From an uncultured Candidatus Saccharibacteria bacterium (GTDB taxonomy: Bacteria > Patescibacteriota > Doudnabacteria > UBA920): 64,000 nucleotides of DNA. The position numbers and the translations under genes are program-made. Of the stretch, positions 1 through 64,000 are shown piece after piece (within the stretch, counting starts at the first letter, position 1; every line of letters begins with the position of its first letter). Where the stretch lies: the NCBI GenBank assembly GCA_964416765.1, contig CAYQEU010000002.1, forward strand, positions 14,877 through 78,876, written 5' to 3'. The notes beneath the pieces were generated by a model. It was given only the letters and a program-made list of their open reading frames with translations. It was not told the origin of the DNA and searched no databases.

Positions 1-141
1 GTCGGTCCCGCCTCGCCCACTGGGGCTTTTGCTTTTAGCGCCTCAACGCGGTCAAATTGTTCCTTGTCTATAAAACCATGGTCAACCAAAAACTGTTCGA
101 ATGAAGAGGCAACCGTGGTCTTGGGTTGGTCCTGCGCCATG
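1..141 (-). CDS. Partial CDS (first 47 codons; rest beyond the window edge). Function unknown; the N-terminus 'FEQFLVDHGFIDKEQFDRVEAL' weakly resembles a GspE/PilB N-terminal domain.
   Basis: ATG at 141 (rc of cat 139-141), 1 nt after the stop of the upstream gene, same strand as pilMNO. The open frame runs to the window edge. Confidence 0.35.
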
Positions 142-411
142 TTATTTAATTAAATTTGGCAAAGTAAGGTTGGTATCGCCTGAATTAACTTTAGGGTATG
201 TGAAAAGCTGTGGTTGTGGGTTGTACTTCTGAATCGGGCCAAAATCCAAACTTCGACCCTGGGTGAAAATAGGGGCCGGCGTGCTGACTTCCCCTGTGGC
301 AGTCAACAAATTGGTGGAAGCGCCACCATTCAATCCCCGATAAACAATGTATCCGGCTATTACCAGCGCAACCACTCCTATGAGTATTAAAATAATATTT
401 CTTTTAGACAT
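142..411 (-). CDS. Small membrane-anchored protein (89 aa), last gene of the pilM-N-O operon (PilP-like position).
   Basis: N-terminal TM 'IILILIGVVALVIAGYIV'. ATG at 411, tightly packed after pilO. Confidence 0.5.
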   Translation of the reverse strand: MSKRNIILILIGVVALVIAGYIVYRGLNGGASTNLLTATGEVSTPAPIFTQGRSLDFGPIQKYNPQPQLFTYPKVNSGDTNLTLPNLIK

Positions 412-413
412 GT

Positions 414-1034
414 TTATTGGTCAGCTGTTTTACTGTACTTGGGGGCGTAATAATATGCCTTCAAGCGAATCTTGTACAAGACTTCCTGTTCCTGGGAAAT
501 AGTTACGGAATCAATATCCATTAAACGTGGGCTGTTCTCAATTAACTTTAACAATTGGTTAAACTGCTCCACGGGACCAGTGACCGTGATGTTCACCACA
601 CTGCTCTGGAGGGTACGGTCGGCCCCATATGGATCGTCCAAGAGCTTCTTGTCGCCGGCCACAACTCCGGATTCGGTTTCGCTATTGGTAATACTGGCCA
701 GCTTCATACCCGAGTTGGATACCATATTGTCTATGACCAGATCCAAAGAGGTAATACGGCCGTTTAAAGGAATGGCCTGATCCAAAACTTCAATTTCATC
801 CTGCTTGTCTTTAAGCTGTCCAACTAACGATTCCAAGGTCTTCCTGTCAGTTTCCACTGAACTGTATTGTTTTTGGGCGTTAGCCAACTCAGCAACTTTT
901 GCGTTTGCCTGCTGGTGCTTTGGACGGACAATAAAGTAGAGGATCAGCAAAATAACCACAACAAGGACTCCTACTTCAAACAGGCTATTTCCTTTTCGGG
1001 GAGAAACGAGTTTTGACTGTATATTCAAGTCCAT
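414..1034 (-). CDS. pilO: Type IV pilus assembly protein PilO-like.
   Basis: 206 aa with an N-terminal TM, a coiled-coil and a C-terminal PilO-like domain. Sits directly after pilN. Confidence 0.7.
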   Translation of the reverse strand: MDLNIQSKLVSPRKGNSLFEVGVLVVVILLILYFIVRPKHQQANAKVAELANAQKQYSSVETDRKTLESLVGQLKDKQDEIEVLDQAIPLNGRITSLDLVIDNMVSNSGMKLASITNSETESGVVAGDKKLLDDPYGADRTLQSSVVNITVTGPVEQFNQLLKLIENSPRLMDIDSVTISQEQEVLYKIRLKAYYYAPKYSKTADQ

Positions 1035-1036
1035 AA

Positions 1037-1606
1037 TTATGGGTTAGTGGATTTTAAGAAGTCAGTGCTGAAATCAAGCTGCACTCTCATCAGATACGAT
1101 ATTGCGCCTCCCTCATCCGTAGATTTCACGATAGACAGGACGCGAACATTGCTGAATTGACGGTTATATTCAGGAAGGTCAAACACCTGCAGAAACTTGT
1201 CAGCGTCAGCGTAGGATGGCAGTTTTACGCTTAAAGAGAGGCTGCCGTCGGAAACCGCGTCTATGGACACATAATCGGACCGTTGTAAGCTGACCCGGGC
1301 CAACTCAGGGAGAAGGCTGGACCAGTATAAGTGAGACTTGAGTAACGGATTAAGCGCCCCGAGTTGACCCTGCCGCGTAAGCAGCTCTTTTCGGTCGCTA
1401 TTGGCCGTGGCGGCGGTCTGGGCTTTCTGAGTCTTTACCCTCGTGTCATTAATCTGCTTCTGCAGATTATTTTGGCGATAGAAAAGATATCCGTAATAAG
1501 CCAGGATCAAAACCAAAACGACCACCAGTACTTTTACTAGCCATGCGTAGCTTTGTACTTTGAACCGGGGTTTGTTGTCCGAGTCGAGAAGGTTAATTTG
1601 CGCCAT
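1037..1606 (-). CDS. pilN: Type IV pilus assembly protein PilN-like.
   Basis: Start trimmed to the ATG at 1606 ('MAQINLLDSD...'), a typical PilN start. Single TM followed by a coiled-coil. The ORF track begins upstream at 1654, overlapping pilM. Confidence 0.7.
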   Translation of the reverse strand: MAQINLLDSDNKPRFKVQSYAWLVKVLVVVLVLILAYYGYLFYRQNNLQKQINDTRVKTQKAQTAATANSDRKELLTRQGQLGALNPLLKSHLYWSSLLPELARVSLQRSDYVSIDAVSDGSLSLSVKLPSYADADKFLQVFDLPEYNRQFSNVRVLSIVKSTDEGGAISYLMRVQLDFSTDFLKSTNP

Positions 1607-1619
1607 TAGGTTTTTGCTT

Positions 1620-2630
1620 TTAGTTTTCCGTTCTGAGGGCAAGTCCCAGTGCAACCGGAAGTTGTGCCTTTGCCCTTACTAATACAGGTTCTATTGATTT
1701 CGGATACGCGATCTGGGCTAGCGGGTTTCCTAAAATGACGTTGCCGCCCAAATCTTTGAAATAATCCACGGTACCGGGAAGCTGTGACCCCCCGCCAACC
1801 AACATGATGTTATTAATAGTAACATTATGTGATTTGTACACGCTCATCAACTGCTTGATTTCACTCTTTATTACATCCAATACCGGGCGGATGGTCTCGG
1901 GAAGGAAATTACTCCCGTTAACCCCAAATTCTTTCTTGAATTGTTCAGCCCGTGCGAAAGTAATATTCAAGCTTGAAGCGATGCGTTCGGTAATGGTGTC
2001 GCCGCCAACGTTTAGACTGCGCGTGAGCTGCAGCAAACCGTCTTTAACGACATTCAAACCCGTGGCTTTTGCGCCTATGTCTATTATAACATTGTTTTGG
2101 CCAGCATCAATTATAAGAGAGCGAATTAAGGCCAAAGCTTCTATTTCAATCACTTCGAGATCCAGACCAGCTTGTTTGAATACTGCCTGATAGTTGTTCT
2201 TAACCTGGTTTGGAACGGCTATGAGCATGACTTTCATGCTATTGGTTTCCGGGGCTTCCGAAATAATGGCCCAGTCTATCTTAACTTCCGCAAACGGGAG
2301 TGGAACGTACTTTTTAGCCTCAAATTGCATGGCGGAGGCCAATTCCCCTTCGGACATTTTGGGCATATCTATGACTGAAGTAAATACAGCCGAGTTTGGC
2401 AGGCTGGCCACACAGCGACGAGTACTCACGCCCGCGCGATTAAGCAAATTAACCAGGACATTGGCGGTTTCGCGAATCCCGGCTTCCTGGCTGGAGCTGA
2501 TTTGACTGCTGACATTGACCACCCCGTAAGTATCCAAGACTTTGGTTTCACCATGGGTAATCTGAGCAACCTTGATATATGATGTGCCGATATCTACGCC
2601 AACAATGGATTTGGTTTTGGAAAAAAACAT
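1620..2630 (-). CDS. pilM: Type IV pilus assembly protein PilM (actin-like ATPase fold).
   Basis: 'MFFSKTKSIVGVDIGTSYIKVAQI...' is the canonical PilM N-terminus. The 2645 start in the ORF track is a TTG codon; the ATG at 2630 is preferred. Confidence 0.85.
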   Translation of the reverse strand: MFFSKTKSIVGVDIGTSYIKVAQITHGETKVLDTYGVVNVSSQISSSQEAGIRETANVLVNLLNRAGVSTRRCVASLPNSAVFTSVIDMPKMSEGELASAMQFEAKKYVPLPFAEVKIDWAIISEAPETNSMKVMLIAVPNQVKNNYQAVFKQAGLDLEVIEIEALALIRSLIIDAGQNNVIIDIGAKATGLNVVKDGLLQLTRSLNVGGDTITERIASSLNITFARAEQFKKEFGVNGSNFLPETIRPVLDVIKSEIKQLMSVYKSHNVTINNIMLVGGGSQLPGTVDYFKDLGGNVILGNPLAQIAYPKSIEPVLVRAKAQLPVALGLALRTEN

Positions 2631-2712
2631 GGGCCAGTCAGGCAAAAATAGTTGTAAATTTGGTTTCTAAAACTGCGATAACTTGCATTTATAATACTAC
2701 ATTTTAGGGCTG

Positions 2713-2741
2713 TTGTCAAAATCAGAACAATTTGCTAAAAT
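2713..2741 (+). promoter_or_regulatory. Sigma70-like promoter for the tRNA-Ile / small ORF / tRNA-Ala unit.
   Basis: TTGTCA (2713-2718), 17-nt spacer, TAAAAT (2736-2741). The tRNA begins 21 nt downstream. Confidence 0.4.
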
Positions 2742-2762
2742 GTATGGGAAATAAAAATTTAC

Positions 2763-2839
2763 GGGCGTATAGCTCAGATGGTTAGAGCGCGTCACTGATA
2801 ATGACGAGGTCCTTGGTTCAATTCCAAGTACGCCCACCA
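2763..2839 (+). tRNA. tRNA-Ile (anticodon GAT).
   Basis: Cloverleaf by inspection: acceptor GGGCGTA/TACGCCC, anticodon loop CTGATAA, T-loop TTCAATT, encoded CCA. Confidence 0.9.
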
Positions 2840-2846
2840 CTTACAA

Positions 2847-3077
2847 ATGATCATTTTAAGAATCCTCGGTTCCCTTGTTGTACTCGCTATCGGTGTTGTG
2901 ATTATAAAATACAGCGTGAAGATTACGGAAAATACCGGCCGCATTGAATTCGCGGAAAAGTACTTTAAAGCTCCACTGGCCGGAACATACACCTGGTGGA
3001 AATTAGTCGGTTTGGGAATAATGATACTTGGAGTACTCTGGCTGTTCGGGATGGTAGATTTTCTCCCTGGATCTTAG
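2847..3077 (+). CDS. Small two-TM membrane protein (76 aa) lying between tRNA-Ile and tRNA-Ala.
   Basis: Two hydrophobic helices. It occupies exactly the inter-tRNA gap. Coding status is uncertain. Confidence 0.4.
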   Translation: MIILRILGSLVVLAIGVVIIKYSVKITENTGRIEFAEKYFKAPLAGTYTWWKLVGLGIMILGVLWLFGMVDFLPGS

Positions 3078-3095
3078 AAAAAATAGTTTTAATAA

Positions 3096-3171
3096 GGGCC
3101 CTTAGCTCATTTGGTAGAGCACCGCCTTTGCAAGGCGGGGGTGACCGGTTCGAGCCCGGTAGGGTCCACCA
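3096..3171 (+). tRNA. tRNA-Ala (anticodon TGC).
   Basis: Acceptor GGGCCCT/AGGGTCC, anticodon loop TTTGCAA, T-loop TTCGAGC, encoded CCA. Confidence 0.9.
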
Positions 3172-3182
3172 TCATAAAAAAT

Positions 3183-3210
3183 AAACCGCCCTTTTGGGCG
3201 GTTTTTTATT
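3183..3210. terminator. Bidirectional rho-independent terminator.
   Basis: ACCGCCC-tttt-GGGCGGT hairpin flanked by T-runs on both strands. It ends the tRNA unit on the plus strand and the minus-strand surface operon. Confidence 0.7.
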
Positions 3211-3718
3211 TAACTTCAAACTCCACTTTATTGCTGTCTTTGCCCCAAGCTGAGACATAAACCATATATTTTCCCGGGCTTACAACCAGCTCCTTTGGGC
3301 AACGTGAGCCGCTATATGAAACGTCTTGCTGACATAGAGGTGAATCGAGTTTTACTGTCATCTTTTTTGAATCATTGTCCCGGGTAGCCGCCAAATAACC
3401 TTTTTCGCCCTTCTGATTTTCAATCCAGGCCACCTTGTCCCCTTCAAACCCCAAAAAGTTACAGCCGCTAATGTTTACTTTTGTCCCTAGATTGCCCACG
3501 CGCGGAGTCATAGCCGTTATTACAGGCGCTGCCTCGGTTACGTCCTGGCAACCCGAAGGAAATTCTGCAACGCTATTTTTGTTGGAGTTGACCGGTGGCT
3601 CATTTGAATACTGGTCAAAAGGAACAACTAAAGCACTATTGTTATTCTGGTTTTGCGGCGCGCGACTGCAACTGACCGCCAATAAGGAAATTGTGAACAA
3701 CAGGATAATTTTTTTCAT
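3206..3718 (-). CDS. Lipoprotein, hypothetical (170 aa).
   Basis: Signal peptide with lipobox 'LLAVSC'. Last gene of the 11759->3206 minus-strand operon. Confidence 0.6.
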   Translation of the reverse strand: MKKIILLFTISLLAVSCSRAPQNQNNNSALVVPFDQYSNEPPVNSNKNSVAEFPSGCQDVTEAAPVITAMTPRVGNLGTKVNISGCNFLGFEGDKVAWIENQKGEKGYLAATRDNDSKKMTVKLDSPLCQQDVSYSGSRCPKELVVSPGKYMVYVSAWGKDSNKVEFEVK

Positions 3719-3720
3719 AC

Positions 3721-4911
3721 CTAAATCTTAATTTTTGCCATCTGCTTTCCGCTTATATGCGCTATCGCGGCAGTCAGCATCTTTACTTTATTGTACTCCC
3801 AGTAGGCAACCATCCCAAATAGCAGCAACATGGCTGATAACAACGCGAACAGCATCCCGTTGTTTTGCGGCGCTTGAGTAACTGCCGCGACGGGCGGGGT
3901 GGCTAGTTCAAAGTAATCGCTCGAAGTTACTATGGCATTCTTGCTTGATACCGATACCACCACCGTATATCTTCCCTCAGCTAATTGCGGCGAGGTACTA
4001 AAGGATTTTAAGTAGCTTATGTTGCCTGGCACTGCCAGAGTTTCCGCGCTTTGTATGACATCCTGGCCATTAGCATCCTGTACTTGGTATTGGACCACTA
4101 CAACGGCTGAGTGGTCTGATTGACCAATGCCGGAAAGTTTGATGGTTGCCGCGACTTCGTTTCCGGGTCGCAGCTGCTTAAACTTTTCAGGAATAGTAAC
4201 GTCAACACTATACAAATTTTTAGTGCTGCTAATGCTTGGGTTGAGATTGGCAGGTTGCTGTATTGCCTGGCCCGGCGGCAGCTCAACGGCAAAATAAAAT
4301 TGCGTAGAAGCAAAAAATTCTGGTACCTGGGTGTCTCCCACTGAAACGGTTAAAATGTGATGTCCCACGGAAACCGGTTGTGGTACCTTCCAATACCAAT
4401 CCTCGCCAACCGGTTTAACTGAGGCTTTTATGTGGTAGCTGCTGGCAATATCCAGACCGACCACGGCATTTTTGATGTTAGTTTGTCCATGAAAGGACGG
4501 GAACTGGGTATTTATGACATATTCAGTAACCTGTTGGCCATCAACAAAGATGGTGCGCGAAGTAGCGTTAGTAAGGATGATATCTGCGCTGACCCAAGGA
4601 GCCTGTAAAGACCCCGGGGGAACAGGTGTTGGGTTATTGCCAGGCGTAACCGCTGGTGATCCCCCTCCTCCTCCACCCACTATGACTTCCGGCCCTTCAT
4701 CTATGCCTAAAACATGCGCGCCCACTCCGGAATTTAAACTAGTATCAGCTTTTGCTATACCAAGCGCTGTGCCCAATATCCATGAGGTAATTAAGACAAA
4801 CGCCAAAGCCAAGAAGAACCCAGAAGTATGTACCGCGCGGTCGGTATGATGCGTTGTCCATTGCTCGGGAGCCACCCGTATTCTTTTGTGTTTTTGTCTT
4901 TTCATCAGCAC
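3721..4911 (-). CDS. Secreted/surface protein, hypothetical (396 aa).
   Basis: N-terminal TM, a G5 run, Pro-rich linker, and a hydrophobic C-terminal segment. Gap of 2 nt to the next gene. Confidence 0.55.
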   Translation of the reverse strand: MLMKRQKHKRIRVAPEQWTTHHTDRAVHTSGFFLALAFVLITSWILGTALGIAKADTSLNSGVGAHVLGIDEGPEVIVGGGGGGSPAVTPGNNPTPVPPGSLQAPWVSADIILTNATSRTIFVDGQQVTEYVINTQFPSFHGQTNIKNAVVGLDIASSYHIKASVKPVGEDWYWKVPQPVSVGHHILTVSVGDTQVPEFFASTQFYFAVELPPGQAIQQPANLNPSISSTKNLYSVDVTIPEKFKQLRPGNEVAATIKLSGIGQSDHSAVVVVQYQVQDANGQDVIQSAETLAVPGNISYLKSFSTSPQLAEGRYTVVVSVSSKNAIVTSSDYFELATPPVAAVTQAPQNNGMLFALLSAMLLLFGMVAYWEYNKVKMLTAAIAHISGKQMAKIKI

Positions 4912-4931
4912 TGCGATTTTAGTGAAATGGT

Positions 4932-7900
4932 TTAGGTTGAAGGCACAATGCTATTGTCTGTAGAGTCTGTGCTTTCAACGGCTGAAGTTTGGGCTGGGTC
5001 ACTGGAATTGGTTGGATTAGAATCGTTTTGTTCCGACCCAGACGATTCAGACGAAGCGCTGGCGCTTGAAGTATTTCCAGCAGTCGGAATGGACCGGAAT
5101 ATTTTAGGGTTCTTTACCGCAAAAGCAGTCCAGCTAAACTCTAAGTTTTCCGGGGCGGGCTTGTTTAAGACAATAGCAAACCCTTTGGCGGTTCTCTTGA
5201 TTACTGCATACTGCAGTCCTTGGTCAAACAATGATTGGACCAAAGCTTCCTGCGCACTGTCAGCATTGCTGTCATTCAATTTGCCGCCTAAGCTAAGGGT
5301 TGCGTTTACAATTGGGTTATCTAGATATTCCTTATCGAAAGTAATAGTTACCTCTTTATCTCCCTGGCTGATCTGGGCAAACCCGGCGGTGTCGGAGTTA
5401 AAGTAAGGTCGGCCAATGAACTCAACATCACTAATTAATTGGACAGAGGCCCCTAATGAGCTGATTCTATCTATCTTCAATCCTCTGCCTGAAATATTGG
5501 GAGCTACCATTTCCAAACCAGCCACCACCCGGTCGCTAGAAATTTGCATAATGGTACTTTGGGAAGAAATTTCTTCAGCCCCATTAAACCAAGCCGCCAA
5601 GTCTTCCGAATTATACTGTCTTAAAGCTTCACCGTTAACTCCAAAGTCCAACTGTGGTAACTGGGAAAGTTCTACCTCAGAACCGTCCTGAGACAAACTT
5701 AAACCATCTTGCGCGTCATCCTGCCACGAACGGTAGAAGTCAATGTCCAACTGTGAATTAGTAGCGCTGCCGCCGGTGCGTTCCTGCCACATCAGCTCCG
5801 GGGCGAGGTTGCTCCCGTAAATATTAGTACTGCTTCCCGAACCACATTCCGTGAAGTTAATACCATCAGAAGCGTTGTTGTCGATCCAGAAGCGTACGCT
5901 AGTGCTGGAACGGACTTCTACCATTAACAAGGCGTATTGAGATGTCGATACCGTTTGTCCGGTACAAACCACTGTGGTGGAGGTGCTTGCACTTCTCGTA
6001 ATACCTACCCATGTGGTTCCCAAAGTACCAGCGTTATCATTGGAAAAACCAATAAAGTTTGCGGGAGCAGTAACTTGTCCGTCGGTTTCCGTTGCCATAC
6101 CAGCGTAGATAGCACTATTCGTGTCAGCCTGGCCCGGCTTAACTTTGATTAAAATTACAGGGCGGTTCGATACGTTATACAAAAGTTTTGGGTTGTTTAT
6201 AGCTTCATCAACCATCATTAAACAACCGCTGGCCACACCGCTGGCCGCCATACGAGTAATACCATTTATCGAGTCAGCCAAACTGGAAAAAGTACAGTTA
6301 GGCGTAGTACCACCTTCATATACGCCCCAACCGCCGCCGTTTCCAAACCCAGCGTTTTGGGCGCCAGTAGTATCCGCGGTAGCGGAAGTACGTTGGCGGT
6401 TAAATTCTTCACGAATGGTACTGGTAGTGTCAATAAAGGCACCTGCAATTACCGAGGCCCCGAAGTTAGTACTTAGGTCGCGAATTTCCACCAATTTATT
6501 CGGCGTTGTGCCGCCATTCGTACATGAGGAAGAACAGTTGTCATAAAAACCCAATGCCGCCGTATCATCTGTAGCTCCGAGGCGGATTGCGGGAGTCGTA
6601 TCATCAAACTGCAAACCATAGTCATACCCGGTCCCAACACGGTAGCCAATTTCTGTACCTGCGCCGCCCGTTACGTTGGCGGCGAAGAAGGCGTTTATCG
6701 TTGAGGTAGAACCGGCTGTCGCAGTTTCAACCTTGATTCCATTTTCGGTTACTGCGGCGGCGGCGGTAGCGCCGGTCACAATACGCAATCCGCTCCATAT
6801 ACCCGCTGCTGTACCCCCAGGAGTAAGATCAACGCGCATGGCCGCAGCTTCCACGGCGGCCGAACCACCAGTATAATTGATGGACAGCGCGTTGACTCCG
6901 CCGGTAGTTACCGCTTGGCCGCTGTTGGTAATGTTTACCATGTCTTGGGTCGGAGCGCCGCTGGCGGCCACAGACAATCCAGTGACCGCGCCAGAAGTTG
7001 CGATAGAAAGCCCAGTGTCCCATCCCGTACCAATCTTAAGACCAGTACCGGTGAAGCCCGTGCCATCGGTCACATTAGCAATGTTGATTCCATTAACAGT
7101 ACAGGTTCCCGCCGGACAACTAGTAAAGGAAGGGTTAACGGAAATACCATTAACGGTTCTTGTAGCCGCGCCCCCCAACATAGTAATAGTGGGTGAAACC
7201 AACAATCCATTAGTAGTGCTGGTTACTGCATTCGAAGTGCTTTCAGAAAAAGTAATTTCGGCCAAACTTCCTGTTTCAGTTCCTGTATGGTTATAAGTTC
7301 CACTAATATCTAGTCCGCCTCCCGTAGTCATTGCGTTACCACCAACAATGCTTAAACCCGTACCCGTGGTTAAAGCAGTTCCCGATACTCTAGCAACCGT
7401 TCCAGCAGTAGTTGAGTTGGCTATCGCAGCCAGTACCCCTCCAGCCCCGCTATAGTTGGCAGAAGCGACAAATTGGGCAATCCCATTAGTCACGGCCCCT
7501 GCGGTAGCTGAGGTAACCTTAAAGACTGACCCTGAAGTAAGACCGGTCCCACTAGAAGTTACGCTTAAGGCGTCAGTAGTGGTAATTGCACCCCAATCTA
7601 AAGTCTGAGCCGTAGTCCCCATGGCGATGGAACCATTACCTGATGGGTCACCAATAACATCAAAAGCCGTCGCCCCGCCCGCTCCGCAAGATCCCCACGT
7701 CGGGGCAACCCCGGCGCTGGCGGTTTGCAGACACTGAGCTCCGGTGGAAGCGGCTGTTGCGGAAAGAGTACCATCTGTCGCGGAAACATACAGTACGGTA
7801 TTTGCTGTAGTGAACTTGCCTAACTTGATTGCAGGAGTACTGGACCCGCCGATTATGATGTTGCCGGCGTTCGTGGTGCCGATGTTGATAGCCCCGACGG

Positions 7901-9443
7901 AAGAACCGGTCCCCGCGTTGATGGATACGTCCCCTCCCGCGCCGGACACACCGGTACCGCCAAGAATGGTCAGGCCGCCTCCGGCTCCGGTTGTCGTGGC
8001 AGAGCCGCCCTTAAGATTCAACGCTCCCCCCGCTCCAGTGGAGCTAGGCGCGGAAGGCTGAATAGTCAAAGCATTGGCCGCTGCAGCCGTAACAGTGGTG
8101 ATATCGGCGGTCTGAGCTCCAGCCAAGGAAAGGACACCGCCGCTGGAGACAGTAAACTTGCTGGCGGTGTTATTCTTGAAATCGACAAAGCTGCCGCTGA
8201 ATGTTCCCGAAATATTGGCAAAGTCAAGCTTAAGGCCTGTGCCGGTGAAAGTTGAGGTATTCTGGGTCAGATTAATATAAGTGTTGGAGGTTATGGCGGA
8301 ACTGCTTGACGATATGAGCGTTTGGGACACGGCTACAGTTGCATTAATCAAATTGGTTGACGAACCAGTGGTGCCAAGTCCGACGCCAGCAAACTGCGGC
8401 GTAGCGCTCGTGTTGATGTTTTGGATCGTATTTAATGCATTAGAGGAGTTCTGTAGGTTAGTGGAGTTAAAGTTAATGAACCCGGCGTTAATAGCAGTAC
8501 CGTTCCAGGTACCAGTGGTAATTACACCTGTATTGGCAGTAACTACCAAACCGTTGTACGAAGCCGCGCCGGTTACCGCGCCGGTTAGGGCGAGGGTAGT
8601 AAAAGACCCGCCAGCAGTACAGGCAAAAGCACCGGTGGAGTTAGTGACGGTACAACCGGTTGAGGCAGAGCCCCCGCCAAGGAGGATGTCACCTGTGGAG
8701 CCGCTGGCTGTGCCAATGGTGATAGTGCCGCTGCCTTTGGCATCAATGGTCAGGTTTTCATTGGTACCGGAAGATATGGCGGACAGAGCAACTCCGCCTC
8801 CCGCGGCTGCGGAAGTAACTTTGAGTCCGGTGGCAGCAGAAACAGTTGAGGTATCCACCTGAAGGGCATAGTTTCCGGCGCTGCGGGCCACTGCCAAAGC
8901 GGTAGCCGACCCGCTAGTATTGGTTGTGTTAATGTCGCCGTCACCGGCCACACTGTTGGCTACGAGCGCGTAAGCCGCGGCTGTAATTTGCTGTCTGGGT
9001 GACATTTCACCGTCATAACCGGAACCGGAGTTAAAGTTTACGGTCAAATATACTGAACCTCCCGTAAAACTTGGCAGGGCTACATAAGTGCCCAAGGCCA
9101 CGCTAAACATCCCATTTACAAAAGCCACCTGACTGGTGCCGCCATCCCATGTTTCTGTCCATAGGAGGGTCCCGGCGCTTGCGGCATCGTACATCTTAAA
9201 CTGCATTGAATAGTTGCCGTCAGCAATGTTGGTTCCGTTGCTGCGAACGCTAATTTTACCCTGGTAATAAAGCAGTTTCGGAGTGGTGGCCTGAACGGTA
9301 TCAACGGGGACTATCAAAGAAGCAAAAACAGTTGCAAAAGCCACGACAAGCAAAATAAAAGCCGGCACGAAAACAACGCGCGGCGCATAGACACAAAATC
9401 GCATCAAAAGATGCTTTAAGATTGGCAGTAACCTGTCATCCAT
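4932..9443 (-). CDS. Giant Thr/Gly/Ser/Ala-rich beta-helical surface protein (1503 aa).
   Basis: N-terminal TM/signal. The N-terminal ~120-aa module (LWTETW...NGMFSVALG...DGEMSPR) and the C-terminal ~110-aa module are both shared with the 879-aa protein at 27253-29892. Confidence 0.8.
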   Translation of the reverse strand: MDDRLLPILKHLLMRFCVYAPRVVFVPAFILLVVAFATVFASLIVPVDTVQATTPKLLYYQGKISVRSNGTNIADGNYSMQFKMYDAASAGTLLWTETWDGGTSQVAFVNGMFSVALGTYVALPSFTGGSVYLTVNFNSGSGYDGEMSPRQQITAAAYALVANSVAGDGDINTTNTSGSATALAVARSAGNYALQVDTSTVSAATGLKVTSAAAGGGVALSAISSGTNENLTIDAKGSGTITIGTASGSTGDILLGGGSASTGCTVTNSTGAFACTAGGSFTTLALTGAVTGAASYNGLVVTANTGVITTGTWNGTAINAGFINFNSTNLQNSSNALNTIQNINTSATPQFAGVGLGTTGSSTNLINATVAVSQTLISSSSSAITSNTYINLTQNTSTFTGTGLKLDFANISGTFSGSFVDFKNNTASKFTVSSGGVLSLAGAQTADITTVTAAAANALTIQPSAPSSTGAGGALNLKGGSATTTGAGGGLTILGGTGVSGAGGDVSINAGTGSSVGAINIGTTNAGNIIIGGSSTPAIKLGKFTTANTVLYVSATDGTLSATAASTGAQCLQTASAGVAPTWGSCGAGGATAFDVIGDPSGNGSIAMGTTAQTLDWGAITTTDALSVTSSGTGLTSGSVFKVTSATAGAVTNGIAQFVASANYSGAGGVLAAIANSTTAGTVARVSGTALTTGTGLSIVGGNAMTTGGGLDISGTYNHTGTETGSLAEITFSESTSNAVTSTTNGLLVSPTITMLGGAATRTVNGISVNPSFTSCPAGTCTVNGINIANVTDGTGFTGTGLKIGTGWDTGLSIATSGAVTGLSVAASGAPTQDMVNITNSGQAVTTGGVNALSINYTGGSAAVEAAAMRVDLTPGGTAAGIWSGLRIVTGATAAAAVTENGIKVETATAGSTSTINAFFAANVTGGAGTEIGYRVGTGYDYGLQFDDTTPAIRLGATDDTAALGFYDNCSSSCTNGGTTPNKLVEIRDLSTNFGASVIAGAFIDTTSTIREEFNRQRTSATADTTGAQNAGFGNGGGWGVYEGGTTPNCTFSSLADSINGITRMAASGVASGCLMMVDEAINNPKLLYNVSNRPVILIKVKPGQADTNSAIYAGMATETDGQVTAPANFIGFSNDNAGTLGTTWVGITRSASTSTTVVCTGQTVSTSQYALLMVEVRSSTSVRFWIDNNASDGINFTECGSGSSTNIYGSNLAPELMWQERTGGSATNSQLDIDFYRSWQDDAQDGLSLSQDGSEVELSQLPQLDFGVNGEALRQYNSEDLAAWFNGAEEISSQSTIMQISSDRVVAGLEMVAPNISGRGLKIDRISSLGASVQLISDVEFIGRPYFNSDTAGFAQISQGDKEVTITFDKEYLDNPIVNATLSLGGKLNDSNADSAQEALVQSLFDQGLQYAVIKRTAKGFAIVLNKPAPENLEFSWTAFAVKNPKIFRSIPTAGNTSSASASSESSGSEQNDSNPTNSSDPAQTSAVESTDSTDNSIVPST

Positions 9444-9530
9444 TAGTATTCACAATAGGTTTTGTTTTTGTTTCGAAATGGTTCTGAACTTACGCTATTT
9501 TGGCGCAAACTCAGCAAGATTTCTAATACA

Positions 9531-9539
9531 ATTATAGCA
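9531..9539 (-). promoter_or_regulatory. Extended -10 promoter element (minus strand: AGATGTGCTATAAT).
   Basis: TRTGnTATAAT-type motif about 85 nt upstream of the 1503-aa gene start. The identical 14-mer recurs at 15937. Confidence 0.45.
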
Positions 9540-9604
9540 CATCTGAAGAAAAATTGCAAGCTAAAAAGCCGCTCTTTTTGAGAGCGGCCTCAGAAGAGGA
9601 ACTT

Positions 9605-10621
9605 TTATTTTTTTTGGGTTCGGGGTTTGCGTGTTGGCTTGTTCTGTTCCAATAGTTTTGCCATGAACCAGCGATTATATCGCCTGATCCCGTAGGTCAA
9701 CGCGAATATTACCAAGAAGAGTCCTAGAGCTATAAGCCCCACTAATTTATATGGAATAACCCAAAAACTAGTTTCAGCCCGAACGACCTGGCCCGAATCG
9801 CCATAGACCAATTCCACAGAGGCGGTATAACGGCCAAAAGCAAACTTGTCGGTCCAGGAACTTTCAAAAAGCCTTTCGCTATTCGGCAAAACATTGCTAC
9901 CATTCGGGTTCACCAGCGTGGTCCCAACCTTTTTCCCAAACATGTTCTTTATGGTAATGCTGCCCCGGGGCTTAACGTGAACGTTACCGGTGTTATGGAA
10001 GCGGGTGCGCAAGGTAACGGGTGCGCTTTCATAAACAGAGTGGGCCGGACGGAAGCTATTAATATTCCCTTCTTCGTTCGTTTTGCCCAGCTTGACCAGG
10101 ATAATAGCGGCAATCTTCTGGGATACTTCCACCGCGCTCCCCTCAACTTTAGGGGCAGTAAAGGCAAACTGGATAGAGCCATAATGGCCTCCATCCTCAG
10201 CATCGGCAGGGGCGGTAATAGTAAAGTCTATTTGGGTTTTTTCGTGAGGCTTTAAACTTAACTTAGGGTTGTTTTGAACTTTAAGCCACTTGGATAGGGC
10301 ATAAGTCTGGTCCCCTTCACCTGGTTCGTAAAAAATTTGCTGACCGTTATCACCGCCAGCAGTAAAATCCTTAATGGAAATATCAACCGGCAAAGTACGG
10401 TCCGTAGTGTTGGTCACCTCGATTGTATCCTTAAGGGTTTGTCCCCGTTCCATCTGCCGTTCCAAAATAAAGGGCGAAACGGAAAGTCCCTGGACGGGCC
10501 GGCCCGCGGCGTCGGTCTGAGCCAATGCTGAATTGGCAGACACAAACAACATACCCAATGAAGCGCAGAGAGCCAAAGCAATGGCGACTACCCGTTTCAA
10601 ATTATGGAGGTGAATTTTCAT
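9605..10621 (-). CDS. DUF916/CscA-like cell-surface protein (338 aa).
   Basis: Signal peptide 'ALALCASLGMLFVSANSALA', Ig-like beta-rich middle region, C-terminal TM plus KR-rich tail. Paralog of 32306-33283, sharing 'FAFGRYTA' and 'FWV/ILP' motifs. Confidence 0.65.
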   Translation of the reverse strand: MKIHLHNLKRVVAIALALCASLGMLFVSANSALAQTDAAGRPVQGLSVSPFILERQMERGQTLKDTIEVTNTTDRTLPVDISIKDFTAGGDNGQQIFYEPGEGDQTYALSKWLKVQNNPKLSLKPHEKTQIDFTITAPADAEDGGHYGSIQFAFTAPKVEGSAVEVSQKIAAIILVKLGKTNEEGNINSFRPAHSVYESAPVTLRTRFHNTGNVHVKPRGSITIKNMFGKKVGTTLVNPNGSNVLPNSERLFESSWTDKFAFGRYTASVELVYGDSGQVVRAETSFWVIPYKLVGLIALGLFLVIFALTYGIRRYNRWFMAKLLEQNKPTRKPRTQKK

Positions 10622-10649
10622 CTAATTAAAAAGTAACTTAATTATACCA

Positions 10650-11759
10650 TTAATATAGAGCGGAGGTGACATAACTGATGACATTTTGGTAGTCACCCGG
10701 TGGCTGCAAACCTTCCACCTCAACTTTAAATACTAAACTCGTCGATTCATTTGTAACTGGTCCGGTATTGCACGCAATTTCAGTTGGAGTTGTGGTGAGG
10801 GCGGCAAAAGTATCATTTATGGAAAACCGATTAGTGGTGCCCGTGCATAAAAGTGAGTCGGTAGTGTGATAGCCAAAACGCCCATCGGTTATGGAAAGCG
10901 GCCAGGCTGCTGGGGATGCATTGGTGGCTGAAACAGCGGGAATGGTAGTACCGTTGGTTTTGCGCAACGCACCGTCCTGGGTAATTGTAGTAGTGTAACC
11001 GGTAACAGCGTTTGTGCTGACGGTCACGGTTTGCGCCCCAATCTTAATACTGCCCACGGACAACTGGCCGAACGGTACCGTGGTGGCCGTCGTCGTCACA
11101 TTGGTCGTGGTACCGGCCACGCTGGTTCCTGAAGATACCCCGGCGACCGTCATAGTCAAACTTGGGTTGCTGGTTGTGGCGCTGGCAATATTGGAATAGC
11201 CCGACTCGTTGTTCGGCCCTAAGCGCGCTTTCACCTTTATTTTATAGGTAGTGTTGGGGGACAGGCCAATCAAGCGCTCCCCACTGCCGCTGCCCCAGCC
11301 GGCGTAGTCCTGCCAGACTTCAGTGGCGCTGGTAATGGTATCATCCGCTTTAACAAATGTGGTGGTGGTAAAATTATCCGATGAAATCGCGATGGCAAAC
11401 TGCGTATCGGAGGCGTTGCCGCCCGTGGCAATAACAAAATCCAAATTAGCGTAGAGCGTACTCCCGGTGTTGGTAAGCGTGGGCACACCGGGCACACCCG
11501 GGAAAATGGGCGGGATGGCTCCGCTCTGGACCTGGTAGTTAGTAGAGTTCGAGGTTCCCGATGCGGTACCGGTGGCATCTTGTGCCCGGTAGGTCGCGGA
11601 GTTTCGGTTACCGCCGCCAGTGGAAAACGACGGGTTTTCAATTTGGTAATTGCCGCTCTGTAGCACCAACGCAAAGACGACCTGCGGGTTTAGAATTATG
11701 GTTGCCAATATTACCAGAGCGGTATATAAGGTTGTGTACTTTTCGGTTTTGTTTCTCAT
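10650..11759 (-). CDS. WxL-like secreted surface protein (370 aa).
   Basis: Start trimmed to the ATG at 11759, giving signal peptide 'MRNKTEKYTTLYTALVILATIILNPQVVFA'. C-terminus '...PGDYQNVISYVTSALY'. Paralog of 12627-13925. Confidence 0.65.
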   Translation of the reverse strand: MRNKTEKYTTLYTALVILATIILNPQVVFALVLQSGNYQIENPSFSTGGGNRNSATYRAQDATGTASGTSNSTNYQVQSGAIPPIFPGVPGVPTLTNTGSTLYANLDFVIATGGNASDTQFAIAISSDNFTTTTFVKADDTITSATEVWQDYAGWGSGSGERLIGLSPNTTYKIKVKARLGPNNESGYSNIASATTSNPSLTMTVAGVSSGTSVAGTTTNVTTTATTVPFGQLSVGSIKIGAQTVTVSTNAVTGYTTTITQDGALRKTNGTTIPAVSATNASPAAWPLSITDGRFGYHTTDSLLCTGTTNRFSINDTFAALTTTPTEIACNTGPVTNESTSLVFKVEVEGLQPPGDYQNVISYVTSALY

Positions 11760-11801
11760 TCGCGAATAGGCAAAATGCGCATTAATACTACCATAAACTA
11801 A

Positions 11802-11810
11802 TGATATAAT
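11802..11810 (+). promoter_or_regulatory. Extended -10 promoter (TGaTATAAT) for a leaderless transcript.
   Basis: TATAAT at 11805-11810, only 7 nt before the ATG at 11818. Confidence 0.4.
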
Positions 11811-11817
11811 AAACATT

Positions 11818-12528
11818 ATGAGGGCCACGAAAAAAGAAACAAAAACCAAAAAACCTAACGTCACAGCTTTTGACCCAAACCTGTCACTGTACTGGTCGCG
11901 GCGCAGGTTAGTGATCACAATCATGGTGTGCGTGGCGCTGAGCCTGTTCGCGGTATTCACTTTTCTCGTTATCGCCCAGTACCGCAAGATTGAGGACGCG
12001 ACGGAAACGAGCGGACCGGAAAAAATCGCCGCACCCGAATTTAAGCATTATGCCAACCAGTACTGGGGTGTTGAATTCGACTATCCGGGCAAATGGACCC
12101 AGCCAATCGGCTCATACCAAGACGGGGAGTATTATTTTTCATCCGAACCCATCAACTTCATCAATGAATTAGAGGCCGGGGAGGCTATAATAGCCCTTAA
12201 GACCTATAATAACTGGAAAGGTCTCTCCTTTGGCGATTGGTTCGGGGAAAACCGCTACCTGTTCTTGCCATCGGGTGAGCTTAGCGCTCCGCGAGCTGAA
12301 ACCGTAGCCGGCGTACCAGCCCAGAGGTACACGCTTCGCCTAAGCAAGCCCCAAAATAATACCGCAGTGTGGGATATCCTATTGGTTTCCCGCAACCAGG
12401 CCACAAAGTATTTCTTTGCTCTGGAAGCTGACAACGATGACAATTTAAAGAAATACCAGCCTGTGTTTGATACGCTCCTTACTTCCCTGGCTTTTACCAA
12501 AGTCGGCAACAATCCCAACGGACAATAA
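11818..12528 (+). CDS. Membrane-anchored hypothetical protein (236 aa).
   Basis: Lys-rich N-terminus, one TM, extracytoplasmic domain. Divergent from the WxL-like gene. Confidence 0.55.
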   Translation: MRATKKETKTKKPNVTAFDPNLSLYWSRRRLVITIMVCVALSLFAVFTFLVIAQYRKIEDATETSGPEKIAAPEFKHYANQYWGVEFDYPGKWTQPIGSYQDGEYYFSSEPINFINELEAGEAIIALKTYNNWKGLSFGDWFGENRYLFLPSGELSAPRAETVAGVPAQRYTLRLSKPQNNTAVWDILLVSRNQATKYFFALEADNDDNLKKYQPVFDTLLTSLAFTKVGNNPNGQ

Positions 12529-12551
12529 TAATTTACAAATCACCCGTTTTA

Positions 12552-12560
12552 TGCTATACT
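12552..12560 (+). promoter_or_regulatory. Extended -10 promoter (TGCTATACT).
   Basis: Lies 67 nt upstream of the 12627 ATG. The same 9-mer recurs at 14002. A small hairpin TTCCC-acaa-GGGAA sits in the 5'UTR. Confidence 0.4.
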
Positions 12561-12626
12561 TAATGGGTAATAATTACTTTTCCCACAAGGGAAATCCAGA
12601 AATAAACAAAAAATTAATAAATATAG

Positions 12627-13925
12627 ATGAAAATCTCCCTTCGAAGCCCGTTTAAGTTCGTTTCCGCGGTTTTAGTGGTCTTTTTGTTGGCCATGATCGC
12701 GCAAAAAGTCGCCCAAACCAATGCGGTCGGGAACATGACGCTATCAAAAGACACGCTTTCCAATTCCCGCCCCAGCGTTAGCACCACACTCGGTGCTGGC
12801 GTAACGGCTGGCGATACCGCCATTACCTTGGCTTCTTCCACGGGGATTTTGGCTGGGGATGTAATTACCCTTGCCGGTGGTACCCCGGAAAACCTAACCG
12901 TAGCCACAGTCACGGACGCAACCCACGTTGCCACTACTACCGCAGCAGCTAATGCCCACTCTAACGCCACAGCCGTCTATGACAAACAAACCTCGGTACA
13001 TACCTTTAGCTTTACTACCCGCTCCGCTGTTGCCAGCGGCAGCTTCCTTATAACTTTCCCGGTAGCCGGCTCCAACCAAAACGATGGTGTGCCAGATGCC
13101 GTGCACCAGTATGACTTTAACTCATTAGCTGGTACCGACGTTTCCGTTACTGGCTTTACCGCTGGAACCAAAACCATTACCGCTTCGGCCGGTACCGTAA
13201 GTATTGCCTTTTCCAGCTCTATTGCCGCTTCCACGGCAATTACTATTACCGTTGGTAGCACCAACAAACTATTAAACCCGCAGAAGAGCGCTTCTGCCGG
13301 TACTGCTGATATCGACGCCATCCGCGTGGACGAAAAGGATGCCAATGGCGTGGTAGATACTTCCAGCGTTGATGTAGGAATTATCGAATCACAGGTTATT
13401 ACCGTAAGTGTGTCCCCGACTTTGAGCTTCACCATTGCCGGCGTCGCTTCCGGCCAGACCGCTTTCGGCGCGACAAATACCAACGTAACTACTACAGCTA
13501 CAACGGTACCATTCGGCTCTATTAGCACCGCCACTCCATATTACGCGGCACAAGACCTTACAGTTAGCACCAACGCTGTGAGCGGATATAACGTAACGGG
13601 ATTCGAAGACGGCGCCCTGCGCAAAACCAACGGTACTACCATAACTGATTTCTCTACTACTCCTGGTGACAACAACGGTAACGATGGATTCGGCTACTCC
13701 GGACGTTCTACTTCCGGGACTGACTGTTCGGTGGTATACAATACTTCAGGCTCATTCTACTCCCGCGGCTTCGGTACTTCCGGTACTCCTGGCGGAGTTA
13801 TGACTAACGCTGGCCCTGTTTCCGGTTCTGTCTGCCGCGTTATCTACCGCGTGAGAGTCCCCGCCACCCAGGCTCCTGGAGACTACCAGAACGTAGTCAC
13901 CTACATCGCCACGCCGAGCTACTAA
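12627..13925 (+). CDS. WxL-like secreted surface protein (432 aa), paralog of 10650-11759.
   Basis: Signal peptide. Shared motifs 'TTNVTTTATTVPFG' and 'GALRKTNGTTI'. C-terminal '...PGDYQNVVTYIATPSY'. Confidence 0.7.
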   Translation: MKISLRSPFKFVSAVLVVFLLAMIAQKVAQTNAVGNMTLSKDTLSNSRPSVSTTLGAGVTAGDTAITLASSTGILAGDVITLAGGTPENLTVATVTDATHVATTTAAANAHSNATAVYDKQTSVHTFSFTTRSAVASGSFLITFPVAGSNQNDGVPDAVHQYDFNSLAGTDVSVTGFTAGTKTITASAGTVSIAFSSSIAASTAITITVGSTNKLLNPQKSASAGTADIDAIRVDEKDANGVVDTSSVDVGIIESQVITVSVSPTLSFTIAGVASGQTAFGATNTNVTTTATTVPFGSISTATPYYAAQDLTVSTNAVSGYNVTGFEDGALRKTNGTTITDFSTTPGDNNGNDGFGYSGRSTSGTDCSVVYNTSGSFYSRGFGTSGTPGGVMTNAGPVSGSVCRVIYRVRVPATQAPGDYQNVVTYIATPSY

Positions 13926-13950
13926 TGGCGCTCCTCCAAACCTTCGATAC

Positions 13951-13979
13951 CGCCCCACCTTCCGTGGGGCGGTTTTTTA
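13951..13979 (+). terminator. Rho-independent terminator.
   Basis: CGCCCCAC-cttcc-GTGGGGCG followed by TTTTTT. Confidence 0.8.
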
Positions 13980-14001
13980 TTTCTTCTCTTCCCTCGCGGT
14001 T

Positions 14002-14010
14002 GCTATACTT
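14002..14010 (+). promoter_or_regulatory. Extended -10 promoter (TGCTATACT) for a leaderless NUDIX transcript.
   Basis: TATACT ends 6 nt before the ATG at 14016. Confidence 0.4.
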
Positions 14011-14015
14011 AACTT

Positions 14016-14462
14016 ATGGAAACCAAAGACAACGCCCATTTCTATATAGTCGCCGCCAAAGGCTGGATTGAGAAAGACGGGAAGTTCCTGCTGGCCCGCC
14101 GTGGTCCCGAAGAACTCCATATGCCGGGTGTCTGGTCACTGCCCGGGGGCAAAGTAGAAACCACGACTGAAGAGGCTCATGTAATAGAAAAAACGCTCCA
14201 GAATGAAATAAAAGAGGAAGTTGGCATAGATGTGTCACTAGACATGAAACTCATCTATAATAACTCGTTTTTGCGCTCTGACGGCAACCTAGTGGTAGGG
14301 TTAACTTTCATTTGCCAGTATATTGGCGGCAACCCGCAACCCCTGGAGGACACAACCGAACTGGCTTGGTATACTCTGGATGAATTGAAACAACTATCGG
14401 GCATAGAAGAATTTCTGGTGCGAGAAATCCAGATTCTGTCCGACGCGCTGAAAGACAAATAG
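14016..14462 (+). CDS. NUDIX hydrolase.
   Basis: Nudix box 'GGKVETTTEEAHVIEKTLQNEIKEEVGI' (G-x5-E-x7-REUxEExGU with R->N). Confidence 0.8.
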   Translation: METKDNAHFYIVAAKGWIEKDGKFLLARRGPEELHMPGVWSLPGGKVETTTEEAHVIEKTLQNEIKEEVGIDVSLDMKLIYNNSFLRSDGNLVVGLTFICQYIGGNPQPLEDTTELAWYTLDELKQLSGIEEFLVREIQILSDALKDK

Positions 14463-14475
14463 TATATAACATAGA

Positions 14476-14503
14476 AAAAGCCCGGCTACAAACCGGGCTT
14501 TTA
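14476..14503. terminator. Bidirectional rho-independent terminator.
   Basis: AGCCCGG-ctacaaa-CCGGGCT with T-runs on both strands, between the convergent NUDIX and CAP-domain genes. Confidence 0.75.
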
Positions 14504-14538
14504 TAATGAAGAATTGATATTGAATGGTGGCCGAAACT

Positions 14539-15810
14539 TTAACCTGCCATCCATAGCAGACACGCTAGCATGACCACGAAGGAGCTGTTAGCAATCATGC
14601 CCAGGTGCTGTATCTTGTAGTGCACCCCAATGGACACGGCCAGGAAAGTCATGAGTGCCACGATGCTGATGAGATAGAAGTTAAACTGGAAAGTATTGGT
14701 ATTAACCGTGTGTCCAAAGAAGTTCACGGAAGCACCCTTAACTGAAGGGGCAGAAAAGCTGGCTTCCAGAGTTGGAGCTATGCTGGCCAAGCGCGCGGTA
14801 ACAGTCTTGCCATTTATGTCGTAGGCAGTCAGGGTAACCGGTCCCGCAACCGGGGCGTATGAAGGCAGCACCATTTTCCAATTCCCATCGCCCGTTGGAT
14901 TCATCATGTAGGAATTTAAGCCGTAGGTGGCTATTACTTTTACCGCCCCTTGGCCCGCCGAAGTGGTAATGGTCAGCCCGGAATTTGTGGGCAAAATAAT
15001 TGAATTGCTCAGAGCCAGGGACGAATTAACTGCAGGGGCTGCAGTACTCGCGGCTGCTGCCGGTTGTTGCGCTGACTTGGCGGCAGGTAGCGCAGGCTGC
15101 TGGGCTTGGGCTACCGGGGCAGTTGCCGGAGCCACTTGGGTAGGCTCAGCCAGGGTCTTAACCTGAGGAGTGGAAGGTGTACCAAACATTTGGACTACAA
15201 AAATAGTATCGGCTCCCTCAAAGGTGCCTTCACTAATACCAATACCAATTTCCTCAAAATTGCGGTTTAAAATATTGGCGCGGTGGCCGGGAGAATTCAT
15301 CCAGGCGTCCTCAACGGTTTCCGCTTGGGTAAAATGTACAGCCAAGTTTTCACCGGCAGCCAGATAGGTGTAACCCGTGCCTTTGATCCAGTACCAGGGG
15401 TTATGGCCATCGGGGCTGTTGTGGGCAAAGTACTGCTTTTTTAACATATCATCCGCCTTGGCCTGCGCGGCCTTGGCGAGTTTAGCGTTATAGGTGAGGT
15501 CTTTGAGCCCATATTCCTGGCGGGATTGGTTAGTTAAGGCAATAACAGTATCTGAGGTAATAGCCGATGCATCAGCTATTTGGGGGCTAAGAGTAAGCAC
15601 TGGCAGGGCGATTGCGGCCACTTTGACGCTGATAAGCAGCAATGAAAAAAGGCCCAACACCCGGTGCCCTAAGACATGTGGGCGAAAGTCGTTGCCGGGG
15701 TGCGGAACTAAGTGGTCGTGAATAGAACGACCCAGTCGCGCGAACGTCGGAAACAACTCCCCTGTTGGTGAGCCTACAGATATAGCTAATTGACCTAACG
15801 CGTATTCCAT
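14539..15810 (-). CDS. CAP/SCP/PR1-like (YkwD-type) extracellular protein with N- and C-terminal TM segments.
   Basis: '...FAHNSPDGHNPWYWIKGTGY...GENLA...WMNSPGHRANIL...IGIGI' matches the CAP-domain signature. The exact start is uncertain. Confidence 0.65.
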   Translation of the reverse strand: MEYALGQLAISVGSPTGELFPTFARLGRSIHDHLVPHPGNDFRPHVLGHRVLGLFSLLLISVKVAAIALPVLTLSPQIADASAITSDTVIALTNQSRQEYGLKDLTYNAKLAKAAQAKADDMLKKQYFAHNSPDGHNPWYWIKGTGYTYLAAGENLAVHFTQAETVEDAWMNSPGHRANILNRNFEEIGIGISEGTFEGADTIFVVQMFGTPSTPQVKTLAEPTQVAPATAPVAQAQQPALPAAKSAQQPAAAASTAAPAVNSSLALSNSIILPTNSGLTITTSAGQGAVKVIATYGLNSYMMNPTGDGNWKMVLPSYAPVAGPVTLTAYDINGKTVTARLASIAPTLEASFSAPSVKGASVNFFGHTVNTNTFQFNFYLISIVALMTFLAVSIGVHYKIQHLGMIANSSFVVMLACLLWMAG

Positions 15811-15936
15811 TGTGTTTTTGTTTCGGACAGAGAACTAAGGCTTAATTTTGAGCCTTTTGTTCAGGGGATAAATTGTCTTTTGGTTTCAAAAAAGCAGAAC
15901 GATTTTGGTTCTACTTTCATGACTTATTACATATAT

Positions 15937-15945
15937 ATTATAGCA
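15937..15945 (-). promoter_or_regulatory. Extended -10 promoter (minus strand: AGATGTGCTATAAT).
   Basis: Identical 14-mer to the 9531 site. About 125 nt upstream of the CAP-domain gene start. Confidence 0.4.
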
Positions 15946-16286
15946 CATCTAAAAAATAAAATCAAGGACCCAAAGCGGTGTCCGAGAAACTATTTCTGCG
16001 AGGTGCTGTTGGTATTCTTGGCAGGAGCCTGTCTCATGACATGCTGCGCGGACAAGAAGGCAGTATCGGCGCTGTCCTGGGTATTGGTGACCAGGATGTA
16101 ACTGACCAGTGATACCCCGCTGACTATGAGGATTACCACGGTCCAGATAAACCAGCGTGGATCGTATGTTTTTGTTTCCAGTCTTTTTACGGCTTGCATA
16201 TTAAGCGTTTTATTAACACGGGTATTATACCATAAAAAACACCCCTTGAATAAGGGGTGTTTTAATCTTGTGGATTAACTAAACAA

Positions 16287-16559
16287 TTATTCCTGGCGAG
16301 GAGCGCGAGGAGTCATTGGCTTAGCTTCGCTAACAACCAAGTTGCGGCCATTGTAATCCTTGTTGTTAAACATGGAGATGGCGGAGTTGGCTTCGTCTTG
16401 GTTGTCGAATTCTACGAATCCGAAACCGCGGCTGCGGCCGGTCATCTTGTCGAAGATGACGTTAGCGGAGGTCACGTTGCCAGCTTGGGCAAACAAGGCC
16501 TGGAGGTCGTCGTTGGTAGTTGCCCAAGGCAAACCGCCGACAAATAACTTAGTAGCCAT
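16287..16559 (-). CDS. RRM-type RNA-binding protein.
   Basis: RNP-2 'LFVGGL' and RNP-1 'RGFGFVEF' motifs. 90 aa. Confidence 0.85.
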   Translation of the reverse strand: MATKLFVGGLPWATTNDDLQALFAQAGNVTSANVIFDKMTGRSRGFGFVEFDNQDEANSAISMFNNKDYNGRNLVVSEAKPMTPRAPRQE

Positions 16560-16710
16560 TATATATAGGCTTTCTAGCGCGGCCCATCTTCAACCTACGC
16601 TTATATTTCTAAAGGAGTTAAATGTACTGACTTTGGAACTTAGCTCTTTTGAAAAGAAAGCCTAATTCTACTAGCTGACACATTAACTGTAAGATGGTAG
16701 CACCATTATA

Positions 16711-16745
16711 CATCAAAACGCCCCAGAACGCAAGGGCTCTGGGGC
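16711..16745 (-). terminator. Rho-independent terminator after the 180-aa membrane protein gene.
   Basis: GCCCCAG...CTGGGGC hairpin followed, on the minus strand, by GTTTTGATG. Confidence 0.5.
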
Positions 16746-16765
16746 AATAAAAGGCTTAAAACAGG

Positions 16766-17308
16766 CTATTTATTGGAGTTTGTGGCCGGTTTGTTGGCGT
16801 TGCCACTTCCCGCGGCGTTGGAATTGGCGTTGGCGGGCTTTTTGGTGTTGGTATCGCCCGAGGGGCTGCTGCCTGTGTCTCCAAGGTTAACCGGAGCAAC
16901 TTCCTTTATCTTATTAAGCCTCTCGCTGAACAAAATGGCTTTCTTTGCTTGGGTGTAAATGAGGACCTTGTCGCCCACTTCCGCGGTGGCAAAGAAGGGC
17001 TGGTCCTTTAACGCTTCCAGGTCAGATACCGTGGCTATGGTCGGGGTTTCATCCGGCAGTACAATCAACTTGCCGACCTTGTCGAGCAACTCCTTGGTTT
17101 GGTCTTCGGTGGCTTTTTGCGGATTGGCCTTTAAGTCATTTAATTGCTGGCTCAAGGTTTGCACCCGGCGGTACTGCATGGCAAAGAAAATCGCAGCGGC
17201 CAACACTACCAGGATTACCAAGATCCAGGGGAGCATTCGCACGCCGCTCGCGCGTTGGACGTTGTCACCCGCATCGGACATTGCTTCATTTTTTTCTGTT
17301 TTTGGCAT
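16766..17308 (-). CDS. Membrane-anchored hypothetical protein (180 aa), last gene of the large surface operon.
   Basis: One TM segment. C-terminal low-complexity tail rich in N, A, K and G. Confidence 0.55.
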   Translation of the reverse strand: MPKTEKNEAMSDAGDNVQRASGVRMLPWILVILVVLAAAIFFAMQYRRVQTLSQQLNDLKANPQKATEDQTKELLDKVGKLIVLPDETPTIATVSDLEALKDQPFFATAEVGDKVLIYTQAKKAILFSERLNKIKEVAPVNLGDTGSSPSGDTNTKKPANANSNAAGSGNANKPATNSNK

Positions 17309-17414
17309 TTGTTTCTTTTAGGACTAATTACCTAATAATGGTAACAAAATATTCGGTCACTTTCAACCATTTTACCTATCCTAACTTGTAATAGCGCGTC
17401 TCGTTAGAATGGAA

Positions 17415-20400
17415 TTACGGGCTGGCGCTGCCGCCACCGCCACTGCCGCCACCGCCACCTGAAACGCCGCCGAAAGTTACTGTGGGCGCTGAGGTGTAAT
17501 TCATCCCGCCATTAGTAACATTTATCGCGGTAATCACATCGCCGGTCAGTACCGCCACAGCAGCTGCGCCCGTCCCTCCCCCATCGATAAAGTTTACTAC
17601 GGGGGCAATACCATAACTACTTCCTCCACATACCATGGTAACGGAAGTCACATGGTCCCCGGTGAGTATTGCTATTGCTATGGCGCTATTGCCACAGATG
17701 CCACCATTGCCGTCTGAACTGCCCCCGCCGGAGGAATTGCCGCTGCTGCCGCTGCCGCCTCCAGTGGGACCCCCGCCGCCGCCGTAAGAAACAAAGCCCC
17801 AACAGCTGCCATTATTTCCAATATTCACCAAGGTACCGTCATTGGTTATTGTAAATACTCCGCTGCAGCCGCTATCTTGCACGGAAAGATAAGAAAAGGA
17901 TGCAGTACCTGAAAGATCCATTAACCATTGCTGGCCCGGCGTATCTGAGCTTAAGGCTATAGGTCTTCCGGAAGTTCCCGTGACGGTTATACTATTTGCA
18001 AATGTGTAAGTCTTTCCGGCTTTAAATGTAAGAATTGAATTATCCGTAGTATCCGCGAAGTCATAAAAAGTTGTATCTGAGCTACCACCAACACTAGCCA
18101 CTCCTGTGGTACTGTTCGGTATTATAGTCACGCTACCATTGTTATGCGTAAACGTGCCGCTATTGCTAAGGTTCCCGGTAACAGTTAGGTTTGCCGGCGC
18201 AACAAATGTCCCGTTTGATATAGTTAATTCTCCGCCAAGGGTCGTTACTCCGGTTAAGGTGAGGGTACCGCTGCCAAGTTTGGTAAGACCAGCTGCTGAG
18301 CCAACCGTTCCGGCGAAGCTTACATCATTCCCATTGGTATCAATTATGGCTGTTTGGGTTAGCGTTACGGCTCTGTTAACAGGGGAAGTGATGTTGCCGG
18401 ATGCCTGCAAGGTTCCGCCATTAAAAATCAAAGTGTTGTTAACACCCCCGCTGCCCAGAGCAGCAGTCGCGTTTGCGACAATTGTGCCACCGCTGAGAGT
18501 TAGACTTCCTGTGAACGTATTGGCCCCAGAAAGCGTAAGAGTACCAGCACCGTCCTTAGTTAAGGTGCCGCTCGTAGTAGCAATGGCCCCGGTAATGGTG
18601 GTATCGCCCGCACCGCCAACAATTAGACTGCGCGCGTTGCCCGAAACTGAGGGGATAGTGAGTGACCCGCTGTCCGAATTTACACGAACCCCGGAAGAAC
18701 CAAGCGTTAGGGTTGCTTGAATAGCATTAGTATCACTAATGTTCCGTATCGCGCCAACATTATTTACTCCAGTACCGTTAGCAGTTATCAATTTGGTGCT
18801 TGGCAGGGTAATATTGCCCTGCAACTCCATTACCGCGCCTGATGTAATTGTTGTGGTAAGCGTGGTGCCGGACGCTCCCAACGCGTTGCTATTCTGCAGG
18901 TTGAGGTAGCCAGCGCTTAAAGCAATAGAAGTGCTCGTAAATGTATTGTCAGCGGATAAAGTAACCCTGCCCCCGGTGGTTTTGGAAATTCCTGCGGCAA
19001 CTGAACCTCCCAGTCGGGCGCTGACTAGGCCGCTTTGCAGGGCCGCGGTACCTGTTGTGGTCAAAACCGCGGTTGTTCCACCGGAATCTATTATTTGCCC
19101 GTCAGTTTGGAGGGTTATTATGCCGACGCTGTCGGAAATATTATTTAAGTCCAGAACTCCATTTACAACTGTTACGGCTCCGGTAGAAAGCATATTGGCT
19201 ACGCCATACTGCAAGGTTCCACCGCTAACAGTGGTTAACCCAGTGTGCCCCTGAGCGGAGGTGAACACAAGCGTGCCTGGGCCTGACTTGGTAATTGGCG
19301 CCGTTGTTACGGTTCCCGCTCCGCCCCAAGTGAGAACGGTACCCGGATTGGTAATGTCAAAGGTTGCGGCGATAGCGTTGGTGGTGGTGTAGGAGCGGTC
19401 AGTTGAAGCAGAACCGCCAGTATATTGCAGCGTTCCTACGGCTGTGTTAAATACGATATTGCCCGCTGCATTACTGGCTTGGCCAAGGTTGCCGGCCACG
19501 CCTCCGTTTCCAATAGTGCTGACACTTAAAGTTCCACCACTGATTGTGGTTATCCCGCTGTAAGTGTTAGTTCCGGCCAAAGTTACGGTCCCAGTAGTCG
19601 TCTTGGTCAAGTTTACAGCCCCTGCCAGGTTTGCGGTAATAGTGCCACTGGCCACTGCGTAAGAGCTTCCGGTAAAGGTTCCAGAACCGATGATGAATCC
19701 GCTGGTTAACGTTAATGTACCCAGCGTATCAGTGTAGGACTGAATATCCAGGGTGCCTCCCGCCACTGTTACCGCCGCCGAATCATTTATGATATTACTT
19801 GCCAAATATTGAACTGTGCCGGCATTAATAGTCAGCGTGCCCGTATTAGCAAATGTTTTGCTCAAAGTCAGTGAATCACCAGTACTCTTAGTCATGGCGA
19901 TTGCCGTGCCGCCCAACACCCCGCTAATACCACCGCCATAAAAAGTGTAGGCCGTGCCAGTAAGGACTCCCGGTGTACCGTTGCTGTCAGTAATCGTGCC
20001 GCCGTTTTGTATCGTTATGGCACCCACACTGTCAGTGTTACCATTGATATCAAGTATGCCACCGGCCACAGTGACAGCACCGGTGTTAATTGCGTTGGAG
20101 GTGCCATATTGTAAAGTCCCGCCGTTAATACGTGTTAAGCCGGTAGTGGTAGATGATCCGCTTAAAATTAAAGTGCCCGAGTCCCATTTAGTTAAAGTTG
20201 CTGAGGTCGCTGACGCCCCAAAAGACCCGGATATTGTAGTGGGACCACTGCCTCCCACTCCTAAGTTAATGGCGTTGGCTATCGTAACTGTACCAGTGAT
20301 ATTGATTGTCCCGCTGCCGTTGTTTGTAATGAGCGAGTTCGTGCTAACGGTCATGGCGCCGAAGTTATTATCGCTTCCGGCCGAACTGATTAAGGCCCCT

Positions 20401-23400
20401 CCATTTGCGATTCCTGTACCATTCAATGTTAGGGGTTCCCAAGTAGAGGCTCCGCCCACGACATAATTACTTAGATCGAGTACAGCTCCGGCAGACACAG
20501 TTACACCGCCCGCTATGGTACCAAGTGGCGTATTAGTAGCTCCGCCATTTGCTCCAACCTGAAGCACACCGGTGCTAACGGTCATGGCGCCGGTCATAGA
20601 GTTTTGCCCGGCGAGTACCAGCGTTCCAGACCCTTCTTTCACCAATGTCCCCGTACCTGACCAAACGCTGGCGGAAGATTGGGCAATATCACCCATGGTT
20701 ACGGTGGTTAACGCAAAGTTTCCCGAAATGGCACCGGCCAAAGTAAGAACACCACTGCCATAATTGGCTATGCGTGAAGCGGCACCAAGAGTAATAGCAC
20801 CGTTATACGATGTTGCGCTGCTTGAATTATTGATCAAGCTTCCTGTGCTTGCTATACCTGTTCCGTTTACTGTTAAGCTTTCAGTGGTGCTAAGGGTGTA
20901 GCCATTTAAATCGAGCATTGCGCCACTAGTAATAGTGGTAGCTCCACCTGTCGTTCCAAGTGGAGTGTTGGTACCGTCGCCTGCTGCTCCCAAGCGGAGG
21001 GTGCCCGCGCTTATTGTAGTCAGGCCGGTATATGAGCCAGAGCCGGATATTGTCCAGGTGCCAAGACCATTTTTAGTCAAGGTTCCAGTTGTGGTATTCA
21101 AATTGCTCGCCAATGTCCCATTTCCGGCGCCGCCGATTGTCAGTGCAAAAGTGTTCCCGGTTATATTTCCAGTGTTGGTAATATTAATATCCCCATAGTT
21201 CGAAATTATAGTGCTGGCAGCGCCCAAAGTAATAAGGCCGCTGTAGCTTGCAGCCACACTTGAATTATTCTGCAACGCACCCGTGGCCAAAGCGCCGCTC
21301 AAAGTGAGCGCTTCCGATGTAGCCAGCGTATATCCATTCAAATCAAGCGCGGATGAAGCACCAGAAATAGTGGTTCCGGCGGCCGTTGTTCCAAGCGGGG
21401 TGTTGGTACTGTCGCCCGTAGCCCCCAGTCTCAATGTTCCGGCACTCACCGTAGTCAAGCCTGTGTAAGTATTGTTGCCCGATAGCTCTAAAACCCCGGC
21501 GCCCGTGGATTTAGTCAGCGCGAAACTCCCACTAATGACAGCCGAAATTATCACGTCATTATCCATAAGACCATCACCAATATTAAAAGTACCACCAGCG
21601 CCCAGCGCCAGTTTACCAGTAATTAGGGTACTGACATTATTGTTGGCAATAGTGGTAAGCGCTCCCGTGGAAGTTGTTAGTGTACCAGCACCAGTTGTGA
21701 TGGCACCAGCATTTACAGTTAGCGCGCCGACTGTATCGGAATTGCCGGCTAAGTTATAGGTGCCGCCTACTATTGTTACACCTCCGCTTGAGATTGCATT
21801 ATTAACACCATAAGTCAGGGTCGCATTATTAACATAAGTGGTTCCGGTGTAGAGATTGGCCGCGCTAAGAGTAATGTTTCCCGGGCCATTCAGTGATAGT
21901 GACCCAGTTGTAGCGGTTCCAATTACAGCAGAGATAGTGGAACTGGCTGTGGCCAGGACATCCAGTTCAAAAGTTGTGATTCCCAAGGTAGTATTTGCAC
22001 CGGCAATATTATTGGCAGAGTTGATCAATACATTACCTGACAAAGAAGCGGAGGCTACAGGAAGAGTGACTCCACTCCCAGGGTTAGTGATATTAAAACC
22101 ATTTAAGATAAGTGAATTGGTATTTGTCGCTACTGCGGTGCGGTCCGCTGTTAATTTTACGTTGGCATTTGATGTAGCTAGATCGCCCGCATACTCGCCG
22201 GAAAACCCAGCGCCATTTAGCAAACGAAGCCCGTTGGTGTTGCCCACGTTGTAGGTGACCATATCACTTCCGGTACCCGTTAGGGAATTGTCCCCAAAAG
22301 CACCTTTGATAACACTAATGGTTTTTGAATTTGCTGATCCGCCGGCCCCAGTTAAGGTTGGAGTGGTGGAGAATATAAGCGAAGAAACGCCAGCCGCCGG
22401 GGTAGAGCCGAAATTAAGCCCACGGAACAGTACTGTAGCCCCGGCTGTACGGTTAAACCCTGGGTTATTGGCTACAGTCAAAGTCGTTCCGCTACCGCCG
22501 CTGCCGGCTTTTGGGTCTATGGTCACTATGTTATGTCCCGAAGCAAATGCCAATTGGCCAATTGTTTCAGTTACAGTGGTTGAATCTTTACCAATGAAGT
22601 TAAAGTTGCCGCCGTTCATGGTCAAAACCAATGCATTGCCCAAACGGTCAGCAACATTAGTGGTACTGTTATCAAGGGTCAACGTTGCGCCCAGGTTAAT
22701 GGTGATGGTAGTAGATACAGCAGTACCGTTGCCGCTTAGCACTAAAGTTCCCCCGTTAATTGCAGTCGTACTGCTAATAGTATTAGCCCCTGTTAAAGTA
22801 ACCGTGTTATTGGTGTTTTTTGCTACCGCGACCGCTCCTGCCAAAACCGCGCTAATGGTTCCGCTCTCCAGAGTATATCCAGTCGAGGTAAGAGTCCCGT
22901 TTTGAATGGTACCTCCCACAAGTGTAACCGTACCAACTGTGTCCGCCACTCCTCCCATGTCCCATGTCCCTCCTAAGATTGTCACCGGTGTGGCAGCCAA
23001 TAGGCCACTGGCGCCATAAGCAAAAGTACCGGAATAAACTCTGGTGGCTCCGGTATACGTGGCGGAACTATTGTTGGTTACTGTTCCGGCACCGTCCTTG
23101 CTGAATGTACCAGCCCCCATAGCCAATACACCGGTACTAAAGGTGGTATCGCCACCGCCTCCCACGTACAGCGAGAAAGCTCCGGTAACTCCACCGGTCA
23201 GCGTTAAAAGCCCAGATCCGGAATTTGTTATGCGCGAATCAGTTGCCTGAGTAATGGCTCCGCTATAACCGGTTGCGCTACTGGAATTGTTAATCAAAGC
23301 TCCGCCGCCATTTATTCCACGACCATTAAGCGTCAATGGTTCGGCTGCGGTCAGCGTAAATCCATTTAAATCTAATACCGCGCCGCTAAGCACAGAGGTG

Positions 23401-26400
23401 GCCCCTGACACGACGCCCAATGGCGTATTTGTACCTGAGCCTGCCGAGCCGATTATTAATGTTCCTACATTAACGCTAGTGGCACCCGTAAATGTGCTTG
23501 CGCCGGAAAGGGTCCAAGAACCGGTCCCAATCTTAGTAACCGTCCCGGTAGTGGTACCAATAATGCTGGATAGTGTACCGTTGCCTGTGCCACCAAGAGT
23601 TAAAGCCAATGCAGCCCCCGTTATGGTGCCGGAATTTGTTAAATTAATATCACCAAAATCCGCTTTAATGGTTGATGCCGAGCCAAGGGTAATTAGGCCG
23701 CTATATGTAACCGCAGAAGCGGAACTGTTCATAAGAACGCCGCTGGCAAAATCACCCAGACCATACCCGACACCGTTAATAGTGAGCGGTTCTGCCGCTG
23801 CTAGTGTATATCCATTTAAATCAAACCGAGCGCCGGCGGCAATTGTAGTAATACCGGCTACAGTACCGAGTGGGCTATTTGTGGCATCACCGGTACCTCC
23901 AAGTTTTAAGGTTCCGGCACTAATAGTGGTGGTACCCGTGTAAGAGTTACTGTTTGATGGAGTATAAGTACCGAACCCGTCTTTAGTAACCGTGGTAATA
24001 GTAGAAATAACCCCGGTTATATCAATATCACTAAACCCACCAACTGTAAGGGCAAAAGCACCGGAAATCCCCCCGCCTATGGTTATCTTGCCAAAATTAG
24101 CGCCAATACGACCAGTGTTATTTAACACTATATCGCCGTTCCAAGCCGCGGGAGTATTGGAAGTGTTGATCAGGGCGCCGCGTCCGCCAACCCCTGTTCC
24201 TCTCATTGTCAACGATTGGGCAGGATTGAGTGTAAAACCATTCATATCGAGCGTGGCACCATTGGCAATAGTGACACCACCAGCCGTTGTTCCAAGGGGA
24301 CCATATGTTCCATCACCGGCCGCGCCCAGTTGAAGAATTCCGCTGGTTACAGTTGTGGCACCTGTGTATACATTGTTCCTAGTCAGTATTACGGTGGCTT
24401 CTAGATTGGTGTTGGTGTTTATTTTTGTCACAGTTCCTGATCCGCCGATAATAGCGCTGATAGTGCCATCTCGAAGGCTATAAGATGTTCCGGTTAACAC
24501 CCCGGTCCCACCGGTAATAGTGCCGCCTTGAAGTGTTACAGCTCCAACGGCATTGTCGAAATTCCCAATATCCAAAGTTGAGCTATCTACAGTGACGGCA
24601 CTGGTGGACGGAATAGCATTGCTTACGCCAATGGTTAATTTCCCTCTATTGATTCTTGTCGCGCCAGTGTAACTCTTCGCGCTGGAAAAAGTCATGTTGC
24701 CCGCGCCGCTCTTTGTAAGACCGCCGCTAGTTGTAATATTTGCAGAAACATCAATGTCACCAACCATGCGCATGATAAACTCACTTGTCCCACCAGCTAA
24801 GGTCGTGTTGGCTCCGGCGATAACCGCGCCAGATGCGTGATTGATAATATTACCTGAAACAAAAGTTATTGTTTGCGGAGACCCCGGGTCCGTTATGCTT
24901 GCCCCGGTATCAAGGATTAAGGAATTAATTTGTGTGGTTGTTGCGGGTATAGAAGAAGAAAGCCGGACATTAGCATTGGTCACGGACATATCTGTTGTAT
25001 ATTCGTTGCTAAAGCCTGCGTGGTTCAATAAACGCAGTCCATTATTGTTGGCTCCGGATTCGTAAGTAACCATGTCGGTTCCGTCGCCAGAAGTGTCATT
25101 GTCGCCAAATACTCCTTGAAGAATACTTACGGTTGGAGTCCCCGGATTGCCATTATCACCCACCAAAGTCGGAGCCGTTTTAAACATTAGGGTCGATACG
25201 CCGGCACCAGGTGTAGAACCAAGGTTTGCCCCCCTAACCAACAACGACGCGCCTGCTGTGCGGGCAATTGACGCAAATCTTAGAACCGTAGACCCGCCTG
25301 AACCGGGATAAAAATTAATCTTGTTTTGTCCGGCACTAACAGTTAAGGCGCCTACTATGGACATAACACTGCCAGTAGAACTTCCATAAAGATTGAAGTC
25401 ACCGCCCGCCAGAGTTAGCGCCAGGGAATCTGACAAGCGATCCAGCTGTCCCGTTGTATTATCAATGTTAATGGCGCCGTCTGTGTTAATTTGCATAACC
25501 GTAGACTGGATTATGGAACCATTGCCGCTAAGAGTCAGCACCCCGTGGTTAACCGTCGTTGAACCCGTATAGGGATTAAAAGTATTTAGAGTCAAGGTTC
25601 CCGGTCCATTTTTTGTCAAAGTCCCAGCGCCAATGGCAATCGGACCGGTATCAAAGATTGTGTCTCCATCACCATCAACCGTCAAACCAAAAGCCCCTGT
25701 AACTCCTCCGTTAGAGATAGTCAGGGTAGCGCCCGCATCTGATTCAATAGTTGATGCCGCGGTCTGGGTGATTAGTCCCGTAATGGTATTGTTACCGTTT
25801 TGATTTTCAATTGCCCCGGCATTAATGAGCCCGGTGCCAGAGATAGATATGAATTCCGGGATCGACATTCCGTTGCCGTCAATAACCAAAGTAGCACCTG
25901 AGGTTACGGTTGTAACTCCGTCCACAGTACCCAGCGCTAAACTATTTTGAATACTCAAGATGCCGGCCGAAACAGAAACTGCCCCGGTGAATAAATTAGC
26001 CCGGGTCAACGTAACCGTTCCGGTGCTAGATTTAGTCAGGGTGCCGCCGGGACCGCCAAGTACAGCACTTATATTTCCGGCATAGACGGTGAAGGCGGCG
26101 CTGCTCAAAACTCCGGATGTCCCGGTAATTGTTCCGGATTGCCCGTCTAACGTGCCGAGCGTTACTGTACCAACCATGTCTGAATAGGAGGAAATATTCA
26201 AAGTCCCCGCAGTTACCGTAACAGCCCCCGAAAGGATCGCGTTATGGGTACCGTAAAGTAAGGTGCCCGCATTTACTGTTGTTAAGCCAGTGTAAGTATT
26301 GGGAAAATTATAAGTTAAGGTCCCACTTCCATTTTTTGTAACCGTCCCCGCGGCAGTACCAATAGGGGTAGTGGAATATGTGATATTACCGGCACCGTCA

Positions 26401-27236
26401 ATCAGCAAGGGAAAAGCCCCGGCCATACCGCCGGTTATGGTCAGCGTTCCGGCATCCGAATATATCTCTGCTCCGCCGGCAATCATGGTAATCAAGCCGC
26501 CGAAAGTATTGCTGTCGCTAACATTACGCAGAGCGCCTCCGCCGGCAACTCCATACCCTCTCAAAGCCAAAGGTTCATAACCAATATTTACACCTCCCTG
26601 TAGCTCCAAAGCGGAACCTCCGACTACTTCAGTACCAAGGGCGATACTGCCCAATGCTGTAGCGTTTTGGGCGTTTAGGGTACCCACATTAATTTTGGTT
26701 ACGCCGCCATAAGTGTTAGCGCCAGAAAGCACCAGTTTACCCGTTCCCTCTTTGTTAATACCGCCAACGCCGCCAATTCTGCCGCTGATAGTTAAAACTT
26801 CGGAAGTATTTGTTACAAAAATATCCCTGGTCACATCAAGGCGCATATCCAAACTAATTGTATTGCCCCCAGAGGAAGCACTGTCGGTAATTCCAGCCAG
26901 TCCCTGGCCGAGAATAAGTGGATTGCCGGAAAGATTATATCCGCTGCCGGAAAGAGTTATGGAATTGAAGATGGTATTTTCCGTAAGGTCGTTTACGCTA
27001 GAAAGATTTGAGGCCCCGGCAGGAAACACCAAATCATCGCCGGTGGCGGGGGCAGTGCCTCCCCAGTTGCTGGCATCTGACCATGAGCTGCTTGTAGTAC
27101 CGGTCCATGTTCTAACTGCAGCTTGGGCCCGGTTAACATTTCCGAAAAAAACAAAACCAGCCAGAAAGAACACCCCCACATAAAGCAGTGGTCTTATATA
27201 AGCAAAGGAAAATATTTTTTGTGCTCTGTTTCCCAT
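17415..27236 (-). CDS. Giant beta-helical adhesin-like surface protein (about 3270 aa) with at least 16 autotransporter-associated beta-strand (PATR-like) repeats.
   Basis: Signal peptide 'MGNRAQKIFSFAYIRPLLYVGVFFLAGFVFFGNVNRAQA'. Recurrent 'GxGTLxLxGxNTYTGxTTVxxGTL' units (NTYTGLTTVNAGTL, NSYTGTTTISAGTL, NTYSGITTISGGTL and others). A Gly-rich C-terminal linker precedes two ~38-aa repeats. The ORF track start at 27296 would overlap the upstream gene; the ATG at 27236 is preferred. Confidence 0.85.
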   Translation of the reverse strand: MGNRAQKIFSFAYIRPLLYVGVFFLAGFVFFGNVNRAQAAVRTWTGTTSSSWSDASNWGGTAPATGDDLVFPAGASNLSSVNDLTENTIFNSITLSGSGYNLSGNPLILGQGLAGITDSASSGGNTISLDMRLDVTRDIFVTNTSEVLTISGRIGGVGGINKEGTGKLVLSGANTYGGVTKINVGTLNAQNATALGSIALGTEVVGGSALELQGGVNIGYEPLALRGYGVAGGGALRNVSDSNTFGGLITMIAGGAEIYSDAGTLTITGGMAGAFPLLIDGAGNITYSTTPIGTAAGTVTKNGSGTLTYNFPNTYTGLTTVNAGTLLYGTHNAILSGAVTVTAGTLNISSYSDMVGTVTLGTLDGQSGTITGTSGVLSSAAFTVYAGNISAVLGGPGGTLTKSSTGTVTLTRANLFTGAVSVSAGILSIQNSLALGTVDGVTTVTSGATLVIDGNGMSIPEFISISGTGLINAGAIENQNGNNTITGLITQTAASTIESDAGATLTISNGGVTGAFGLTVDGDGDTIFDTGPIAIGAGTLTKNGPGTLTLNTFNPYTGSTTVNHGVLTLSGNGSIIQSTVMQINTDGAINIDNTTGQLDRLSDSLALTLAGGDFNLYGSSTGSVMSIVGALTVSAGQNKINFYPGSGGSTVLRFASIARTAGASLLVRGANLGSTPGAGVSTLMFKTAPTLVGDNGNPGTPTVSILQGVFGDNDTSGDGTDMVTYESGANNNGLRLLNHAGFSNEYTTDMSVTNANVRLSSSIPATTTQINSLILDTGASITDPGSPQTITFVSGNIINHASGAVIAGANTTLAGGTSEFIMRMVGDIDVSANITTSGGLTKSGAGNMTFSSAKSYTGATRINRGKLTIGVSNAIPSTSAVTVDSSTLDIGNFDNAVGAVTLQGGTITGGTGVLTGTSYSLRDGTISAIIGGSGTVTKINTNTNLEATVILTRNNVYTGATTVTSGILQLGAAGDGTYGPLGTTAGGVTIANGATLDMNGFTLNPAQSLTMRGTGVGGRGALINTSNTPAAWNGDIVLNNTGRIGANFGKITIGGGISGAFALTVGGFSDIDITGVISTITTVTKDGFGTYTPSNSNSYTGTTTISAGTLKLGGTGDATNSPLGTVAGITTIAAGARFDLNGYTLAAAEPLTINGVGYGLGDFASGVLMNSSASAVTYSGLITLGSASTIKADFGDINLTNSGTITGAALALTLGGTGNGTLSSIIGTTTGTVTKIGTGSWTLSGASTFTGATSVNVGTLIIGSAGSGTNTPLGVVSGATSVLSGAVLDLNGFTLTAAEPLTLNGRGINGGGALINNSSSATGYSGAITQATDSRITNSGSGLLTLTGGVTGAFSLYVGGGGDTTFSTGVLAMGAGTFSKDGAGTVTNNSSATYTGATRVYSGTFAYGASGLLAATPVTILGGTWDMGGVADTVGTVTLVGGTIQNGTLTSTGYTLESGTISAVLAGAVAVAKNTNNTVTLTGANTISSTTAINGGTLVLSGNGTAVSTTITINLGATLTLDNSTTNVADRLGNALVLTMNGGNFNFIGKDSTTVTETIGQLAFASGHNIVTIDPKAGSGGSGTTLTVANNPGFNRTAGATVLFRGLNFGSTPAAGVSSLIFSTTPTLTGAGGSANSKTISVIKGAFGDNSLTGTGSDMVTYNVGNTNGLRLLNGAGFSGEYAGDLATSNANVKLTADRTAVATNTNSLILNGFNITNPGSGVTLPVASASLSGNVLINSANNIAGANTTLGITTFELDVLATASSTISAVIGTATTGSLSLNGPGNITLSAANLYTGTTYVNNATLTYGVNNAISSGGVTIVGGTYNLAGNSDTVGALTVNAGAITTGAGTLTTSTGALTTIANNNVSTLITGKLALGAGGTFNIGDGLMDNDVIISAVISGSFALTKSTGAGVLELSGNNTYTGLTTVSAGTLRLGATGDSTNTPLGTTAAGTTISGASSALDLNGYTLATSEALTLSGALATGALQNNSSVAASYSGLITLGAASTIISNYGDINITNTGNITGNTFALTIGGAGNGTLASNLNTTTGTLTKNGLGTWTISGSGSYTGLTTISAGTLRLGAAGDGTNTPLGTTGGATTITSGAMLDLNGYTLSTTESLTVNGTGIASTGSLINNSSSATSYNGAITLGAASRIANYGSGVLTLAGAISGNFALTTVTMGDIAQSSASVWSGTGTLVKEGSGTLVLAGQNSMTGAMTVSTGVLQVGANGGATNTPLGTIAGGVTVSAGAVLDLSNYVVGGASTWEPLTLNGTGIANGGALISSAGSDNNFGAMTVSTNSLITNNGSGTINITGTVTIANAINLGVGGSGPTTISGSFGASATSATLTKWDSGTLILSGSSTTTGLTRINGGTLQYGTSNAINTGAVTVAGGILDINGNTDSVGAITIQNGGTITDSNGTPGVLTGTAYTFYGGGISGVLGGTAIAMTKSTGDSLTLSKTFANTGTLTINAGTVQYLASNIINDSAAVTVAGGTLDIQSYTDTLGTLTLTSGFIIGSGTFTGSSYAVASGTITANLAGAVNLTKTTTGTVTLAGTNTYSGITTISGGTLSVSTIGNGGVAGNLGQASNAAGNIVFNTAVGTLQYTGGSASTDRSYTTTNAIAATFDITNPGTVLTWGGAGTVTTAPITKSGPGTLVFTSAQGHTGLTTVSGGTLQYGVANMLSTGAVTVVNGVLDLNNISDSVGIITLQTDGQIIDSGGTTAVLTTTGTAALQSGLVSARLGGSVAAGISKTTGGRVTLSADNTFTSTSIALSAGYLNLQNSNALGASGTTLTTTITSGAVMELQGNITLPSTKLITANGTGVNNVGAIRNISDTNAIQATLTLGSSGVRVNSDSGSLTIPSVSGNARSLIVGGAGDTTITGAIATTSGTLTKDGAGTLTLSGANTFTGSLTLSGGTIVANATAALGSGGVNNTLIFNGGTLQASGNITSPVNRAVTLTQTAIIDTNGNDVSFAGTVGSAAGLTKLGSGTLTLTGVTTLGGELTISNGTFVAPANLTVTGNLSNSGTFTHNNGSVTIIPNSTTGVASVGGSSDTTFYDFADTTDNSILTFKAGKTYTFANSITVTGTSGRPIALSSDTPGQQWLMDLSGTASFSYLSVQDSGCSGVFTITNDGTLVNIGNNGSCWGFVSYGGGGGPTGGGSGSSGNSSGGGSSDGNGGICGNSAIAIAILTGDHVTSVTMVCGGSSYGIAPVVNFIDGGGTGAAAVAVLTGDVITAINVTNGGMNYTSAPTVTFGGVSGGGGGSGGGGSASP

Positions 27237-27252
27237 TGGGTTGATGTGCAAT

Positions 27253-29892
27253 TTAAGGGGTAGGGCCTGCACCTTCGGTTGCGGCAGATAAATCATCTTC
27301 CTGAGCGGTTGTGTTGTCTTCCGGAACGGTCGTGCTATCTCCGGCTACAGTGCCGGTATCTTCAGTAGGCGGCTCCTGGGCTGCTTGGGGTAATGAGTAA
27401 GTTACAATCGTGTAATTACCCGATGATTGGGTTATTACGGAAAGCTGATTATGGCTAAAAGTGTTGTAGCCCTCTTCTTTTGCTATTACCAAATAGTGGA
27501 CAATTGCCGGATTAGGCGTACCGTCTACGCCAAATGACTTGATAATAAACCCGGCGTAATTGCCGTTCTGGTCTTTTTTCCATGAGGCAATCTGGACGAA
27601 TACTGGACCATCACCCTCCGGAGTAAGCTGAACGACAGGTTTTCCGCTGCTAAGGTTGTGGCTGAATGTAATTTCAGCAGTCCCATCCGTTTCCGTGGCG
27701 ATTGAGCCGGCGAAGGTATCGTCTTGCATACTAATTAGGTTTTTGACGGCAACGACGCCCTGGGCATCAACGCTAAACAATTTACTATTGTCGGCGCTGA
27801 CCACGAACAACGTTTCAGAGGGGCTGTTGGGGCTGACATTGATTTCAGTAGCGCCATTATTGCGGACCAGCATGCGGCTAGTTTGCTGGTTTTGGACATT
27901 CAGAATATCCCCGCTTCCGTTTTGGTTTATCAAATAGGCCGCGGCATTGGTGGTGCTGGCAATCAGCTGAGTAGCCATTGTGCCGCGCTGTACATTTACG
28001 GAATTGTTAAACAGGTCAACCGTCTGGGTGGGATCATAATATATCGGGTTAACAAACACCAAAACCGTATTTCCGCTTAAACCGTTAAAGGAAGCTAAGG
28101 CTTGGCCGATCACCTTGCCGGGAGCTGTAGCTTTCATGGCATACCCGGGAATGGTAGCCGAACTGGTTAAGTAATCTCCGGGCTGGATAGTGCCATTTTC
28201 GATGGTTGCTTTAACCCGGACACGGCCAACCAATGCTACCGGTTGAGGATTGTCAGTAGGGTTAATGTTGTGGCCAATGCTGTTAAAGTCCCCGGCGTCT
28301 TCAATATTGGAAACCACTCCCACGAGATTGCTTTGGTAAGCGGAAGTTGTCTTAACCACTTTTACCAACCGGTCTCCCTGGGTGGTGGTTACATAGTTTG
28401 TTCCTGAGCTCACTACGTCAGCGGTTTGTATGTTGGGTTCAGCCGGATAAAATTCCATGTAGTCAGCGCCCGGTCCCGGGTTACAATCTTTAATAGCATC
28501 TAATCCCGTACCGTTTGTGTCATGGCACAAGGTAAAGTTGCCCGTGGACGAAGCAAGGTTGACGCTGGTGTTTCCGCTGTTGTCCACTTTAAACTTCGTG
28601 GTTCCTCCCGACTTGGCATTGATGAAGTTACCCGAGGCAAAAGTGCCGGAGTTGTTAGCAACATCAAACAATAATAAATTGCCGGTGTAGGCGCTAGATT
28701 CCTGGTAAATATCCACCATATCCGCGCTGGTCGCGTCATTGGTATAAGCACGGATGGCATTGCCGCGGGTTTTCGTGGTAGAATTCGCGCCGTTGTCCAA
28801 GTCCGCATATATGGCAGCTGGCTGAACTATGGAAGCTGCCTGGGACGTAGTGGTAGCCTGAAGGCCGAAAGTATAACCATAGCTGGCAATGCCAGTATTA
28901 ACCCCGTTTACATTGGAGCCGCTGTAGGCCTGGACTTCCAATCCCCGGACCACCTGCCCGGTGCCAAGCGAAGAATTATCAATCATTCTAATAAACTGGC
29001 CGTCGTAAGTTCCCGCCTGGCTGCCGCTGCTGGGAATTGTTGAAATGAACCGATTACCAAACTCAAAACCGGAAGCGGTCGCATTGCTCAGCGTATAATC
29101 TCCGAATATGCCTGCAATCGCGCTGCTGCCGCTGCTTGTAATGCTGTTAGTCAAAGTCAGGAGACCCTGTGACTGGATGCCGCCCGAACCCACACTAAGG
29201 TAAGTGCCCACGTTCAAGGCGCCGCCCGTTGTCACATCGCCGCCGGAGAAGTTAAAACCGGCGGAACTTCCAGTAGCCGTAAAGGTGGTTAGTCCGGCTG
29301 ATGAAACACCTAAAGTAAGCAGGTTGGAACCGTCGTAAGCAAGTGTAGCCTGGGGTACTGTTGTGTTGGTAAGGTAAATTATGCCATTGCCCTGGAGACT
29401 GTTGGCTATCATGGCCGCCGGAACCGCGCCCAGTGTTCTGCGAGGGGACATTTCCCCATCCCAGGACGGGGAACCGGTGCCGCCAATGTTGACTCCCAAA
29501 TAAAGCGTCTGGTTAAAGTCCACGCCGCTTAATGAAGTGACTTCGCCCAGCATAACGCTGAATACCCCATTTGTTATCTGCACCTTGTTAGCACCCGTGC
29601 GGGTTTCTGTCCAAAGCGCGGCTCCCCCGGTGGATACGTTGTACAATTTGAATTCTATGTTGTACTGTCCATCAGCAACCGCAACGTTGCTTAGGTTAGT
29701 AAGTTTGGCCTGGTAACTAATTTGGTTATTAATCCCTGTGGCCTGTGCCGTGCTTCCAGGCAAGGAAAGACCGAGAAGAATGAACAGTGCCACCGCGCAA
29801 AGCATGCCCATGGCAAAAGTAGATATGACAAGGGGGTGTTGACGGGTGGGCATGGCAGTAACCAGGCGCCAATTAAAAGCTGGGCGGTTCAT
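27253..29892 (-). CDS. Surface protein (879 aa), paralogous at both termini to the 1503-aa protein.
   Basis: N-terminal TM. Module 'LWTETRTG...NGVFSVMLG...DGEMSPR'. Conserved block 'LVGVVS...PVALVGRVRVKATIENGTIQPGDYLTSSATIPGYAMKA'. Shared C-terminal module. Confidence 0.8.
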   Translation of the reverse strand: MNRPAFNWRLVTAMPTRQHPLVISTFAMGMLCAVALFILLGLSLPGSTAQATGINNQISYQAKLTNLSNVAVADGQYNIEFKLYNVSTGGAALWTETRTGANKVQITNGVFSVMLGEVTSLSGVDFNQTLYLGVNIGGTGSPSWDGEMSPRRTLGAVPAAMIANSLQGNGIIYLTNTTVPQATLAYDGSNLLTLGVSSAGLTTFTATGSSAGFNFSGGDVTTGGALNVGTYLSVGSGGIQSQGLLTLTNSITSSGSSAIAGIFGDYTLSNATASGFEFGNRFISTIPSSGSQAGTYDGQFIRMIDNSSLGTGQVVRGLEVQAYSGSNVNGVNTGIASYGYTFGLQATTTSQAASIVQPAAIYADLDNGANSTTKTRGNAIRAYTNDATSADMVDIYQESSAYTGNLLLFDVANNSGTFASGNFINAKSGGTTKFKVDNSGNTSVNLASSTGNFTLCHDTNGTGLDAIKDCNPGPGADYMEFYPAEPNIQTADVVSSGTNYVTTTQGDRLVKVVKTTSAYQSNLVGVVSNIEDAGDFNSIGHNINPTDNPQPVALVGRVRVKATIENGTIQPGDYLTSSATIPGYAMKATAPGKVIGQALASFNGLSGNTVLVFVNPIYYDPTQTVDLFNNSVNVQRGTMATQLIASTTNAAAYLINQNGSGDILNVQNQQTSRMLVRNNGATEINVSPNSPSETLFVVSADNSKLFSVDAQGVVAVKNLISMQDDTFAGSIATETDGTAEITFSHNLSSGKPVVQLTPEGDGPVFVQIASWKKDQNGNYAGFIIKSFGVDGTPNPAIVHYLVIAKEEGYNTFSHNQLSVITQSSGNYTIVTYSLPQAAQEPPTEDTGTVAGDSTTVPEDNTTAQEDDLSAATEGAGPTP

Positions 29893-30134
29893 ACAACCAC
29901 CTCCTTCTTTGCGGACCTTAAGTGCTTATGCTGCTGTTTGGTCAGATACGACAAAACCCACTCACGGGTGGTTAACCAGTTGCGGGCAATTTTTATGGCT
30001 CTTAAATGTCCGGTGCGGGCGCGGAAGCTTAGATATTCCGAGGAATAAGGGGTAAGGCTAGCAGCCTCGGAAATTGAGATCAAATCGCTCAAATCACCAG
30101 AAATCACATAGGATTTGTGATCCTTTTGTAACAT
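29889..30134 (-). CDS. Small helix-turn-helix DNA-binding protein (excisionase/MerR-superfamily-like), 81 aa.
   Basis: 'ISISEAASLTPYSSEYLSFRARTGHLRAIKIARNWLTTREWVLSYL' is an HTH_17-like pattern. Its stop overlaps the next gene's start as ATGA. Confidence 0.55.
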   Translation of the reverse strand: MLQKDHKSYVISGDLSDLISISEAASLTPYSSEYLSFRARTGHLRAIKIARNWLTTREWVLSYLTKQQHKHLRSAKKEVVV

Positions 30135-30263
30135 TTTATGTAATTTTGTTTTTGTTTCTTTGATTTATGGCTAATTTTGGCCAAAAACCATATTCGCTAT
30201 CCGATACTTTTCTAACCTAAGTATACCAGAAAATAGACAAATTGTCAATATTTAAGCCTGTAT

Positions 30264-31544
30264 TTAAAGGAGAAGGGTCAGCAAAATACAGACAGCAAGC
30301 AATAAACTACTTAAAACTGCCGTAATTATGAGGAAATTGTGGTAATTGCCAGTTTTTTCTACGGCATTAGCGCCTATTTCCAAGGCTGGCACCAGCCTTT
30401 TTCTGATTTCAAATTGTCCGGACACTGTTTGAATGAGCTTTTTGGAATCGTCAAACAGATTAATTGCGTATGTGTACGTTCCGGGTGGAAAATTCGGCAG
30501 CGTTACCTCAAAAGTTTGGTTGCTCTTATTAACTGAAAACAGGTACATATATTCGGGTCCGGACAATTCCCTGCTTTTAACAGCAATAATTATGCTTGAA
30601 GTTGCTTGGGGCACGCTTGTTATGGGAATCGAAATCGTCAGATTGGATAATTCCGGTACCACAGCGCTAAAAGGATCCAAGGAATGTATGCCATGGTCAT
30701 AGGTAAAGATGAAGTTTTTGAGTTCGACCGGCAAAGCAGGCTTGGTTGCGGCGGGAATAAATTTAGTATCAACCACGGGGGCCCTCACTTGCCCGCTATT
30801 CTCGCTGTACCAAAGGATTATGGCGGTTACAAGAGACCCAGAAGAATAATTGCCGGCATGGTCGCGGGAAAACACCGTGTAGTAATATAGCACGCCTGGG
30901 TTGGCGGTATTGTCTTCTATGGCAAGATGATTGCCCTCATAAATCACCTGACCGTTAAGGGGGTCCAGAGGGAAAAATCTGTCAGAACGGACCACCCGGA
31001 CAGCCTCAAAATCTTTCTCGGGCGGGGCAGTCCATGACAAACTAATCCGATCGTTTAATGCTGTGGCCACCAAGTTTGAAACATTCGAGGGGGGCGTGGT
31101 ATCCGGCGCCAACGTTGTAGTAAACTTTTCCGAATAGAATACAGACCGGCCATAGGGGTCTGTGGCAACTATTTGGTAATAGTAATTGGTGCCCGGTTTT
31201 AAGTCCGGGATAAAAGCGGAGTCTTCTTTTGTAAACTGCTCGGTGCTAACCTGGCCGTCCGAATATTCAGTGTTTCTGCCCCATAGGACGCGAACCAGAC
31301 TGACAATGCTGGTATGCCAGGAAACAATCGCGCTGTCTGATTTGGCCTCCACAGAGACATTGTATATTTGATTAGGCTCTGTACCTGTCCCACCCCCGCC
31401 GCCGTTGTTATTGGGAGGAGCATTCCCAAGAATAGGCTGAGTAACATTTAGGCTGCCCGTGGCGGCGAGTGTAATTAAAGGCAGACAGAGAGCACTTAAA
31501 ACAAAAAAACCCAGCACCAGGGTTTTGGCCAAACGACTTCCCAT
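30264..31544 (-). CDS. Fibronectin type III-domain surface protein with a C-terminal TM anchor (426 aa).
   Basis: Signal peptide. Two FN3-like units ('YNVSVEAKSDSAIVSWH...GTNYYYQIVATDPYG', 'SNLVATALNDRISLSWTAPP...YYYTVFSRDHAGN'). C-terminal 'LIITAVLSSLLLAVCILLTLLL'. Confidence 0.7.
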   Translation of the reverse strand: MGSRLAKTLVLGFFVLSALCLPLITLAATGSLNVTQPILGNAPPNNNGGGGGTGTEPNQIYNVSVEAKSDSAIVSWHTSIVSLVRVLWGRNTEYSDGQVSTEQFTKEDSAFIPDLKPGTNYYYQIVATDPYGRSVFYSEKFTTTLAPDTTPPSNVSNLVATALNDRISLSWTAPPEKDFEAVRVVRSDRFFPLDPLNGQVIYEGNHLAIEDNTANPGVLYYYTVFSRDHAGNYSSGSLVTAIILWYSENSGQVRAPVVDTKFIPAATKPALPVELKNFIFTYDHGIHSLDPFSAVVPELSNLTISIPITSVPQATSSIIIAVKSRELSGPEYMYLFSVNKSNQTFEVTLPNFPPGTYTYAINLFDDSKKLIQTVSGQFEIRKRLVPALEIGANAVEKTGNYHNFLIITAVLSSLLLAVCILLTLLL

Positions 31545-31546
31545 AA

Positions 31547-32302
31547 TTATAAAGGCAAGGCCGTTACTATTACCGTGGTTGTGTAAGACCCTCCGGGCTG
31601 AAGATGGTTATTGCCGGATTCGGCTTTCATTTTAACGGTAGTGGTGGTTCCAGTCGGGTGGTTACCGCTGGTCCGCTGGGCGATAGGCTGGTCGGAAGTT
31701 GAAAGAGCGCCCCAGCATTGGTCTACCGAGTCCAATACGCCTGCGTTGCATGAACTCCCATTATCCCTGAACTTCTGTATTATATCTGGTCCTTCCGGGG
31801 TAAAACCAAATTCGCTGTCGGAAGAATTGACCGTCCAGGTGTAATCGGGGTCGCTGCCGGCCGGGGTGTAATCGGCGAAGCTACTGGTTCCACTTTTCAG
31901 GGCCGGGGAAGTGGTGGCGCGTACATTAAGGGTATAGCCGGCAGGGTTGTCGGTTATTACAGTCCAGCTGGTGCTACCGGTACCGGACCCCCCTGAAACA
32001 CCACTGATAGAAGGACTTAAAGCCACATCCGATGCCTGGGTAATAGAAAGGTAAACATTTTGCACAGCCAAAAACCCGGAATTGATTTTATAACTTGAAC
32101 TGGCAGCGTCACCAGTACCAACTTCGCCTATACTATCGACGGCTTGGTAAGAAGCGGAATTGGAAAGCCCTCCCCCAACATCAACAGAATCGACGGGAAT
32201 TTTATAACTGCCGCTGCTCATTTGAGCCATGCCAGTATGGCCGGAAACCAAAAAAAGCAGCAACGCTATGACAACTGCCAAACTGAACCTATTGCCAAGC
32301 AT
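31547..32302 (-). CDS. WxL-like secreted surface protein (251 aa).
   Basis: Signal peptide. First motif 'GSTSWTVITDNPAGYTLNV'. C-terminal 'PGGSYTTTVIVTALPL' (compare WxL 'GNYTGTLTWTL..AP'). Confidence 0.7.
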   Translation of the reverse strand: MLGNRFSLAVVIALLLFLVSGHTGMAQMSSGSYKIPVDSVDVGGGLSNSASYQAVDSIGEVGTGDAASSSYKINSGFLAVQNVYLSITQASDVALSPSISGVSGGSGTGSTSWTVITDNPAGYTLNVRATTSPALKSGTSSFADYTPAGSDPDYTWTVNSSDSEFGFTPEGPDIIQKFRDNGSSCNAGVLDSVDQCWGALSTSDQPIAQRTSGNHPTGTTTTVKMKAESGNNHLQPGGSYTTTVIVTALPL

Positions 32303-32305
32303 AAA

Positions 32306-33283
32306 CTACTTTCTCCGTCTTATTTCAAAAGACCGTAATATGATGCGGAGAAGCAATGCCACAAGAAGGATTGCAATGACTATAGCGACCAAGATTTTCC
32401 ATGGCAGGATCCAAAATACTATAGTTTTGGAGTCAACTACATCCGGCGAACTCTTGTACCCACGATTTAAATTTATAGTGGCGGTATAGCGGCCAAACGC
32501 AAATCCGGAATCATCCCAGGAAATCTGCGCCGCGCGGAGAGAATCGGGCAAACTAAAGAAGGGGGTTACATCCAGTTCAGCCACTTTCTTGCCGATAATA
32601 TTTTTAATAATAACCTTACCGCTTGGGGTTAAATGGACGCTACTGTTATTTTCAAAAAGCGCCTCAAAATTATAGGGTCCTTTTTCATAAACCGATTTTC
32701 CGTCTTCCATTCGGAAGTCGGCCAAATGGGCGTCTTCCTTTACGCTTCCAGCCACCCTGACGAAATATAAAGCTCCAAGCCGCGAAACCGTTTTGGCATC
32801 CGTAAGATCCTGTCCCCCTGTACCTTCTGAAGAAGAGGATACCAGGACTGAGCCGTATAATCCGCCTGGTTCGGCATCCAGCGGGATGGAAAATTGAATA
32901 TTGATATTGGCCCGTTGTTTAGATTTAAGCTTAAACGTTTTTACTTCGGGCTTTATGAAATCCTTTAAGGAATAAGGCCCTTTATCCGAGCCTAACAATA
33001 CCACTACCTGTTTGGGATCCTGAGAACCCTTAAAGTCTTCGACATCAATGCTAAATAGTTTTTCACTATCAGTACGATTAACTATGGAGAGAGTTTTGGT
33101 AATTTTGTCTCCGGGCTTAACGGAAATTTCGGTTTTTGCCGGTTCGAGAACAAAATCATTCCTCACCTCAACCGTCGCGTCCTTTATCTCCAAAGCCTTA
33201 GCGGGATGAGAATATAAAAGCAAACCCGACACTGAGAGTGCCAGGATAATAAATTTGGGGTATGAGCGGAAAGGTCTTGCCAT
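32306..33283 (-). CDS. DUF916/CscA-like cell-surface protein (325 aa).
   Basis: Signal peptide, beta-rich domain, 'FAFGRYTATINL', 'FWILPWK', then a TM and 'RSFEIRRRK' tail. Paralog of 9605-10621. Confidence 0.65.
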   Translation of the reverse strand: MARPFRSYPKFIILALSVSGLLLYSHPAKALEIKDATVEVRNDFVLEPAKTEISVKPGDKITKTLSIVNRTDSEKLFSIDVEDFKGSQDPKQVVVLLGSDKGPYSLKDFIKPEVKTFKLKSKQRANINIQFSIPLDAEPGGLYGSVLVSSSSEGTGGQDLTDAKTVSRLGALYFVRVAGSVKEDAHLADFRMEDGKSVYEKGPYNFEALFENNSSVHLTPSGKVIIKNIIGKKVAELDVTPFFSLPDSLRAAQISWDDSGFAFGRYTATINLNRGYKSSPDVVDSKTIVFWILPWKILVAIVIAILLVALLLRIILRSFEIRRRK

Positions 33284-33287
33284 GTCT

Positions 33288-33938
33288 CTACTGAGCTGTT
33301 GCTGTAGCGGTTATGGTAGCGCTATAAGTTCCCGCCGCGGCAAAGATACCGTTTTGTTCGGTGGCCACGCATATATTGGTAGCTGTTCCGGAAGTCCCCG
33401 TTGGTGAACTGCTGCTGGAAATCTGATCTGCAGAACCAGTAAGGTCGAAGTCTCGCCATTTCAATGTTGTACTGGGAACATTTGCGCCGGCAACACAATC
33501 TGAGTCTGTACCCCAGGTACCCGTAGGGGTGTGGGTTCCAAATGCTGAGTAGCCAAATTCAGCCGCACTGGAAACACTCCAGGTTTCTGGAGTTTCTGAT
33601 ACTGCTGGGGTGTAGTCAGCGATGTTGCCGCCGCCGCCAGAACGGGAAAGGGCTGGGGCGGTAGATGCATACACCGTAAGATTATATCCGCCAGCGGAGT
33701 TTGTGGTAACAGTCCAAGCTGCTGTACCTACGGAAGTATTTTGGGAGGTGGACAGGGCAGTCATGGTAATATCAGACGGGCTGGAAATAGTAATCCCGGT
33801 GGTAACACTCTGAGTGACGTCAATGCTGTCGGATGCTGATTGCGCGTAAGTATCGGAAGGTTCAATCAAGGAAAATACCAGCCCTACAATGAAGACTGCT
33901 GAGATTAGAATGGCGGCTGCGGGAATGACCTTTTTCAT
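33288..33938 (-). CDS. WxL-like secreted surface protein (216 aa).
   Basis: Signal peptide. 'GTAAWTVTTNSAGGYNLTV'. C-terminal 'AAGTYSATITATATAQ'. Confidence 0.7.
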   Translation of the reverse strand: MKKVIPAAAILISAVFIVGLVFSLIEPSDTYAQSASDSIDVTQSVTTGITISSPSDITMTALSTSQNTSVGTAAWTVTTNSAGGYNLTVYASTAPALSRSGGGGNIADYTPAVSETPETWSVSSAAEFGYSAFGTHTPTGTWGTDSDCVAGANVPSTTLKWRDFDLTGSADQISSSSSPTGTSGTATNICVATEQNGIFAAAGTYSATITATATAQ

Positions 33939-33997
33939 GGATTTAGGGAAGATTTATTTTAATTTCTCTTATAGTTATGGGGGTTACCCTTGAAAAT

Positions 33998-34006
33998 ATT
34001 ATAGCA
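33998..34006 (-). promoter_or_regulatory. Extended -10 promoter (minus strand: TTTATGCTATAAT) for the 33938->16766 surface operon.
   Basis: TGnTATAAT about 60 nt upstream of the first WxL-like gene start. Confidence 0.45.
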
Positions 34007-34097
34007 TAAAAAACAAAAAATTCCCCATACAGGGCAAACAAAAGAGACGCGGAAGTTATGGCTTCGCGCGCCTCTCGAGTGTAAAATCCAGTGTTTG

Positions 34098-34355
34098 TTA
34101 AGTCCAGTCGCATTGGTCATAGGGTATCTCCATCAGTCCTTCGGCACCCGTTACGGACGCCCAAATACCATGGCAGCCCCAGTATGCCCGAACGACAGCG
34201 TGTTTGCCCGCGAACCGGTTGGCTTGCCGGGCGTAGTTATTGTCCGGCTTTTCTGCCTTCAGGATACGGAAAGTCCGTCCCAACGGCGGCTTTTTGCTGC
34301 TGTTGTACATGAGCTTCTCGCTTCCGGGAGGCTCAGTGAACGGAAAATTCGGCAT
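34098..34355 (-). CDS. Small hypothetical protein (85 aa, 3 Cys).
   Basis: GGGAGG RBS immediately upstream of the ATG. Begins 10 nt after the JmjC stop. No recognisable domain. Confidence 0.4.
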   Translation of the reverse strand: MPNFPFTEPPGSEKLMYNSSKKPPLGRTFRILKAEKPDNNYARQANRFAGKHAVVRAYWGCHGIWASVTGAEGLMEIPYDQCDWT

Positions 34356-34365
34356 AGTCCTCCCT

Positions 34366-35343
34366 TCATACGGTTTCCAGGAAACCCACCTGGGTTAGAT
34401 GGGAAACGAAGTCGTGTATAGCTTTCCCGCTCCGGGATGCCTTGAAGTGGTCCAGAACCTGCTTGCCGGTAAACGACCCGCGGCTCTCGATAAATTCAAA
34501 CCACGGCAGGCACTCCACCGGAAACTCCAGTTTGACCCGCTTGGTTTTTACCCGGCATTGCCCGTCGCCCGCAACCTGCGCTTTGAGGCGCTTGGTCGTG
34601 ACTAAACGGAAACGCTGGTCCAACGCAAAATCCTGACCCGTGAATGCCGCCAGCGACACCTTGGACAACCGGTTGTCTAGACCGAACTTGCCCAACTGCT
34701 TAACTCCCACGGTAAGGTGGAAGGAATGCAGGTTTTCGGTCGCTTGTGCCTGGTGCCAGAAGAACCTTGGGATATACAGCACCTGACCTCCCTTCAGGAC
34801 AAAGTCCATGAGAAGTTCATCGGGCGATCGTCCATATACCCACCACCGTTTTTCGCCCTCGACCTGCACAATGAAGACATCGTGCGAATCTTTGTGCTTG
34901 CTAAAGGTAGTGGAATTCTGGAGTCCCCAGTAACCGTTGACGTGCACGGGGAGCTGCATTTCCCGCTCCAAATGGTACGCCATCTCGCCTAAGCGGGAGT
35001 GATGCGCTTCCAGGTTTCGGGCAATTAAGCCGTAACCATCTTTTAACAGCTCGGGAACAATCCTTTCGTTGAGTACGAAAAAGCTATTCCCTTCGCGCCG
35101 CTTGTGCTTGTGGTCGAAGATATAGAACATATCTTCCGGCCGCACATAACGGTTATTTTTTACCAACTCCAGCTGGCTGGGAAGGAGCTGCGAGTGCCTA
35201 ATAACATTCGACAGCTCGGACGAGGAAAACAAGTTTGCCACATACGCCGGGTTGGCGTTGAACAAACACGGCTGTTTCTCAAACACTTGCCTGAGAAATT
35301 TAAGGGGAGAAGACGGGTAAACCAACTTGCTCAACACTTTCAT
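34366..35343 (-). CDS. JmjC/cupin-domain oxygenase (ribosomal-oxygenase YcfD/RoxA-like), 326 aa.
   Basis: Start trimmed to the ATG at 35343 ('MKVLSKL...') with an AGGAG RBS. 'SKHKDSHDVFIVQVEGEKRWWVY' is the JmjC Fe(II)-binding HxD motif region, with a later His. Confidence 0.7.
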   Translation of the reverse strand: MKVLSKLVYPSSPLKFLRQVFEKQPCLFNANPAYVANLFSSSELSNVIRHSQLLPSQLELVKNNRYVRPEDMFYIFDHKHKRREGNSFFVLNERIVPELLKDGYGLIARNLEAHHSRLGEMAYHLEREMQLPVHVNGYWGLQNSTTFSKHKDSHDVFIVQVEGEKRWWVYGRSPDELLMDFVLKGGQVLYIPRFFWHQAQATENLHSFHLTVGVKQLGKFGLDNRLSKVSLAAFTGQDFALDQRFRLVTTKRLKAQVAGDGQCRVKTKRVKLEFPVECLPWFEFIESRGSFTGKQVLDHFKASRSGKAIHDFVSHLTQVGFLETV

Positions 35344-35383
35344 ATTATCCGCTCCTGTTCGGGTTGTAGAATTCGATCGTAAA

Positions 35384-35404
35384 ATAAAAACCCTCAGCGA
35401 GGGC
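35384..35404 (-). terminator. Putative terminator after the 16S rRNA.
   Basis: Minus strand GCCCTC-gct-GAGGG followed by TTTTTATTTT. About 150 nt past the 16S 3' end. Confidence 0.4.
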
Positions 35405-35550
35405 TTCTGTTTGACAGCAAGATAGCGAAAAGAAAGTGTAATACAATTACGTCGTTTCAGTATTGTGCATCTATATAGATAGATGACGACCACGGAATGT
35501 CCTAGTTCGGATTCGAAAATCAACGAACATCAGAAATTATATTCCTTAGA

Positions 35551-37014
<1,464 letters not shown>

Positions 37015-37503
37015 GATCTTTAAAAAAGATTTCAAGAGGTTGTTCCACACGCTACACACCATAGTGTTGCGTGCTTATGATTATCGTTTAAAAACGACTC
37101 ATTATGAACTGGCCATGTTTGATTTTTATAAACGTTCAAACATGAAAACGTTTGTCTGCTTTTATTACAGACGGAGTCATTGAACTCTAAGAATTGACGT
37201 AATTTGTTGTCTACAATAGTTCCTCTATAAATAGAGTTTGTTTTGTACGAATTAGCCTCAGGCCGAAGCCTTTAGCCAAATTACATTTCTTTTCGCTATT
37301 TTGCTGTCAAAGTACGATTCAGTTTTGGGGATTTTGGGGCTATAAAAAACACACAAAGTTTCCCTTGTCGTGTTCGATTCTCCGAGTTGCTCGGACCTTC
37401 TGCAATCTCGGCTCTGCGAGAGAGCGATACACAGAAGTAGAATTTACGATCTGTTTATGCCTTTTTTAATCTCCTAATGGATTACTGAATTAAATCCTCA
37501 ACA

Positions 37504-37532
37504 ATAATAAAGGTTTTGGCGGGTCTTGTCAA
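37504..37532 (-). promoter_or_regulatory. Candidate rRNA promoter (minus strand: TTGACA-17-TATTAT).
   Basis: -35 TTGACA is the rc of 37527-37532 and -10 TATTAT the rc of 37504-37509. A roughly 490-nt AT-rich leader follows before the 16S 5' end. Confidence 0.35.
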
Positions 37533-37554
37533 GGGCTGGCCCCAGAAAAATTTA

Positions 37555-38178
37555 CTATTTTTGCTCCAGGCTAATCCAGAGGTATCGAGAGGCCACGGTG
37601 CGATGGGGAGCCCATTTTTTAGCGATTTTCTCCATCTGTTTTGGGGTGGGCGGTTGCTTCAGTCCATATATTTTTTGGATGGCATTGCGCAGCCCCAGGT
37701 CGCCCACCGAAAACACGTCGGGTCTGCCGAGACTGAACATCAAAAACATTTCCGCTGTCCAGCGCCCAACGCCTTTGATCTTTACAAGCTGTTCTATAAT
37801 TTCCTCGTCTGTTTGGCGGTGAAACTTGCGCGGCGTCACTTGTTTATCCCGAAACGCTTTGGCTATCTCTTTAATGTACTTTATTTTGGAATATGAAAGC
37901 CCGGCGGCGCGCATCTCGGCATCCGATACAGTCAGCACCGCTTCCGGTTGGGGCAAAACTTTGTCGGGGAACAGTTCCAAGAACCGTCCTCGTATTGTCC
38001 GGGCGGCTTTAGTGGAAAGTTGCTGCGAAATAACCGAACTGACCAGCGACATAAAATAATTACGACGAGGTTTAACATCTAACTTCGGCGAAACCGAAAC
38101 GACCCGGTGCAGGACCGGGTCGACTTTTTTGAAATGATTTATGGCGGCAGCCGTGTTAAGCTTCGTCTTCATAGACAT
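37555..38178 (-). CDS. HhH-GPD DNA glycosylase (3-methyladenine DNA glycosylase II / AlkA-like).
   Basis: '...VKIKGVGRWTAEMFLMFSLGRPDVFSVGDLGLRNAI' contains the HhH-GPD motif. Confidence 0.8.
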   Translation of the reverse strand: MSMKTKLNTAAAINHFKKVDPVLHRVVSVSPKLDVKPRRNYFMSLVSSVISQQLSTKAARTIRGRFLELFPDKVLPQPEAVLTVSDAEMRAAGLSYSKIKYIKEIAKAFRDKQVTPRKFHRQTDEEIIEQLVKIKGVGRWTAEMFLMFSLGRPDVFSVGDLGLRNAIQKIYGLKQPPTPKQMEKIAKKWAPHRTVASRYLWISLEQK

Positions 38179-38779
38179 AGGTTAGTTCACTCGGTTGTTT
38201 GTCCATGCGCCGCTGCAATTTTGGCGGGATCTTATGCATAGTTCGGTTCAAAGTTTTATTAAAATGCTCAGCGGGGAAGTGGAGCTGGGCCGCCTGCAGG
38301 AAGTCCCATAAGATTTTTGCGTCGTCCAAAGCCCGGTGACGGTTCTTGATGGAAAAACCAAACCGGTCGATGATGGCATCAAGGTTGTGCCGCTTGTGCT
38401 CCGGAAACAACGCTCGGGACAACCGCACGGTGCACAGGCTATCCATGGAAAAACCCCAGCCGCAACGCGCAAATTCACCCGCCAAGAAACCGTAATCAAA
38501 GCCCGAATTATGAGCCACCAGGATACTGCCTTCCAGATGCCCGGCCAATTCCTCAATAATGTCCTCAAAAGCCGGAGCGCCAATCAAATCAACATCACGG
38601 ATGCCGGTAATCTGGGTGATGAATTCGGGGATTTCAACCCCTGGGTTTACCAGAGTAGAATATTCACGGACCACTTCGCCTTTTTCTACCCTCAACAACC
38701 CAACCTCAATAACCCGGCTGTAAGCTGGGCTTCCGCCTGTGGTTTCAACGTCTAAAATGGAAAAAGTCTTATCGTACAC
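38156..38779 (-). CDS. DnaQ-like 3'-5' exonuclease (DNA polymerase III epsilon family).
   Basis: Exo I 'ILDVETTG', Exo II 'LVAHNSGFDYGFL', Exo III 'HRALDDAKIL'. Overlaps the alkA-like gene by 23 nt. Confidence 0.8.
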   Translation of the reverse strand: MYDKTFSILDVETTGGSPAYSRVIEVGLLRVEKGEVVREYSTLVNPGVEIPEFITQITGIRDVDLIGAPAFEDIIEELAGHLEGSILVAHNSGFDYGFLAGEFARCGWGFSMDSLCTVRLSRALFPEHKRHNLDAIIDRFGFSIKNRHRALDDAKILWDFLQAAQLHFPAEHFNKTLNRTMHKIPPKLQRRMDKQPSELTYVYEDEA

Positions 38780-38873
38780 TTTTTGTTTGATCTATTGTTC
38801 TTGTTATTCAACAAAAGGTTTCTTTCAAGCGATTCGGTGCATCCGCTAAGCGAGAAAGAAACCTTTTATTAAT

Positions 38874-39449
38874 CTATTGGATAATCTTATCGATAATTCC
38901 GTACTTCTTGGCTTCGTCCGCGGTCATGAAGTAATCACGGTCGGAGTCAGCTTCAATTTTCTTAATCGGCTGACCGGTATGTTTGGACAAGATTTGGTTA
39001 ATCTGGTTCTTAATCCGGAGCATTTCGCGGGCCTGGATTTCTACGTCCTTCTGCTGTCCTTCAACGCCTCCCATAACCTGGTGGATCATGATGCGAGCAT
39101 TTGGCAGTGAGTAGCGCTTTCCTTTGGCGCCGCAGGCAAGAAGCACAGCGGCGGCGGAAGCAGCCTGGCCGAGACAGATGGTCGCTACCGGCGCTTTAAC
39201 GTGCTGCATAGTGTCGTACAAAGCGAGAGCGGAAGTTACGGAACCACCCGGGGAGTTTACGTAAATTTTAATGTCTTCCTTGCTGTTTTCGGCGTCTAGG
39301 AAAAGCAACTGGGCAATGATGATGTTGGCGACATTGTCGTCAATCGGCTCGCCCAGGAAGATAATGCGCTCTTTGAGCAAACGGCTATATATATCGTACG
39401 CGCGTTCGCCCATCGGACTCTTTTCAATAACTACAGGGATCAATGGCAT
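38874..39449 (-). CDS. clpP: ATP-dependent Clp protease proteolytic subunit.
   Basis: '[14 protein letters not shown]...[22 protein letters not shown]...IMIHQ' with the Ser-His-Asp catalytic context. Confidence 0.9.
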
Positions 39450-39529
39450 AGATTTTCGCCAATTATTTTTTCGTCACCTAGGGCTCACTTACGGTTCCGA
39501 AAAAACAATTGCCTTTCATTTCTTAATGC

Positions 39530-40807
39530 TTAAGCAAAGTTCTCTTTATCAATTTCTTCGTTTTCGTCGTCAGCGCGTTCAACCCCCTCGCGGGCGGTTT
39601 CAACTTCCGCCGACTGTTCTTCATCATAATCACCCACGATAGTAGGGGCTAGTTCGGTTTCATCAGAAGAGGAATCGTCTACCTGAACAACACCGGTGGA
39701 TTCAAGGTCATCCACGATGGCTGGGGTTTCTGTTTCGGCATCTTCAGCGGCTTCTGCGCTGGAACCGCCAATGTTTTCGCCTTCAATATCAATCTTCCAA
39801 CCGGTTAAGCGGGCGGCCAAGCGAACGTTTTGGCCGGCCTTACCGATGGCCAAGGAGAGCTGGTCTTCTAAGACGCCGATTTTGGCTTCCTTTTCTTCAT
39901 CATTTAGCTGGACGTTCAAAATTTTAGCCGGAGATAGAGCGTTGGCAATAAATTTCACGGGGTCTTCGCTCCATTCAATAATGTCGATTTTTTCACCCCC
40001 TAGTTCAGACATTACGGTCTGCACGCGGGTACCCTTTTGTCCCACGCAGGAACCAATCGGGTCAATCCCTTCCTGGGTGGAGAATACGGCGATCTTGGAA
40101 CGGGAGCCGGCTTCGCGGGCCACAGCTTTAATTTCAACGCTGCCATTGTAAATTTCCGGCACTTCCAATTCGAACATCTTGCGGACCATATCGGGGTGGC
40201 TGCGAGAAAGGGTAATTTTAGGGCCACGGGTGGCTGGTTCAACGTGCAAAATCAACACTTTGAGGCGCTGGCCGATTGAGTATTTTTCGCCCCGAATTTG
40301 TTCAGACGGAAAAAGCACGCCGGTGGCGCGTCCCAAATCAACTAAGATGGTATCGCCTTCAATGCGCTGGACGGTTCCATTTACCAAAGTGCGTTCCTTG
40401 GCTTTGAAGTCAGAGAACTGGACATTGCGTTCCGCTTCGCGTAGCTTTTGCACAATAACCTGCTTCGCGGTTTGCGCGGCAATACGTCCATAGTTCATCC
40501 CGTCTTTCGGGGTAATTTCAGTACGGATAACGTCACCGACTTTGGCGCCCTTCTGCAACTCCTGGGCCTGTTCTTCGGTAACTTCTTTTTGCGGGTCTTC
40601 CACTTCCGCCACAACTGTCTTTACGTCAAAAACTTTGGCGGACAAGGTATCGGGCTGAAACTCAACTTCCACGTTCTGGTCTTTTTCACCAAAATCCTTG
40701 CGGAAAGCTGCCGCTAAACTAGCCTCGATCATTTCAATAATCTCGTCGCGGCTAATTCCTTTTTCTTCTGCTATCTGGGCTAATGCTTGCTCTAATTGTT
40801 CGTTCAT
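39530..40807 (-). CDS. nusA: Transcription termination/antitermination factor NusA, with an acidic C-terminal tail.
   Basis: NusA N-terminus, S1 domain and KH1/KH2 ('GSCVGQKGTRVQTVMSELGGEKIDII', 'AIGKAGQNVRLAARLTGWKIDI'). Confidence 0.9.
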   Translation of the reverse strand: MNEQLEQALAQIAEEKGISRDEIIEMIEASLAAAFRKDFGEKDQNVEVEFQPDTLSAKVFDVKTVVAEVEDPQKEVTEEQAQELQKGAKVGDVIRTEITPKDGMNYGRIAAQTAKQVIVQKLREAERNVQFSDFKAKERTLVNGTVQRIEGDTILVDLGRATGVLFPSEQIRGEKYSIGQRLKVLILHVEPATRGPKITLSRSHPDMVRKMFELEVPEIYNGSVEIKAVAREAGSRSKIAVFSTQEGIDPIGSCVGQKGTRVQTVMSELGGEKIDIIEWSEDPVKFIANALSPAKILNVQLNDEEKEAKIGVLEDQLSLAIGKAGQNVRLAARLTGWKIDIEGENIGGSSAEAAEDAETETPAIVDDLESTGVVQVDDSSSDETELAPTIVGDYDEEQSAEVETAREGVERADDENEEIDKENFA

Positions 40808-40879
40808 TATTAAGTTGTTTCTTACTTATTAAATTGTTGCTGCTGCAAACTTGGAACAAAAAAGATGAGCGGGGCTCAT

Positions 40880-41263
40880 CTAGTACAAGTCTTCAACGGC
40901 GTTTGATAATATTCTAACATAATTTGCTGTTTTGTCAAGTATTACCACGCACACGTCAATCCGAAGGCGGCAATCAATAAACTCGGGGTGATTGACGAGA
41001 AACCATCTAATAACCTTTAAAAGCTTCCTTTTCTTAGACAGCCCGACAGATTCTAGAGCCGACTGGTAAGCTCCCGCCCGGGCGACCCGGCATTTTACTT
41101 CAACAAAGGTTATGAGCTGGCCGCAGCGGGCGACAAAATCCAATTCGCCTCGGCGCTTTCCGACTTTATTGTAAAAGTTGGCAGTAACAATAGAAAAGCC
41201 CGACTTAACATAATGTTGCCGGGCAATTCGCTCTCCTAGGTTTCCCGTGTCCCCCCTTAACAC
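40880..41263 (-). CDS. yraN: YraN-family (UPF0102) endonuclease.
   Basis: 'GERIARQHYVKSGFSIV...GELDFVARCGQLITFVEVK' matches the PD-(D/E)xK-type YraN pattern. Confidence 0.75.
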   Translation of the reverse strand: MLRGDTGNLGERIARQHYVKSGFSIVTANFYNKVGKRRGELDFVARCGQLITFVEVKCRVARAGAYQSALESVGLSKKRKLLKVIRWFLVNHPEFIDCRLRIDVCVVILDKTANYVRILSNAVEDLY

Positions 41264-41265
41264 GG

Positions 41266-41676
41266 CTAGTGTTTCAAGTATTTAAGTTTGACCTGCTGCT
41301 TTTCCCATTTGTCCTTCTCGGCGCGGTACTGCCTTAAAGCATAGACCAGCGCGGTCACAAACCAAATCAGGGTGATCAACCCGATCAACCAAGCAGCAAA
41401 GTGGGAACCGAATAACTTAACGTTTTCGAAACGGAGCCCATACCAAATTACTTCGAGAATGCCGCCGGTACCTAAAGGGGCTGCTAGCTTGTGCCACATA
41501 TTCTTGGTAACAGGGTTCTTTGACCACAGGCTAAAAATTTCGAAAATCGCGGCAAAGATAACGGACACCAGTCCGGCAATCATGTACAACCGGTCACCGG
41601 AGCTAAAGGGCATAAAGCTGAAATCGAAAATATAACTGAGGCTGAATACGTGAGTAATTGTTTCTTTGAAGTTCAT
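41266..41676 (-). CDS. Multi-pass membrane protein, hypothetical (136 aa).
   Basis: Three or four hydrophobic helices. Translationally coupled neighbours on both sides. Confidence 0.5.
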   Translation of the reverse strand: MNFKETITHVFSLSYIFDFSFMPFSSGDRLYMIAGLVSVIFAAIFEIFSLWSKNPVTKNMWHKLAAPLGTGGILEVIWYGLRFENVKLFGSHFAAWLIGLITLIWFVTALVYALRQYRAEKDKWEKQQVKLKYLKH

Positions 41677-41677
41677 A

Positions 41678-42205
41678 TTATTTTACAAAAATAGAGGCGT
41701 AATGGTAACTATCGGCCGGGACTTCGGCTTCATGGCGTATGCCAATCTTGGTGAATTCTTCCGTTAACTCTTCCGGTGAAATTCGGCGCGACATGTCGGG
41801 TCCAAACGGCGTTGGGACTTTTTTCCACTCCACCGCAAGGATCTTGCCGCCGGTTTTAAGTAAGCGGTAAGCATTTTTGAGCAGTTCATCGCGCAGTTCC
41901 ACTTCGTGGAGAATACTGGCCATTATAACAGCGTCGCACATGGCATCCGGAATATCCAGGAAGGGGCGGTCCAGATCAGCCTTCATGGTAATGATGTTGT
42001 TCAAGCTGTATTGCTTGGCGGCGGACTGGGTGGCGGCAAGCTTGCTGTCTTGCACATCCAGCGCGTACACAACCCCACCGCTTCCAACCGCTTTGGCGGC
42101 TGCTACCGAGAAAAAGCCGGCGCCACAGCCCATGTCGGCAACTACAGACCCTCGGGACAGAGCCAGGTGACCTACTACCACTCCAGGATTTACGAATTTT
42201 ACCAT
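41678..42205 (-). CDS. Class I SAM-dependent methyltransferase.
   Basis: Motif I 'VADMGCGAGFF', then 'VVYALDVQ'. Confidence 0.7.
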   Translation of the reverse strand: MVKFVNPGVVVGHLALSRGSVVADMGCGAGFFSVAAAKAVGSGGVVYALDVQDSKLAATQSAAKQYSLNNIITMKADLDRPFLDIPDAMCDAVIMASILHEVELRDELLKNAYRLLKTGGKILAVEWKKVPTPFGPDMSRRISPEELTEEFTKIGIRHEAEVPADSYHYASIFVK

Positions 42206-42206
42206 T

Positions 42207-43007
42207 TTATTTTAGTGTTATTGTTTGGCGGACAGGCTCAATACTGGTTGCCAATCCATGCTCCACGGTAATAAGCACTGCGTTAACTACCATGGGGCCG
42301 TCTTCTTCCACTTCCATCCGGAACTTGCCTTTTTCCAGGAATAGGTTGAAGGCAATTTCCTTTTGGGCGCCGATTACCGAATCTTGCGGTCCGGTCATAC
42401 CGGCATCGGTGACGTAGCCGGTGCCATTGGGCAAAATCCGGTAGTCTGCGGTGGGAACATGCGTATGGGTCCCGATTAGAGCGGCGACTCGGCCGTCCGC
42501 GTAAAGGCCCAAGGCGTTCTTTTCGCTGGTTGCTTCGGCATGGAAATCTACTAGTATTATATCATTTTTCTGGGCATTTTTAAGGGCTTCGTCGAGAGCG
42601 AAAAACGGATTGTTTATGACACCGCCATATTGCCCTTCAAAGAAAACTTTTCCGCCAAGGTTAATGACGAAAAAATTAGCGCCGTTCTTTTCAATACGGC
42701 ACCAGCCGCGGCCGGGCAAGGATTCATCGTAGTTAAAGGGGCGAATAAGGTTGGGGTACTCCTGGAAGCTTTCACTGGCTCCCGGCTCCTTATCAAATAC
42801 GTGGTTACCGGAAGTAAATACTTCTACACCCAAATCCTCCAGTTCCTTCAAGGTATTCAAGGTGACCCCTTTGCCATGCGCCAGATTTTCCACGTTGGCA
42901 ACGACCAGGTCGGGCTTATGCTGTTCGCGCAAAGACGGCAAAACCTGGGCAAGCGTCCGTCGCCCAGGTTTTCCAATAATATCTCCGAAAAAAAGTATCT
43001 TTGCCAT
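42207..43007 (-). CDS. ymdB: YmdB-family metallophosphoesterase (2',3'-cyclic-nucleotide phosphodiesterase).
   Basis: 'MAKILFFGDIIGKPGRR...LVVANVENLAHGKG...GNHVFDK' is the TIGR00282-like pattern. Sits directly downstream of rny, as in Bacillus. Confidence 0.8.
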   Translation of the reverse strand: MAKILFFGDIIGKPGRRTLAQVLPSLREQHKPDLVVANVENLAHGKGVTLNTLKELEDLGVEVFTSGNHVFDKEPGASESFQEYPNLIRPFNYDESLPGRGWCRIEKNGANFFVINLGGKVFFEGQYGGVINNPFFALDEALKNAQKNDIILVDFHAEATSEKNALGLYADGRVAALIGTHTHVPTADYRILPNGTGYVTDAGMTGPQDSVIGAQKEIAFNLFLEKGKFRMEVEEDGPMVVNAVLITVEHGLATSIEPVRQTITLK

Positions 43008-43300
43008 TATGTGAAGTTCCCCAAGCTAAATCCCGACAAAACTAATATGAATAATCCAACGATTGTTACTAATGAAATCGCTATTACTAAGAGTGCTATA
43101 AGGACGTTCTTTAATTGGAACTTTGGATTATCGCTATTGTTAGTAGTTACTGAGTTATTCTTTGCAGATCGCTTTATCAAGTAGAGTGCAGCCATTAAAA
43201 TGACCTGTATTACTAATACCCATGGAGTAACCGAAAATACCAGTAACCCGACTGCTAGGACTAAAACAATTGGTAGGATCCCGATAAAGCTTATCTTCAT
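43007..43300 (-). CDS. Small membrane protein (97 aa).
   Basis: Three hydrophobic segments. ATGA-coupled to both rny and ymdB. Confidence 0.45.
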   Translation of the reverse strand: MKISFIGILPIVLVLAVGLLVFSVTPWVLVIQVILMAALYLIKRSAKNNSVTTNNSDNPKFQLKNVLIALLVIAISLVTIVGLFILVLSGFSLGNFT

Positions 43301-44868
43301 TATCTCGCGTACTCAATTATGCGATAATCGCGGATTACATGTACGCGGATTTCACCAGGGTAGCGCAATTCATTTTCCAACCGGTTGGCAATGTCGCGGG
43401 CGAGCTTTTGGCAGGCTAGATCATCAATCTTTTCCGGACGAACGAACACGCGAATCTCACGGCCACCCTGGATGGCGTAAGTCTTGTCCACGCCTTCGTA
43501 AGAGTTGGCAATATTTTCCAGGTCAGTAAGGCGCTTAACATAGTTTTCGTAAGAGTCCTTGCGGGCGCCAGGGCGGGATCCGGAGATGGCGTCACAAGCA
43601 TCAACAATCATTGCTTCCACGGAGAGAGGGCCCTGGTGCTGCTGGGAGCTTTCCGATACGTCGGTGTCGTGGTGATGGCTCTCAATAGCGTTCACAACGC
43701 GCTTGTCGAGGTTAAACTTCTCAGCGATGCGCATTCCAATATCAACGTGAGTTCCTTCCATATCCTGGTCCAACGCTTTTCCAATGTCATGGAGCAAACA
43801 GCCTTGTTTTACAATGCCTACGTCCGCCCCCACCTCTTGGGCAATCAAAGCGCCAATCTTGGCCATTTCGGTGGAGTGACGGAGAACGTTCTGGCCGTAG
43901 GAGGTACGGAACATAAGTCGCCCCACTAAGTGAACTAGCTTCGGCGGGAAGTTGGTAATACCGAGGTCGTATACGGTCTGTTCACCAGCATGCTTTATCT
44001 GTTCGTTGATTTCAGCTTTGCTGCGTTCATAAGCCTCTTCAATGCGGGCCGGGTGGATACGCCCGTCAGACAAAAGCTTTTCCAAGGTAAGCTTGGCAAT
44101 GTGGCGACGGATGGAATTAAAGCCGGAGATAACCACGGTGTCGGGGGAATCATCAATGAGAATTTCCACGCCCATAAGCTGTTCAAACGCGCGGATGTTG
44201 CGACCTTCCTTGCCGATAATGCGGCCTTTCATCTCTTCATTTGGAATGGTAATAGTAGTGGTCGTGGTTTCAGCGGTAACTTCGCTGGCGACGCGCTCAA
44301 TAGCCTGGCCAATGATAATACGGGCATCACGGTCCGCATCCTCATGGGCCTGGTTGAGGAGTTTGCGGTGGAGACCGATCATTTCTTCCTTAATGGTCTT
44401 CTCCGCGTTATTAAGGAGGACTTTACCGGCTTCCTCACGGGTCATTTGGGCGATCTTTTCCAGGTTCTCGAGCTGTTTAGCACGCAGTTCCTTAATTTCT
44501 TCCTGGGCGGTTTTTAACTTTTCTTTTTCCTGCTCCAGAACCTCACCTTTTTGTTCTAACTGCTGGGATTTTTGGTCCAGGTCCTTTTCTTTGCGGTCAA
44601 TACGCTCTTCAAAACGAACTATCTGGTTGCGGAAGTCCTGTTCGGTTTTCTTAGCCTGCTCGGTTATTTCCAAAGCACCGGCCTTGGCTTCCAAAAGGAT
44701 TTCCTTCTCGCGGTTCCGGGCCTCATCAACGATTTTTTGGGCCCGGGCTTCCGCGCTTCCAACTTTCTTGGAAGAGGAGATGTGTCGGATCGCATACCCG
44801 ACTGCTCCGCCGACCACTAAGGCGGCTAAAGCGATTACAAATTGCATAAAATTCCTTAACTTTCGCAA
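43300..44868 (-). CDS. rny: Ribonuclease Y.
   Basis: N-terminal TM, coiled-coil, KH ('GRIIGKEGRNIRAFEQLMGVEILID') and HD domain ('LRHSTEMAKIGALIA...LLHDIGKA'). Confidence 0.9.
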   Translation of the reverse strand: MRKLRNFMQFVIALAALVVGGAVGYAIRHISSSKKVGSAEARAQKIVDEARNREKEILLEAKAGALEITEQAKKTEQDFRNQIVRFEERIDRKEKDLDQKSQQLEQKGEVLEQEKEKLKTAQEEIKELRAKQLENLEKIAQMTREEAGKVLLNNAEKTIKEEMIGLHRKLLNQAHEDADRDARIIIGQAIERVASEVTAETTTTTITIPNEEMKGRIIGKEGRNIRAFEQLMGVEILIDDSPDTVVISGFNSIRRHIAKLTLEKLLSDGRIHPARIEEAYERSKAEINEQIKHAGEQTVYDLGITNFPPKLVHLVGRLMFRTSYGQNVLRHSTEMAKIGALIAQEVGADVGIVKQGCLLHDIGKALDQDMEGTHVDIGMRIAEKFNLDKRVVNAIESHHHDTDVSESSQQHQGPLSVEAMIVDACDAISGSRPGARKDSYENYVKRLTDLENIANSYEGVDKTYAIQGGREIRVFVRPEKIDDLACQKLARDIANRLENELRYPGEIRVHVIRDYRIIEYAR

Positions 44869-45077
44869 AAGTAAGGAATAAGAAAAAACTGCTAATTTTT
44901 AGAATTAGATACGCGGACTAGCTATGGGTTTTGGTTGAAAAAAGCTAGAGAGAGAACGCATTATAGTCTAAAAGAATCAGGTTATTCTTACTTTTGCGGA
45001 TTAACTGGTGAAATCTAAATTAACTGCCTATAAAGTACCACAAATCAGGGTTCCGGTCAATTAAGCGGTATTTTGGC

Positions 45078-45105
45078 AAAAAATAAAAGCCTCCTATTTG
45101 GAGGC
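45078..45105 (-). terminator. Rho-independent terminator for rplS (its stem overlaps the stop codon).
   Basis: Minus strand GCCTCC-aaata-GGAGGC followed by TTTTATTTTTT. Confidence 0.6.
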
Positions 45106-45465
45106 TTTCTTAGCGGCTGGTTTAGCCGTAGCTTTTCGATAACGCGGAGCATTATCACGAAGCTTACGGACATAGTAAAGCTTGGACTTTCTGGAATCGC
45201 CGTCTTTGACGATTTCAAGCTTAACGATATTTGGCGAATGCAGAGGGTAAATACGTTCTACGCCTACACCGCTGGCGATCTTGCGGACCATGAAAGTGGC
45301 ATTGGCGCCGGTGCCGCCCTTGCGGGCAATAACTACACCTTCGAAAATTTGGATACGCTCCTTGCCGCCTTCCTTAATGCGTTGGTGTACCTTAACCACA
45401 TAGCCGGTTTTGAATTCGGGAAGTTCTTGTAATTTAGTAGATGAGAGGTTCTTTACGATTGCCAT
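45094..45465 (-). CDS. rplS: 50S ribosomal protein L19.
   Basis: '[35 protein letters not shown]...[21 protein letters not shown]'. Confidence 0.9.
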   Translation of the reverse strand: [123 protein letters not shown]

Positions 45466-45474
45466 AATTATTGT

Positions 45475-46410
45475 TTAGATTGCGGTAATTTTCTTGCTGC
45501 CGAGTTTAGTGAGAACGTCACGTAAATCTGCGGGCAGCGGGCTTTCGGCTTCTATCCAAGTCCCATCCGGGAGCTGGACTTCAATCCTTCTGGCATGAAG
45601 GAATTGGCGTTGAAGACCCAATTCTTTAGCCTGTTTTTGGGCGGGCTTTGTGCTGTAGAGGGCGTCACCAACTAGCGGAAACCCTTTAGACAAAAAGTGA
45701 ACGCGAATCTGGTGCGTTCTACCTGTGTGTAATCTTACACGAATTAGGGTGTAATCGTCAAGGTATTCCACTACCCAATATTCCGTCAAGGAAGGTTTAG
45801 CCATAATCATGTTCTTCGAAGTGTACTTGCGAAAGTCCGTTTTGCTCTTGCCGATAGGCAAATCTATGGTCCCATGCTGGTCCGGGACCCGGCCATGGAC
45901 CAGAGCCAGGTATTCTTTTTTGACCCGGCGTTCCGCGAAGGCGTCTTTGAGATATTCGTATACCGGCTGGGTTAGGGCAATGAGGATAACCCCGGAGGTA
46001 TCTTTATCCAAACGGTGCACGATGCCGGAACGACCCTCTTCCCCCACCAAGCGAATATCCTTGAATTTATACAAAAGCATGTCCGCTAACGAGTCGCCCT
46101 TAACACCAGCGCCAGCATGCACGGAAAGCCCCGCAGGCTTGTCTATGATTAACAGGCCGTGGTTGTTATACAGCGTTTTTAACGCTATCGGTTTGGGCAC
46201 CCGTTTTTCTTCAGGCAATTTTTTATACTCAACCTTGTCATCCAGGCGCACCACAAACTTCGGACTGTCCTGCAACTTCCCATTCACAGACACGCACCCG
46301 GCCTCAATGTCGCGCTGCAGCTGCGAACGGGAAACGTCCGTGATCTGTTCGGCCAGGAACTTGTCCAGCCGGGACTTTAATTCTTCTACTTTAAAGATAT
46401 GCTTGATCAT
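45475..46410 (-). CDS. rluD: RluA/RluD-family rRNA pseudouridine synthase.
   Basis: S4-like N-terminus, 'LIIDKPAGLSVH' and 'HRLDKDTSGVILIA'. Confidence 0.85.
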   Translation of the reverse strand: MIKHIFKVEELKSRLDKFLAEQITDVSRSQLQRDIEAGCVSVNGKLQDSPKFVVRLDDKVEYKKLPEEKRVPKPIALKTLYNNHGLLIIDKPAGLSVHAGAGVKGDSLADMLLYKFKDIRLVGEEGRSGIVHRLDKDTSGVILIALTQPVYEYLKDAFAERRVKKEYLALVHGRVPDQHGTIDLPIGKSKTDFRKYTSKNMIMAKPSLTEYWVVEYLDDYTLIRVRLHTGRTHQIRVHFLSKGFPLVGDALYSTKPAQKQAKELGLQRQFLHARRIEVQLPDGTWIEAESPLPADLRDVLTKLGSKKITAI

Positions 46411-47135
46411 TTGAGTAGGTCGGGGCGGCGCTTGGCTGTGCGTTTACGCGCTTCTCCCGCGCGCCATTGGTTGATGTTGGCATGGTGGCCTGTTAACAGA
46501 ACTTTGGGGACGCGGTATTTTTTTCCATTCACTGCTAAGATCTCCGGCTTGGTGTATTGGGGGTATTCAAGCATGGCTTCACTAAAACTTTCCGCGTCAG
46601 CAGACTCGTCTTTACCTAACACTCCCGGGACTAGCCGGAGAACTGCTTCAGCAATTGCCAATGCCGGGAGCTCTCCCCCCATCAGGATAAAATCACCGAG
46701 GGAAATCTCTTCATCCACAAATTTACTGACGCGCTCATCAAACCCTTCATAGCGGCCACTCACCAGCAACAAGTCTTCGTATTTCACCAAGCGCTTTGCG
46801 TCAGCCTGTTTAAACGGCTTGCCCTGGGGTGTCATGAGAATTACGCGGCCTTTGGGTTTTTTCTTGCGCCAGGTGGAAATTGCCTTATGCAAAACATCAG
46901 CGCGGAGAACCATACCAACGCCACCGCCATATGGGCGGTCATCCACCGTACCCCGACGGTCCGGGCCAAATTTACGGAGATACAAAGCGTCAAACTTCAG
47001 GATCCCGTTCTTTATGGCCCGCTGGACAATACCAAATTTGGCGTAGTCCGCGATGAACTCCGGAAACAAAGTAAGTACGGTTATGCCTTTCTTAAGCCGT
47101 TTAGTGGTCTTTTTCATACAGATAAATAGTAACAC
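46407..47135 (-). CDS. trmD: tRNA (guanine37-N1)-methyltransferase.
   Basis: 'LTLFPEF...DDRPYGGGVGMVL' and a SPOUT fold pattern. Overlaps rluD by 4 nt. Confidence 0.9.
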   Translation of the reverse strand: MLLFICMKKTTKRLKKGITVLTLFPEFIADYAKFGIVQRAIKNGILKFDALYLRKFGPDRRGTVDDRPYGGGVGMVLRADVLHKAISTWRKKKPKGRVILMTPQGKPFKQADAKRLVKYEDLLLVSGRYEGFDERVSKFVDEEISLGDFILMGGELPALAIAEAVLRLVPGVLGKDESADAESFSEAMLEYPQYTKPEILAVNGKKYRVPKVLLTGHHANINQWRAGEARKRTAKRRPDLLK

Positions 47136-47177
47136 AAAACCCGCGTCATTATGGCGCGGGTTTTAAAATGTTTGGGA

Positions 47178-47576
47178 TTAGAGCTTGAAGTCGTCGTCAT
47201 CGTCCATTCCACTGTCGGTTGGGGTGGACATTTCTGCCTGGCCTTCGGACATGTTGTTGTCAGACATATGATTGTCGGACATGTGGTTGTCAGAGTGATG
47301 ACTCTGGCCGCCGTGATGGCCACGATGGGAACCTTCCGGTTCGTTGATCTTCAGGTTAACGCGAGCTTTGTGCTTAGCGCCAACAACGCGGAGCAGAGTG
47401 CGGACAGCCTTGGCAGTCTGACCCATGCGACCGATGACCTGGCCCATATCAGCCGGGTTGATGAAAAGGGTAATTAATACTCCCATTTCATCGACGGTTC
47501 TCTCGGTCCTAACGTCTTGTGGGTTGTCGACTAACGCTTTGACAATGTACTCTACAAATTCTTGATCTTGTTCCAT
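47178..47576 (-). CDS. khpA: KH-domain RNA-binding protein (KhpA/YlqC-like) with a His-rich C-terminal tail.
   Basis: 'VLITLFINPADMGQVIGRMGQTAKAVRTLL' KH motif. Tail 'HRGHHGGQSHHSDNHMSDNHMSDNNMS...DDDDDF'. Confidence 0.7.
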   Translation of the reverse strand: MEQDQEFVEYIVKALVDNPQDVRTERTVDEMGVLITLFINPADMGQVIGRMGQTAKAVRTLLRVVGAKHKARVNLKINEPEGSHRGHHGGQSHHSDNHMSDNHMSDNNMSEGQAEMSTPTDSGMDDDDDFKL

Positions 47577-47668
47577 TATCTTTCGATTCTTGCTTGGTAA
47601 GCTTTCTTCGACCTTTCTGTAATTTATCTAACTGAAATGATTATACGGAAGCGGCGTGTTGCTGTCAA

Positions 47669-50600
47669 TTATGGCGCGATTTCCTGGCGATCCGGATTGC
47701 CGGATACGTCGGTAAACAGATAGGCCGGAGTAATTACGCGCTTATTGGGGAAGTTGCTCGGTTTAATATCTCCGATGTTTTGGAATCGGTAGATTGAGCC
47801 TGAGGCCGGCTTGGTAACGGTCGCGGTAAAGGAAATACTGCAAGTGGAGCTTGGCGCAACATCACCCACGGTGATGTTAATCGCGCCACCCTTGGCTATG
47901 GTTGCCGAACCGCTGGCACACCCCGAATAGGTGAAGTTGCCCGGGTTAGACAAGTTAGACAAGGTATCCGTGACTTGGACGGCAGTGGCTGCCCGGTCTC
48001 CAGTGTTACAAATATTGATGCGGAAGGTCACAATGTCGTTAACCTTGAATGACTTGCCGCCCTGCAAAGTTACCGGGTCGGAAACCGCGTTACAAGGTAT
48101 GACAGTGGAGGTAATGTTATTCGGGCTGGCCGCGGTGATATCCTTGTCGGAAGTAGACAGGTCAACCACACAGGCCCTGACGTTAGCCGGACCGGCACTT
48201 GCTTTAGCCGATTCAGCCGCTCCATTCAAGGCAGTTACCGCGTAGTAGTAGTTTCCTATCGGCGGATGATCAACGTAGGAGAAAGTTGAAGGATCTAACG
48301 GCGAGCCGGTAATTCGCTGCCAGGTTGAACCATCAGTAGAACGGTAAACATAGTACCCTGTAACGGTCTGGAGACCACGCGGGCGCTGCCAGGTTATGGT
48401 CGCCTGTTCACAAACAGAAACGTCTATATTCACTCGCTGTGGCGGGTTGGGAGCCACCACATTATTAACTACCACAGTTACTATTGCTGAAGCGGAGGTT
48501 GGGGTGGTGTTGGGGTTTTCACAGTAGCCCAGGAAGCGATAACTGCCTGCCGCGTTAAATGGCCCGTAGGAAATGTCGCCATTTACAGTGTTAGCCCCAT
48601 TGATGGGTACCCATTCTCCAGTATCAAAGCCGTCTTCCCAATACACTTGGCAAGTGGCGGCGTTGGTGGAACCCCAAACCAGATTGGTATTTTGTCCTAC
48701 ATTAACCGGGGATGTTCGGGTTAACCACGCATCCAAAGGAAGCGCGGCCTGTACCTGGATGGTAATTATGGTATTTACTTGGGTCGGGGTAGTATTGGTG
48801 GCGTTGGCCTGGCAAAGGTACCGGGTAGTGGAAGTCAAAAGCGCCGATTGAACACTACCGCTATTGCCCGTAGCTCCCGAAATCGGAACCCAATCTCCCG
48901 CGTTAAGGGTCTGCTCACGGTAGATTTGGGTAGTCTGTGAGTTTGGCGCGGACCAGGTTAGTGTTGTGCTGGTGTTGTATGGAATTGGCGAAGCTGGATT
49001 TGCGGTAAGGGAACAATCCAGCGGCGACGGGGCAGCCACATGGGTTACCGAAGTCGCGGTTCGCTGGGTTGGAGAAGCGTTAGAGTTGGTACACTGGTTG
49101 TAAAAAGTGTAGTCTCCCGGCCCTGGTAATGGATTGGTCACGAATGAGCTGTGGAGGGAAGTACCAATTTGAACGGTCTGACTGGAAGGAGTCACATACC
49201 ACTGTTGGCAGGTAGTACCAGGAGCTGGGTTTGGTGAATCCCAACTAACATTAGCTGTTCCCAAGTTATTTATGTTCGCTGGGGAAGTTATGGTCGCGTC
49301 CAAGTTAACTGAATTGGATATAACAGTGGCTACAGCGTCTCGTTGGGGAGGAGTGGCAGTAGCACTGACACATTGGTTCAGGAAACTGTACGTCCCTATT
49401 TGGGCAATCGAGTAATCGGAGGCACCGCTAGTGCTGCCATACGGAGCGCCAGTCAATTCGGTATAGCTCGGCGCGCCCGGAGCCTGGACAAACTGCCTAC
49501 ATGAATCAGCATTAGTTGAGCCCCACACTAAGTGGGTGGACTGCCCCGCTGAAACAGGAGAAGTGGCGGTCATGGTTGCATCCAGAGGGATGGGCTGTCC
49601 CTGAACGTTAACCGGGATGTTGCCTGGCTGGCCGAACACGGTATGACTCTGCAAATCTACTAATTTAAATTGAAGGGTGTAAGTTCCGCCGGTGCTGGGA
49701 GTAGTAATGTTAACGGGCGCAAACTGCCCCTGTTGGCCAAAATGGACGCTCGAATAGGGCGGGGTGTAGTTGGCAACTATTATGGTCGTAGTAACATAGT
49801 GACATGTATCGCCTGGATCTATAGGACGGGCTTGGGCCGTTGGAACAAGGAAATTTAGAATTGACCCAGCAATCTTTTGCAAAGCGCCGGTATTGTTCAC
49901 GACGGGTGGTTGATATGGTCCACCCCCAGGATTCTCACCGCCGCCAGGTTCACAAATTTCTTCTGTATATGTTTCTTCGTGAAAAGCTACATTCTGACGG
50001 ATAAAGAATGGGATAGTGTTGTCGGGTGTGGCGCTGGCGGGACTGGTATTTTCCGGAATAGTAGTAGCTGGTCCAGAATAAACATAGCTTGACCCATTGT
50101 AAGTCACATCGTTACTGTTGGAACGAAGCTGTTGGGAACGTACCTGGACACCAGAGCTTCCCACGTTACCCAGACGAATTAAGCGGTAACGATCGGAAGA
50201 TAAAATTTGGTAGTCATTACAGGTTGCACCGGTAGAATAATCAAATGGACCGCCTTCATCCTGGCTAACACAGTGGCCGTCCAAAGGCCGGACGGTCTTG
50301 TCAGCGTTCCACTGCACACCGCGGTTTTCAAAAACAATGTTGTAGTTGTTGTTATAAGCGGTGGAAGTAGCGAGTTGGGCTGTGGGGATTGTGGTACTGA
50401 TGTAGTTAGCATCGGGTGGAATATTAACAGAACCTACCTGCAAGTAAGCGCCGAAGCAACCGGGGTCGTTATCGCGCTGGGCCCCATAAGCCCAACCGGA
50501 AGGACTAGCCGAGTTGGCTGGACTCAAGGCAACACCGGATGAAGAGCCGCAACCGTTATAATCCCGCTGGTAGGCCAATGCCACACCGGCACTGACTCCG

Positions 50601-51082
50601 CTAAAAGTAGTCCCAGCCGGAAGCCCGCTATCAGTGACTGGCCTGGTGTTAACCTGAACGGACATGGTACCCGCTAAGTTGCCACCATGGTTGCCGGAAA
50701 TAGTTCCGTTAATAGAAGCCGGGTAGCCTTGGCTTTCGCTGGCCCAGCGGCTGCAGCTTTGCTGGCCGTTGTACCATAAACAAAACTGGAAATCCTGGGT
50801 GTAAGTATCCGGGTTGGCAATTCGGACCCGGAGACAGTCAGGGTCATTGCCGTCAGTAGTTGAAGTTCCTTCGCCTGCAACTTGGTGGTAACAGTCACCT
50901 GGCAAACTCGGGCCGGTATTGCGGCCGTCACCATACTGGATGTAAATGACGGGCGCGGTTTGGTCCGCTGCGGCCTGTTGTACCTTCCATAAGTTACCGA
51001 AAGAAAATGCCAAGGCCAGGGCCACGCCCGCGAATGCCAGCACTTTCATCCGTGAAGTAAAAATTTTGCGGATTTGTTTCAT
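47669..51082 (-). CDS. Large secreted multidomain protein (1137 aa) with Ig-like repeats, an FN3 domain and a DUF11-like C-terminal domain.
   Basis: Signal peptide 'VLAFAGVALALAFSFG'. About 100-aa repeats ('ATATPPQRDAVATVISNSVNLDATITSP', 'TTPTSASAIVTVVVNNV'). FN3 'VTGYYVYRSTDGSTWQRITGSP...NYYYAVTALNGAAES'. DUF11-like 'IVTFRINICNTGDRAATAVQVTDTL'. Confidence 0.8.
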   Translation of the reverse strand: MKQIRKIFTSRMKVLAFAGVALALAFSFGNLWKVQQAAADQTAPVIYIQYGDGRNTGPSLPGDCYHQVAGEGTSTTDGNDPDCLRVRIANPDTYTQDFQFCLWYNGQQSCSRWASESQGYPASINGTISGNHGGNLAGTMSVQVNTRPVTDSGLPAGTTFSGVSAGVALAYQRDYNGCGSSSGVALSPANSASPSGWAYGAQRDNDPGCFGAYLQVGSVNIPPDANYISTTIPTAQLATSTAYNNNYNIVFENRGVQWNADKTVRPLDGHCVSQDEGGPFDYSTGATCNDYQILSSDRYRLIRLGNVGSSGVQVRSQQLRSNSNDVTYNGSSYVYSGPATTIPENTSPASATPDNTIPFFIRQNVAFHEETYTEEICEPGGGENPGGGPYQPPVVNNTGALQKIAGSILNFLVPTAQARPIDPGDTCHYVTTTIIVANYTPPYSSVHFGQQGQFAPVNITTPSTGGTYTLQFKLVDLQSHTVFGQPGNIPVNVQGQPIPLDATMTATSPVSAGQSTHLVWGSTNADSCRQFVQAPGAPSYTELTGAPYGSTSGASDYSIAQIGTYSFLNQCVSATATPPQRDAVATVISNSVNLDATITSPANINNLGTANVSWDSPNPAPGTTCQQWYVTPSSQTVQIGTSLHSSFVTNPLPGPGDYTFYNQCTNSNASPTQRTATSVTHVAAPSPLDCSLTANPASPIPYNTSTTLTWSAPNSQTTQIYREQTLNAGDWVPISGATGNSGSVQSALLTSTTRYLCQANATNTTPTQVNTIITIQVQAALPLDAWLTRTSPVNVGQNTNLVWGSTNAATCQVYWEDGFDTGEWVPINGANTVNGDISYGPFNAAGSYRFLGYCENPNTTPTSASAIVTVVVNNVVAPNPPQRVNIDVSVCEQATITWQRPRGLQTVTGYYVYRSTDGSTWQRITGSPLDPSTFSYVDHPPIGNYYYAVTALNGAAESAKASAGPANVRACVVDLSTSDKDITAASPNNITSTVIPCNAVSDPVTLQGGKSFKVNDIVTFRINICNTGDRAATAVQVTDTLSNLSNPGNFTYSGCASGSATIAKGGAINITVGDVAPSSTCSISFTATVTKPASGSIYRFQNIGDIKPSNFPNKRVITPAYLFTDVSGNPDRQEIAP

Positions 51083-51111
51083 GAATTTGCTGATGACTGA
51101 TTTAGAGGAAA

Positions 51112-51630
51112 CTACTTGGCGAGTTCAGTGAAGATAATCGCCACTGTCTTGGCTTTGGCAACCGGGTCATCCCCAATAGTTACCTGCACCTGCATGTTAG
51201 ATTTGGTAGCCAACATAGTCTTGCTGGTGGAACCCTTTACTGCCGGAGCGGCGGTTACGGTCCAACCGGCTTTCTGGAAGTAGGACTGGAACGCGGAATA
51301 GTTTTCGTCCACTGACTTCTTGGTCACGTATACTCGGGTACCAAGCTTGCGTCCGTCAGGAGTAGTAGTGTTGTAGTTCTTTACTACTTCGGCGCCGGCT
51401 TCTGAAGGAAGATCAGCCGGGAAGTAGTCTGGGCTCTTGCCTGAGTCAACCTGGGTGACTACGGGCTGGGCTGGGGCACTATTGGCGTTAGCCTGGTCAT
51501 TGCCAGGATTCCCCATATTGCCAGGCTGCCTTGAGCTAACTAAGGCAACGATAGAGATAGTAAAAATGGCAAGAGCGCCAACTGCGACAAATAGCCATAC
51601 TATTTTGCGTCCATGGTGATTTGGATCCAT
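51112..51630 (-). CDS. Membrane-anchored hypothetical protein (172 aa).
   Basis: One N-terminal TM and an extracytoplasmic domain. Gap of 29 nt to the next gene. Confidence 0.55.
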   Translation of the reverse strand: MDPNHHGRKIVWLFVAVGALAIFTISIVALVSSRQPGNMGNPGNDQANANSAPAQPVVTQVDSGKSPDYFPADLPSEAGAEVVKNYNTTTPDGRKLGTRVYVTKKSVDENYSAFQSYFQKAGWTVTAAPAVKGSTSKTMLATKSNMQVQVTIGDDPVAKAKTVAIIFTELAK

Positions 51631-51681
51631 ATATTTTATTATTTATTACTTTTTGTTTCGAACAAAATTTATCTTATCTTT

Positions 51682-51690
51682 ATTTTAGCA
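51682..51690 (-). promoter_or_regulatory. Extended -10 promoter (minus strand: AAATGTGCTAAAAT).
   Basis: TGnTAAAAT about 52 nt upstream of the 51630 start, immediately after the rpsP terminator. Confidence 0.4.
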
Positions 51691-51700
51691 CATTTATCAG

Positions 51701-51736
51701 AAAAAATCAAAAAGCCCGCACTATTTTGCGCGGGCT
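51701..51736 (-). terminator. Rho-independent terminator for rpsP.
   Basis: Minus strand AGCCCGC...GCGGGCT hairpin followed by TTTTGATTTTTT. Sits 19 nt after the rpsP stop. Confidence 0.65.
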
Positions 51737-51754
51737 TTGTCGTATCATGGTGGT

Positions 51755-52228
51755 TTATTCTGCTGGAGTTTCTTCCGGGGTTTCAGTTTTGGGCTCTTCT
51801 GCGGAGGTTTCTGGGGCGGCTTCTTCAGTTGTTTCAGCAGCTTCTTCCTCAGTAGGAGCTTCAGACTGGGCAGTTTCAGCTTCGGCTGCAGCGGCAGCTT
51901 GGGCTTCGGCCTCTGCCTTGGCTTTGGCTTCTTCCTCGGCGCGTTTTGCCTTTACCTTAGTCGGCACATTAAAAGCTCTTAATTTAGAGGAATTTAGCAA
52001 ATTCTTGCTAATCAGAAGGTTGTTTAAAGTCGGGGAAATCGCTACATGCTGTTCCACCCAGTACTTTAAGCGGGCTTCATCCTTGATGGAGAAAGCTTTG
52101 GTGCGAGGGTTGTAGTTACCGAGGATTTCTACGAATTTCTTGTTGGCGGCAGCTTCACGTTGCGCCAAAACAATACGGAATTCTGGCTTGTTCTTGCTTC
52201 CTGCGCGTTGTAAACGGAGAGTTAACAT
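51755..52228 (-). CDS. rpsP: 30S ribosomal protein S16, with an Ala/Glu/Lys-rich C-terminal extension of about 70 aa.
   Basis: 'MLTLRLQRAGSKNKPEFRIVLAQ...ILGNYNPR' S16 core, followed by 'KAKRAEEEAKAKAEAEAQAAAAAEAE...'. Confidence 0.9.
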   Translation of the reverse strand: MLTLRLQRAGSKNKPEFRIVLAQREAAANKKFVEILGNYNPRTKAFSIKDEARLKYWVEQHVAISPTLNNLLISKNLLNSSKLRAFNVPTKVKAKRAEEEAKAKAEAEAQAAAAAEAETAQSEAPTEEEAAETTEEAAPETSAEEPKTETPEETPAE

Positions 52229-52305
52229 CTAAAACTTAGAAAATATGAATAATTAGCTTTGATATTCTAGCATTTACGGCCTTTTTGGTCAAGGATAGCC
52301 TAAAA

Positions 52306-52935
52306 TTAGGCCTTTTTTGATGATGACCGGTGCCGGAAATGGCGAATTACCCAGAAAATAGCACCCAAAACTATCAAAGCAACAAGGGCGTAGTCCAAAC
52401 CATGAAACCGTTCCCGCAAGCTAATCCATTCCGGGCCGAGCTTCATCCCAAGGTAAGCCAGGGCATAGCTCCAGATAACCGAGCCGAGGAATGAGTATAA
52501 AATAAATTTTCCGAAGTTTACTTTCGCGATTCCGGCCGGGATAGAAATAAAAGTTCGGACGACCGGCAACATGCGGCCGATGAAAGACGACAACATGCCA
52601 AACCGGGCAAAGAAACGGTCGGACAACTCGAGGTCGTGCTCTGAAATCAAAACATACTTTCCGTAGCGCTCTACCAAAGGGCGGCCGCCCCATCTACCGA
52701 TGGCGTAAGTCACCGCGGCACCAGCGGCTGAACCTAACCCACCCGCCAGAGAAACGCCTATCAAACTAAAACGTCCTTCGCTAACCAGGAAGCCAGCGAA
52801 CGGCATAATAATTTCCGACGGCAAAGGAATCGCGGCGGACTCAATGGCCATGAGCAAGCCGACGCCGAAGTATCCGCCGGTGGAAATAACCTGGATAATA
52901 AAATTTGTGAGAACGGAGATTATATGTGCAAGCAT
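52306..52935 (-). CDS. dedA: DedA-family (SNARE-associated) membrane protein.
   Basis: 'GYFGVGLLMAIESAAIPLPSEIIMPFAGFL...RMLPVVRTFISIPAG' is the DedA signature. Confidence 0.8.
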   Translation of the reverse strand: MLAHIISVLTNFIIQVISTGGYFGVGLLMAIESAAIPLPSEIIMPFAGFLVSEGRFSLIGVSLAGGLGSAAGAAVTYAIGRWGGRPLVERYGKYVLISEHDLELSDRFFARFGMLSSFIGRMLPVVRTFISIPAGIAKVNFGKFILYSFLGSVIWSYALAYLGMKLGPEWISLRERFHGLDYALVALIVLGAIFWVIRHFRHRSSSKKA

Positions 52936-55556
52936 TATTTCGCAAAGGCTGTTGCCTGGTCAAACTTAATTGATAGAAGTTTTGATACGCCGTCATCTCC
53001 CATGGTCACTCCGTAAAGCATGGCGGACTGCGCCATGGTTTCACGGTTATGGGTGATGGTAATGAACTGGGTTTGGTGTGACAGTGTGCCTAGGATTTGG
53101 CCAAAACGGATTGTGTTCGCTTCGTCGAGCGCGGCATCGACTTCATCCAAAACTACAAACGGTGATGGGAAGCACGCGAGCAAAGAACAAAGCAACGCAA
53201 TGGAAGTCAATGCCCTTTCCCCGCCGGACAATGCCTGGATGGTGGCAAGTTTTTTCCCTGGAGGCGTGGCTTTTATTTCAACCCCGGAAACATTCATGGT
53301 GCCCTTTTCGTATTTAGCGACAAGTTTTTCTTCCGGACGCATGGTGTCGTTTGCCGTGTCGGCGTTATCTTCCGCTTCCTCCTCAGCTTCTTCCGCTTCA
53401 GTTTTTTCCTCGCCACTGCGCACCAAAGAAAGGTAAGCGCGGCCGCCGTTAAACAAAGTTCGGAAATATTGTTCGAACTTGTCCTGCACTCCCTTAAACG
53501 CTTCGTTGAACGCGGTTTTGATATGGACATCAAGCTCGTCCATAACGGCTTTCAAATCCTCAATGGCTTTTTTAAGGTCATTAACCTGCCCGGTCAGGGA
53601 AGTGTAGCGTTCTTCAGTTTCGCGGTATTCCTGCATGGTTAATTCATCAATGCCGCCGATCAATTCCAACTGATGCTTCAACTTTTCAATTTTTTCGTGC
53701 AAGCCCGGTTCAACTTGGGTAATAGGGTGCTGAGCGACTTCGCGCAGACCTTCTTCACCCAACGCCTGGCGCAGTTCCGTGCTAATAACCTCTAAAGCAG
53801 CTTCTTTTTTGGCTTTTTGGATCTGGATGCCGCCTTCTTTGTCGCGGACCGAATTGACTTTGGAACTGGCAGAGCGGAAAGCCTGGTCCTGATCGGCCAG
53901 GAAAACTTTAAATTTATTCTCGGCTTCGTACAATCCTGACAGGGTTTTCTGGACATTCTCAATACGGCTAGTGACGTCATCAACTTTGGCCTGGATGGAT
54001 TTTTCTTCCGCGACCATCTTTTCCAAAAAATCCCCAGAAGAGGTACTGCCAGCTTGTTTCAATTCCAGTTCCAAACGAAGTTTTTCTTGTTCTAGCCCTT
54101 TAAGTTGCTGGGCGAGGAAATCGGTGGTAACCCCGGCCTTGGACTGTTCCACGGACAACTGGTTTAGGCTGGCGGTTAAGGTTTCCTTTTGCGTGGTCAG
54201 CTGCTGCAAAGTTGATTGCAGCTCTGCGCCGCGCCGGCTGGTGTCGCCAATCGCTTTCGCGGTGTTGAAAAACTTCCGCCACTGGTGGCGCAGACTTTCG
54301 CTGGCGGACATAACCGTGGAAACATCGGACATGGATGGCAAGCGGTCCCAGAACTCGCTCATCTTTTGGTCGAGTAAAGAAAGTTCAAGCTGAAGCGAGT
54401 CCAAGCCCTGGCCAGTGGGGGCGCTTAGTTCACGATAGGTCTTTTCAATTGAGGCGTTCATCTCTTCCACCTGGCGGCGCTGTTGCTGCAAACGCTCGGA
54501 CAGATTAGCTTGGTTTTCTTTTTCTGATTTCAATTGTTTTTCGAGCTCAGCAATTTTCTGGGTTATGGTATGCTCTTCCACGCGCAAAGTGTCGGTGTCC
54601 CCAACACCGCTTTTTTGGCTTTGCATCTTTCCCCGAACCAAACTCAGGTTCTCAAGCAAGGCATTTTTTTCGCCCTGTAATTTTTGCAGTTCAGCTTGTT
54701 CGTTCTGGTACTTCTTTAACTCCTCGGTCCGGTCTTTTTCCAGCTGCTCCATGTTACTCAAATAACCGGCGATTTCGGCTTCCAACGCGGTGCGATCATT
54801 GAGGTTCTGTTCCAGTTCCTTATTAACCACGTCGAGCTCATGCTTCACCTGCCAGTAGCTGTGGCCAAGAAATTGTTTTTGGTACGAGCGCAGTTCCACC
54901 TGGATTGTTTCGCGCGCTTCCATCCGTTTGGCCTGACGGCGAAGCGACTTAACCCGTGGTTCCAATTCGGCAATGAGGTCTTCGGCGCGCATCAGGTTTT
55001 GCGCGGTCTGCTCCAACCGCCGCAGGGTGCGCTCCCGCTTAATGTAGTATGATTTTACACCGCTTGCTTCATCAATCAGATTCTTTACTTCAGCGGGGCC
55101 GGCTAAAATCATTTGGTCTATGGTACCCTGGCCGATAACAGTGTAGCGGGAAGTTCCGATATTAGATTTTAATACCAAATCAACAATGTCTAATAATCGA
55201 ACCTTGGCCCCGTTTATCAGATACTCACTGTCCCCGTTGCGGTAAATGCGGCGACCAATGCTGACTTCAGCGGCGTCTAGGGGAATTTTGTGGTCATGGT
55301 TGTCGAAAGTAGTAAAAACTTCGGCAAAGTTCATTCGGGTGCGTTTGTCGGAACCGGCGAAGATTACATCCTCACTCTTTTTCCCGCGCATGAGCTTGCT
55401 GCTCTGCTCCCCCAAAACCCAACGAAGACAGTCGGCAATATTACTTTTGCCGCTGCCGTTAGGGCCGACTATGGAAGTTACGCCGGGCTGGAACTCTAAT
55501 GTAGTTTTTTTCGCGAATGATTTAAACCCTTGTATTTCTAAACGTTTGAGGTACAT
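52935..55556 (-). CDS. smc: SMC-family chromosome segregation ATPase (short form, 873 aa).
   Basis: Walker A 'GPNGSGKSN', long coiled-coils, signature 'LSGGERALTSIAL', Walker B 'VVLDEVDAALD'. Confidence 0.85.
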   Translation of the reverse strand: MYLKRLEIQGFKSFAKKTTLEFQPGVTSIVGPNGSGKSNIADCLRWVLGEQSSKLMRGKKSEDVIFAGSDKRTRMNFAEVFTTFDNHDHKIPLDAAEVSIGRRIYRNGDSEYLINGAKVRLLDIVDLVLKSNIGTSRYTVIGQGTIDQMILAGPAEVKNLIDEASGVKSYYIKRERTLRRLEQTAQNLMRAEDLIAELEPRVKSLRRQAKRMEARETIQVELRSYQKQFLGHSYWQVKHELDVVNKELEQNLNDRTALEAEIAGYLSNMEQLEKDRTEELKKYQNEQAELQKLQGEKNALLENLSLVRGKMQSQKSGVGDTDTLRVEEHTITQKIAELEKQLKSEKENQANLSERLQQQRRQVEEMNASIEKTYRELSAPTGQGLDSLQLELSLLDQKMSEFWDRLPSMSDVSTVMSASESLRHQWRKFFNTAKAIGDTSRRGAELQSTLQQLTTQKETLTASLNQLSVEQSKAGVTTDFLAQQLKGLEQEKLRLELELKQAGSTSSGDFLEKMVAEEKSIQAKVDDVTSRIENVQKTLSGLYEAENKFKVFLADQDQAFRSASSKVNSVRDKEGGIQIQKAKKEAALEVISTELRQALGEEGLREVAQHPITQVEPGLHEKIEKLKHQLELIGGIDELTMQEYRETEERYTSLTGQVNDLKKAIEDLKAVMDELDVHIKTAFNEAFKGVQDKFEQYFRTLFNGGRAYLSLVRSGEEKTEAEEAEEEAEDNADTANDTMRPEEKLVAKYEKGTMNVSGVEIKATPPGKKLATIQALSGGERALTSIALLCSLLACFPSPFVVLDEVDAALDEANTIRFGQILGTLSHQTQFITITHNRETMAQSAMLYGVTMGDDGVSKLLSIKFDQATAFAK

Positions 55557-55559
55557 GTG

Positions 55560-56267
55560 TTAGTTTTGTTTTGGTTCGGTTTGGTTGAAGCGGTCAAGTG
55601 CGTTTTGCGCGGCCACAATTTCTGCTTCCTGTTTTGACGGGCCTTCACCTCGGCCAATTTCAGTGGTGTCCATAAATGCCGCGACTACGAATACTTTATT
55701 ATGGTCAGGGCCGCTTTCTGAAACAACGCCATAAGTCGGGGTGACACCCCTCTTCTCCTGGACCAGTTCCTGCAGTTTGCTTTTGGGATCGAGGTAAGTA
55801 CCACCTTCAATGATTTGCGGAAGTTCCACCAGAATTTCCTTTTCGACAAACTTCTGCGTGGCTTCGTATCCGGCGTCCAGATACAGCGCGCCAATAACCG
55901 CCTCAATGCAGTTGGCCAAAATCACCTGACGGGCGCGTCCGGTATCCCTGGCCTCACCTTTGGACATTAACAAGAACTGTTCCAAGCCCAGACGGCTGGC
56001 AATTGAGGAAAGCATTTTGTAATTAACCAGCGCGCTGCGGAAGTTAGTAAGTTCGCCTTCCGAGTGTTCGTAATTCTTGTACAAGTACTCGGTGGCGATG
56101 ATTTCCAAAACCGCGTCACCCAAAAATTCCAACCGTTCGTTATGCGGCAAATGAAAAGTCCGGTTCTCATTGAGATAAGACCGGTGGGTAAAAGCGGAAA
56201 TATATAAATCCGGGTTGTTGATTTTGGTGCCGAGGATACCCTCTAGGGTTTCTTGGTTTATAGCCAT
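55560..56267 (-). CDS. rnc: Ribonuclease III.
   Basis: 'ERLEFLGDAVLEIIATEYLY' catalytic motif plus a C-terminal dsRBD. Lies upstream of smc, as in Bacillus. Confidence 0.9.
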   Translation of the reverse strand: MAINQETLEGILGTKINNPDLYISAFTHRSYLNENRTFHLPHNERLEFLGDAVLEIIATEYLYKNYEHSEGELTNFRSALVNYKMLSSIASRLGLEQFLLMSKGEARDTGRARQVILANCIEAVIGALYLDAGYEATQKFVEKEILVELPQIIEGGTYLDPKSKLQELVQEKRGVTPTYGVVSESGPDHNKVFVVAAFMDTTEIGRGEGPSKQEAEIVAAQNALDRFNQTEPKQN

Positions 56268-56365
56268 TGGCTTTGGTTAACGGAGTTCGGCCATAATCCT
56301 TTTCGGCAAAGCGCGCAATGTTACGAAGTCCCATTGCAAGTTTTGCCAAAGAGGCATATGGCGGC

Positions 56366-56442
56366 TGGTGGACGATAGTGGATTCGGACCACTGACCTTT
56401 CCCACGTCAAGGGAACGCTCTAACCAACTGAGCTAATCGTCC
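56366..56442 (-). tRNA. tRNA-Val (anticodon GAC).
   Basis: rc reads GGACGAT...anticodon loop TTGACGT...T-arm AGTGG/CCACT...ATCGTCC-A-CCA. Confidence 0.85.
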
Positions 56443-56476
56443 TAAAAGCTAGGAAATCCTCAATATTCTACTATAT

Positions 56477-57442
56477 TTAGGCGGTTTTGTCTACCGAAAC
56501 TTTTAGCAACAAACTCTCGGTTACCCCCTTTTCCGGCACGAGTTTAGTAGGTTTTACAAAGTGATGGAAAAATAGGAACAATCCCACATTAAAGACTGCG
56601 TTCAGGAAGCCCAACCAGACCAGGAACAAGACGCCAATCACATCGGGCTGGGAAGCATAGCCGTGCCAGACGTTCAAGGAGTCGAATTGCGGACCCACGT
56701 GAGTGAAAACCGCGCGAGCGGCATTGGCCACTTCAAGTCCCGCTACCACTCCCGCGGTGTAAATTGCCAAGAGCAGTACACAAGTCACAAAGAGTTGCTT
56801 TAGGTGCTGGCGAATTAGCCGACTGGCTGTCGTCAAAGCATCATGGAAACGCTGTTGATACAAGACGGCATAGGCCGCTCCAAAAAAATTCAACAGGGAA
56901 AACAATAGCATAAACAAAATAAACAGTCCCGTACCCAGCACCACCATGGCGGGAATTGGCGCGATGTACCTCTGCCATAATAATGGCCCTGATAATACCG
57001 AGCTCACTATCCCCTGGGACAAGGCGACGAAAATACTGACTCCCAGTACAGTCGGCAATGACCTTCTGCCGAAGCGGAACAATTTCTTCTGCTGCCGCCA
57101 GATAGTTAGTTCCTGGTCGTCGAGCTTTTTTCCCAAGCGTTGCACGTTCAGCAAGTCGGCTACGTTATAGATAAAGACAATTTTTACCCAATTGAGAATT
57201 ACCCACCCAATAATAATAGCGATCACGAAAACTACCCACTGCCAAATGAATCTGTCTGGGTCAGACAGCGAGCCCCGCCAAAACTGCATAGCCCACCGGC
57301 CCGTATGCGAAAAGCCGGAGTGGGATAAAAACAGCCAGTTGAAATTAAAACCTCCCGCCAAAAAAATTCCAAAAAACCACAGCAACGGGTTATTAATGGT
57401 AACCCGAATTGCTGTGGCTGCAATTTTGGAATAGTCGATCAA
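56477..57442 (-). CDS. Multi-pass membrane protein, hypothetical (321 aa).
   Basis: About 6-7 TM helices. No recognisable catalytic motif. Confidence 0.55.
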   Translation of the reverse strand: MIDYSKIAATAIRVTINNPLLWFFGIFLAGGFNFNWLFLSHSGFSHTGRWAMQFWRGSLSDPDRFIWQWVVFVIAIIIGWVILNWVKIVFIYNVADLLNVQRLGKKLDDQELTIWRQQKKLFRFGRRSLPTVLGVSIFVALSQGIVSSVLSGPLLWQRYIAPIPAMVVLGTGLFILFMLLFSLLNFFGAAYAVLYQQRFHDALTTASRLIRQHLKQLFVTCVLLLAIYTAGVVAGLEVANAARAVFTHVGPQFDSLNVWHGYASQPDVIGVLFLVWLGFLNAVFNVGLFLFFHHFVKPTKLVPEKGVTESLLLKVSVDKTA

Positions 57443-57466
57443 GTTTTTTGTTTTAGGTCAGTTGCC

Positions 57467-59344
57467 TTAGTCGGCTACCGTTTCTTCGTCGAGAACCGGC
57501 GCGAAATCCTGCTTCTTTTTTTCGTCGGGAAGAATATCTTTAACAATTTCCGCGAATTGGTCCTGTTCCAAGGTTTCTTCCTTGATCAGGCGCTGGGCAA
57601 TGGTATCCAGGTAATTACGATGCTTGGTTAAAATTTCGGTGGCGCGCTGATAACCTTCGGTCATGATGCGTTTAACTTCGGCGTCGATGGACTTGGCCAC
57701 TTCTTCGCTATAGTTGCGCTGTTCACCCAGGTCTTTGCCCAGGAACACCATTTCATGCGATTCGCCTAATGTAACCGGGCCGAGCGCGTCGCTCATGCCA
57801 TACGCGGTAACCAAGCGGCGGGCCAGGTTAGTGGCAACCTTAATGTCGTTGCTGGCACCGGTAGTGAGTTCATTAAAGACCAGGCGTTCGGCGGCATATC
57901 CGCCCAATAAAGCGGCTATTTCATCAAGGAAACTGGATTTTGTGTTCATATGCTTGTCTTCAACCGGGAGCTTCATGGTGTAACCAGCGGCACGGCCGCG
58001 GGAAAGAATAGTGACCTTGTGGACCGGGTCAGAGAAAGGCAATACGGAACCAACCAAGGCATGTCCCCCTTCGTGGTAAGCCGTAACTTCCTTCTCCTTG
58101 GCGGAAAGGATATGGCTCTTGCGCTGTGGACCCAGCATGACTTTTTCAATCGCTTCACGTAGTTCTTCGTTCCCAATTTCTTTCCTGTTGGCGCGGGCAG
58201 CCAGAATAGCGCCTTCGTTAATCAAGTTGGCCAAATCAGCACCGGAGAAGCCAGGAGTGCGCTCGGCAATCTTATGCAGGTCCACGTCTTTGGCTAGCGG
58301 CTTGCGGCGAACGTGGACTTTCAAAATCGCTTCACGGTCTTTGATGTCAGGGAGGTCCAAAACCACCTGTCGGTCAAAACGGCCGGGGCGAAGCAGAGCC
58401 GGATCCAGTACGTCAGGACGGTTAGTGGCTGCAATAACGATAATGTTAGTGTCGGTTTCAAACCCATCCATCTCAACCAAAATTTGGTTCAGGGTTTGCT
58501 CGCGTTCGTCATGCCCTCCGCCAAGACCCGTACCGCGCTGGCGGCCGACTGCATCAATTTCATCTATGAAAACAATACAAGGGGCGTTCTTCTTGGCGCG
58601 CTTAAATAAGTCGCGGACACGGCTGGCACCAACACCAACGAACATTTCCACGAACTCAGAACCGGAAATATGGAAGAACGGCACGTTCGCTTCACCGGCG
58701 ACGGCGCGGGAAAGCAACGTCTTACCAACACCAGGACTGCCCAGCAATAAAACGCCTTTCGGAATTTTGGCGCCTAAGGCCAAGAACTTTTGTGGATACT
58801 TTAGGAAGTCTACTATTTCGCTCAATTCTTCCTTAGCTTCGGCACTGCCGGCAACGTCAGCAAAGCGAACCTGGTTTTTTCGTTCATCATTCAAACGGGC
58901 GGAACTTTGGCCGAAGGTCAACGCGCGGTTGTTGGTGCCTTGCACCTGGCGCATAAGGAAATATATAAACAAGCCGATCACAATCAAAGGAAGGATGAAA
59001 GGCAAGATTTGTCCCGCAATGGCGCCCGCGGTGCTGCTGTTCTTAAATTCAATATTGACCTTGGAAATTTTTTCCTGGCTAATGCCATTGTCCTTGAAAA
59101 ACTGCGGGATCTGGGTGTTAGCCCCAATGGTAGCCTGGAGTTTTTCCTTGGTGTCTCTGCGTTCAGCAATAATGTCATTCGGTTCAACGGTAATGGAGCT
59201 GATTTTTTCCTGGTCAACCAAGTCGCGGACTTCAGACAACGAGGTGGATTTTACATCGCCTTTGCTGGTTAGCGCGGCATAAATTCCGAACAGAACGAGA
59301 AAACCAATGAGCACGAATATTATTTGTCTAACAATTTTTCCCAT
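57467..59344 (-). CDS. ftsH: ATP-dependent zinc metalloprotease FtsH.
   Basis: Two N-terminal TMs, AAA+ Walker A '[10 protein letters not shown]', SRH, zinc site 'HEGGHAL'. Confidence 0.9.
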
Positions 59345-59372
59345 GAATATGCGGTCTTAATAATGTATCTAG

Positions 59373-59459
59373 TGGTGCCGAAGGTGGGACTTGAACCCAC
59401 AAGCCGTTGCCGGCGCTAGCTCCTAAGGCTAGTGCGTATGCCAATTCCGCCACTTCGGC
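59373..59459 (-). tRNA. tRNA-Leu (anticodon TAG), class II with a long variable arm.
   Basis: rc reads GCCGAAG...anticodon loop CTTAGGA...variable arm CGCCGGCAACGGC...T-arm GTGGG-TTCAAGT-CCCAC...CTTCGGC-A-CCA. Confidence 0.85.
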
Positions 59460-59484
59460 AAAGTAAGATCAATTTTAACACAAA

Positions 59485-59520
59485 ACAAAAAACCGGACTA
59501 GGCCGGTTTTGTCTTGTTTT
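59485..59520. terminator. Bidirectional rho-independent terminator.
   Basis: AACCGG-actagg-CCGGTT hairpin with flanking T-runs. Ends the pilin-like array. Confidence 0.6.
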
Positions 59521-59522
59521 GG

Positions 59523-59984
59523 CTAGATATTGGAGGTTAACTGCTTAGTCAAAGCGGAAACTATCACGTAAGAAAGTATGACTATCGCAACGCCAATCAA
59601 GGCATATACGAGAGTTTGCCGTCCTTTGGTGGCCTGTTCCTCGTTGCCGCGGGCTGTAATGTAATAGTAGCCACCGATGATAACAAATACCACCGCGATT
59701 ATGCCGGCAAAGTAGAGCATGTACTTAACTATCATGGCTATGAGGCCGGTGGCTGTAGTTTGGCCGACCAGGGAATTATTCCCGCCATTAATGGGATTTT
59801 TTGGCAAACAAAGAGGGCCAGCCTGTTCAAATTCACCGCAATCCCCTGAAGACGTAGTGCCGCCATTGTTGTCTGGCGGATCAGCATGAACCAGGGCGGG
59901 GGCAAGGCTAGCCGCGCTCATCAGCATCAAAAAGCTTACCACTATGGCACTATATATATTTTGAAGCGAGAAATTCTTTTTCAT
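59523..59984 (-). CDS. T4SS-pilin-like (TrbC/VirB2-type topology) small secreted membrane protein, paralog 1 (153 aa).
   Basis: Signal peptide, Cys-pair loop 'DCGEFEQAGPLC', conserved hairpin 'FVIIGGYYYITARGNEEQATKGRQTLVYALIGVAIVILSYVIVSAL'. Confidence 0.7.
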   Translation of the reverse strand: MKKNFSLQNIYSAIVVSFLMLMSAASLAPALVHADPPDNNGGTTSSGDCGEFEQAGPLCLPKNPINGGNNSLVGQTTATGLIAMIVKYMLYFAGIIAVVFVIIGGYYYITARGNEEQATKGRQTLVYALIGVAIVILSYVIVSALTKQLTSNI

Positions 59985-59990
59985 ATGTTT

Positions 59991-60536
59991 TTAAATACAA
60001 GGAGGTTGTCCTACGCCACCGCAAGCAGTGCCGTTTCCATTATTGCTGTTGCCACCGCTGTTATTACCGCCGCCATTGTTGGTGTTAACAGTGCCATTTC
60101 CACCTCCGCCTGTTCCGTTGGCACCGTTGCGGACGAAAGTAAGAACAGCGTTAACTATGACAAACGACAACAACACAATAACCAAACCAATTAAAGCATA
60201 AATCAAAGTTTGCCGGCCGGCTGTGGCTTTTTCCTCATTGCCCGCGGAAGTGATGTACTGGTAACCACCGTAGATGACCATAATAACCGCGACGGCGAAA
60301 GCAATACCAAGGGCAATATTAATAATCTGGCCAAAAATTTCTGCTGGCGTTTTGCCAGAGAAAACAGTGTTGGGATAAGAATTGCCGGTAGAGTTTTTTA
60401 ACTGGTTTAGCCCGTCACCCACGCCGTCAGCATGGCTCAAAGCTGGAGCAACGAGCAAAACAGAAAAGCTGGCCATAAGGGCAGCGATGAACAAGATGGC
60501 TTTGCGGAAAGTTTTTTGTGTAGTCATGGGTTTCAA
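59991..60536 (-). CDS. T4SS-pilin-like paralog 2 (181 aa) with a Gly/Asn-rich, Cys-containing C-terminal tail.
   Basis: 'VIMVIYGGYQYITSAGNEEKATAGRQTLIYALIGLVIVLLSFVIVNAV', then '...GNGTACGGVGQPPCI'. Confidence 0.7.
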   Translation of the reverse strand: MKPMTTQKTFRKAILFIAALMASFSVLLVAPALSHADGVGDGLNQLKNSTGNSYPNTVFSGKTPAEIFGQIINIALGIAFAVAVIMVIYGGYQYITSAGNEEKATAGRQTLIYALIGLVIVLLSFVIVNAVLTFVRNGANGTGGGGNGTVNTNNGGGNNSGGNSNNGNGTACGGVGQPPCI

Positions 60537-60595
60537 TCCCAGCGGGCCAAATGTTTGGCCAGCCGAGACTGACCCGCACAGAGTGCGGGACAGGG

Positions 60596-61012
60596 CTAGG
60601 TGTTGTTTGCCACGAAGCGGTAAACAGCACTGACAATTACGAAAGATAATACAATAACCACTATACCAATAAGGGAGTAAACAATAGCATTCTTCCCTTT
60701 TTCAGCAGACTCCTCGTTACCAGCGGATGTAATGTACAGGAAGCCGCCGTAGATCAAATAAATAACAGCAACGAAGAACGCGATACCCAGGGCATAGTTG
60801 ATGATAGTCTTAAAGAGACTAGGCAAATCAACGTTTTGGTCACAACGAACCCCGGTACCCTGACACTGGTTGGTAAAGTTGTTGATGTAAGGGGTCTGAG
60901 CTGTAGCGTGGCCGCTAAAAGCGAATGGAGCAAGGGCGATAACCATTACTACCACCATCTGAGCTACTACTAACCAATTTGTCTTTTTTAGAAGTTGTTT
61001 CAATTGTTTCAC
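60596..61012 (-). CDS. T4SS-pilin-like paralog 3 (138 aa).
   Basis: Cys loop 'CQGTGVRC', then 'VIYLIYGGFLYITSAGNEESAEKGKNAIVYSLIGIVVIVLSFVIVSAV'. Confidence 0.7.
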   Translation of the reverse strand: MKQLKQLLKKTNWLVVAQMVVVMVIALAPFAFSGHATAQTPYINNFTNQCQGTGVRCDQNVDLPSLFKTIINYALGIAFFVAVIYLIYGGFLYITSAGNEESAEKGKNAIVYSLIGIVVIVLSFVIVSAVYRFVANNT

Positions 61013-61108
61013 CCCCTTCCGGGATTACATAAGCCTGCGGGTATAGGCTTATGAAGGATGGCTAGTTCAAAAATCACTGATAAAATCGTACCATATTTCC
61101 CGCGATTT

Positions 61109-61525
61109 TCAAAACGCTTTGCCGTTAACAAACAGATTGATAACAATATTTACCAATGCCGCGGCCATCATGGCTACCGCAAGTCCAATCACCGCGTAGA
61201 GCACGGTTTGCTTTCCGGCGTCAGCCTGTTCCTGGTTACCAGCCGAAGTAATGTAGCGGTAACCGCCAACAATAATCATAATCATGGTTCCACCACCGAT
61301 CAGAAGGAAAATGATGTTTAGGATGTAGCGGATCAGACCAACTGCGGTACAGTATTGGGGGAGGGTGTCGGTGACATTCGAAAACTCTCCGCCGTACTTA
61401 TCAAACGTGCCCTTCAGCTTGTCACAGCCTCCTGAGGCAGCTAAAGCCGGAAGTGGCAAGAAGCTTGTCGAAAGTAAAGTGAAGACTAACACCAAAAAAG
61501 TAGTAATGAGAAGTTTTGCTTGCAT
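61109..61525 (-). CDS. T4SS-pilin-like paralog 4 (138 aa).
   Basis: Cys pair 'GGCDK...PQYC', then 'MIIVGGYRYITSAGNQEQADAGKQTVLYAVIGLAVAMMAAALVNIV'. Confidence 0.7.
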   Translation of the reverse strand: MQAKLLITTFLVLVFTLLSTSFLPLPALAASGGCDKLKGTFDKYGGEFSNVTDTLPQYCTAVGLIRYILNIIFLLIGGGTMIMIIVGGYRYITSAGNQEQADAGKQTVLYAVIGLAVAMMAAALVNIVINLFVNGKAF

Positions 61526-62373
61526 TACTTTGAAAGTAAGTTTTGGACAACGGACACCAGGCTGTATGCCATTAGTGCAACTATCAAACCGGCAATCGCC
61601 CAGATTATGGTCTGCTTACCCTTAGTGATAGACTCCTGATTGCCCTGAGAGAAGACCAAGCGAACACCGCCGATGACTATAACCAACAACGCCATCAAGC
61701 CAATTAGAAAAAAGAATCCTCGCAGTACCCACACCACCAACTCCGGAAATGTGTCTATATTGATTGGATTATTGAGCGAACCCACATTTTTGTCGAAATC
61801 CGAATTGCTCACATTACCGCAACCTTCACCGGTACAGCCATTGCCAGGAGCATTGTTAGCCGGGGTGTTGTTAATAGGTGGGGTACCCGCTTTCTCTACC
61901 GTGGCTGTTTCTCCCTTATGCAGAATAACGGAAGGATTGTCGGAACTTATTACTTCCGGATGCATGATTATTCTGCCGCCTACTTGAAAATGATTAAAAG
62001 GATAAGTTACGCTTTTGACTATGTAATATACTTTGGACTTTGTGTCATATGTCCATTTGTTTCCTGGCGCGCTCATCTCGAGATAATGAGTATTTACGCT
62101 ACCCGAGTCTATGATCACGTACCATTGCAGCTTGGATAATTCCGCTTCGGCTGCCGCTCCCTTGGTACAATTTTTTGCTGCTAAGCTGTAGCTATATTCA
62201 ACAGGAGTGGTTTCTTCCTCAGCTACCGCGGGAATGATATTAAGCCCTATTACCAGATCGCCTGGGCCGGTACAAGCTTGGGCCGCATGGGGACGTGTGG
62301 CAAAGTAAGACCCGCTAAACACTATAAGTGCTACTAACCCCAAAAGTAAACTCTGTTTATATTTTTTTATCAT
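61525..62373 (-). CDS. T4SS-pilin-like paralog 5 (282 aa) with an additional N-terminal domain of about 150 aa.
   Basis: Cys loop 'GCTGEGC', then 'LVIVIGGVRLVFSQGNQESITKGKQTIIWAIAGLIVALMAYSLVSVV'. ATGA-coupled to paralog 4. Confidence 0.65.
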   Translation of the reverse strand: MIKKYKQSLLLGLVALIVFSGSYFATRPHAAQACTGPGDLVIGLNIIPAVAEEETTPVEYSYSLAAKNCTKGAAAEAELSKLQWYVIIDSGSVNTHYLEMSAPGNKWTYDTKSKVYYIVKSVTYPFNHFQVGGRIIMHPEVISSDNPSVILHKGETATVEKAGTPPINNTPANNAPGNGCTGEGCGNVSNSDFDKNVGSLNNPINIDTFPELVVWVLRGFFFLIGLMALLVIVIGGVRLVFSQGNQESITKGKQTIIWAIAGLIVALMAYSLVSVVQNLLSK

Positions 62374-62394
62374 ATTAATTGAGTTTATTAATTT

Positions 62395-63669
62395 CTAACG
62401 CCGGACAAGGGTGCTGGCTTGGTTTTCTGCCTGTCCCAAAGCCTCATCAACGGATTTATTATTCAAGATAACAGCATCAATCATCTTGTTGAGAATATCA
62501 TTCATCTTGGCTTCATCGGGCTTGTAGAAAGATTTGGCTGTTAAGTTGGCGTTGGCAAAAACCCCGATTTCCAAATCCGGTATCTGTAGGGCAATTAAAT
62601 CACGGCGGGATGAAGGAACTTTGGACTTGGCGTAGTATTTATCCAGCGCATCTTTAGTGGTGGCAAAATGCAGGAAATCCCAAGCGGTATCCGCGTTAGG
62701 ACTCTGTTTGCTCACCACTTCGCCGAAGTAATTGGCAAAATTAACCGAGTTACCGTCTAAATTGTACTGTGGCACCGGTGCAACATCAAAATTCAGGTTT
62801 GGTGATTTGGCGATAATCTGTTGTCGGGCGTAAGTGTAACTGTAAAGGAAAGCAGTGCGCCCATTCGCAAAGGCATCAATGGAATAGTCACTGCGCAGGT
62901 TCCAGGAGTAGTTATCGTTTGAGGGAGTAGCAAATGATGTATAAAACCTTAAGGCAGTCCGGCCCTCTGGGCTATTAAACTTTGGACTTAGGCCATCCGC
63001 CGACCAAGGGATCGAACCCGCCTGAAGCATAAACAACGCCACAATATCCTGTGCGCGGTTAATATTAGAGCTGGTTCCCAGGGCCACGCCACTGCGTGAA
63101 AAGTAACCAGTTTGGTCCTGACGCGCAATTTTCCTGACATCGCCCTGCAGCTCCGCCCATGTTTTGGGTGGGGCAACAATTCCGACCGTACCCAAAATGT
63201 CCTTATTATAGTAGAGGGCCAGGGAATCAACTGAAAGCGCGGTCCCGTAAACTTTTTGGTCCTTACTGAAATCCTTTACCACAACATCAACAAAATTATC
63301 GTGGAATTCCTTGTAGGAGAATTGGGTATCCTTCGCAGCGGTGATCTTATCTATATATTTAGGCAGCCAGGTATTGTTGATGGAAAAAATATCGGGACCG
63401 TTACCGGCAGCCAAAGCATTCAGCAAATCGCTTTCGTAATTGTTGATGTCCGGCGACTTATATTCAAAAGACACGTTAGGGTGAAGCTTGGTGTATTCAT
63501 CCGTCAAGACGTGCATGTATTCTTCTGATACAAAGGGCTTCCAAATAGTCAGTTTAACTTCCTTTGAAGTCGGGCCAATTTTAGTACCGCAACCCACGCC
63601 AACCACAGCGACCAACGCAAGCATGGCGGCGAGACGAGTAAACGATTTTGCAAAACTTATTTTTTTCAT
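62395..63669 (-). CDS. ABC transporter substrate-binding lipoprotein (family 1 extracellular solute-binding protein, sugar-type).
   Basis: Lipobox 'VGVGCG'. SBP_bac_1-like length and pattern ('DIFSINNTWLPKY', 'ALYYNKD'). Confidence 0.75.
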   Translation of the reverse strand: MKKISFAKSFTRLAAMLALVAVVGVGCGTKIGPTSKEVKLTIWKPFVSEEYMHVLTDEYTKLHPNVSFEYKSPDINNYESDLLNALAAGNGPDIFSINNTWLPKYIDKITAAKDTQFSYKEFHDNFVDVVVKDFSKDQKVYGTALSVDSLALYYNKDILGTVGIVAPPKTWAELQGDVRKIARQDQTGYFSRSGVALGTSSNINRAQDIVALFMLQAGSIPWSADGLSPKFNSPEGRTALRFYTSFATPSNDNYSWNLRSDYSIDAFANGRTAFLYSYTYARQQIIAKSPNLNFDVAPVPQYNLDGNSVNFANYFGEVVSKQSPNADTAWDFLHFATTKDALDKYYAKSKVPSSRRDLIALQIPDLEIGVFANANLTAKSFYKPDEAKMNDILNKMIDAVILNNKSVDEALGQAENQASTLVRR

Positions 63670-63697
63670 TGTTGTTTATTTTGGTTTAAGTTTCAGG

Positions 63698-64000
63698 TTA
63701 AAGTGGTAGCTGTTTTAAGTAATCGGAAAAGTCTTTATTTAGCTCGTTGTGCTTCAAACCGAATTCCACTACCGCTTTCAAGTATTCCAATTTGTTACCG
63801 CAGTCATAGTATTGGCCGTTCTTAATTTCGGTAGCGTAACATGTCTTTCCCTGCTGCAGCATGATTTCCACCGCATTGAAGTAACCATTCTCTCCAGTCA
63901 GCGCGCCGCTTTTTAACTTCGCCATAGCTTCTTCAATTGCCGGGAATACATCCGGTTCATACAACGCGCCCGAAAGTGCATAATGGTTTCGGTCTAAGGG
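63698..64000 (-). CDS. galU: UTP-glucose-1-phosphate uridylyltransferase (GalU), C-terminal part; the gene continues beyond the window.
   Basis: '...GYFNAVEIMLQQGKTCYATEIKNGQYYDCGNKLEYLKAVVEFGLKH' matches the GalU C-terminal region. The frame is open to the window edge. Confidence 0.65.
   Translation of the reverse strand, partial: PLDRNHYALSGALYEPDVFPAIEEAMAKLKSGALTGENGYFNAVEIMLQQGKTCYATEIKNGQYYDCGNKLEYLKAVVEFGLKHNELNKDFSDYLKQLPL

Follow-up and report, generated by a model that had tools for sequence, protein, structure and literature searches.

The window, by which we mean the whole 64,000-nt stretch of DNA that was analysed, carries on its minus strand two genes for large exported proteins, here called A and B, together with neighbors that also encode surface proteins (Table 1). 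The open reading frames and translations of A and B were recovered at the positions and lengths given in an earlier, sequence-only reading of this DNA. Each protein has one N-terminal hydrophobic segment followed by VQA (A) or AQA (B), and in most of 36 aligned family members an xA motif lies directly ahead of the first strand of the next domain (an AxA-type site). The signal peptides on both proteins bear out the earlier view that they are exported and of surface type. Neither A nor B has a second transmembrane segment or an LPXTG motif. Searches of Pfam, NCBIfam and PHROGs with the whole proteins gave no match except a weak one to phrog_8925 in the linker of B (E 0.023), sequence searches of the PDB gave no meaningful match for B and none for the C-terminal half of A, and family profile searches detected no enzymatic domain in either protein. 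A record look-up for the exact protein B was without a match. An orthologue of B with 93% identity is present, in the same gene order, on a Logan contig (L082), and the differences between the two proteins concentrate in the signal peptide and tail and are fewest in the core.

Table 1. Features of genes A and B and their neighbors (window positions; aa, amino acid positions or length in the encoded protein).
Feature	Position	Strand	Remarks
Gene A	4932..9443	-	1503 aa: signal peptide, N module, long T/G/A/S-rich center, Cys-containing globular region, AC domain, Ser-rich tail
A signal peptide, aa 1-52	9288..9443	-	hydrophobic segment; ends VQA|T
A N module, aa 55-168	8940..9281	-	divergent copy, 39% to B
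A central segment common with B-type proteins, aa 363-440	8124..8357	-	Smith-Waterman, relatives
A globular region, aa 961-1280	5604..6563	-	common to ~8 relatives
A C-terminal domain (AC), aa 1325-1455	5079..5471	-	H-type-lectin-like, weak sequence matches
DUF916/WxLIP-like protein, 338 aa	9605..10621	-	directly upstream of A; C-terminal membrane anchor; PF06030 E 6.6e-12
445-aa ORF with W2-type SxxY repeat	10650..11987	-	upstream of the DUF916 gene of A; E 2.7e-7 to W2 N-terminus; matches 15 loci
Giant PATR-repeat protein, 3293 aa	17415..27296	-	directly downstream of B; PF12951, 16 stretches, E 2e-58
Gene B	27253..29892	-	879 aa: signal peptide, N module, shaft, G2-type chaperone block, linker, BC domain, acidic/Thr tail
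B signal peptide, aa 1-51	29740..29892	-	sole hydrophobic segment of B; ends AQA|T
B N module, aa 55-168	29389..29730	-	conserved 7-strand beta-sandwich; E 3e-22 to A; AF2
B central segment common with A, aa 366-444	28561..28797	-	z = 8.4; bridged by many relatives
Predicted autocleavage junction Ala476|Asp477	28462..28467	-	motif ADYMEFY; hhalign to gp12
B 'LVGVVS' block, aa 477-640	27973..28464	-	Peptidase_G2 / phi29 gp12-type chaperone-like domain; profile matches; AF2
B linker, aa 641-723	27724..27972	-	N/Q-rich; AF2 pLDDT 44-83, partly low confidence
B C-terminal domain (BC), aa 724-810	27463..27723	-	six-strand beta domain; AF2 pLDDT >90; 14-sequence family
Small 81-aa ORF	29889..30134	-	overlaps B start by 4 nt; also called on L082
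fn3 protein, 426 aa	30264..31544	-	signal peptide and C-terminal membrane anchor; PF00041 E 4.6e-6; homologues in 56/80 loci
W2, 251 aa	31547..32302	-	signal peptide, SxxY repeats, one domain; homologues in 57/80 loci
DUF916/WxLIP-like protein, 325 aa	32306..33283	-	signal peptide and C-terminal membrane anchor; PF06030 E 2.3e-4; homologues in 50/80 loci
W1, 216 aa	33288..33938	-	signal peptide and one domain; homologues in 48/80 N-module loci

B closes a conserved operon, and A is part of a compact version of it. Across the 80 best-matching of 339 loci that carry the first domain of the mature proteins (the N module), the commonest gene order was W1 > DUF916 > W2 > fn3 > N, as found upstream of B. 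W1 and W2 are paralogues (E 3.5e-12), and the 325-aa DUF916-like protein has a hydrophobic C-terminus with a basic tail. The 81-aa ORF is conserved in 29 of the 80 loci, lying less than 600 nt upstream of the N module in 20 of them. The PATR-repeat protein on the other side of B likely starts at Met21, 16 nt past the B stop codon, and the same neighbor follows the B orthologue on L082. Upstream of A lie a DUF916-like gene and the 445-aa ORF. The two DUF916-like proteins of the window, both with a signal peptide and a C-terminal anchor, are 31% identical (E 1e-37), and the divergent N module of A is paired with a divergent DUF916 gene. The sequence-only reading had overlooked this operon, from which the most likely role of the N module follows.

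The N-terminal regions of A and B are homologous, as had been proposed. BLASTP aligned them with 37% identity over 184 aa (E 3e-22), and Smith-Waterman alignment of the N modules scored 224 compared with 34±6 for shuffled sequences (z = 31, 0/500). With each N module as a tblastn query, the other copy was the only match in the window (E 1e-22). The B copy is 52-68% identical to other members of the family, whereas the A copy is ~40% identical to B. Across 36 sequences, 13 columns were invariant and another 15 nearly so; the local alignment suggested with the earlier claim thus reveals position-specific conservation rather than a Thr/Gly bias. Searches of Pfam, NCBIfam and the PDB with the N module gave no match. 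The AF2 model of the B copy (pLDDT 84, core >90) resembled generic Ig/CBM-like folds among PDB and viral models (TM ~0.4-0.5, E > 1e-3), including a carbohydrate-binding-type sandwich, the N-domain of isoamylase (E 7e-3). Because these fold matches are generic, the fold is uninformative with regard to a specific role.

A profile of the N module matched 43,531, 19,178 and 1,113 cluster representatives at E<=1e-3, 1e-10 and 1e-30, respectively. In the best 150 matches it lies at aa ~30-165 of proteins that are 172 to 7453 aa long, and it almost always stands immediately behind the signal peptide. Downstream it is fused to S74, LVIVD, LamG, beta-helix, FG-GAP, Fib_succ and G2 regions. The module is 50-75% identical between distant lineages while the remainder of the proteins varies. 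The proposal of a constant element joined to very different downstream parts consequently holds across thousands of proteins. With N for the N module, blk for the 'LVGVVS' block of B, and AC and BC for the C-terminal domains of A and B, the combinations counted were N-blk (45), N-blk-AC (9), N-blk-BC (4), N-AC (6), blk-AC (11) and blk-BC (8). The 339 loci represent confirmed copies in species genomes, and the best 80 of these 339 are nearly all from records named as Patescibacteria lineages, in agreement with the earlier placement of A and B in a CPR setting; judged by such relatives, the DNA comes from a Patescibacteria/CPR bacterium. This conserved domain has no name so far and typically marks the last gene of a surface operon.

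The centers of A and B had been described as unrelated. This holds only in part, as a segment of ~78 aa is common to both, with A 363-440 and B 366-444 aligning at a score of 108 compared with 45±7.5 for shuffled sequences (z = 8.4, 0/1000). The A segment also matches more than 25 B-type relatives. No significant internal repeats were detected in the center of A, which the earlier reading had described as a long beta-helix, and the globular region of A at aa 961-1280 had no sequence match in the PDB.

The last ~110 aa of the two proteins had been called clearly homologous, a claim that our comparisons do not support. The best local alignment, which matches the one quoted in the earlier reading, scored 24 compared with 27-30 for shuffled sequences (z ~ -1), and tblastn between the two C-termini gave no match. 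Profiles of the AC and BC families, compared by hhalign at three settings and with enlarged families, reached E 0.08-0.15 at a probability below 1%, and the AC family HMM found B at E=2 only. A database search with BC added three sequences and no more. A constant C-terminal module was consequently rejected: the ends of A and B represent distinct sequence families, with one or the other occupying a single slot. For AC, 10 of 23 family members match the H-type lectin profile PF09458 (best E 2.3e-4), with A itself at E 0.07 (13.7 bits, the cut-off being 24) in an alignment that spans profile positions 2-66 of 67; AC had no match among PDB sequences. None of 13 BC members matched Pfam. Foldseek with the C-terminal model of B returned 3wmp, 4q56 and 2ce6 with probabilities of 0.91-0.97 but E 0.17-0.21 and target TM 0.42-0.46, the query range being unreported. 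AC is thus weakly H-type-lectin-like by sequence and BC by fold, which would amount to a common fold at most.

The 'LVGVVS' block of B had been likened to an intramolecular chaperone, and here the resemblance is to the phage tailspike type. A profile of the block had only two matches in the PDB, 28nb (E 0.0032) and 3gqh (phi29 gp12, E 0.0041), both of them C-terminal chaperone domains of tailspikes matched over two collinear stretches each, and the match begins at residue 1 of 3gqh, the C-terminal fragment of gp12. In a direct comparison by hhalign (E 2.1e-4, though at a probability of only 46%) the cleavage junction was in register, with A476|D477-Y-M-E480 of B aligned on S691|D692-F-A-E695 of gp12. 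The Asp and Glu of this Asp-x-x-Glu pattern reach at least 90% conservation among 29 block relatives, and the ADYMEFY motif is unique within B and absent from A. The Asp and Glu of the gp12 junction are said to be catalytic, an observation attributed to Xiang et al. 2009; a literature search found no description of gp12 residues by number. The Pfam profile PF11962 is matched by 7 of the 29 relatives (best E 1.2e-10; 37 bits for relative P0020 against a cut-off of 25), while B gave no match at E<=0.1 on its own and none at E<=1 as a member of the block alignment. The AF2 model of the block is all-beta (pLDDT >90), in keeping with a report that the phi29 chaperone has a beta-stranded body (PMC4690869). 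In a Foldseek search with the B monomer model, 3gqh and 3suc were not among the top 50 matches; phage capsid decoration proteins came first. On its profile matches, the block is probably related to the autocleaving intramolecular chaperone of the phi29 gp12 / Peptidase_G2 type.

An S74-like chaperone fold, for which the earlier reading had suggested testing the block, finds no support. PF13884 was not matched by A or B at E<=0.1 or by any of the 29 block relatives at E<=1, an SDxRxK-type motif (S[DE]x[RK]xK) was not found, and the model is all-beta. The block is followed in B by ~240 residues (linker, BC and tail), and in relatives by AC or BC. Cleavage at the junction would discard a conserved domain. 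A lacks the block; the sequence SEDLAAWF (aa 1280-1287), just ahead of AC, was tried as a vestigial cleavage motif and rejected, as it scored 0.1 bit against the block HMM.

Could the segments common to A and B reflect composition only? Both centers are rich in T/G/S/A and the C-terminal resemblance fails to beat shuffled sequences; for the C-terminal claim, compositional (Thr/Gly/Ser) similarity still stands as an explanation. For the N module it is refuted by the alignment score (z = 31) and the invariant columns, and the central segment likewise exceeds composition-preserving shuffles; as an account of the common segments overall we find it hardly credible. The sequence-only reading had itself envisaged a cassette-type family whose N- and C-terminal ends stay constant, for export or anchoring, and whose adhesive core is swapped within the genome, serving antigenic or host-range variation. 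A constant N-terminal module with highly variable downstream parts across the family is in line with this, as is the finding that at 52 of 80 loci the metagenome contig breaks off less than 5 kb past the N module, compared with 12 of 80 upstream, a pattern that repeats in the variable part or heterogeneity between strains could produce. However, the C-terminal ends are without demonstrable homology, and there were no direct or inverted DNA repeats of at least 40 nt involving A or B, no silent cassettes, and no DGR-like pairs of template and variable repeats; a scan of 26 ORFs revealed no reverse transcriptase. The N modules, ~40% identical as protein, are too diverged for homologous recombination, and B differs from its 93% orthologue least in the core. 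We consider variation by swapping within the genome distinctly unlikely; the mosaicism is evolutionary domain shuffling.

Several features would suit genes for tail fibers of a prophage or of phage origin, their products being virion components: the G2 chaperone type of the block, the S74 'tail fiber' domains of relatives, and the phage tailspikes, pyocin fibers and capsid decoration proteins among the fold matches of the C-terminal half of B. We nevertheless judge this very unlikely. A and B carry signal peptides, and the surroundings are chromosomal, with housekeeping (16S rRNA, NusA, RNase Y, SMC, FtsH) and surface genes and no phage genes seen. Neither the N module nor the block had a match in GenBank phages, the N module had none in 2.9 million IMG/VR contigs, a search of IMG/VR for close relatives of the block found none, and the conserved partner genes encode wall- or membrane-anchored proteins. 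These anchored partners also bear on whether A and B might be secreted rather than cell-bound, acting as depolymerases or toxins against host cells, with an N module that binds ligands or serves secretion and with operon neighbors that function independently. The signal peptide with its conserved AxA site and the lack of an LPXTG motif or second transmembrane segment would fit release, glycan depolymerases are common among phage tailspikes that have chaperones of this kind (PMC4690869), and carbohydrate-binding-type sandwiches are among the fold matches of the N module. Against this, linkage to membrane- or wall-anchored partners is tight and conserved in order in most loci, A and B have no detected enzymatic domain, and identity of 50-75% in distant lineages fits an interaction of the N module with the cell's own components better than with a varying ligand. 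Secretion seems to us unlikely.

We lean somewhat towards a reading in which A and B are Sec-exported fibers docked via the N module on a wall platform resembling that of Csc/WxL systems, with shuffled distal modules. Removal of the signal peptide would leave the ~115-aa beta-sandwich of the N module as the mature N-terminus. The module may then dock the fiber onto a wall-bound platform made of the operon partners: the two small secreted paralogues, the membrane-anchored DUF916/WxLIP peptidoglycan-binding protein, the anchored fn3 protein and the product of the 81-aa ORF. This would parallel the WxL domain of Firmicutes, which docks the 'large WxL' adhesins in Csc/WxL clusters. In phage fibers, similarly, the conserved N-terminus docks the fiber to the virion. 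All parts distal to the N module would be exchangeable. In B, the shaft would be followed by a gp12-type chaperone that nucleates folding of the trimer and then cuts at Ala476|Asp477, while A, which lacks the chaperone, would end in an H-type-lectin-like domain that probably binds a glycan. A role for A and B as exchangeable host-attachment fibers is plausible.

We also put forward, more tentatively and with some doubt, that the N module, together with the four to five genes that precede it, forms a Patescibacteria-wide, undescribed 'platform-and-fiber' system, in which docking is universal, host-recognition fibers are exchangeable and carry G2 or S74 self-cleaving chaperones, and which would be a distant counterpart of Csc/WxL. 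Such a system, if it exists, would be a main determinant of the host cells to which ultra-small CPR episymbionts can attach. How CPR/Patescibacteria recognize and adhere to their hosts is poorly understood apart from the contributions of type IV pili and a small number of essential adhesin-like proteins (PMC10633639, PMC12206443). With tens of thousands of protein clusters that contain it and a genetic link to an anchored gene set, the N module is a testable candidate for a modular attachment apparatus. The module could also serve as a marker for variable surface fibers in fragmented CPR assemblies, and the frequent contig breaks just past it suggest that fiber genes are systematically under-assembled. 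The known range of phage-type intramolecular chaperones, G2 as well as S74, would moreover widen to take in many cellular proteins exported by Sec.

Four known systems invite comparison. For H-type lectins (PF09458), the AC family gives recurrent weak profile matches, and the C-terminal model of B weakly matches Helix agglutinins, SLL-2 and 4mtm, the fiber tip gp53 of phage AP22; all AC and BC scores are below the family thresholds, and the two do not match each other. The S74 domain (PF13884), known from endosialidases, T5 pb1 and 'tail fiber domain-containing proteins', is carried by many other N-module proteins and follows the logic of a C-terminal chaperone for trimeric fibers (PMC4690869). 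Its fold is helical, whereas the B block is predicted to be all-beta and is without a motif of the Ser-Lys type. Closer to the block are the gp12 auto-chaperone (PF11962; 3gqh/3suc) and domain D4 of the Dpo31 tailspike (28nb), which are likewise placed behind a fiber or spike shaft, and Asp-x-x-Glu stands at the cleavage junction of gp12 and at the same place in B. The differences are that gp12 and Dpo31 are virion proteins while B is a cellular protein with a signal peptide, that the gp12 chaperone is the extreme C-terminus while ~240 residues of B, BC included, lie beyond the block, and that the residue before the Asp is Ser in gp12 and Ala in B.

For the platform, the comparison is with Csc/WxL clusters, which encode a small WxL protein, a large WxL protein, a DUF916/DUF3324 protein and an LPXTG protein in Lactobacillales, Listeria and Enterococcus (PMC1534035, PMC9772566), with more than 91% of known WxL proteins in Firmicutes (PMC9772566). 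A literature search found nothing linking DUF916/WxL with CPR. The Pfam WxL profile (PF13731) was not matched at E<=1 by 17 members of the W1/W2 family, nor by A or B, and W1/W2 had no match in the PDB; the idea that W1 and W2 are WxL proteins was rejected for these reasons. Their W-T-V / GxYxATITATA pattern is merely reminiscent of WxL. The proposed analogy draws solely on DUF916 and the layout of the cluster. The B operon has no LPXTG protein and has instead the anchored fn3 protein and the 81-aa ORF, and it is found in Patescibacteria, whereas known WxL proteins are mostly from Firmicutes. Both encode exported surface proteins only, including a C-terminally anchored DUF916/WxLIP_PGBD protein, one or two secreted proteins that are small and consist of a single domain, and one large multidomain protein with a conserved, family-specific terminal domain, which is C-terminal in Csc/WxL and N-terminal here.

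The genes for A and B, two surface proteins whose ORFs were found at precisely the coordinates and lengths proposed by the sequence-only reading (see table), belong to a very large modular surface-fibre family that has no name, and the point of interest is the conserved N-terminal domain of this family and its operon. Homology of this domain, the N module, was upheld: A 6-184 and B 14-185 are 37% identical (BLASTP, E 3e-22), the Smith-Waterman score of 224 compares with 34+/-6 for shuffled sequences (z=31), and 13 columns are invariant and 15 nearly invariant among 36 aligned members. Low-complexity similarity alone fails to explain the N-module match, given the z of 31 against shuffles. In tblastn searches of the window, the sole match to each N module was the other copy. 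Both proteins have a single N-terminal hydrophobic segment followed by VQA/T (A) or AQA/T (B), while neither a second hydrophobic segment nor an LPXTG motif was found in either. B and its 93%-identical orthologue P0001 share just 38% of the first 52 residues (the signal peptide region), against 84% of the C-terminal tail and 93-100% of the remaining segments; the low initial value may reflect local replacement or an indel-shifted start.

Features of the window discussed in the text
Feature	Position	Strand	Description
A	4932-9443	minus	ORF, 1503 aa
B	27253-29892	minus	ORF, 879 aa
First 52 residues of B	29740-29892		signal peptide region
Cys-pair region of B	28486-28530		aa 455-469, 'LCH.TNG…DC'
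81-aa ORF	29889-30134	minus	4-nt overlap with B start
Full order at B	29889-33938		W1 > DUF916/WxLIP > W2 > anchored fn3 > 81-aa ORF > fibre
Compact version at A	9605-11987		445-aa ORF > DUF916 > A
PilM and two further ORFs	414-2645	minus	PilM: PF11104, E 3e-44
tRNA-Ile(GAT)/tRNA-Ala(TGC)	2763-3171	plus	tRNA pair
Two Ig-like genes	3206-4911		surface proteins
CAP/SCP-domain gene	14539-15810	minus	423 aa, surface/secreted
PATR gene	17415-27296	minus	3293 aa, 16 PATR repeats, Gly-rich end
16S rRNA gene	35550-37013	minus
DUF11-repeat gene	47669-51082	minus	1137 aa, surface/secreted

The window is chromosomal, with 16S rRNA, four tRNAs, NusA, RNase Y, SMC, FtsH and PilM, and many of its other genes encode surface proteins. 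The rRNA genes are apparently unlinked, since no 23S gene adjoins the 16S gene within the window and the tRNA-Ile/tRNA-Ala pair, usual in rRNA spacers, is on the opposite strand at a distance of 32 kb. PilM is encoded ~2.3 kb from A beside two ORFs that may be pilus-assembly genes, with the Ig-like genes and the tRNA pair in between. Immediately 3´ of B is the giant PATR gene, whose annotated reading frame begins 44 nt inside B (a Met21 start would fall 16 nt past the B stop); a neighbour of this type likewise lies 3´ of the B orthologue on contig L082, and in an Uhrbacteria genome (L083) a B-like gene is followed by a gene for a 2376-aa protein.

When the N-module HMM was run against 1.84 billion cluster representatives, 43,531 of them matched at E<=1e-3, and 19,178 still did so at E<=1e-10. 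Among the 150 top matches, the module occupied aa ~30-165 of proteins of 172-7453 aa. The fusions are mosaic, with S74, LVIVD, LamG, beta-helix, FG-GAP, Fib_succ and Peptidase_G2 (G2) regions as partners. A genome scan detected 339 copies, and the best 80 were nearly all in MAGs named as Patescibacteria (CPR) lineages, the exceptions being several named 'bacterium' only and one Burkholderiales; relatives of B are from Patescibacteria in almost every case. The Burkholderiales locus is on a 268-kb contig (L023, JAMPXW010000002.1) and probably owes its label to faulty binning or labelling; the alternative is a rare occurrence outside CPR. Neither GenBank phages nor IMG/VR yielded a match to the N module, which likewise had no match by sequence in Pfam, NCBIfam or PDB; its confidently predicted model is a 7-strand sandwich (pLDDT 84) with generic fold neighbours only.

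For these 80 loci, the same-strand upstream region is conserved. The genes upstream of B (216, 325, 251 and 426 aa) have homologues in 48, 50, 57 and 56 loci, respectively, and the commonest arrangement is W1 > DUF916 > W2 > fn3 > N module, where W1 and W2 are small secreted paralogues and the fn3 protein has a C-terminal anchor. PF06030, the WxL-interacting-protein peptidoglycan-binding domain, is present in the 325-aa protein of the B operon and in the 338-aa protein encoded immediately upstream of A; each also bears a signal peptide and is anchored at its C-terminus, and the two are 31% identical. The 81-aa ORF is kept in 29 of the 80 loci. It has the motif …Y..R.G.L….…W..T.EW…YL, which also occurs at the N-terminus of the ORF family 'C2' (686 aa; e.g. 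L068 1165-3225); this family is present in 54 of the 80 loci and has the look of a small domain of the helix-turn-helix type. In a few cases the N module lies further into the protein, at aa 400-720, possibly through fusion with this family. We found no paper tying these operon elements together in CPR.

The 'LVGVVS' block (B aa 477-640; absent from A) had been read as chaperone-like, possibly of the S74 type. The likeness held in part, as a relationship to the Peptidase_G2/gp12 type (PF11962; gp12, the phi29 pre-neck appendage); S74 (PF13884) was excluded by sequence searches. Across the entire PDB, a profile representing 29 sequences homologous to B 440-640 matched only chaperone domain D4 of the tailspike Dpo31 (E 0.0032) and the phi29 appendage fragment 3gqh (E 0.0041), each over two collinear stretches, the latter beginning at 3gqh residue 1, 'DFAEYFES'. 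PF11962 was matched by 7 of the 29 members (best E 1.2e-10), with P0020 exceeding the curated cut-off in a match that overlaps the B-aligned region. Alignment with full-length gp12 (hhalign, E 2.1e-4, probability 46%) placed B A476/D477-Y-M-E480 on gp12 S691/D692-F-A-E695, and across the family the Asp and Glu of this motif reach 90% conservation or more. The block model is all-beta (pLDDT >90), in line with the phi29 chaperone, for which a beta-stranded body has been reported (PMC4690869). Counting against a G2 identity, B alone fell under the Pfam threshold, Foldseek with the B model returned phage capsid decoration proteins and tailspike/fibre ends instead of 3gqh, and, unlike the expectation for a G2 chaperone, ~240 residues of B lie downstream of the block. 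Just ahead of the predicted cleavage junction, B has two conserved cysteines, C456 and C470. The pair is found again in many relatives and may form a disulphide loop at what would, after cleavage, be the mature C-terminal tip.

The last ~110 aa of A and B, previously described as clearly homologous, did not withstand comparison: the alignment then proposed is the best local one, with a Smith-Waterman score (24) below the shuffle mean. The HMM of the A-end family (AC; built from A 1325-1455 and extended to about 39 sequences) reached B with E=2 only, yet in the expected register, and hhalign against the B-end family (BC; B 705-835, 14 sequences) stayed at E 0.08-0.15, with a probability below 1%, in each of several settings. 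Homology of the ends finds no support in these sequence and profile comparisons. The two may share a small lectin-like sandwich fold, as suggested by sub-threshold H-type lectin model matches in 10 of 23 AC members (best E 2.3e-4; A itself E 0.07, full profile covered) together with weak fold matches of the AF2 model of the B C-terminal half to Helix agglutinins, SLL-2 and the AP22 gp53 fibre tip; BC had no match in Pfam. AC and BC are alternatives in one slot downstream of the B-type shaft and block, with AC in the relatives P0009, P0010, P0017, P0018, P0019, P0025 and P0029 and BC in further ones. The centres, called unrelated, are mostly different but have one segment in common (A 363-440, B 366-444; z=8.4, reached by 0 of 1000 shuffles), which in A also matches >25 B-type proteins. 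No significant internal repeats were found in the long T/G/A/S-rich centre of A.

Taken as a whole, the sequence-only reading was partly confirmed in its observation and partly supported in its interpretation. No device for within-genome switching of A or B was seen in the repeat searches or among the ORFs scanned. In 52 of the 80 loci the contig stops less than 5 kb past the N module on its downstream side (37 within 1.5 kb), whereas a contig end equally close on the upstream side occurs in 12. Assembly thus seems to fail within the variable portion of these genes, which points to strain heterogeneity or repeats there. The analysis establishes the export signals, the homologous modules, the mosaic architectures and the conservation of the operon. 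We propose that the N module would dock the fibre onto a platform built by the operon partners, that B would trimerise aided by the G2-type block and then cleave between Ala476 and Asp477, that the lectin-like end of A would bind glycan, and that the fibres would mediate attachment. A combines a divergent N module with a divergent DUF916 neighbour, as might be expected if this genome had two orthogonal docking pairs.

The Csc/WxL clusters of Firmicutes combine DUF916 and small secreted proteins with a single large multidomain protein whose terminal domain is conserved (PMC1534035, PMC9772566). The N-module operon has a similar layout of DUF916, small secreted proteins and a large multidomain protein but, unlike those clusters, lacks a detectable WxL domain. 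We class the N-module system as related in kind to Csc/WxL-like surface clusters and to chaperone-assisted tailspike-like fibres.

What the first reader, a model, noticed from the sequence alone, without database searches (positions are those of the whole stretch)
9531..13979. Second, independently arranged WxL-like/DUF916-like module upstream of another giant surface protein
A 370-aa WxL-like gene (10650-11759) and a 338-aa DUF916-like gene (9605-10621) sit directly upstream of the 1503-aa giant, the 396-aa protein and the lipoprotein. A divergent paralogous WxL-like gene (12627-13925) has its own extended -10 promoter and terminator. Both long WxL-like paralogs share 'TTNVTTTATTVPFG', 'GALRKTNGTTI' and the C-terminal 'PGDYQNV(I/V)(S/T)Y(V/I)'. 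The repeated pairing of WxL-like + DUF916-like + giant protein in two loci argues for a functional unit rather than chance adjacency. The terminal 'GDYxxT..V' strand also resembles the C-terminus of SCPU/Csu pilin subunits, so a donor-strand-type assembly is an alternative hypothesis.
Basis: partly seen in the sequence, partly recalled or inferred. Interest (0 to 1): 0.7.

Follow-up and report, generated by a model that had tools for sequence, protein, structure and literature searches.

The report
Pam-like donor-strand pilus gene module
This is a real, conserved gene module of an ultrasmall (CPR/Patescibacteria) bacterium that most likely builds a thin surface filament of the recently described "Pam" type; its membrane-anchored helper protein belongs to the same family as the WxL-interacting proteins of Gram-positive bacteria.

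Summary
The paralogy is far beyond chance (BLASTP 4e-24 for the two long proteins, 1e-37 for the two DUF916-like proteins).

In 40 related genomes, 37 keep a DUF916-like gene within 200 nt downstream of the 369-aa gene. A homologous giant gene usually follows.

The label "DUF916-like" is correct: Pfam PF06030 scores above its cut-off, and hhalign against a Bacillus DUF916+DUF3324 protein gives 97% probability across both domains. The label "WxL-like" is not supported: no WxL HMM hit, and hhalign probability is 2% or less.

The long proteins are instead distant, sub-threshold relatives of the Pam pilins of CPR bacteria (NCBIfam NF058581 and NF058579; Troman et al., 2026 preprint). Those pilins polymerise by donor-strand exchange with membrane-anchored chaperones and no usher. 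Paralogues in related operons pass NCBI's Pam pilin cut-off.

The kind is already described; this is a divergent variant. One point is new as far as I could find: the chaperone is a WxLIP/DUF916 protein.

The parts
10650..11759 (-). Pilin-like protein P370 (369 aa). It has a signal peptide, a conserved N-terminal triple S-x-N-Y motif (residues 30-85, PamT-like), an Fn3-like domain (94-195), a linker strand (about 198-210, LTMTVAGV) and a Pam-like C-terminal Ig-like domain (213-369) with a Cys305/Cys330 pair.
   Evidence: AF2 model: pLDDT 79.6 overall, above 90 in the CTD, and below 50 in the N-terminal motif. NCBIfam NF058581 E=0.0087. Of 43 family members, 34 hit PamT NF058579 and 23 hit NF058581. 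Foldseek gives Fn3 hits. 290 homologues at 50-70% identity, all 'hypothetical'; the few hits that carry an organism name are Patescibacteria/Doudnabacteria MAGs.
9605..10621 (-). Membrane-anchored chaperone-like protein C338. It has a signal peptide, two Ig-like domains of the WxLIP (DUF916+DUF3324) family, a C-terminal TM helix (about 293-314) and a basic tail. Architecturally it matches PamC/PamD.
   Evidence: Pfam PF06030 E=6.6e-12, 46 bits against a cut-off of 27.3. 28 of 43 family members hit PF06030. PDB EfmWxLIP1 at E=4e-5. hhalign 97.1%, 211 columns across both domains. TM segment.
12627..13925 (+). Divergently transcribed pilin-like paralogue P432. It has a signal peptide, a different N-terminal beta-rich domain, a linker (LSFTIAGV) and a Pam-like CTD with a Cys367/Cys403 pair. 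It is monocistronic.
   Evidence: NF058581 E=6.5e-5 over model positions 2-148. Orthologues reach E=1.4e-11, 44.7 bits. BLASTP to P370 4e-24. Weak collinear similarity to an above-cut-off Pam pilin, L002 P355.
12532..12560 (+). Sigma-70-like promoter with an extended -10 for the 432-aa gene.
13949..13973 (+). Intrinsic-terminator-like hairpin plus T-run after the 432-aa gene.
11818..12528 (+). Conserved 236-aa signal-anchored protein between the two divergent pilin genes. Role unknown; it gives a weak PsbP_2-like hit.
   Evidence: Conserved at the same position in L001, L011, L028 and L029. Pfam E=0.0024, below cut-off.
4932..9443 (-). Giant 1503-aa secreted protein. It probably corresponds to the 'tail fibre-like protein' that the Pam preprint finds next to pam operons. 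Its N-terminal (30-320) and C-terminal (1290-1500) modules are conserved and the middle varies.
   Evidence: Homologous giants lie downstream of the chaperone gene in 23 of 31 related loci. No pilin CTD detected in it.
9531..9559 (-). Promoter-like site upstream of the giant gene (TTGCAA-17-TATAAT preceded by TG).
3721..4911 (-). 396-aa protein with a signal peptide, a short N-terminal strand, a Gly-rich linker, Ig-like domains and a C-terminal TM helix. Candidate PamR-like filament terminator or membrane anchor.
   Evidence: Architecture from the sequence. Big_13 E=1.5e-5, just below cut-off. Homologues follow the giant in L001, L034 and L039.
3206..3718 (-). 170-aa lipoprotein-like protein with a weak TIG/IPT hit; last gene of the run. 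Membership in the module is uncertain.
   Evidence: no homologue in the other loci.
33288..33938 (-). Locus 2: 216-aa protein consisting of the pilin CTD only.
   Evidence: Aligns with the CTDs of the long proteins; Cys pair.
32306..33283 (-). Locus 2: DUF916-like chaperone paralogue (325 aa, C-terminal TM helix).
   Evidence: BLASTP 1e-37 to C338. PF06030 E=2.3e-4, below cut-off.
31547..32302 (-). Locus 2: 251-aa PamT-like protein (S-x-(S/N)-Y motif plus CTD).
   Evidence: NF058579 E=1.5e-11, 44 bits against a cut-off of 240.
30264..31544 (-). Locus 2: 426-aa protein with a signal peptide, an N-terminal strand, a Gly-rich linker, Fn3 domains and a C-terminal TM helix. PamR-like architecture.
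   Evidence: Pfam fn3 E=4.6e-6; TM segments; PamR as described in the preprint.
17415..29892 (-). Locus 2: 879-aa protein (related to the 1503-aa giant) and a 3293-aa giant protein, downstream of the pilus-like genes.

Best explanation
The region encodes a divergent Pam-type pilus module of a CPR (Patescibacteria) bacterium.

Shown by the sequence:
- All components carry N-terminal signal sequences.
- The two long proteins, and the two short ones in locus 2, end in a shared C-terminal domain of about 150 aa that is predicted to be Ig-like and holds one Cys pair.
- The 338-aa protein has two Ig-like domains of the WxLIP/DUF916 family and stays in the membrane through a C-terminal helix.

Inferred from homology and the literature:
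- After Sec export, the anchored chaperone caps the incomplete Ig fold of each subunit with one of its own strands.
- Subunits then polymerise by donor-strand exchange, with the linker strand of the incoming subunit (LTMTVAGV / LSFTIAGV) replacing the chaperone strand. No usher or outer membrane is involved.
- The 432-aa protein has its own promoter and a strong terminator, so it is the likely major shaft subunit.
- The 369-aa protein carries the PamT-like N-terminal motif and an Fn3-like domain, so it is a tip-proximal or second subunit.
- The 396-aa protein (N-terminal strand, Gly linker, Ig domains, C-terminal TM helix) is the likely PamR-like terminator and anchor.

Speculative: the co-conserved giant tail-fibre-like protein is a companion adhesin.
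For: (1) HMM links to the Pam models:
- P432 hits NF058581 at E=6.5e-5 across the whole model, and P370 at E=0.0087.
- Of 43 P370-family members, 23 hit NF058581 and 34 hit PamT NF058579, best E=1.2e-12.
- P432 orthologues reach 44.7 bits.
- Paralogues in related operons (the same P-C-giant module, though not this window's exact gene order) pass NCBI's curated cut-off: L002 84.6 bits and L003 56.9 bits against 55.

(2) The chaperone has the PamC/D architecture of two beta domains plus a C-terminal TM helix (preprint). For its Firmicute relatives, AF2 predicts that a DUF916 hairpin inserts into the partner domain (PMC10599100).

(3) Structure:
- The AF2 model shows a beta-sandwich, a linker strand, then the CTD.
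- 17 of the top 60 matches are donor-strand pilins, including the FimH pilin domain, FimA, PapG, Csu and CS20.

(4) PamR-like proteins are present in both loci.

(5) Gene linkage is tight across about 45 genomes, including Microgenomates OLB22, a class in which the preprint finds Pam.

(6) Each CTD has a Cys pair, as in PamA/B.
Against: - The window's own proteins score below NCBIfam's curated cut-offs: 23 and 16 bits against 55, and 44 against 240.
- I could not obtain the M. amalyticus PamA-E/C/D/R/T sequences or the PDB entries 25PZ/25QA. The link therefore runs through NCBIfam models and neighbouring paralogues, not a direct comparison.
- No multimer prediction could be run, so no donor strand or chaperone-subunit interface was shown for these proteins.
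- The NTD of P370 is Fn3-like rather than the nine-strand sandwich described for PamA/B.
- P370 is evenly and highly conserved (50-70% identity), which is unusual for an exposed tip protein.
- No NCBIfam model matched the chaperone family.
Confidence: 0.65

Rival explanations
1. A WxL-cluster-like, non-filamentous surface complex. The membrane-anchored DUF916/WxLIP protein binds and stabilises each partner protein one-to-one at the cell surface, as proposed for WxLIP-WxL in enterococci and lactobacilli. The complex displays the Fn3 domain and perhaps docks the giant protein, with no polymerisation.
For: - C338 is a WxLIP-family protein by Pfam, by a solved-structure sequence match and by hhalign.
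- Many related genomes show strict P-C-P-C gene pairing, which fits dedicated one-to-one partners.
- A weak collinear profile signal to WxL (P 0.025-0.036, against 0.35-0.75 for a reversed control) places 'GY(T/N)' under the first WxL motif and the C-terminal strand under the second.
- A WxL-WxLIP complex has been solved (PDB 9i25).
Against: - There is no significant WxL HMM or profile match.
- There are no Trp-x-Leu motifs at the aligned positions and no LPXTG partner.
- HMM similarity points to the Pam pilins, which form filaments (preprint).
- PamR-like terminator/anchor proteins are hard to explain without a filament.
Confidence: 0.2
2. A classical or archaic chaperone-usher pilus (Csu/SCPU type), as the reader's C-terminal motif comparison suggested.
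Against: - No PapD_N/PapD_C, usher or SCPU Pfam hit in any protein scanned in either locus.
- The chaperone is membrane-anchored and belongs to a different family.
Confidence: 0.03
3. Unrelated secreted proteins that lie next to each other by chance, with similarity due to Thr/Ser-rich composition.
For: The proteins are Thr/Ser/Gly-rich, which can inflate similarity scores.
Against: - Composition-adjusted BLASTP still gives 4e-24 and 1e-37.
- Cys, Gly, Tyr and Phe positions are invariant.
- Gene linkage is conserved in about 45 genomes.
Confidence: 0.02

Closest known systems
Pam pilus system of CPR bacteria (PamA/B/E/T pilins, PamC/D membrane-anchored chaperones, PamR anchor). Source: Troman et al., bioRxiv 10.64898/2026.03.03.709456; NCBIfam NF058579 and NF058581.
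   Same: - CPR host and Sec-exported subunits.
- Subunits are built as an N-terminal beta-sandwich, a linker, then a C-terminal Ig-like domain with a Cys pair.
- The chaperone has two beta domains and a C-terminal TM helix.
- A PamT-like N-terminal motif and PamR-like proteins are present.
- There is no usher.
- A giant 'tail fibre-like' protein lies next to the operon.
   Different: - The window's proteins fall below both NCBIfam cut-offs.
- P370 combines the PamT-like motif with an Fn3-like domain.
- The gene order differs: one pilin gene is divergent and monocistronic, and the giant sits between the chaperone and the anchor.
- The nearest named relatives are Doudnabacteria-type MAGs, not the Saccharimonadia/Microgenomatia emphasised in the preprint.
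- No ATP-synthase neighbourhood was found among the genes scanned.
WxL gene clusters of Firmicutes (Csc clusters: small and large WxL proteins, WxLIP = DUF916+DUF3324+TM, LPXTG protein). Sources: Siezen 2006; Hassan & Williamson 2022/2023.
   Same: - The helper protein is homologous across both domains and shares the C-terminal TM helix.
- A small and a large partner protein are encoded beside it.
- The large partners carry host-binding-type N-terminal domains.
- For WxLIP, AF2 predicts strand insertion into the partner.
   Different: - The partner proteins give no significant WxL-domain match and have no Trp-x-Leu motifs.
- There is no LPXTG protein.
- The host is CPR, not Firmicutes.
- WxL proteins are described as peptidoglycan-bound, not filament-forming.
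Chaperone-usher pili (Fim/Pap; archaic Csu/CupE) and other donor-strand fibres (TasA/TapA, archaeal bundling pili, environmental TLP-1 fibrils).
   Different: There is no sequence relationship, no usher and no PapD-family chaperone. The chaperone here is membrane-anchored.

Membership tests
Pam pilus system (CPR) | Pilin C-terminal domain matching NCBIfam NF058581 at or above its curated cut-off (55 bits) | tested here: not met
   P432 scores 23.1 bits (E=6.5e-5) and P370 16.2 bits (E=0.0087). P432 orthologues reach at most 44.7 bits. Paralogues in related operons do pass: L002 84.6 and L003 56.9 bits.
Pam pilus system (CPR) | Two-domain subunit: N-terminal beta-sandwich, single linker strand, C-terminal Ig-like domain | tested here: met
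   The AF2 model of P370 shows an Fn3-like domain at 94-195, a strand at 201-207 and a CTD at 213-369. The NTD is Fn3-like, not the nine-strand sandwich of PamA/B.
Pam pilus system (CPR) | Polymerisation by donor-strand exchange (linker strand completes the neighbour's CTD) | not testable with these tools
Pam pilus system (CPR) | Operon-encoded chaperone with two beta domains and a C-terminal transmembrane helix (PamC/PamD) | tested here: met
   C338 has a signal peptide, two Ig-like domains and a TM helix at 285-314 followed by a basic tail. Sequence homology to PamC/D themselves was not tested because their sequences were not obtainable.
Pam pilus system (CPR) | PamT tip subunit (NF058579, cut-off 240 bits) | tested here: not met
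   P251 scores 44 bits, E=1.5e-11, matching only model positions 3-129. 34 of 43 P370-family members match, best E=1.2e-12.
Pam pilus system (CPR) | PamR-like anchor: N-terminal strand, tandem FnIII/Ig domains, C-terminal TM helix | tested here: inconclusive
   F426 (fn3 E=4.6e-6, C-terminal TM helix) and B396 (Big_13 E=1.5e-5, C-terminal TM helix) have the architecture. No model or sequence of PamR was available for comparison.
Pam pilus system (CPR) | Restricted to CPR bacteria | tested here: inconclusive
   The homologues that carry an organism name are Patescibacteria MAGs (Doudnabacteria, Microgenomates and MAGs labelled Saccharibacteria). However, about 12 confirmed full-length loci (32-39% identity) come from MAGs labelled uncultured Gammaproteobacteria or Pseudomonadales. 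I suspect these labels are coarse or wrong, but I did not check them.
WxL gene cluster (Firmicutes) | At least one WxLIP: DUF916 (PGBD) + DUF3324 (HBD) + C-terminal TM helix | tested here: met
   PF06030 scores 46 bits against 27.3. hhalign is 97.1% across both domains of a Bacillus DUF916+DUF3324 protein. TM helix present. Pfam PF11797 itself gave no hit.
WxL gene cluster (Firmicutes) | At least two WxL-domain proteins (PF13731) within four genes of the WxLIP | tested here: not met
   None of the four window proteins hits PF13731. 1 of 43 family members hits it, at E=0.34. hhalign probability is 0.4-1.9%. A WxL HMM finds no P protein.
WxL gene cluster (Firmicutes) | Dual Trp-x-Leu motif in the partner domain | tested here: not met
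   The positions aligned to the motifs read GYT(T) and SYV(T) in P370. The short locus-2 proteins have W-x-V, but elsewhere in the domain.
Chaperone-usher pili (including Csu/SCPU) | PapD-family chaperone, outer-membrane usher, SCPU/fimbrial Pfam domain in the subunits | tested here: not met
   No such Pfam hits in any protein scanned in either locus. Only fold-level similarity of the CTD was found.

The most novel reading that the evidence does not exclude
The WxL/WxLIP clusters of Firmicutes, the similar DUF916 loci seen here on Actinobacteria and Deinococcus plasmids, and the Pam pili of CPR bacteria are branches of one ancient, usher-less system of bacteria without a classical outer membrane. 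In this system a membrane-anchored DUF916/DUF3324 protein acts as a donor-strand chaperone. WxL domains and Pam pilin CTDs would then be homologous acceptor domains. This window's module, with a WxLIP-family chaperone next to Pam-like pilins, is the link between the two. It would follow that enterococcal and lactobacillar WxL proteins may be strand-complemented, perhaps oligomeric, assemblies rather than simple peptidoglycan binders.
Probability: 0.35. Interest if true: 0.75.

Novelty: new variant of a known kind. Interest (0 to 1): 0.5.

Why it matters
CPR bacteria are thought to live attached to host cells, and how they attach is largely unknown. This module is widespread and highly conserved. 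Current NCBIfam cut-offs miss it.

Recognising it as a Pam-type donor-strand pilus extends that system to further CPR lineages and architectures. It also ties the pilus to the giant surface proteins typical of these genomes.

The homology of its chaperone to WxLIP/DUF916 connects a newly described CPR pilus with a long-known but mechanistically unclear surface-protein cluster implicated in virulence of Gram-positive bacteria. Neither literature appears to have made this connection.

Tried and rejected
- PDB sequence searches found no pilus or WxL entry. I tried P432, the 216-aa protein and the CTD profile.
- Foldseek of the full-length P370 model returned only Fn3 hits. I therefore modelled the CTD alone.
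- The afdb50 fold library was not installed. The nearest predicted structures, WxL or otherwise, could not be checked.
- I tried to reach the M. amalyticus Pam proteins through homology searches with P370 and with the above-cut-off Pam pilin L002 P355. Only close 'hypothetical' CPR relatives were listed. The preprint's supplement holds no sequences.
- Profile-profile tests of the CTD against WxL were not significant. I used three different CTD profiles and local and greedy modes. Probabilities were 0.4-1.9% and P-values 0.025-0.15, with reversed controls at 0.35-0.75.
- A search for a pilin CTD inside the giant proteins found none.
- LPXTG motifs: none.
- Per-region conservation of P370 showed no special peak at the linker or the N-terminal motif. 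It does not identify the donor strand.
- Hit ids beyond the listed rows of the plasmid search could not be fetched.
- I considered and dropped the longer TTG start at 11987 for P370.
- I also dropped the idea that TLP-1 fibrils are from CPR bacteria. Their nearest predicted relative is from a Flavobacteriales bacterium.

Full report
**Observation.**
They are 9605-10621(-) at 338 aa, 10650-11759(-) at 369 aa, and 12627-13925(+) at 432 aa.
- The ATG at 11759 is the supported start, because M1 is nearly invariant in 43 homologues.
- The two DUF916-like proteins of the window are 31% identical (E=1e-37).
- All four pilin-like proteins (369, 432, 251 and 216 aa) align over a C-terminal domain of about 150 aa. 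It has invariant T-V-x-T, G-Y, F-G and G-x-Y positions and exactly two Cys each.
- A promoter-like site with an extended -10 (12532-12560) and a strong terminator hairpin (13949-13973) flank the 432-aa gene. Another promoter-like site (9559-9531, minus strand) precedes the giant gene.

**Setting.** The window carries a 16S rRNA gene, scattered tRNAs and PilM/PilO genes. Homologues that carry an organism name come from Patescibacteria MAGs, mostly labelled Doudnabacteria or 'Saccharibacteria', plus Microgenomates OLB22. About 12 weaker loci come from MAGs labelled Gammaproteobacteria or Pseudomonadales. I suspect those labels are coarse but did not check them. I take this to be a CPR genome.

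**Is the adjacency meaningful?** Yes.
- I fetched 62 loci from GTDB species representatives and several long metagenome contigs, then labelled their ORFs with local jackhmmer profiles.
- The commonest layout is pilin-like (~355 aa), DUF916-like (~345 aa), pilin-like (~368 aa, the window's P370 type), DUF916-like (~320 aa), sometimes a third DUF916-like gene, then a giant protein.
- Of 40 P370 orthologues with enough flank, 37 have a DUF916-like gene within 200 nt downstream.
- 23 of 31 have a homologous giant within 4 kb, and 38 of 42 have another pilin-like gene within 5 kb.
- Parts of the window's own arrangement (a divergently transcribed ~430-457-aa pilin gene and the 236-aa gene next to the P370-type gene) recur in four other loci. 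L001 alone shows the whole layout, including the giant and the 396-aa-type protein; L028 and L029 also keep the chaperone gene downstream.

**The DUF916-like protein.**
- Pfam PF06030 (WxLIP_PGBD, formerly DUF916) scores 46 bits against a gathering cut-off of 27.3. 28 of 43 family members hit it.
- The family profile matches the solved EfmWxLIP1 chains (9i25_C, 9i1y_A) at E=4e-5.
- hhalign against a Bacillus tropicus 'DUF916 and DUF3324 domain-containing protein' from a canonical WxL cluster gives 97.1% probability. The E-value is 6e-11 over 211 columns, covering both domains.
- With its signal peptide, C-terminal TM helix and basic tail, the protein has the full WxLIP architecture described by Hassan et al. 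2023 (PMC10599100).

**The 'WxL-like' proteins.** They are not demonstrably WxL.
- Pfam WxL (PF13731) hits none of the four window proteins and 1 of 43 relatives, at E=0.34.
- A WxL HMM built from 35 genuine WxL proteins finds none of the roughly 100 pilin-like ORFs, and the CTD HMM finds no WxL protein.
- hhalign gives 0.4-1.9% probability.
- The greedy alignment is collinear. It puts 'TVSTNAxxGYT' under 'VQVTDkRGxxGWTL' and the last strand under 'G.Y..TLTWTL'. It also scores better than a reversed control (P 0.025-0.036 against 0.35-0.75).
- That is a hint, not evidence of homology.

**What they are instead.**
- NCBIfam (release of June 2026) holds two models, NF058581 'Pam pilus system pilin subunit' and NF058579 'CPR-type pilus protein PamT'.
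- P432 matches NF058581 end to end at E=6.5e-5, P370 at E=0.0087, and the 251-aa locus-2 protein matches PamT at E=1.5e-11.
- Across the P370 family, 34 of 43 members match PamT (best E=1.2e-12, through the N-terminal motif) and 23 of 43 match the pilin CTD model (best E=3e-7).
- Five of six P432 orthologues match NF058581, at up to 44.7 bits.
- All of these are below the curated cut-offs, so NCBI's pipeline would call the proteins hypothetical.
- The upstream paralogues in related operons do pass the cut-off: L002 at 84.6 bits and L003 at 56.9 bits, against 55. The operon type is therefore a pam-type operon by NCBI's own criterion.

**What the models derive from.** They come from Troman et al. 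(bioRxiv 10.64898/2026.03.03.709456).
- Cryo-EM of Ca. Mycosynbacter amalyticus filaments showed two pilins, PamA and PamB. [quoted passage not shown]
- The operon also encodes PamC/PamD chaperones that are FimC/PapD-like in fold but carry a C-terminal TM helix.
- It further encodes a CTD-only tip protein, PamT, and PamR, an RbmA-like protein with an N-terminal strand and a C-terminal TM helix.
- A 'tail fibre-like protein' is central in the conserved neighbourhood.

**Structure.**
- The AF2 model of P370 has a mean pLDDT of 79.6. It shows a signal helix, a conserved but disordered N-terminal segment (residues 28-81, three S-x-N-Y repeats), an Fn3-like domain (94-195), a linker strand (201-207) and a confident CTD.
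- Foldseek of the whole model sees only Fn3 domains.
- Foldseek finds nothing at E<=1e-3.
- The fold evidence is therefore consistent with a donor-strand pilin domain but is not decisive alone.

**Other parts.**
- The 396-aa protein downstream of the giant, and the 426-aa Fn3 protein of locus 2, share one layout. It runs: signal peptide, short N-terminal strand, Gly-rich linker, Ig/Fn3 domains, C-terminal TM helix. This matches the preprint's description of PamR.
- The giants share N-terminal (30-320) and C-terminal (1290-1500) modules and contain no pilin CTD. Their link to the pilus is genetic only.

**Mechanism proposed.**
- *Shown:* export signals, the shared CTD with its Cys pair, the WxLIP-family membrane-anchored two-domain protein, and conserved operon linkage.
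- *Inferred from homology:* the anchored chaperone caps the subunit CTD, and subunits polymerise by donor-strand exchange without an usher.
- *Inferred subunit roles:* P432 is the major subunit. P370 is a PamT-related subunit carrying an Fn3 domain. The 396-aa protein terminates and anchors the filament.
- *Speculative:* the giant is a companion adhesin.
- Which segment of P370 is donated, the linker or the N-terminal motif, is unresolved. Conservation does not discriminate between them.

**Comparison and novelty.**
- The kind is known: the Pam pilus was described in a 2026 preprint and has NCBIfam models.
- This locus is a divergent variant. Its proteins are sub-threshold, its NTD is Fn3-like and fused to the PamT-type motif, and its gene order and lineage differ.
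- It is not a WxL cluster, because no WxL domains are present. It is not a chaperone-usher system, because there is no usher and no PapD-family chaperone.
- One point seems new. The Pam-type chaperone family is the WxLIP/DUF916-DUF3324 family. The preprint does not mention WxL or DUF916, and my literature searches found no paper making the link.
- Similar layouts (small secreted protein, DUF916 protein, sometimes a large protein) also occur on Deinococcus and Arthrobacter plasmids.
- This permits, but does not prove, a common origin of WxL clusters and Pam pili.

**Verdict.** Interest is moderate. The kind is already described, but this variant has one unifying lead worth testing.

Noticed in passing
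window 35550-37013 (-); tRNAs at 2763-2839 and 3096-3171 (+): A complete 16S rRNA gene with no 23S rRNA gene detected in the window. tRNA-Ile and tRNA-Ala lie about 32 kb away on the other strand, so the rRNA genes are unlinked. ORFs listed inside 35550-37064 are spurious.
   Followed up: no
window 414-2645 (-): Type IV pilus assembly genes (PilM at E=3e-44, a PilO-like gene and a PilN-like gene) lie a few kb from the Pam-like module. The genome therefore encodes two kinds of filament system side by side, and the same adjacency occurs in L001.
   Followed up: partly
window 14539-15810 (-); L001:6174-7484; L069:2594-3874: A CAP-domain (SCP/PR-1-like) secreted protein sits beside the module here and in L001. 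On an Arthrobacter plasmid a CAP-domain gene also lies just upstream of a small secreted protein and a DUF916 gene.
   Followed up: no
L046:9506-11920 (+): A single 804-aa ORF contains both a pilin-like part and a DUF916-like part. It is either a natural pilin-chaperone fusion, which would argue for physical interaction, or an assembly frameshift.
   Followed up: no
L063:4951-7374; window 10650-11759 residues 30-85; window 31547-32302 residues 28-80: The N-terminal triple S-x-N-Y motif (S-x-S-Y in the 251-aa protein) is predicted disordered in the P370 monomer model yet is conserved. It also heads an 807-aa Fn3-array protein in another uncultured bacterium, so it behaves as a portable module of unknown role.
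   Followed up: partly
L068 (Deinococcus sp. NW-56 plasmid) 3941-9514: The layout is the same outside CPR and Firmicutes: a 292-aa secreted protein, a DUF916-like 298-aa protein (tblastn E=8e-5 to C338), a 190-aa protein and a 1013-aa protein, all annotated as hypothetical.
   Followed up: partly
PDB 9i25 (chains A and C), 9i1y: A solved complex containing a 'WxL domain surface protein' and EfmWxLIP1 exists in the PDB. No paper describing it is in the held library. It would show directly whether WxLIP complements WxL by strand insertion.
   Followed up: partly
L002:12348-12527; L003:12435-12635; L004:13475-13675: A small HTH_17/MerR-type gene sits between the last chaperone gene and the giant gene in several related operons. 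It is absent from the window, where a promoter-like site occupies that gap.
   Followed up: no
L002, L009, L012, L013, L016, L019, L020, L022, L035, L036, L040: In many related genomes the pilin-chaperone operon lies immediately downstream of two large genes of about 1160 and 1290 aa. These were identified as rpoB and rpoC by Pfam only in L002 (same contig as L020); for the others the assignment rests on ORF size. The window does not share this placement.
   Followed up: no

Follow-up and report, generated by a model that had tools for sequence, protein, structure and literature searches.

CPR bacteria attach to host cells, and their means of holding on are largely unknown. In enterococci, lactobacilli and Listeria, WxL clusters are important for colonising the gut and for virulence, through a mechanism that is unsettled. 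These clusters, also called Csc, have been described from Lactobacillales and Listeria (Siezen 2006; Hassan & Williamson, PMC10599100; PDB 9i1y, 9i25), and by definition a WxL cluster has a WxLIP with two or more WxL-domain proteins (PF13731, dual Trp-x-Leu) no further than four genes away (PMC10599100). The Pam pilus became known in 2026, through work on a single cultured strain of Saccharimonadia, Candidatus Mycosynbacter amalyticus (Troman et al., bioRxiv 10.64898/2026.03.03.709456), and is represented by the profiles NF058579 (PamT) and NF058581 (CPR_Pam_pilin_C). The pam operon encodes TM-anchored chaperones, the single-domain subunit PamT and PamR, an FnIII-plus-TM protein with an N-terminal strand; hairpin completion was proposed for PamC/PamD and a role as base anchor for PamR, and Pam pilins were reported mainly in Saccharimonadia and Microgenomatia (bioRxiv 10.64898/2026.03.03.709456).

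Here we analysed a locus within a window of 64,000 nucleotides (the whole stretch of DNA under study) from an uncultured, ultra-small CPR bacterium. The locus probably encodes an usher-less, chaperone-assisted surface-fibre module of Pam type together with large adhesin-like cargo. Its features, with the evidence for each, are as follows.

33998..34006, minus strand: P1, extended -10 element TGCTATAAT upstream of the first gene (conserved 9-mer)
33288..33938, minus strand: 216-aa type A pilin-domain protein (ORF, paralogy, synteny)
32306..33283, minus strand: 325-aa WxLIP-like chaperone candidate (profile, fold, TM)
31547..32302, minus strand: 251-aa type B PamT-like subunit (NCBIfam PamT match, synteny)
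30264..31544, minus strand: 426-aa PamR-like anchor (fn3, C-terminal TM, N-terminal co-variation)
30220..30248, minus strand: P2, sigma-70-type promoter (TTGACA-17-TGgTATACT, 11/12 match)
29889..30134, minus strand: 81-aa HTH protein, candidate regulator (weak HTH_17/excisionase-type match)
27253..29892, minus strand: 879-aa secreted large protein, candidate distal fibre or adhesin (conserved N-terminal domain)
17415..27236, minus strand: 3273-aa PATR-repeat giant with signal peptide (PF12951; start per independent gene call)
16766..17308, minus strand: 180-aa single-pass membrane protein (TM at 20-47; orthologue position)
16719..16746, minus strand: terminator-like hairpin (11-bp stem, 7 GC, then TTTTGATG)

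Reading of the ORFs gave eight co-directional genes, all on the minus strand, between window positions 16766 and 33938. The sizes, places and shared direction given in the initial annotation agree with these ORFs, while its count of nine genes is one too many. The intergenic distances are 4, 3, 2, 129, -4, 16 and 106 nt, in gene order, and the negative value is the ATGA overlap that couples the 81-aa HTH gene to the next gene, as had been noted. All structural products begin with a hydrophobic, signal-peptide-like segment, and none of the eight proteins carries an LPXTG-type C-terminal signal. No Usher family match was found among the eight proteins with Pfam or NCBIfam, nor is there a candidate beta-barrel gene at the locus. 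The cluster is flanked by a 16S rRNA gene and housekeeping genes.

The extended -10 element TGCTATAAT lies exactly at 34006-33998, where it had been placed, with no -35 match upstream of it. The same nine letters precede the orthologous first gene in five of six close relatives, the sixth having TGGTATAAT. A second promoter, P2, sits in the 129-nt gap before the 81-aa gene (30248-30220); it is near-perfect (11/12, with TG) and is kept in 8 of 9 relatives despite divergent spacers. Because P2 lies inside the locus and is conserved, the locus is probably two transcription units, with read-through possible, and the proposal of a single promoter for all genes is doubtful. P2 would drive the last four genes, from the HTH gene through to the gene for the 180-aa membrane protein. 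The terminator-like hairpin at 16746-16719 closes the locus 20 nt past the last stop codon.

Genes for pilin A, the chaperone, pilin B, the FN3-TM anchor and a large protein follow one another in this order in at least 80 species-level CPR loci, and the order is conserved across CPR classes. Since these first five gene types keep their order in 80 species-level loci, the cluster is not a chance arrangement. The named relatives that carry the module belong mostly to Parcubacteria-type lineages.

The 325-aa protein provides the link to WxL clusters. It has a signal peptide, two Ig-like domains and a C-terminal TM (285-321) with a basic tail, the features on which an earlier DUF916/CscA-like call had been based, and that call proved right. 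While PF06030 scores 21.6 bits against the 325-aa protein alone, below the Pfam cut-off of 27.3, it is matched by 32 of the 42 members of the family; for DUF3324 there was no Pfam match to the 325-aa protein. Comparison of the family profile with the PDB returned the E. faecium WxLIP (EfmWxLIP1; E 1.8e-5), and hhalign against five Enterococcus WxLIPs gave 97.7% (E 2.3e-12, 253 columns). The AF2 model (pLDDT 91.8) consists of two beta-sandwich domains and a helix at 295-318, with a disordered hairpin around residues 148-167. Its top Foldseek matches are the E. faecium WxLIP structures 9i1y/9i25, with RbmA also among the top matches (E 2e-9), followed by the chaperone-usher chaperones CsuC, Caf1M, CfaA and FimC (E 5e-8 to 1e-6). 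The 325-aa protein is a true WxLIP homologue (DUF916/DUF3324 plus TM) over both domains, and its predicted structure resembles chaperones of the PapD/CsuC type. There are 398 confirmed relatives of this chaperone among GTDB species genomes. The model also shares the trait given for the Pam chaperones, a PapD/FimC-like fold that keeps its C-terminal TM helix, as judged from their published description. A connection between WxLIP and Pam is absent from the Pam preprint and from the literature searched. The membrane-anchored chaperone candidate of this probable Pam-type fibre links two surface systems that have so far been described separately.

The chaperone gene lies between two genes for small pilin-like proteins. 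The 216-aa type A protein has a signal peptide with a conserved E-P, a mature N-terminal strand (SDSIDVTQSV) and a Pam-pilin-like beta-sandwich. The 251-aa type B protein has a signal peptide, a conserved extension of about 50 aa with three S-x-x-Y motifs, and a pilin-like domain in which two Cys are invariant. Although some of its residues are invariant, the extension is disordered in the model of the monomer, as one would expect if it takes up its fold solely within a complex. The two proteins are paralogous (35% over 139 aa, E 4e-12; A2 HMM E 7.7e-25), and their positions are sorted: type A lies upstream of the chaperone and has no extension in 71 of 71 loci, and type B lies downstream and has it in 73 of 74. 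The best structural matches of the small-protein model are CsuA/B, CupE (SCPU), class 5 and type 1 pilins, and TasA-like fibres; Foldseek with the 251-aa model gave TLP-1b/1a and the TasA fibre as best matches (E 8e-3 to 2e-2). The predicted structures of the 216- and 251-aa proteins each contain a single pilin-like beta-sandwich, whose fold is closest to CsuA/B. An incomplete Ig-like pilin and a two-domain Ig-like chaperone are thus present as in chaperone-usher pili, a resemblance of structure only, with no sequence similarity.

Several comparisons tie these subunits to the Pam pilus. The PamT profile NF058579 matches the 251-aa protein (E 1.5e-11, 44 bits against an equivalog cut-off of 240 bits) over residues 5-131, corresponding to model positions 3-129 of 241, and it matches 46 of 46 family members (best E 1.7e-14). 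At the level of sequence, this match shows that the 251-aa protein is homologous to PamT in its N-terminal half, and does not establish it as an equivalog. Direct matches to NF058581 are rare (1/46 and 2/42), and hhalign of the C-terminal domain of the 216/251 proteins with the window's Pam_pilin_C-matching proteins gave 94.4% (E 8.8e-8), which by profile comparison shows the domain to be homologous to the Pam_pilin_C-like domain. A two-domain major pilin of PamA/PamB type (nine-strand N-terminal sandwich, linker strand, C-terminal domain) is not among the eight genes; candidates for such pilins occur only in a second module of the window (432 and 445 aa). A sequence search of the PDB returned neither PamA nor PamB.

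The 426-aa protein has a signal peptide, an N-terminal strand (GSLNVTQPIL), a Gly-rich linker, FN3 domains (fn3 E 4.6e-6, above cut-off) and a C-terminal hydrophobic segment or TM at 401-426, which bears out its initial annotation as an FN3 protein with a C-terminal TM. It is present in 66 of 81 loci, where the N-terminal strand is conserved and is followed by a Gly- or Cys-rich linker. The architecture of FnIII, C-terminal TM and N-terminal strand is that of PamR, with which it was compared by description. Across 54 loci, the best 9-mer score between the N-termini of type A and anchor was 24.9 within a locus and 17.9 across loci, a within-locus score reached in 0 of 20,000 permutations; internal-window controls showed little or no effect. 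The strand preceding the type B domain did not co-vary with either type A or the anchor. In these sequences, the anchor and type A co-vary at their mature N-termini, which is what a donor strand would lead one to expect. Processing or modification common to both N-termini could alternatively explain the co-variation.

Among the proteins encoded downstream of P2, the 81-aa protein weakly matches HTH_17 (Pfam, E 0.11) and TIGR01764 (E 0.068); its orthologues hold the same position in 8 close relatives, and in other lineages this domain also forms the N-terminal part of proteins of 260-500 aa encoded upstream of the module. The 879-aa protein has a conserved N-terminal domain of about 220 aa (INYQGKLT..W.E..NGLFSV.LG..WDGEM.PRK), and over residues ~45-260 it is matched, in more than 40 loci, by the product of the gene that follows the anchor, with proteins of up to 2498 aa. 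It has no Pfam, NCBIfam, PHROG, PDB or phage match, and hhalign found no similarity of the N-terminal domain to pilins. A candidate C-terminal donor strand, LSVITQ, was dropped, the C-terminal part not being conserved. The giant was correctly described as a PATR protein of about 3270 aa: it has 16 PATR stretches (PF12951, E 2.3e-58) and measures 3273 aa from an independent gene-call start (longest ORF 3293 aa). No homologue of it occurs in the 80 other loci, so the giant was rejected as a conserved module partner and is cargo specific to the present locus, outside the conserved module. The suggested coupling to large surface proteins is conserved for the 879-aa class and not for the PATR giant. 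The 180-aa protein has a TM at 20-47 followed by a coiled-coil-like, low-complexity tail; its orthologues follow the large protein in loci L002 and L007, and it weakly matches an Rz-like spanin PHROG (E 2.4e-3).

With the Pam pilus as described, the locus shares restriction to CPR, Sec export, absence of an usher, Ig-like pilin domains similar to those of chaperone-usher pili, a single-domain subunit that resembles PamT in its N-terminal half, a proposed base anchor of FnIII-plus-TM type with an N-terminal strand, and a co-localised large protein of 'tail fibre-like' kind. It differs in having one chaperone where Pam has two, two single-domain subunits and no two-domain PamA/PamB/PamE major pilin, HMM scores far below the curated cut-offs, and additional genes for the HTH protein, the PATR giant and the 180-aa membrane protein; moreover, among the named relatives the module is mostly of Parcubacteria-type lineages, whereas Pam pilins are mainly from Saccharimonadia/Microgenomatia. 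Unlike archaic chaperone-usher pili (Csu of Acinetobacter, CupE/SCPU), to which it has no sequence similarity, it lacks an outer-membrane usher and its chaperone is tethered to the cytoplasmic membrane.

A complex of Csc/WxL type that does not polymerise, in which strand complementation lets the WxLIP-like protein keep a small and a large partner at the wall, no filament forms and the small proteins are extremely diverged WxL domains, deserves consideration but seems unlikely. The WxLIP homology extends over both domains and the TM, a major pilin of PamA/B type is missing from the operon, and the parts list (small partner, large surface protein, small anchored protein) is common to WxL clusters. 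Three short motifs of WxL also align in the same order with the 251-aa protein. The motifs cited for a WxL assignment are indeed present in the small proteins (sWTV..PAGYTLNV; GSYTTTVIV and GTYSATITA), but the assignment itself is not supported: Pfam WxL matched 0 of 46 family members and neither the 216-aa nor the 251-aa protein, neither contains a W-x-L motif, and the small-protein model is closest to Csu-type pilins and TasA-like fibres rather than to the WxL chain of 9i25, the very outcome that had been named in advance as refuting the idea. We also rejected WxL membership on profile comparisons, all of which were at chance: a PDB sequence profile gave nothing better, and hhalign gave 0.4-0.7% against three WxL alignments, which included a purpose-built Enterococcus small-WxL family and seven canonical WxL domains from Enterococcus plasmids, a negative result of low power since the within-WxL control reached only 20%. 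By these searches, the locus has no detectable pair of WxL-domain proteins near its WxLIP homologue. It further differs from WxL clusters in its CPR host, in a conserved domain of the large protein that is N-terminal and not a C-terminal WxL, and in an FN3-TM anchor in place of the small LPXTG-anchored protein of CscD type, of which there is none at the locus.

The weak Foldseek similarity of the 251-aa model to TLP-1b/1a and TasA, donor-strand fibres of monoderm cells, and the RbmA match of the 325-aa model would suit a self-assembling TasA/TLP-like fibre, in which the small proteins polymerise without a chaperone and the 325-aa protein is a wall-spanning anchor or RbmA-like scaffold. We consider this improbable. 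That the genes are merely adjacent, or a prophage remnant comprising an excisionase-like HTH protein, a tail-fibre-like protein and a spanin-like membrane protein with no single system, is very improbable indeed. The excisionase and spanin matches and the internal promoter that splits the locus speak for it, but gene order is kept in 80 species-level loci across many lineages of CPR bacteria, no hallmark genes of phages were seen, and the surroundings are the 16S rRNA gene and housekeeping genes. A prophage origin was rejected on the conserved order, the lack of a phage match to the 879-aa N-terminal domain and the lack of a PHROG hit for either large protein.

For a Pam-type fibre module, we infer the following order of filament assembly. 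After Sec export, the long chaperone hairpin would complete the open fold of each subunit, as in the solved WxLIP-WxL complex and as suggested for PamC/PamD. In WxLIP too, a long hairpin stands at the end of domain 1 and is predicted to fill in the beta-sandwich of the partner. Type A subunits would polymerise, each lending its N-terminal strand SDSIDVTQSV to the subunit that follows, with the PamT-like type B protein at the tip or as an adaptor. The FN3-TM protein would insert its look-alike N-terminal strand in the last subunit, ending growth and tying the fibre to the membrane. The 879-aa protein, via its conserved N-terminal domain, would be the distal fibre or adhesin.

The locus would be a simpler relative of the Pam system, built from a pair of single-domain subunits with a single chaperone and a single anchor. 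This module recurs in at least 80 species-level loci of many lineages, and its chaperone is tied by sequence and structure to the WxLIP of enterococci, lactobacilli and Listeria. The co-varying N-terminal strands offer a concrete prediction on fibre anchoring that can be tested by mutation. We tentatively suggest, as a possibility short of an expectation, that a single ancient fibre system of single-membrane bacteria, working without an usher, gave rise to two branches, the WxL/Csc clusters of Firmicutes and the Pam-type modules of CPR bacteria. In that system, a WxLIP-type chaperone tethered to the membrane would complete open Ig-like subunits by donating a strand. On this view, WxL domains would be pilin domains that have diverged, and the Parcubacteria-type module (WxLIP homologue, PamT-like subunits and FN3-TM anchor) the connecting form, mounting very large adhesins on the cell. 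If such shared ancestry is true, lessons would be transferable between the two systems; one could ask, for instance, whether WxL proteins polymerise and whether CPR fibres bind peptidoglycan.

Eight minus-strand open reading frames run from 33938 to 16766 and encode, in order, proteins of 216, 325, 251, 426, 81, 879, about 3270 and 180 aa, with intergenic gaps of 4, 3, 2, 129, -4, 16 and 106 nt. An independent gene call on a public contig that carries the locus at 100% identity gives the same genes, with the giant starting at an internal ATG (window 27236; 3273 aa). The initial annotation had these sizes right and counted nine genes where there are eight. It placed an extended -10 element, TGCTATAAT, at 34006-33998, exactly where it lies; the element also stands 5′ of the orthologous first gene in five of six close relatives, the sixth having TGGTATAAT in its place. 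The claim of one promoter for the whole locus is doubtful, since a second promoter was found within it, kept in eight of nine relatives despite a diverging spacer.

30248-30220, minus strand: near-consensus promoter TTGACA-17-TGgTATACT, within the 129-nt gap before the 81-aa gene
16746-16719, minus strand: strong terminator-like hairpin at the 3′ end of the locus

Because this internal promoter is conserved, the sequence makes two transcription units, 216-325-251-426 and 81-879-giant-180, the more likely arrangement; no terminator was found between the two. Just upstream of the locus lies a complete 16S rRNA gene (35550-37013, minus strand; Rfam 1427 bits), and the whole window is without a 23S rRNA match. 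A tRNA-Ile/tRNA-Ala pair, usually located in rRNA spacers, is found 32 kb away (2763-3171, plus strand), adjoining no rRNA. The rRNA genes appear to be unlinked.

The 325-aa protein had been called DUF916-like, and this was borne out. Alone, it scores below the cut-off of the Pfam WxLIP_PGBD (DUF916) model (E 2.3e-4; 21.6 bits, cut-off 27.3); the model is matched by 32 of 42 members of its family (best E 3.7e-9), and some of the family's 434 database matches carry the NCBI name DUF916. A PDB search with the family profile found E. faecium WxLIP1 (E 1.8e-5), and hhalign with five WxLIPs of Enterococcus, drawn from annotated WxL clusters, gave 97.7% (E 2.3e-12) over 253 columns, spanning both domains and the transmembrane (TM) region. 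In the confident AF2 model (pLDDT 91.8), a signal peptide precedes a pair of beta-sandwiches and a C-terminal helix spans 295-318, with lower confidence in a hairpin at ~148-167. Foldseek with this model against the PDB puts solved WxLIP structures first (9i1y and 9i25, E about 1e-10), followed by RbmA and then the chaperones CsuC, Caf1M, CfaA and FimC. For WxLIP, AlphaFold2 predicts that a strand from the equivalent hairpin inserts into and completes the WxL sandwich (PMC10599100), and a complex of WxLIP with a long WxL protein has been solved (PDB 9i25, per entry title). Profile and fold comparisons together identify the 325-aa protein as a WxLIP homologue, whose model looks like a tethered pilus chaperone.

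The 216-aa and 251-aa proteins are paralogues (35% over 139 aa, E 4e-12) and had been assigned to the WxL family. This assignment found no support: Pfam WxL matches neither protein and none of 46 relatives, both sequences lack a W-x-L motif, and hhalign of the small-protein family against three WxL alignments gave 0.4-0.7% (E about 0.1). The WxL chain of 9i25, an entry included in the Foldseek library, is in neither list of best structural matches, an outcome by which the initial annotation itself would have the WxL assignment refuted. With the C-terminal domain shared by a further pair of window proteins, hhalign of the same family gave 94.4% (E 8.8e-8, 125 columns); one of the pair matches NF058581 ('CPR_Pam_pilin_C') along the full length of the model. 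In NCBIfam the 251-aa protein matches NF058579, named for the CPR-type pilus protein PamT, at E 1.5e-11; the alignment is confined to its N-terminal half and scores well short of the equivalog cut-off. All 46 relatives match this model too. In the AF2 model of the 251-aa protein (pLDDT 79), residues 79-251 form a confident beta-sandwich and residues 24-78, some of them invariant, are disordered. The negative WxL comparison carries limited weight, as the within-WxL hhalign control reached only 20%, and the motifs originally noted are present and align with WxL in the same order; a very remote relationship may therefore exist but is unsupported. On sequence and model comparisons, both proteins are pilin-like and Pam-related, and not detectably WxL.

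Two conserved features of these subunits are located as follows.

32149-32208 region (251-aa residues ~31-76; also 445-aa residues ~84-158): conserved ~50-aa segment, disordered in the 251-aa monomer model
33861-33866 (residues 26-27 of the 216-aa protein): Glu-Pro of type A subunits, the class of the 216-aa protein; also in type A of the related loci L002-L075

The ~50-aa segment, with three S-x-x-Y-x-hydrophobic units and invariant D38, G44, S49, G59, E60 and G76, is common to type B subunits (the 251-aa class), a 445-aa protein and the PamT model. The nearly invariant Glu-Pro (at least 90% conserved, 42 sequences) closes type A signal peptides about 6-8 residues before the mature N-terminus, and may mark a dedicated processing site. 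Two or more tandem type A genes lie 5′ of the chaperone in several lineages (loci L005, L008, L009, L038, L044, L060, L068), as expected of variant major structural subunits.

A paralogous second module, separate from the eight-gene locus, occupies window 3206-13925.

12627-13925, plus strand: 432-aa protein, C-terminus matching the full NF058581 CPR_Pam_pilin_C model (E 6.5e-5)
11987-10650, minus strand: 445-aa protein, S-x-x-Y N-terminal motif as in the 251-aa protein, paralogous C-domain
10621-9605, minus strand: 338-aa WxLIP-like protein, above the Pfam DUF916 cut-off (46 bits, E 6.6e-12)
9443-4932, minus strand: 1503-aa protein, N-terminus 37% identical to that of the 879-aa protein
4911-3721, minus strand: 396-aa Gly-linker and C-terminal-TM protein

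It also includes a 170-aa lipoprotein-like protein. The two WxLIP-like proteins are 31% identical. Here WxLIP-type and Pam-pilin-type genes stand side by side, and this module is nearer the published pam operon than is the eight-gene locus.

Among GTDB species, each represented by a single genome, a scan confirmed 398 chaperone relatives. Synteny was counted in the best 80 loci of these. Their names include Zambryskii-, Yonath-, Taylor-, Nomura-, Campbell-, Falkow-, Jackson-, Buchanan-, Magasanik- and Nealsonbacteria and Paceibacterota, and many bear the submitter label 'uncultured Candidatus Saccharibacteria' (as deposited). Gene order is pilin-like, chaperone, pilin-like, FN3-TM and large protein, with 251-like genes in 74/81, FN3-TM in 66/81 and 879-like in 45/81 (many contigs truncated). 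An N-terminal extension is absent from the gene 5′ of the chaperone in 71 of 71 cases and present in the pilin-like gene 3′ of it in 73 of 74. The five-part module is conserved; the giant, with its 16 PATR stretches, is not, having no counterpart in any other locus. The archaeal name under which one locus with the full CPR module was submitted (L022, DATGWK010000115.1; 'Candidatus Nanoarchaeia archaeon') probably reflects a mistake in binning or labelling.

The giant's C-terminal ~130 aa (window 17415-17800) comprise a Gly/Ser-rich linker and two ~35-aa repeats (..LTGD.(V/I)T.(V/I).(V/M)..GG..Y..AP.V.F..GG), with neither a TM segment nor a sorting signal. Members of the 879-aa class, up to 2498 aa long, have only a ~220-aa N-terminal domain in common, and in two close relatives the 180-aa membrane protein again comes after the large protein. 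In CPR lineages further removed, the HTH domain seen in the 81-aa protein stands at the N-terminus of longer proteins (260-500 aa) encoded just 5′ of the module, sometimes duplicated, which suggests a dedicated regulator family.

L013 7817-9277; L014 7894-9159; L016, L023, L031, L042, L047, L053, L054 and other related loci: larger HTH-domain proteins
14539-15810, minus strand: secreted-looking CAP/SCP-domain protein, 423 aa (E 1e-21)
47669-51082, minus strand: secreted-looking 1137-aa protein with a DUF11 repeat

The mature type A N-terminus is SDSIDVTQSV here and TDDVxVxQxVT, EDQFxVxQ or DSVDVSL in other clades, and within a locus it resembles that of the FN3-TM protein, where the strand is followed by a Gly- or Cys-rich linker. 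Across 54 loci the best 9-mer score was 24.9 within a locus compared to 17.9 across loci, and no re-pairing out of 20,000 came up to the within-locus value, while internal control windows showed little or no effect (13.8 compared to 12.8, and 11.9 compared to 13.0). The type B strand showed no co-variation. Such matching of two unrelated proteins, genome by genome, is as expected if both strands fit the same groove, and so counts as evidence for a donor-strand anchor; shared N-terminal processing is an alternative source of the likeness. The groove-sharing explanation mirrors the proposal that the N-terminal strand of PamR enters the final pilin subunit, ending and anchoring the Pam pilus (bioRxiv 10.64898/2026.03.03.709456).

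The same preprint presents PamA and PamB as solved by cryo-EM, and describes TM-anchored PapD-like PamC and PamD, single-domain PamT, FnIII-plus-TM PamR and a tail-fibre-like gene co-localised with the pam genes (bioRxiv 10.64898/2026.03.03.709456). The eight-gene operon follows the same logic, but with a single chaperone and no two-domain major pilins; it is therefore a variant of the Pam system rather than a member. It also falls outside the published WxL cluster definition of one WxLIP plus two WxL proteins (PMC10599100), because the WxL feature fails. The initial annotation was thus largely correct in observation and half so in interpretation, its DUF916/WxLIP part standing and its WxL assignment and conserved giant partner not.

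The best-supported reading, which we consider probable, is that the locus encodes a chaperone-assisted fibre module of the Pam type, which has no usher and combines a membrane anchor with a large distal protein; we infer the order in which such a fibre would assemble. The Pam preprint makes no mention of WxL, DUF916 or WxLIP (bioRxiv 10.64898/2026.03.03.709456), a search pairing WxL with Patescibacteria found a single paper, unrelated to the subject, and one combining DUF916 with CPR names had no paper with DUF916 in it among the ten best matches listed. The chaperone link between the Pam and WxL systems therefore looks unreported in the literature searched. A WxL-Pam connection, if it extended to the subunits, would raise the interest of the locus.
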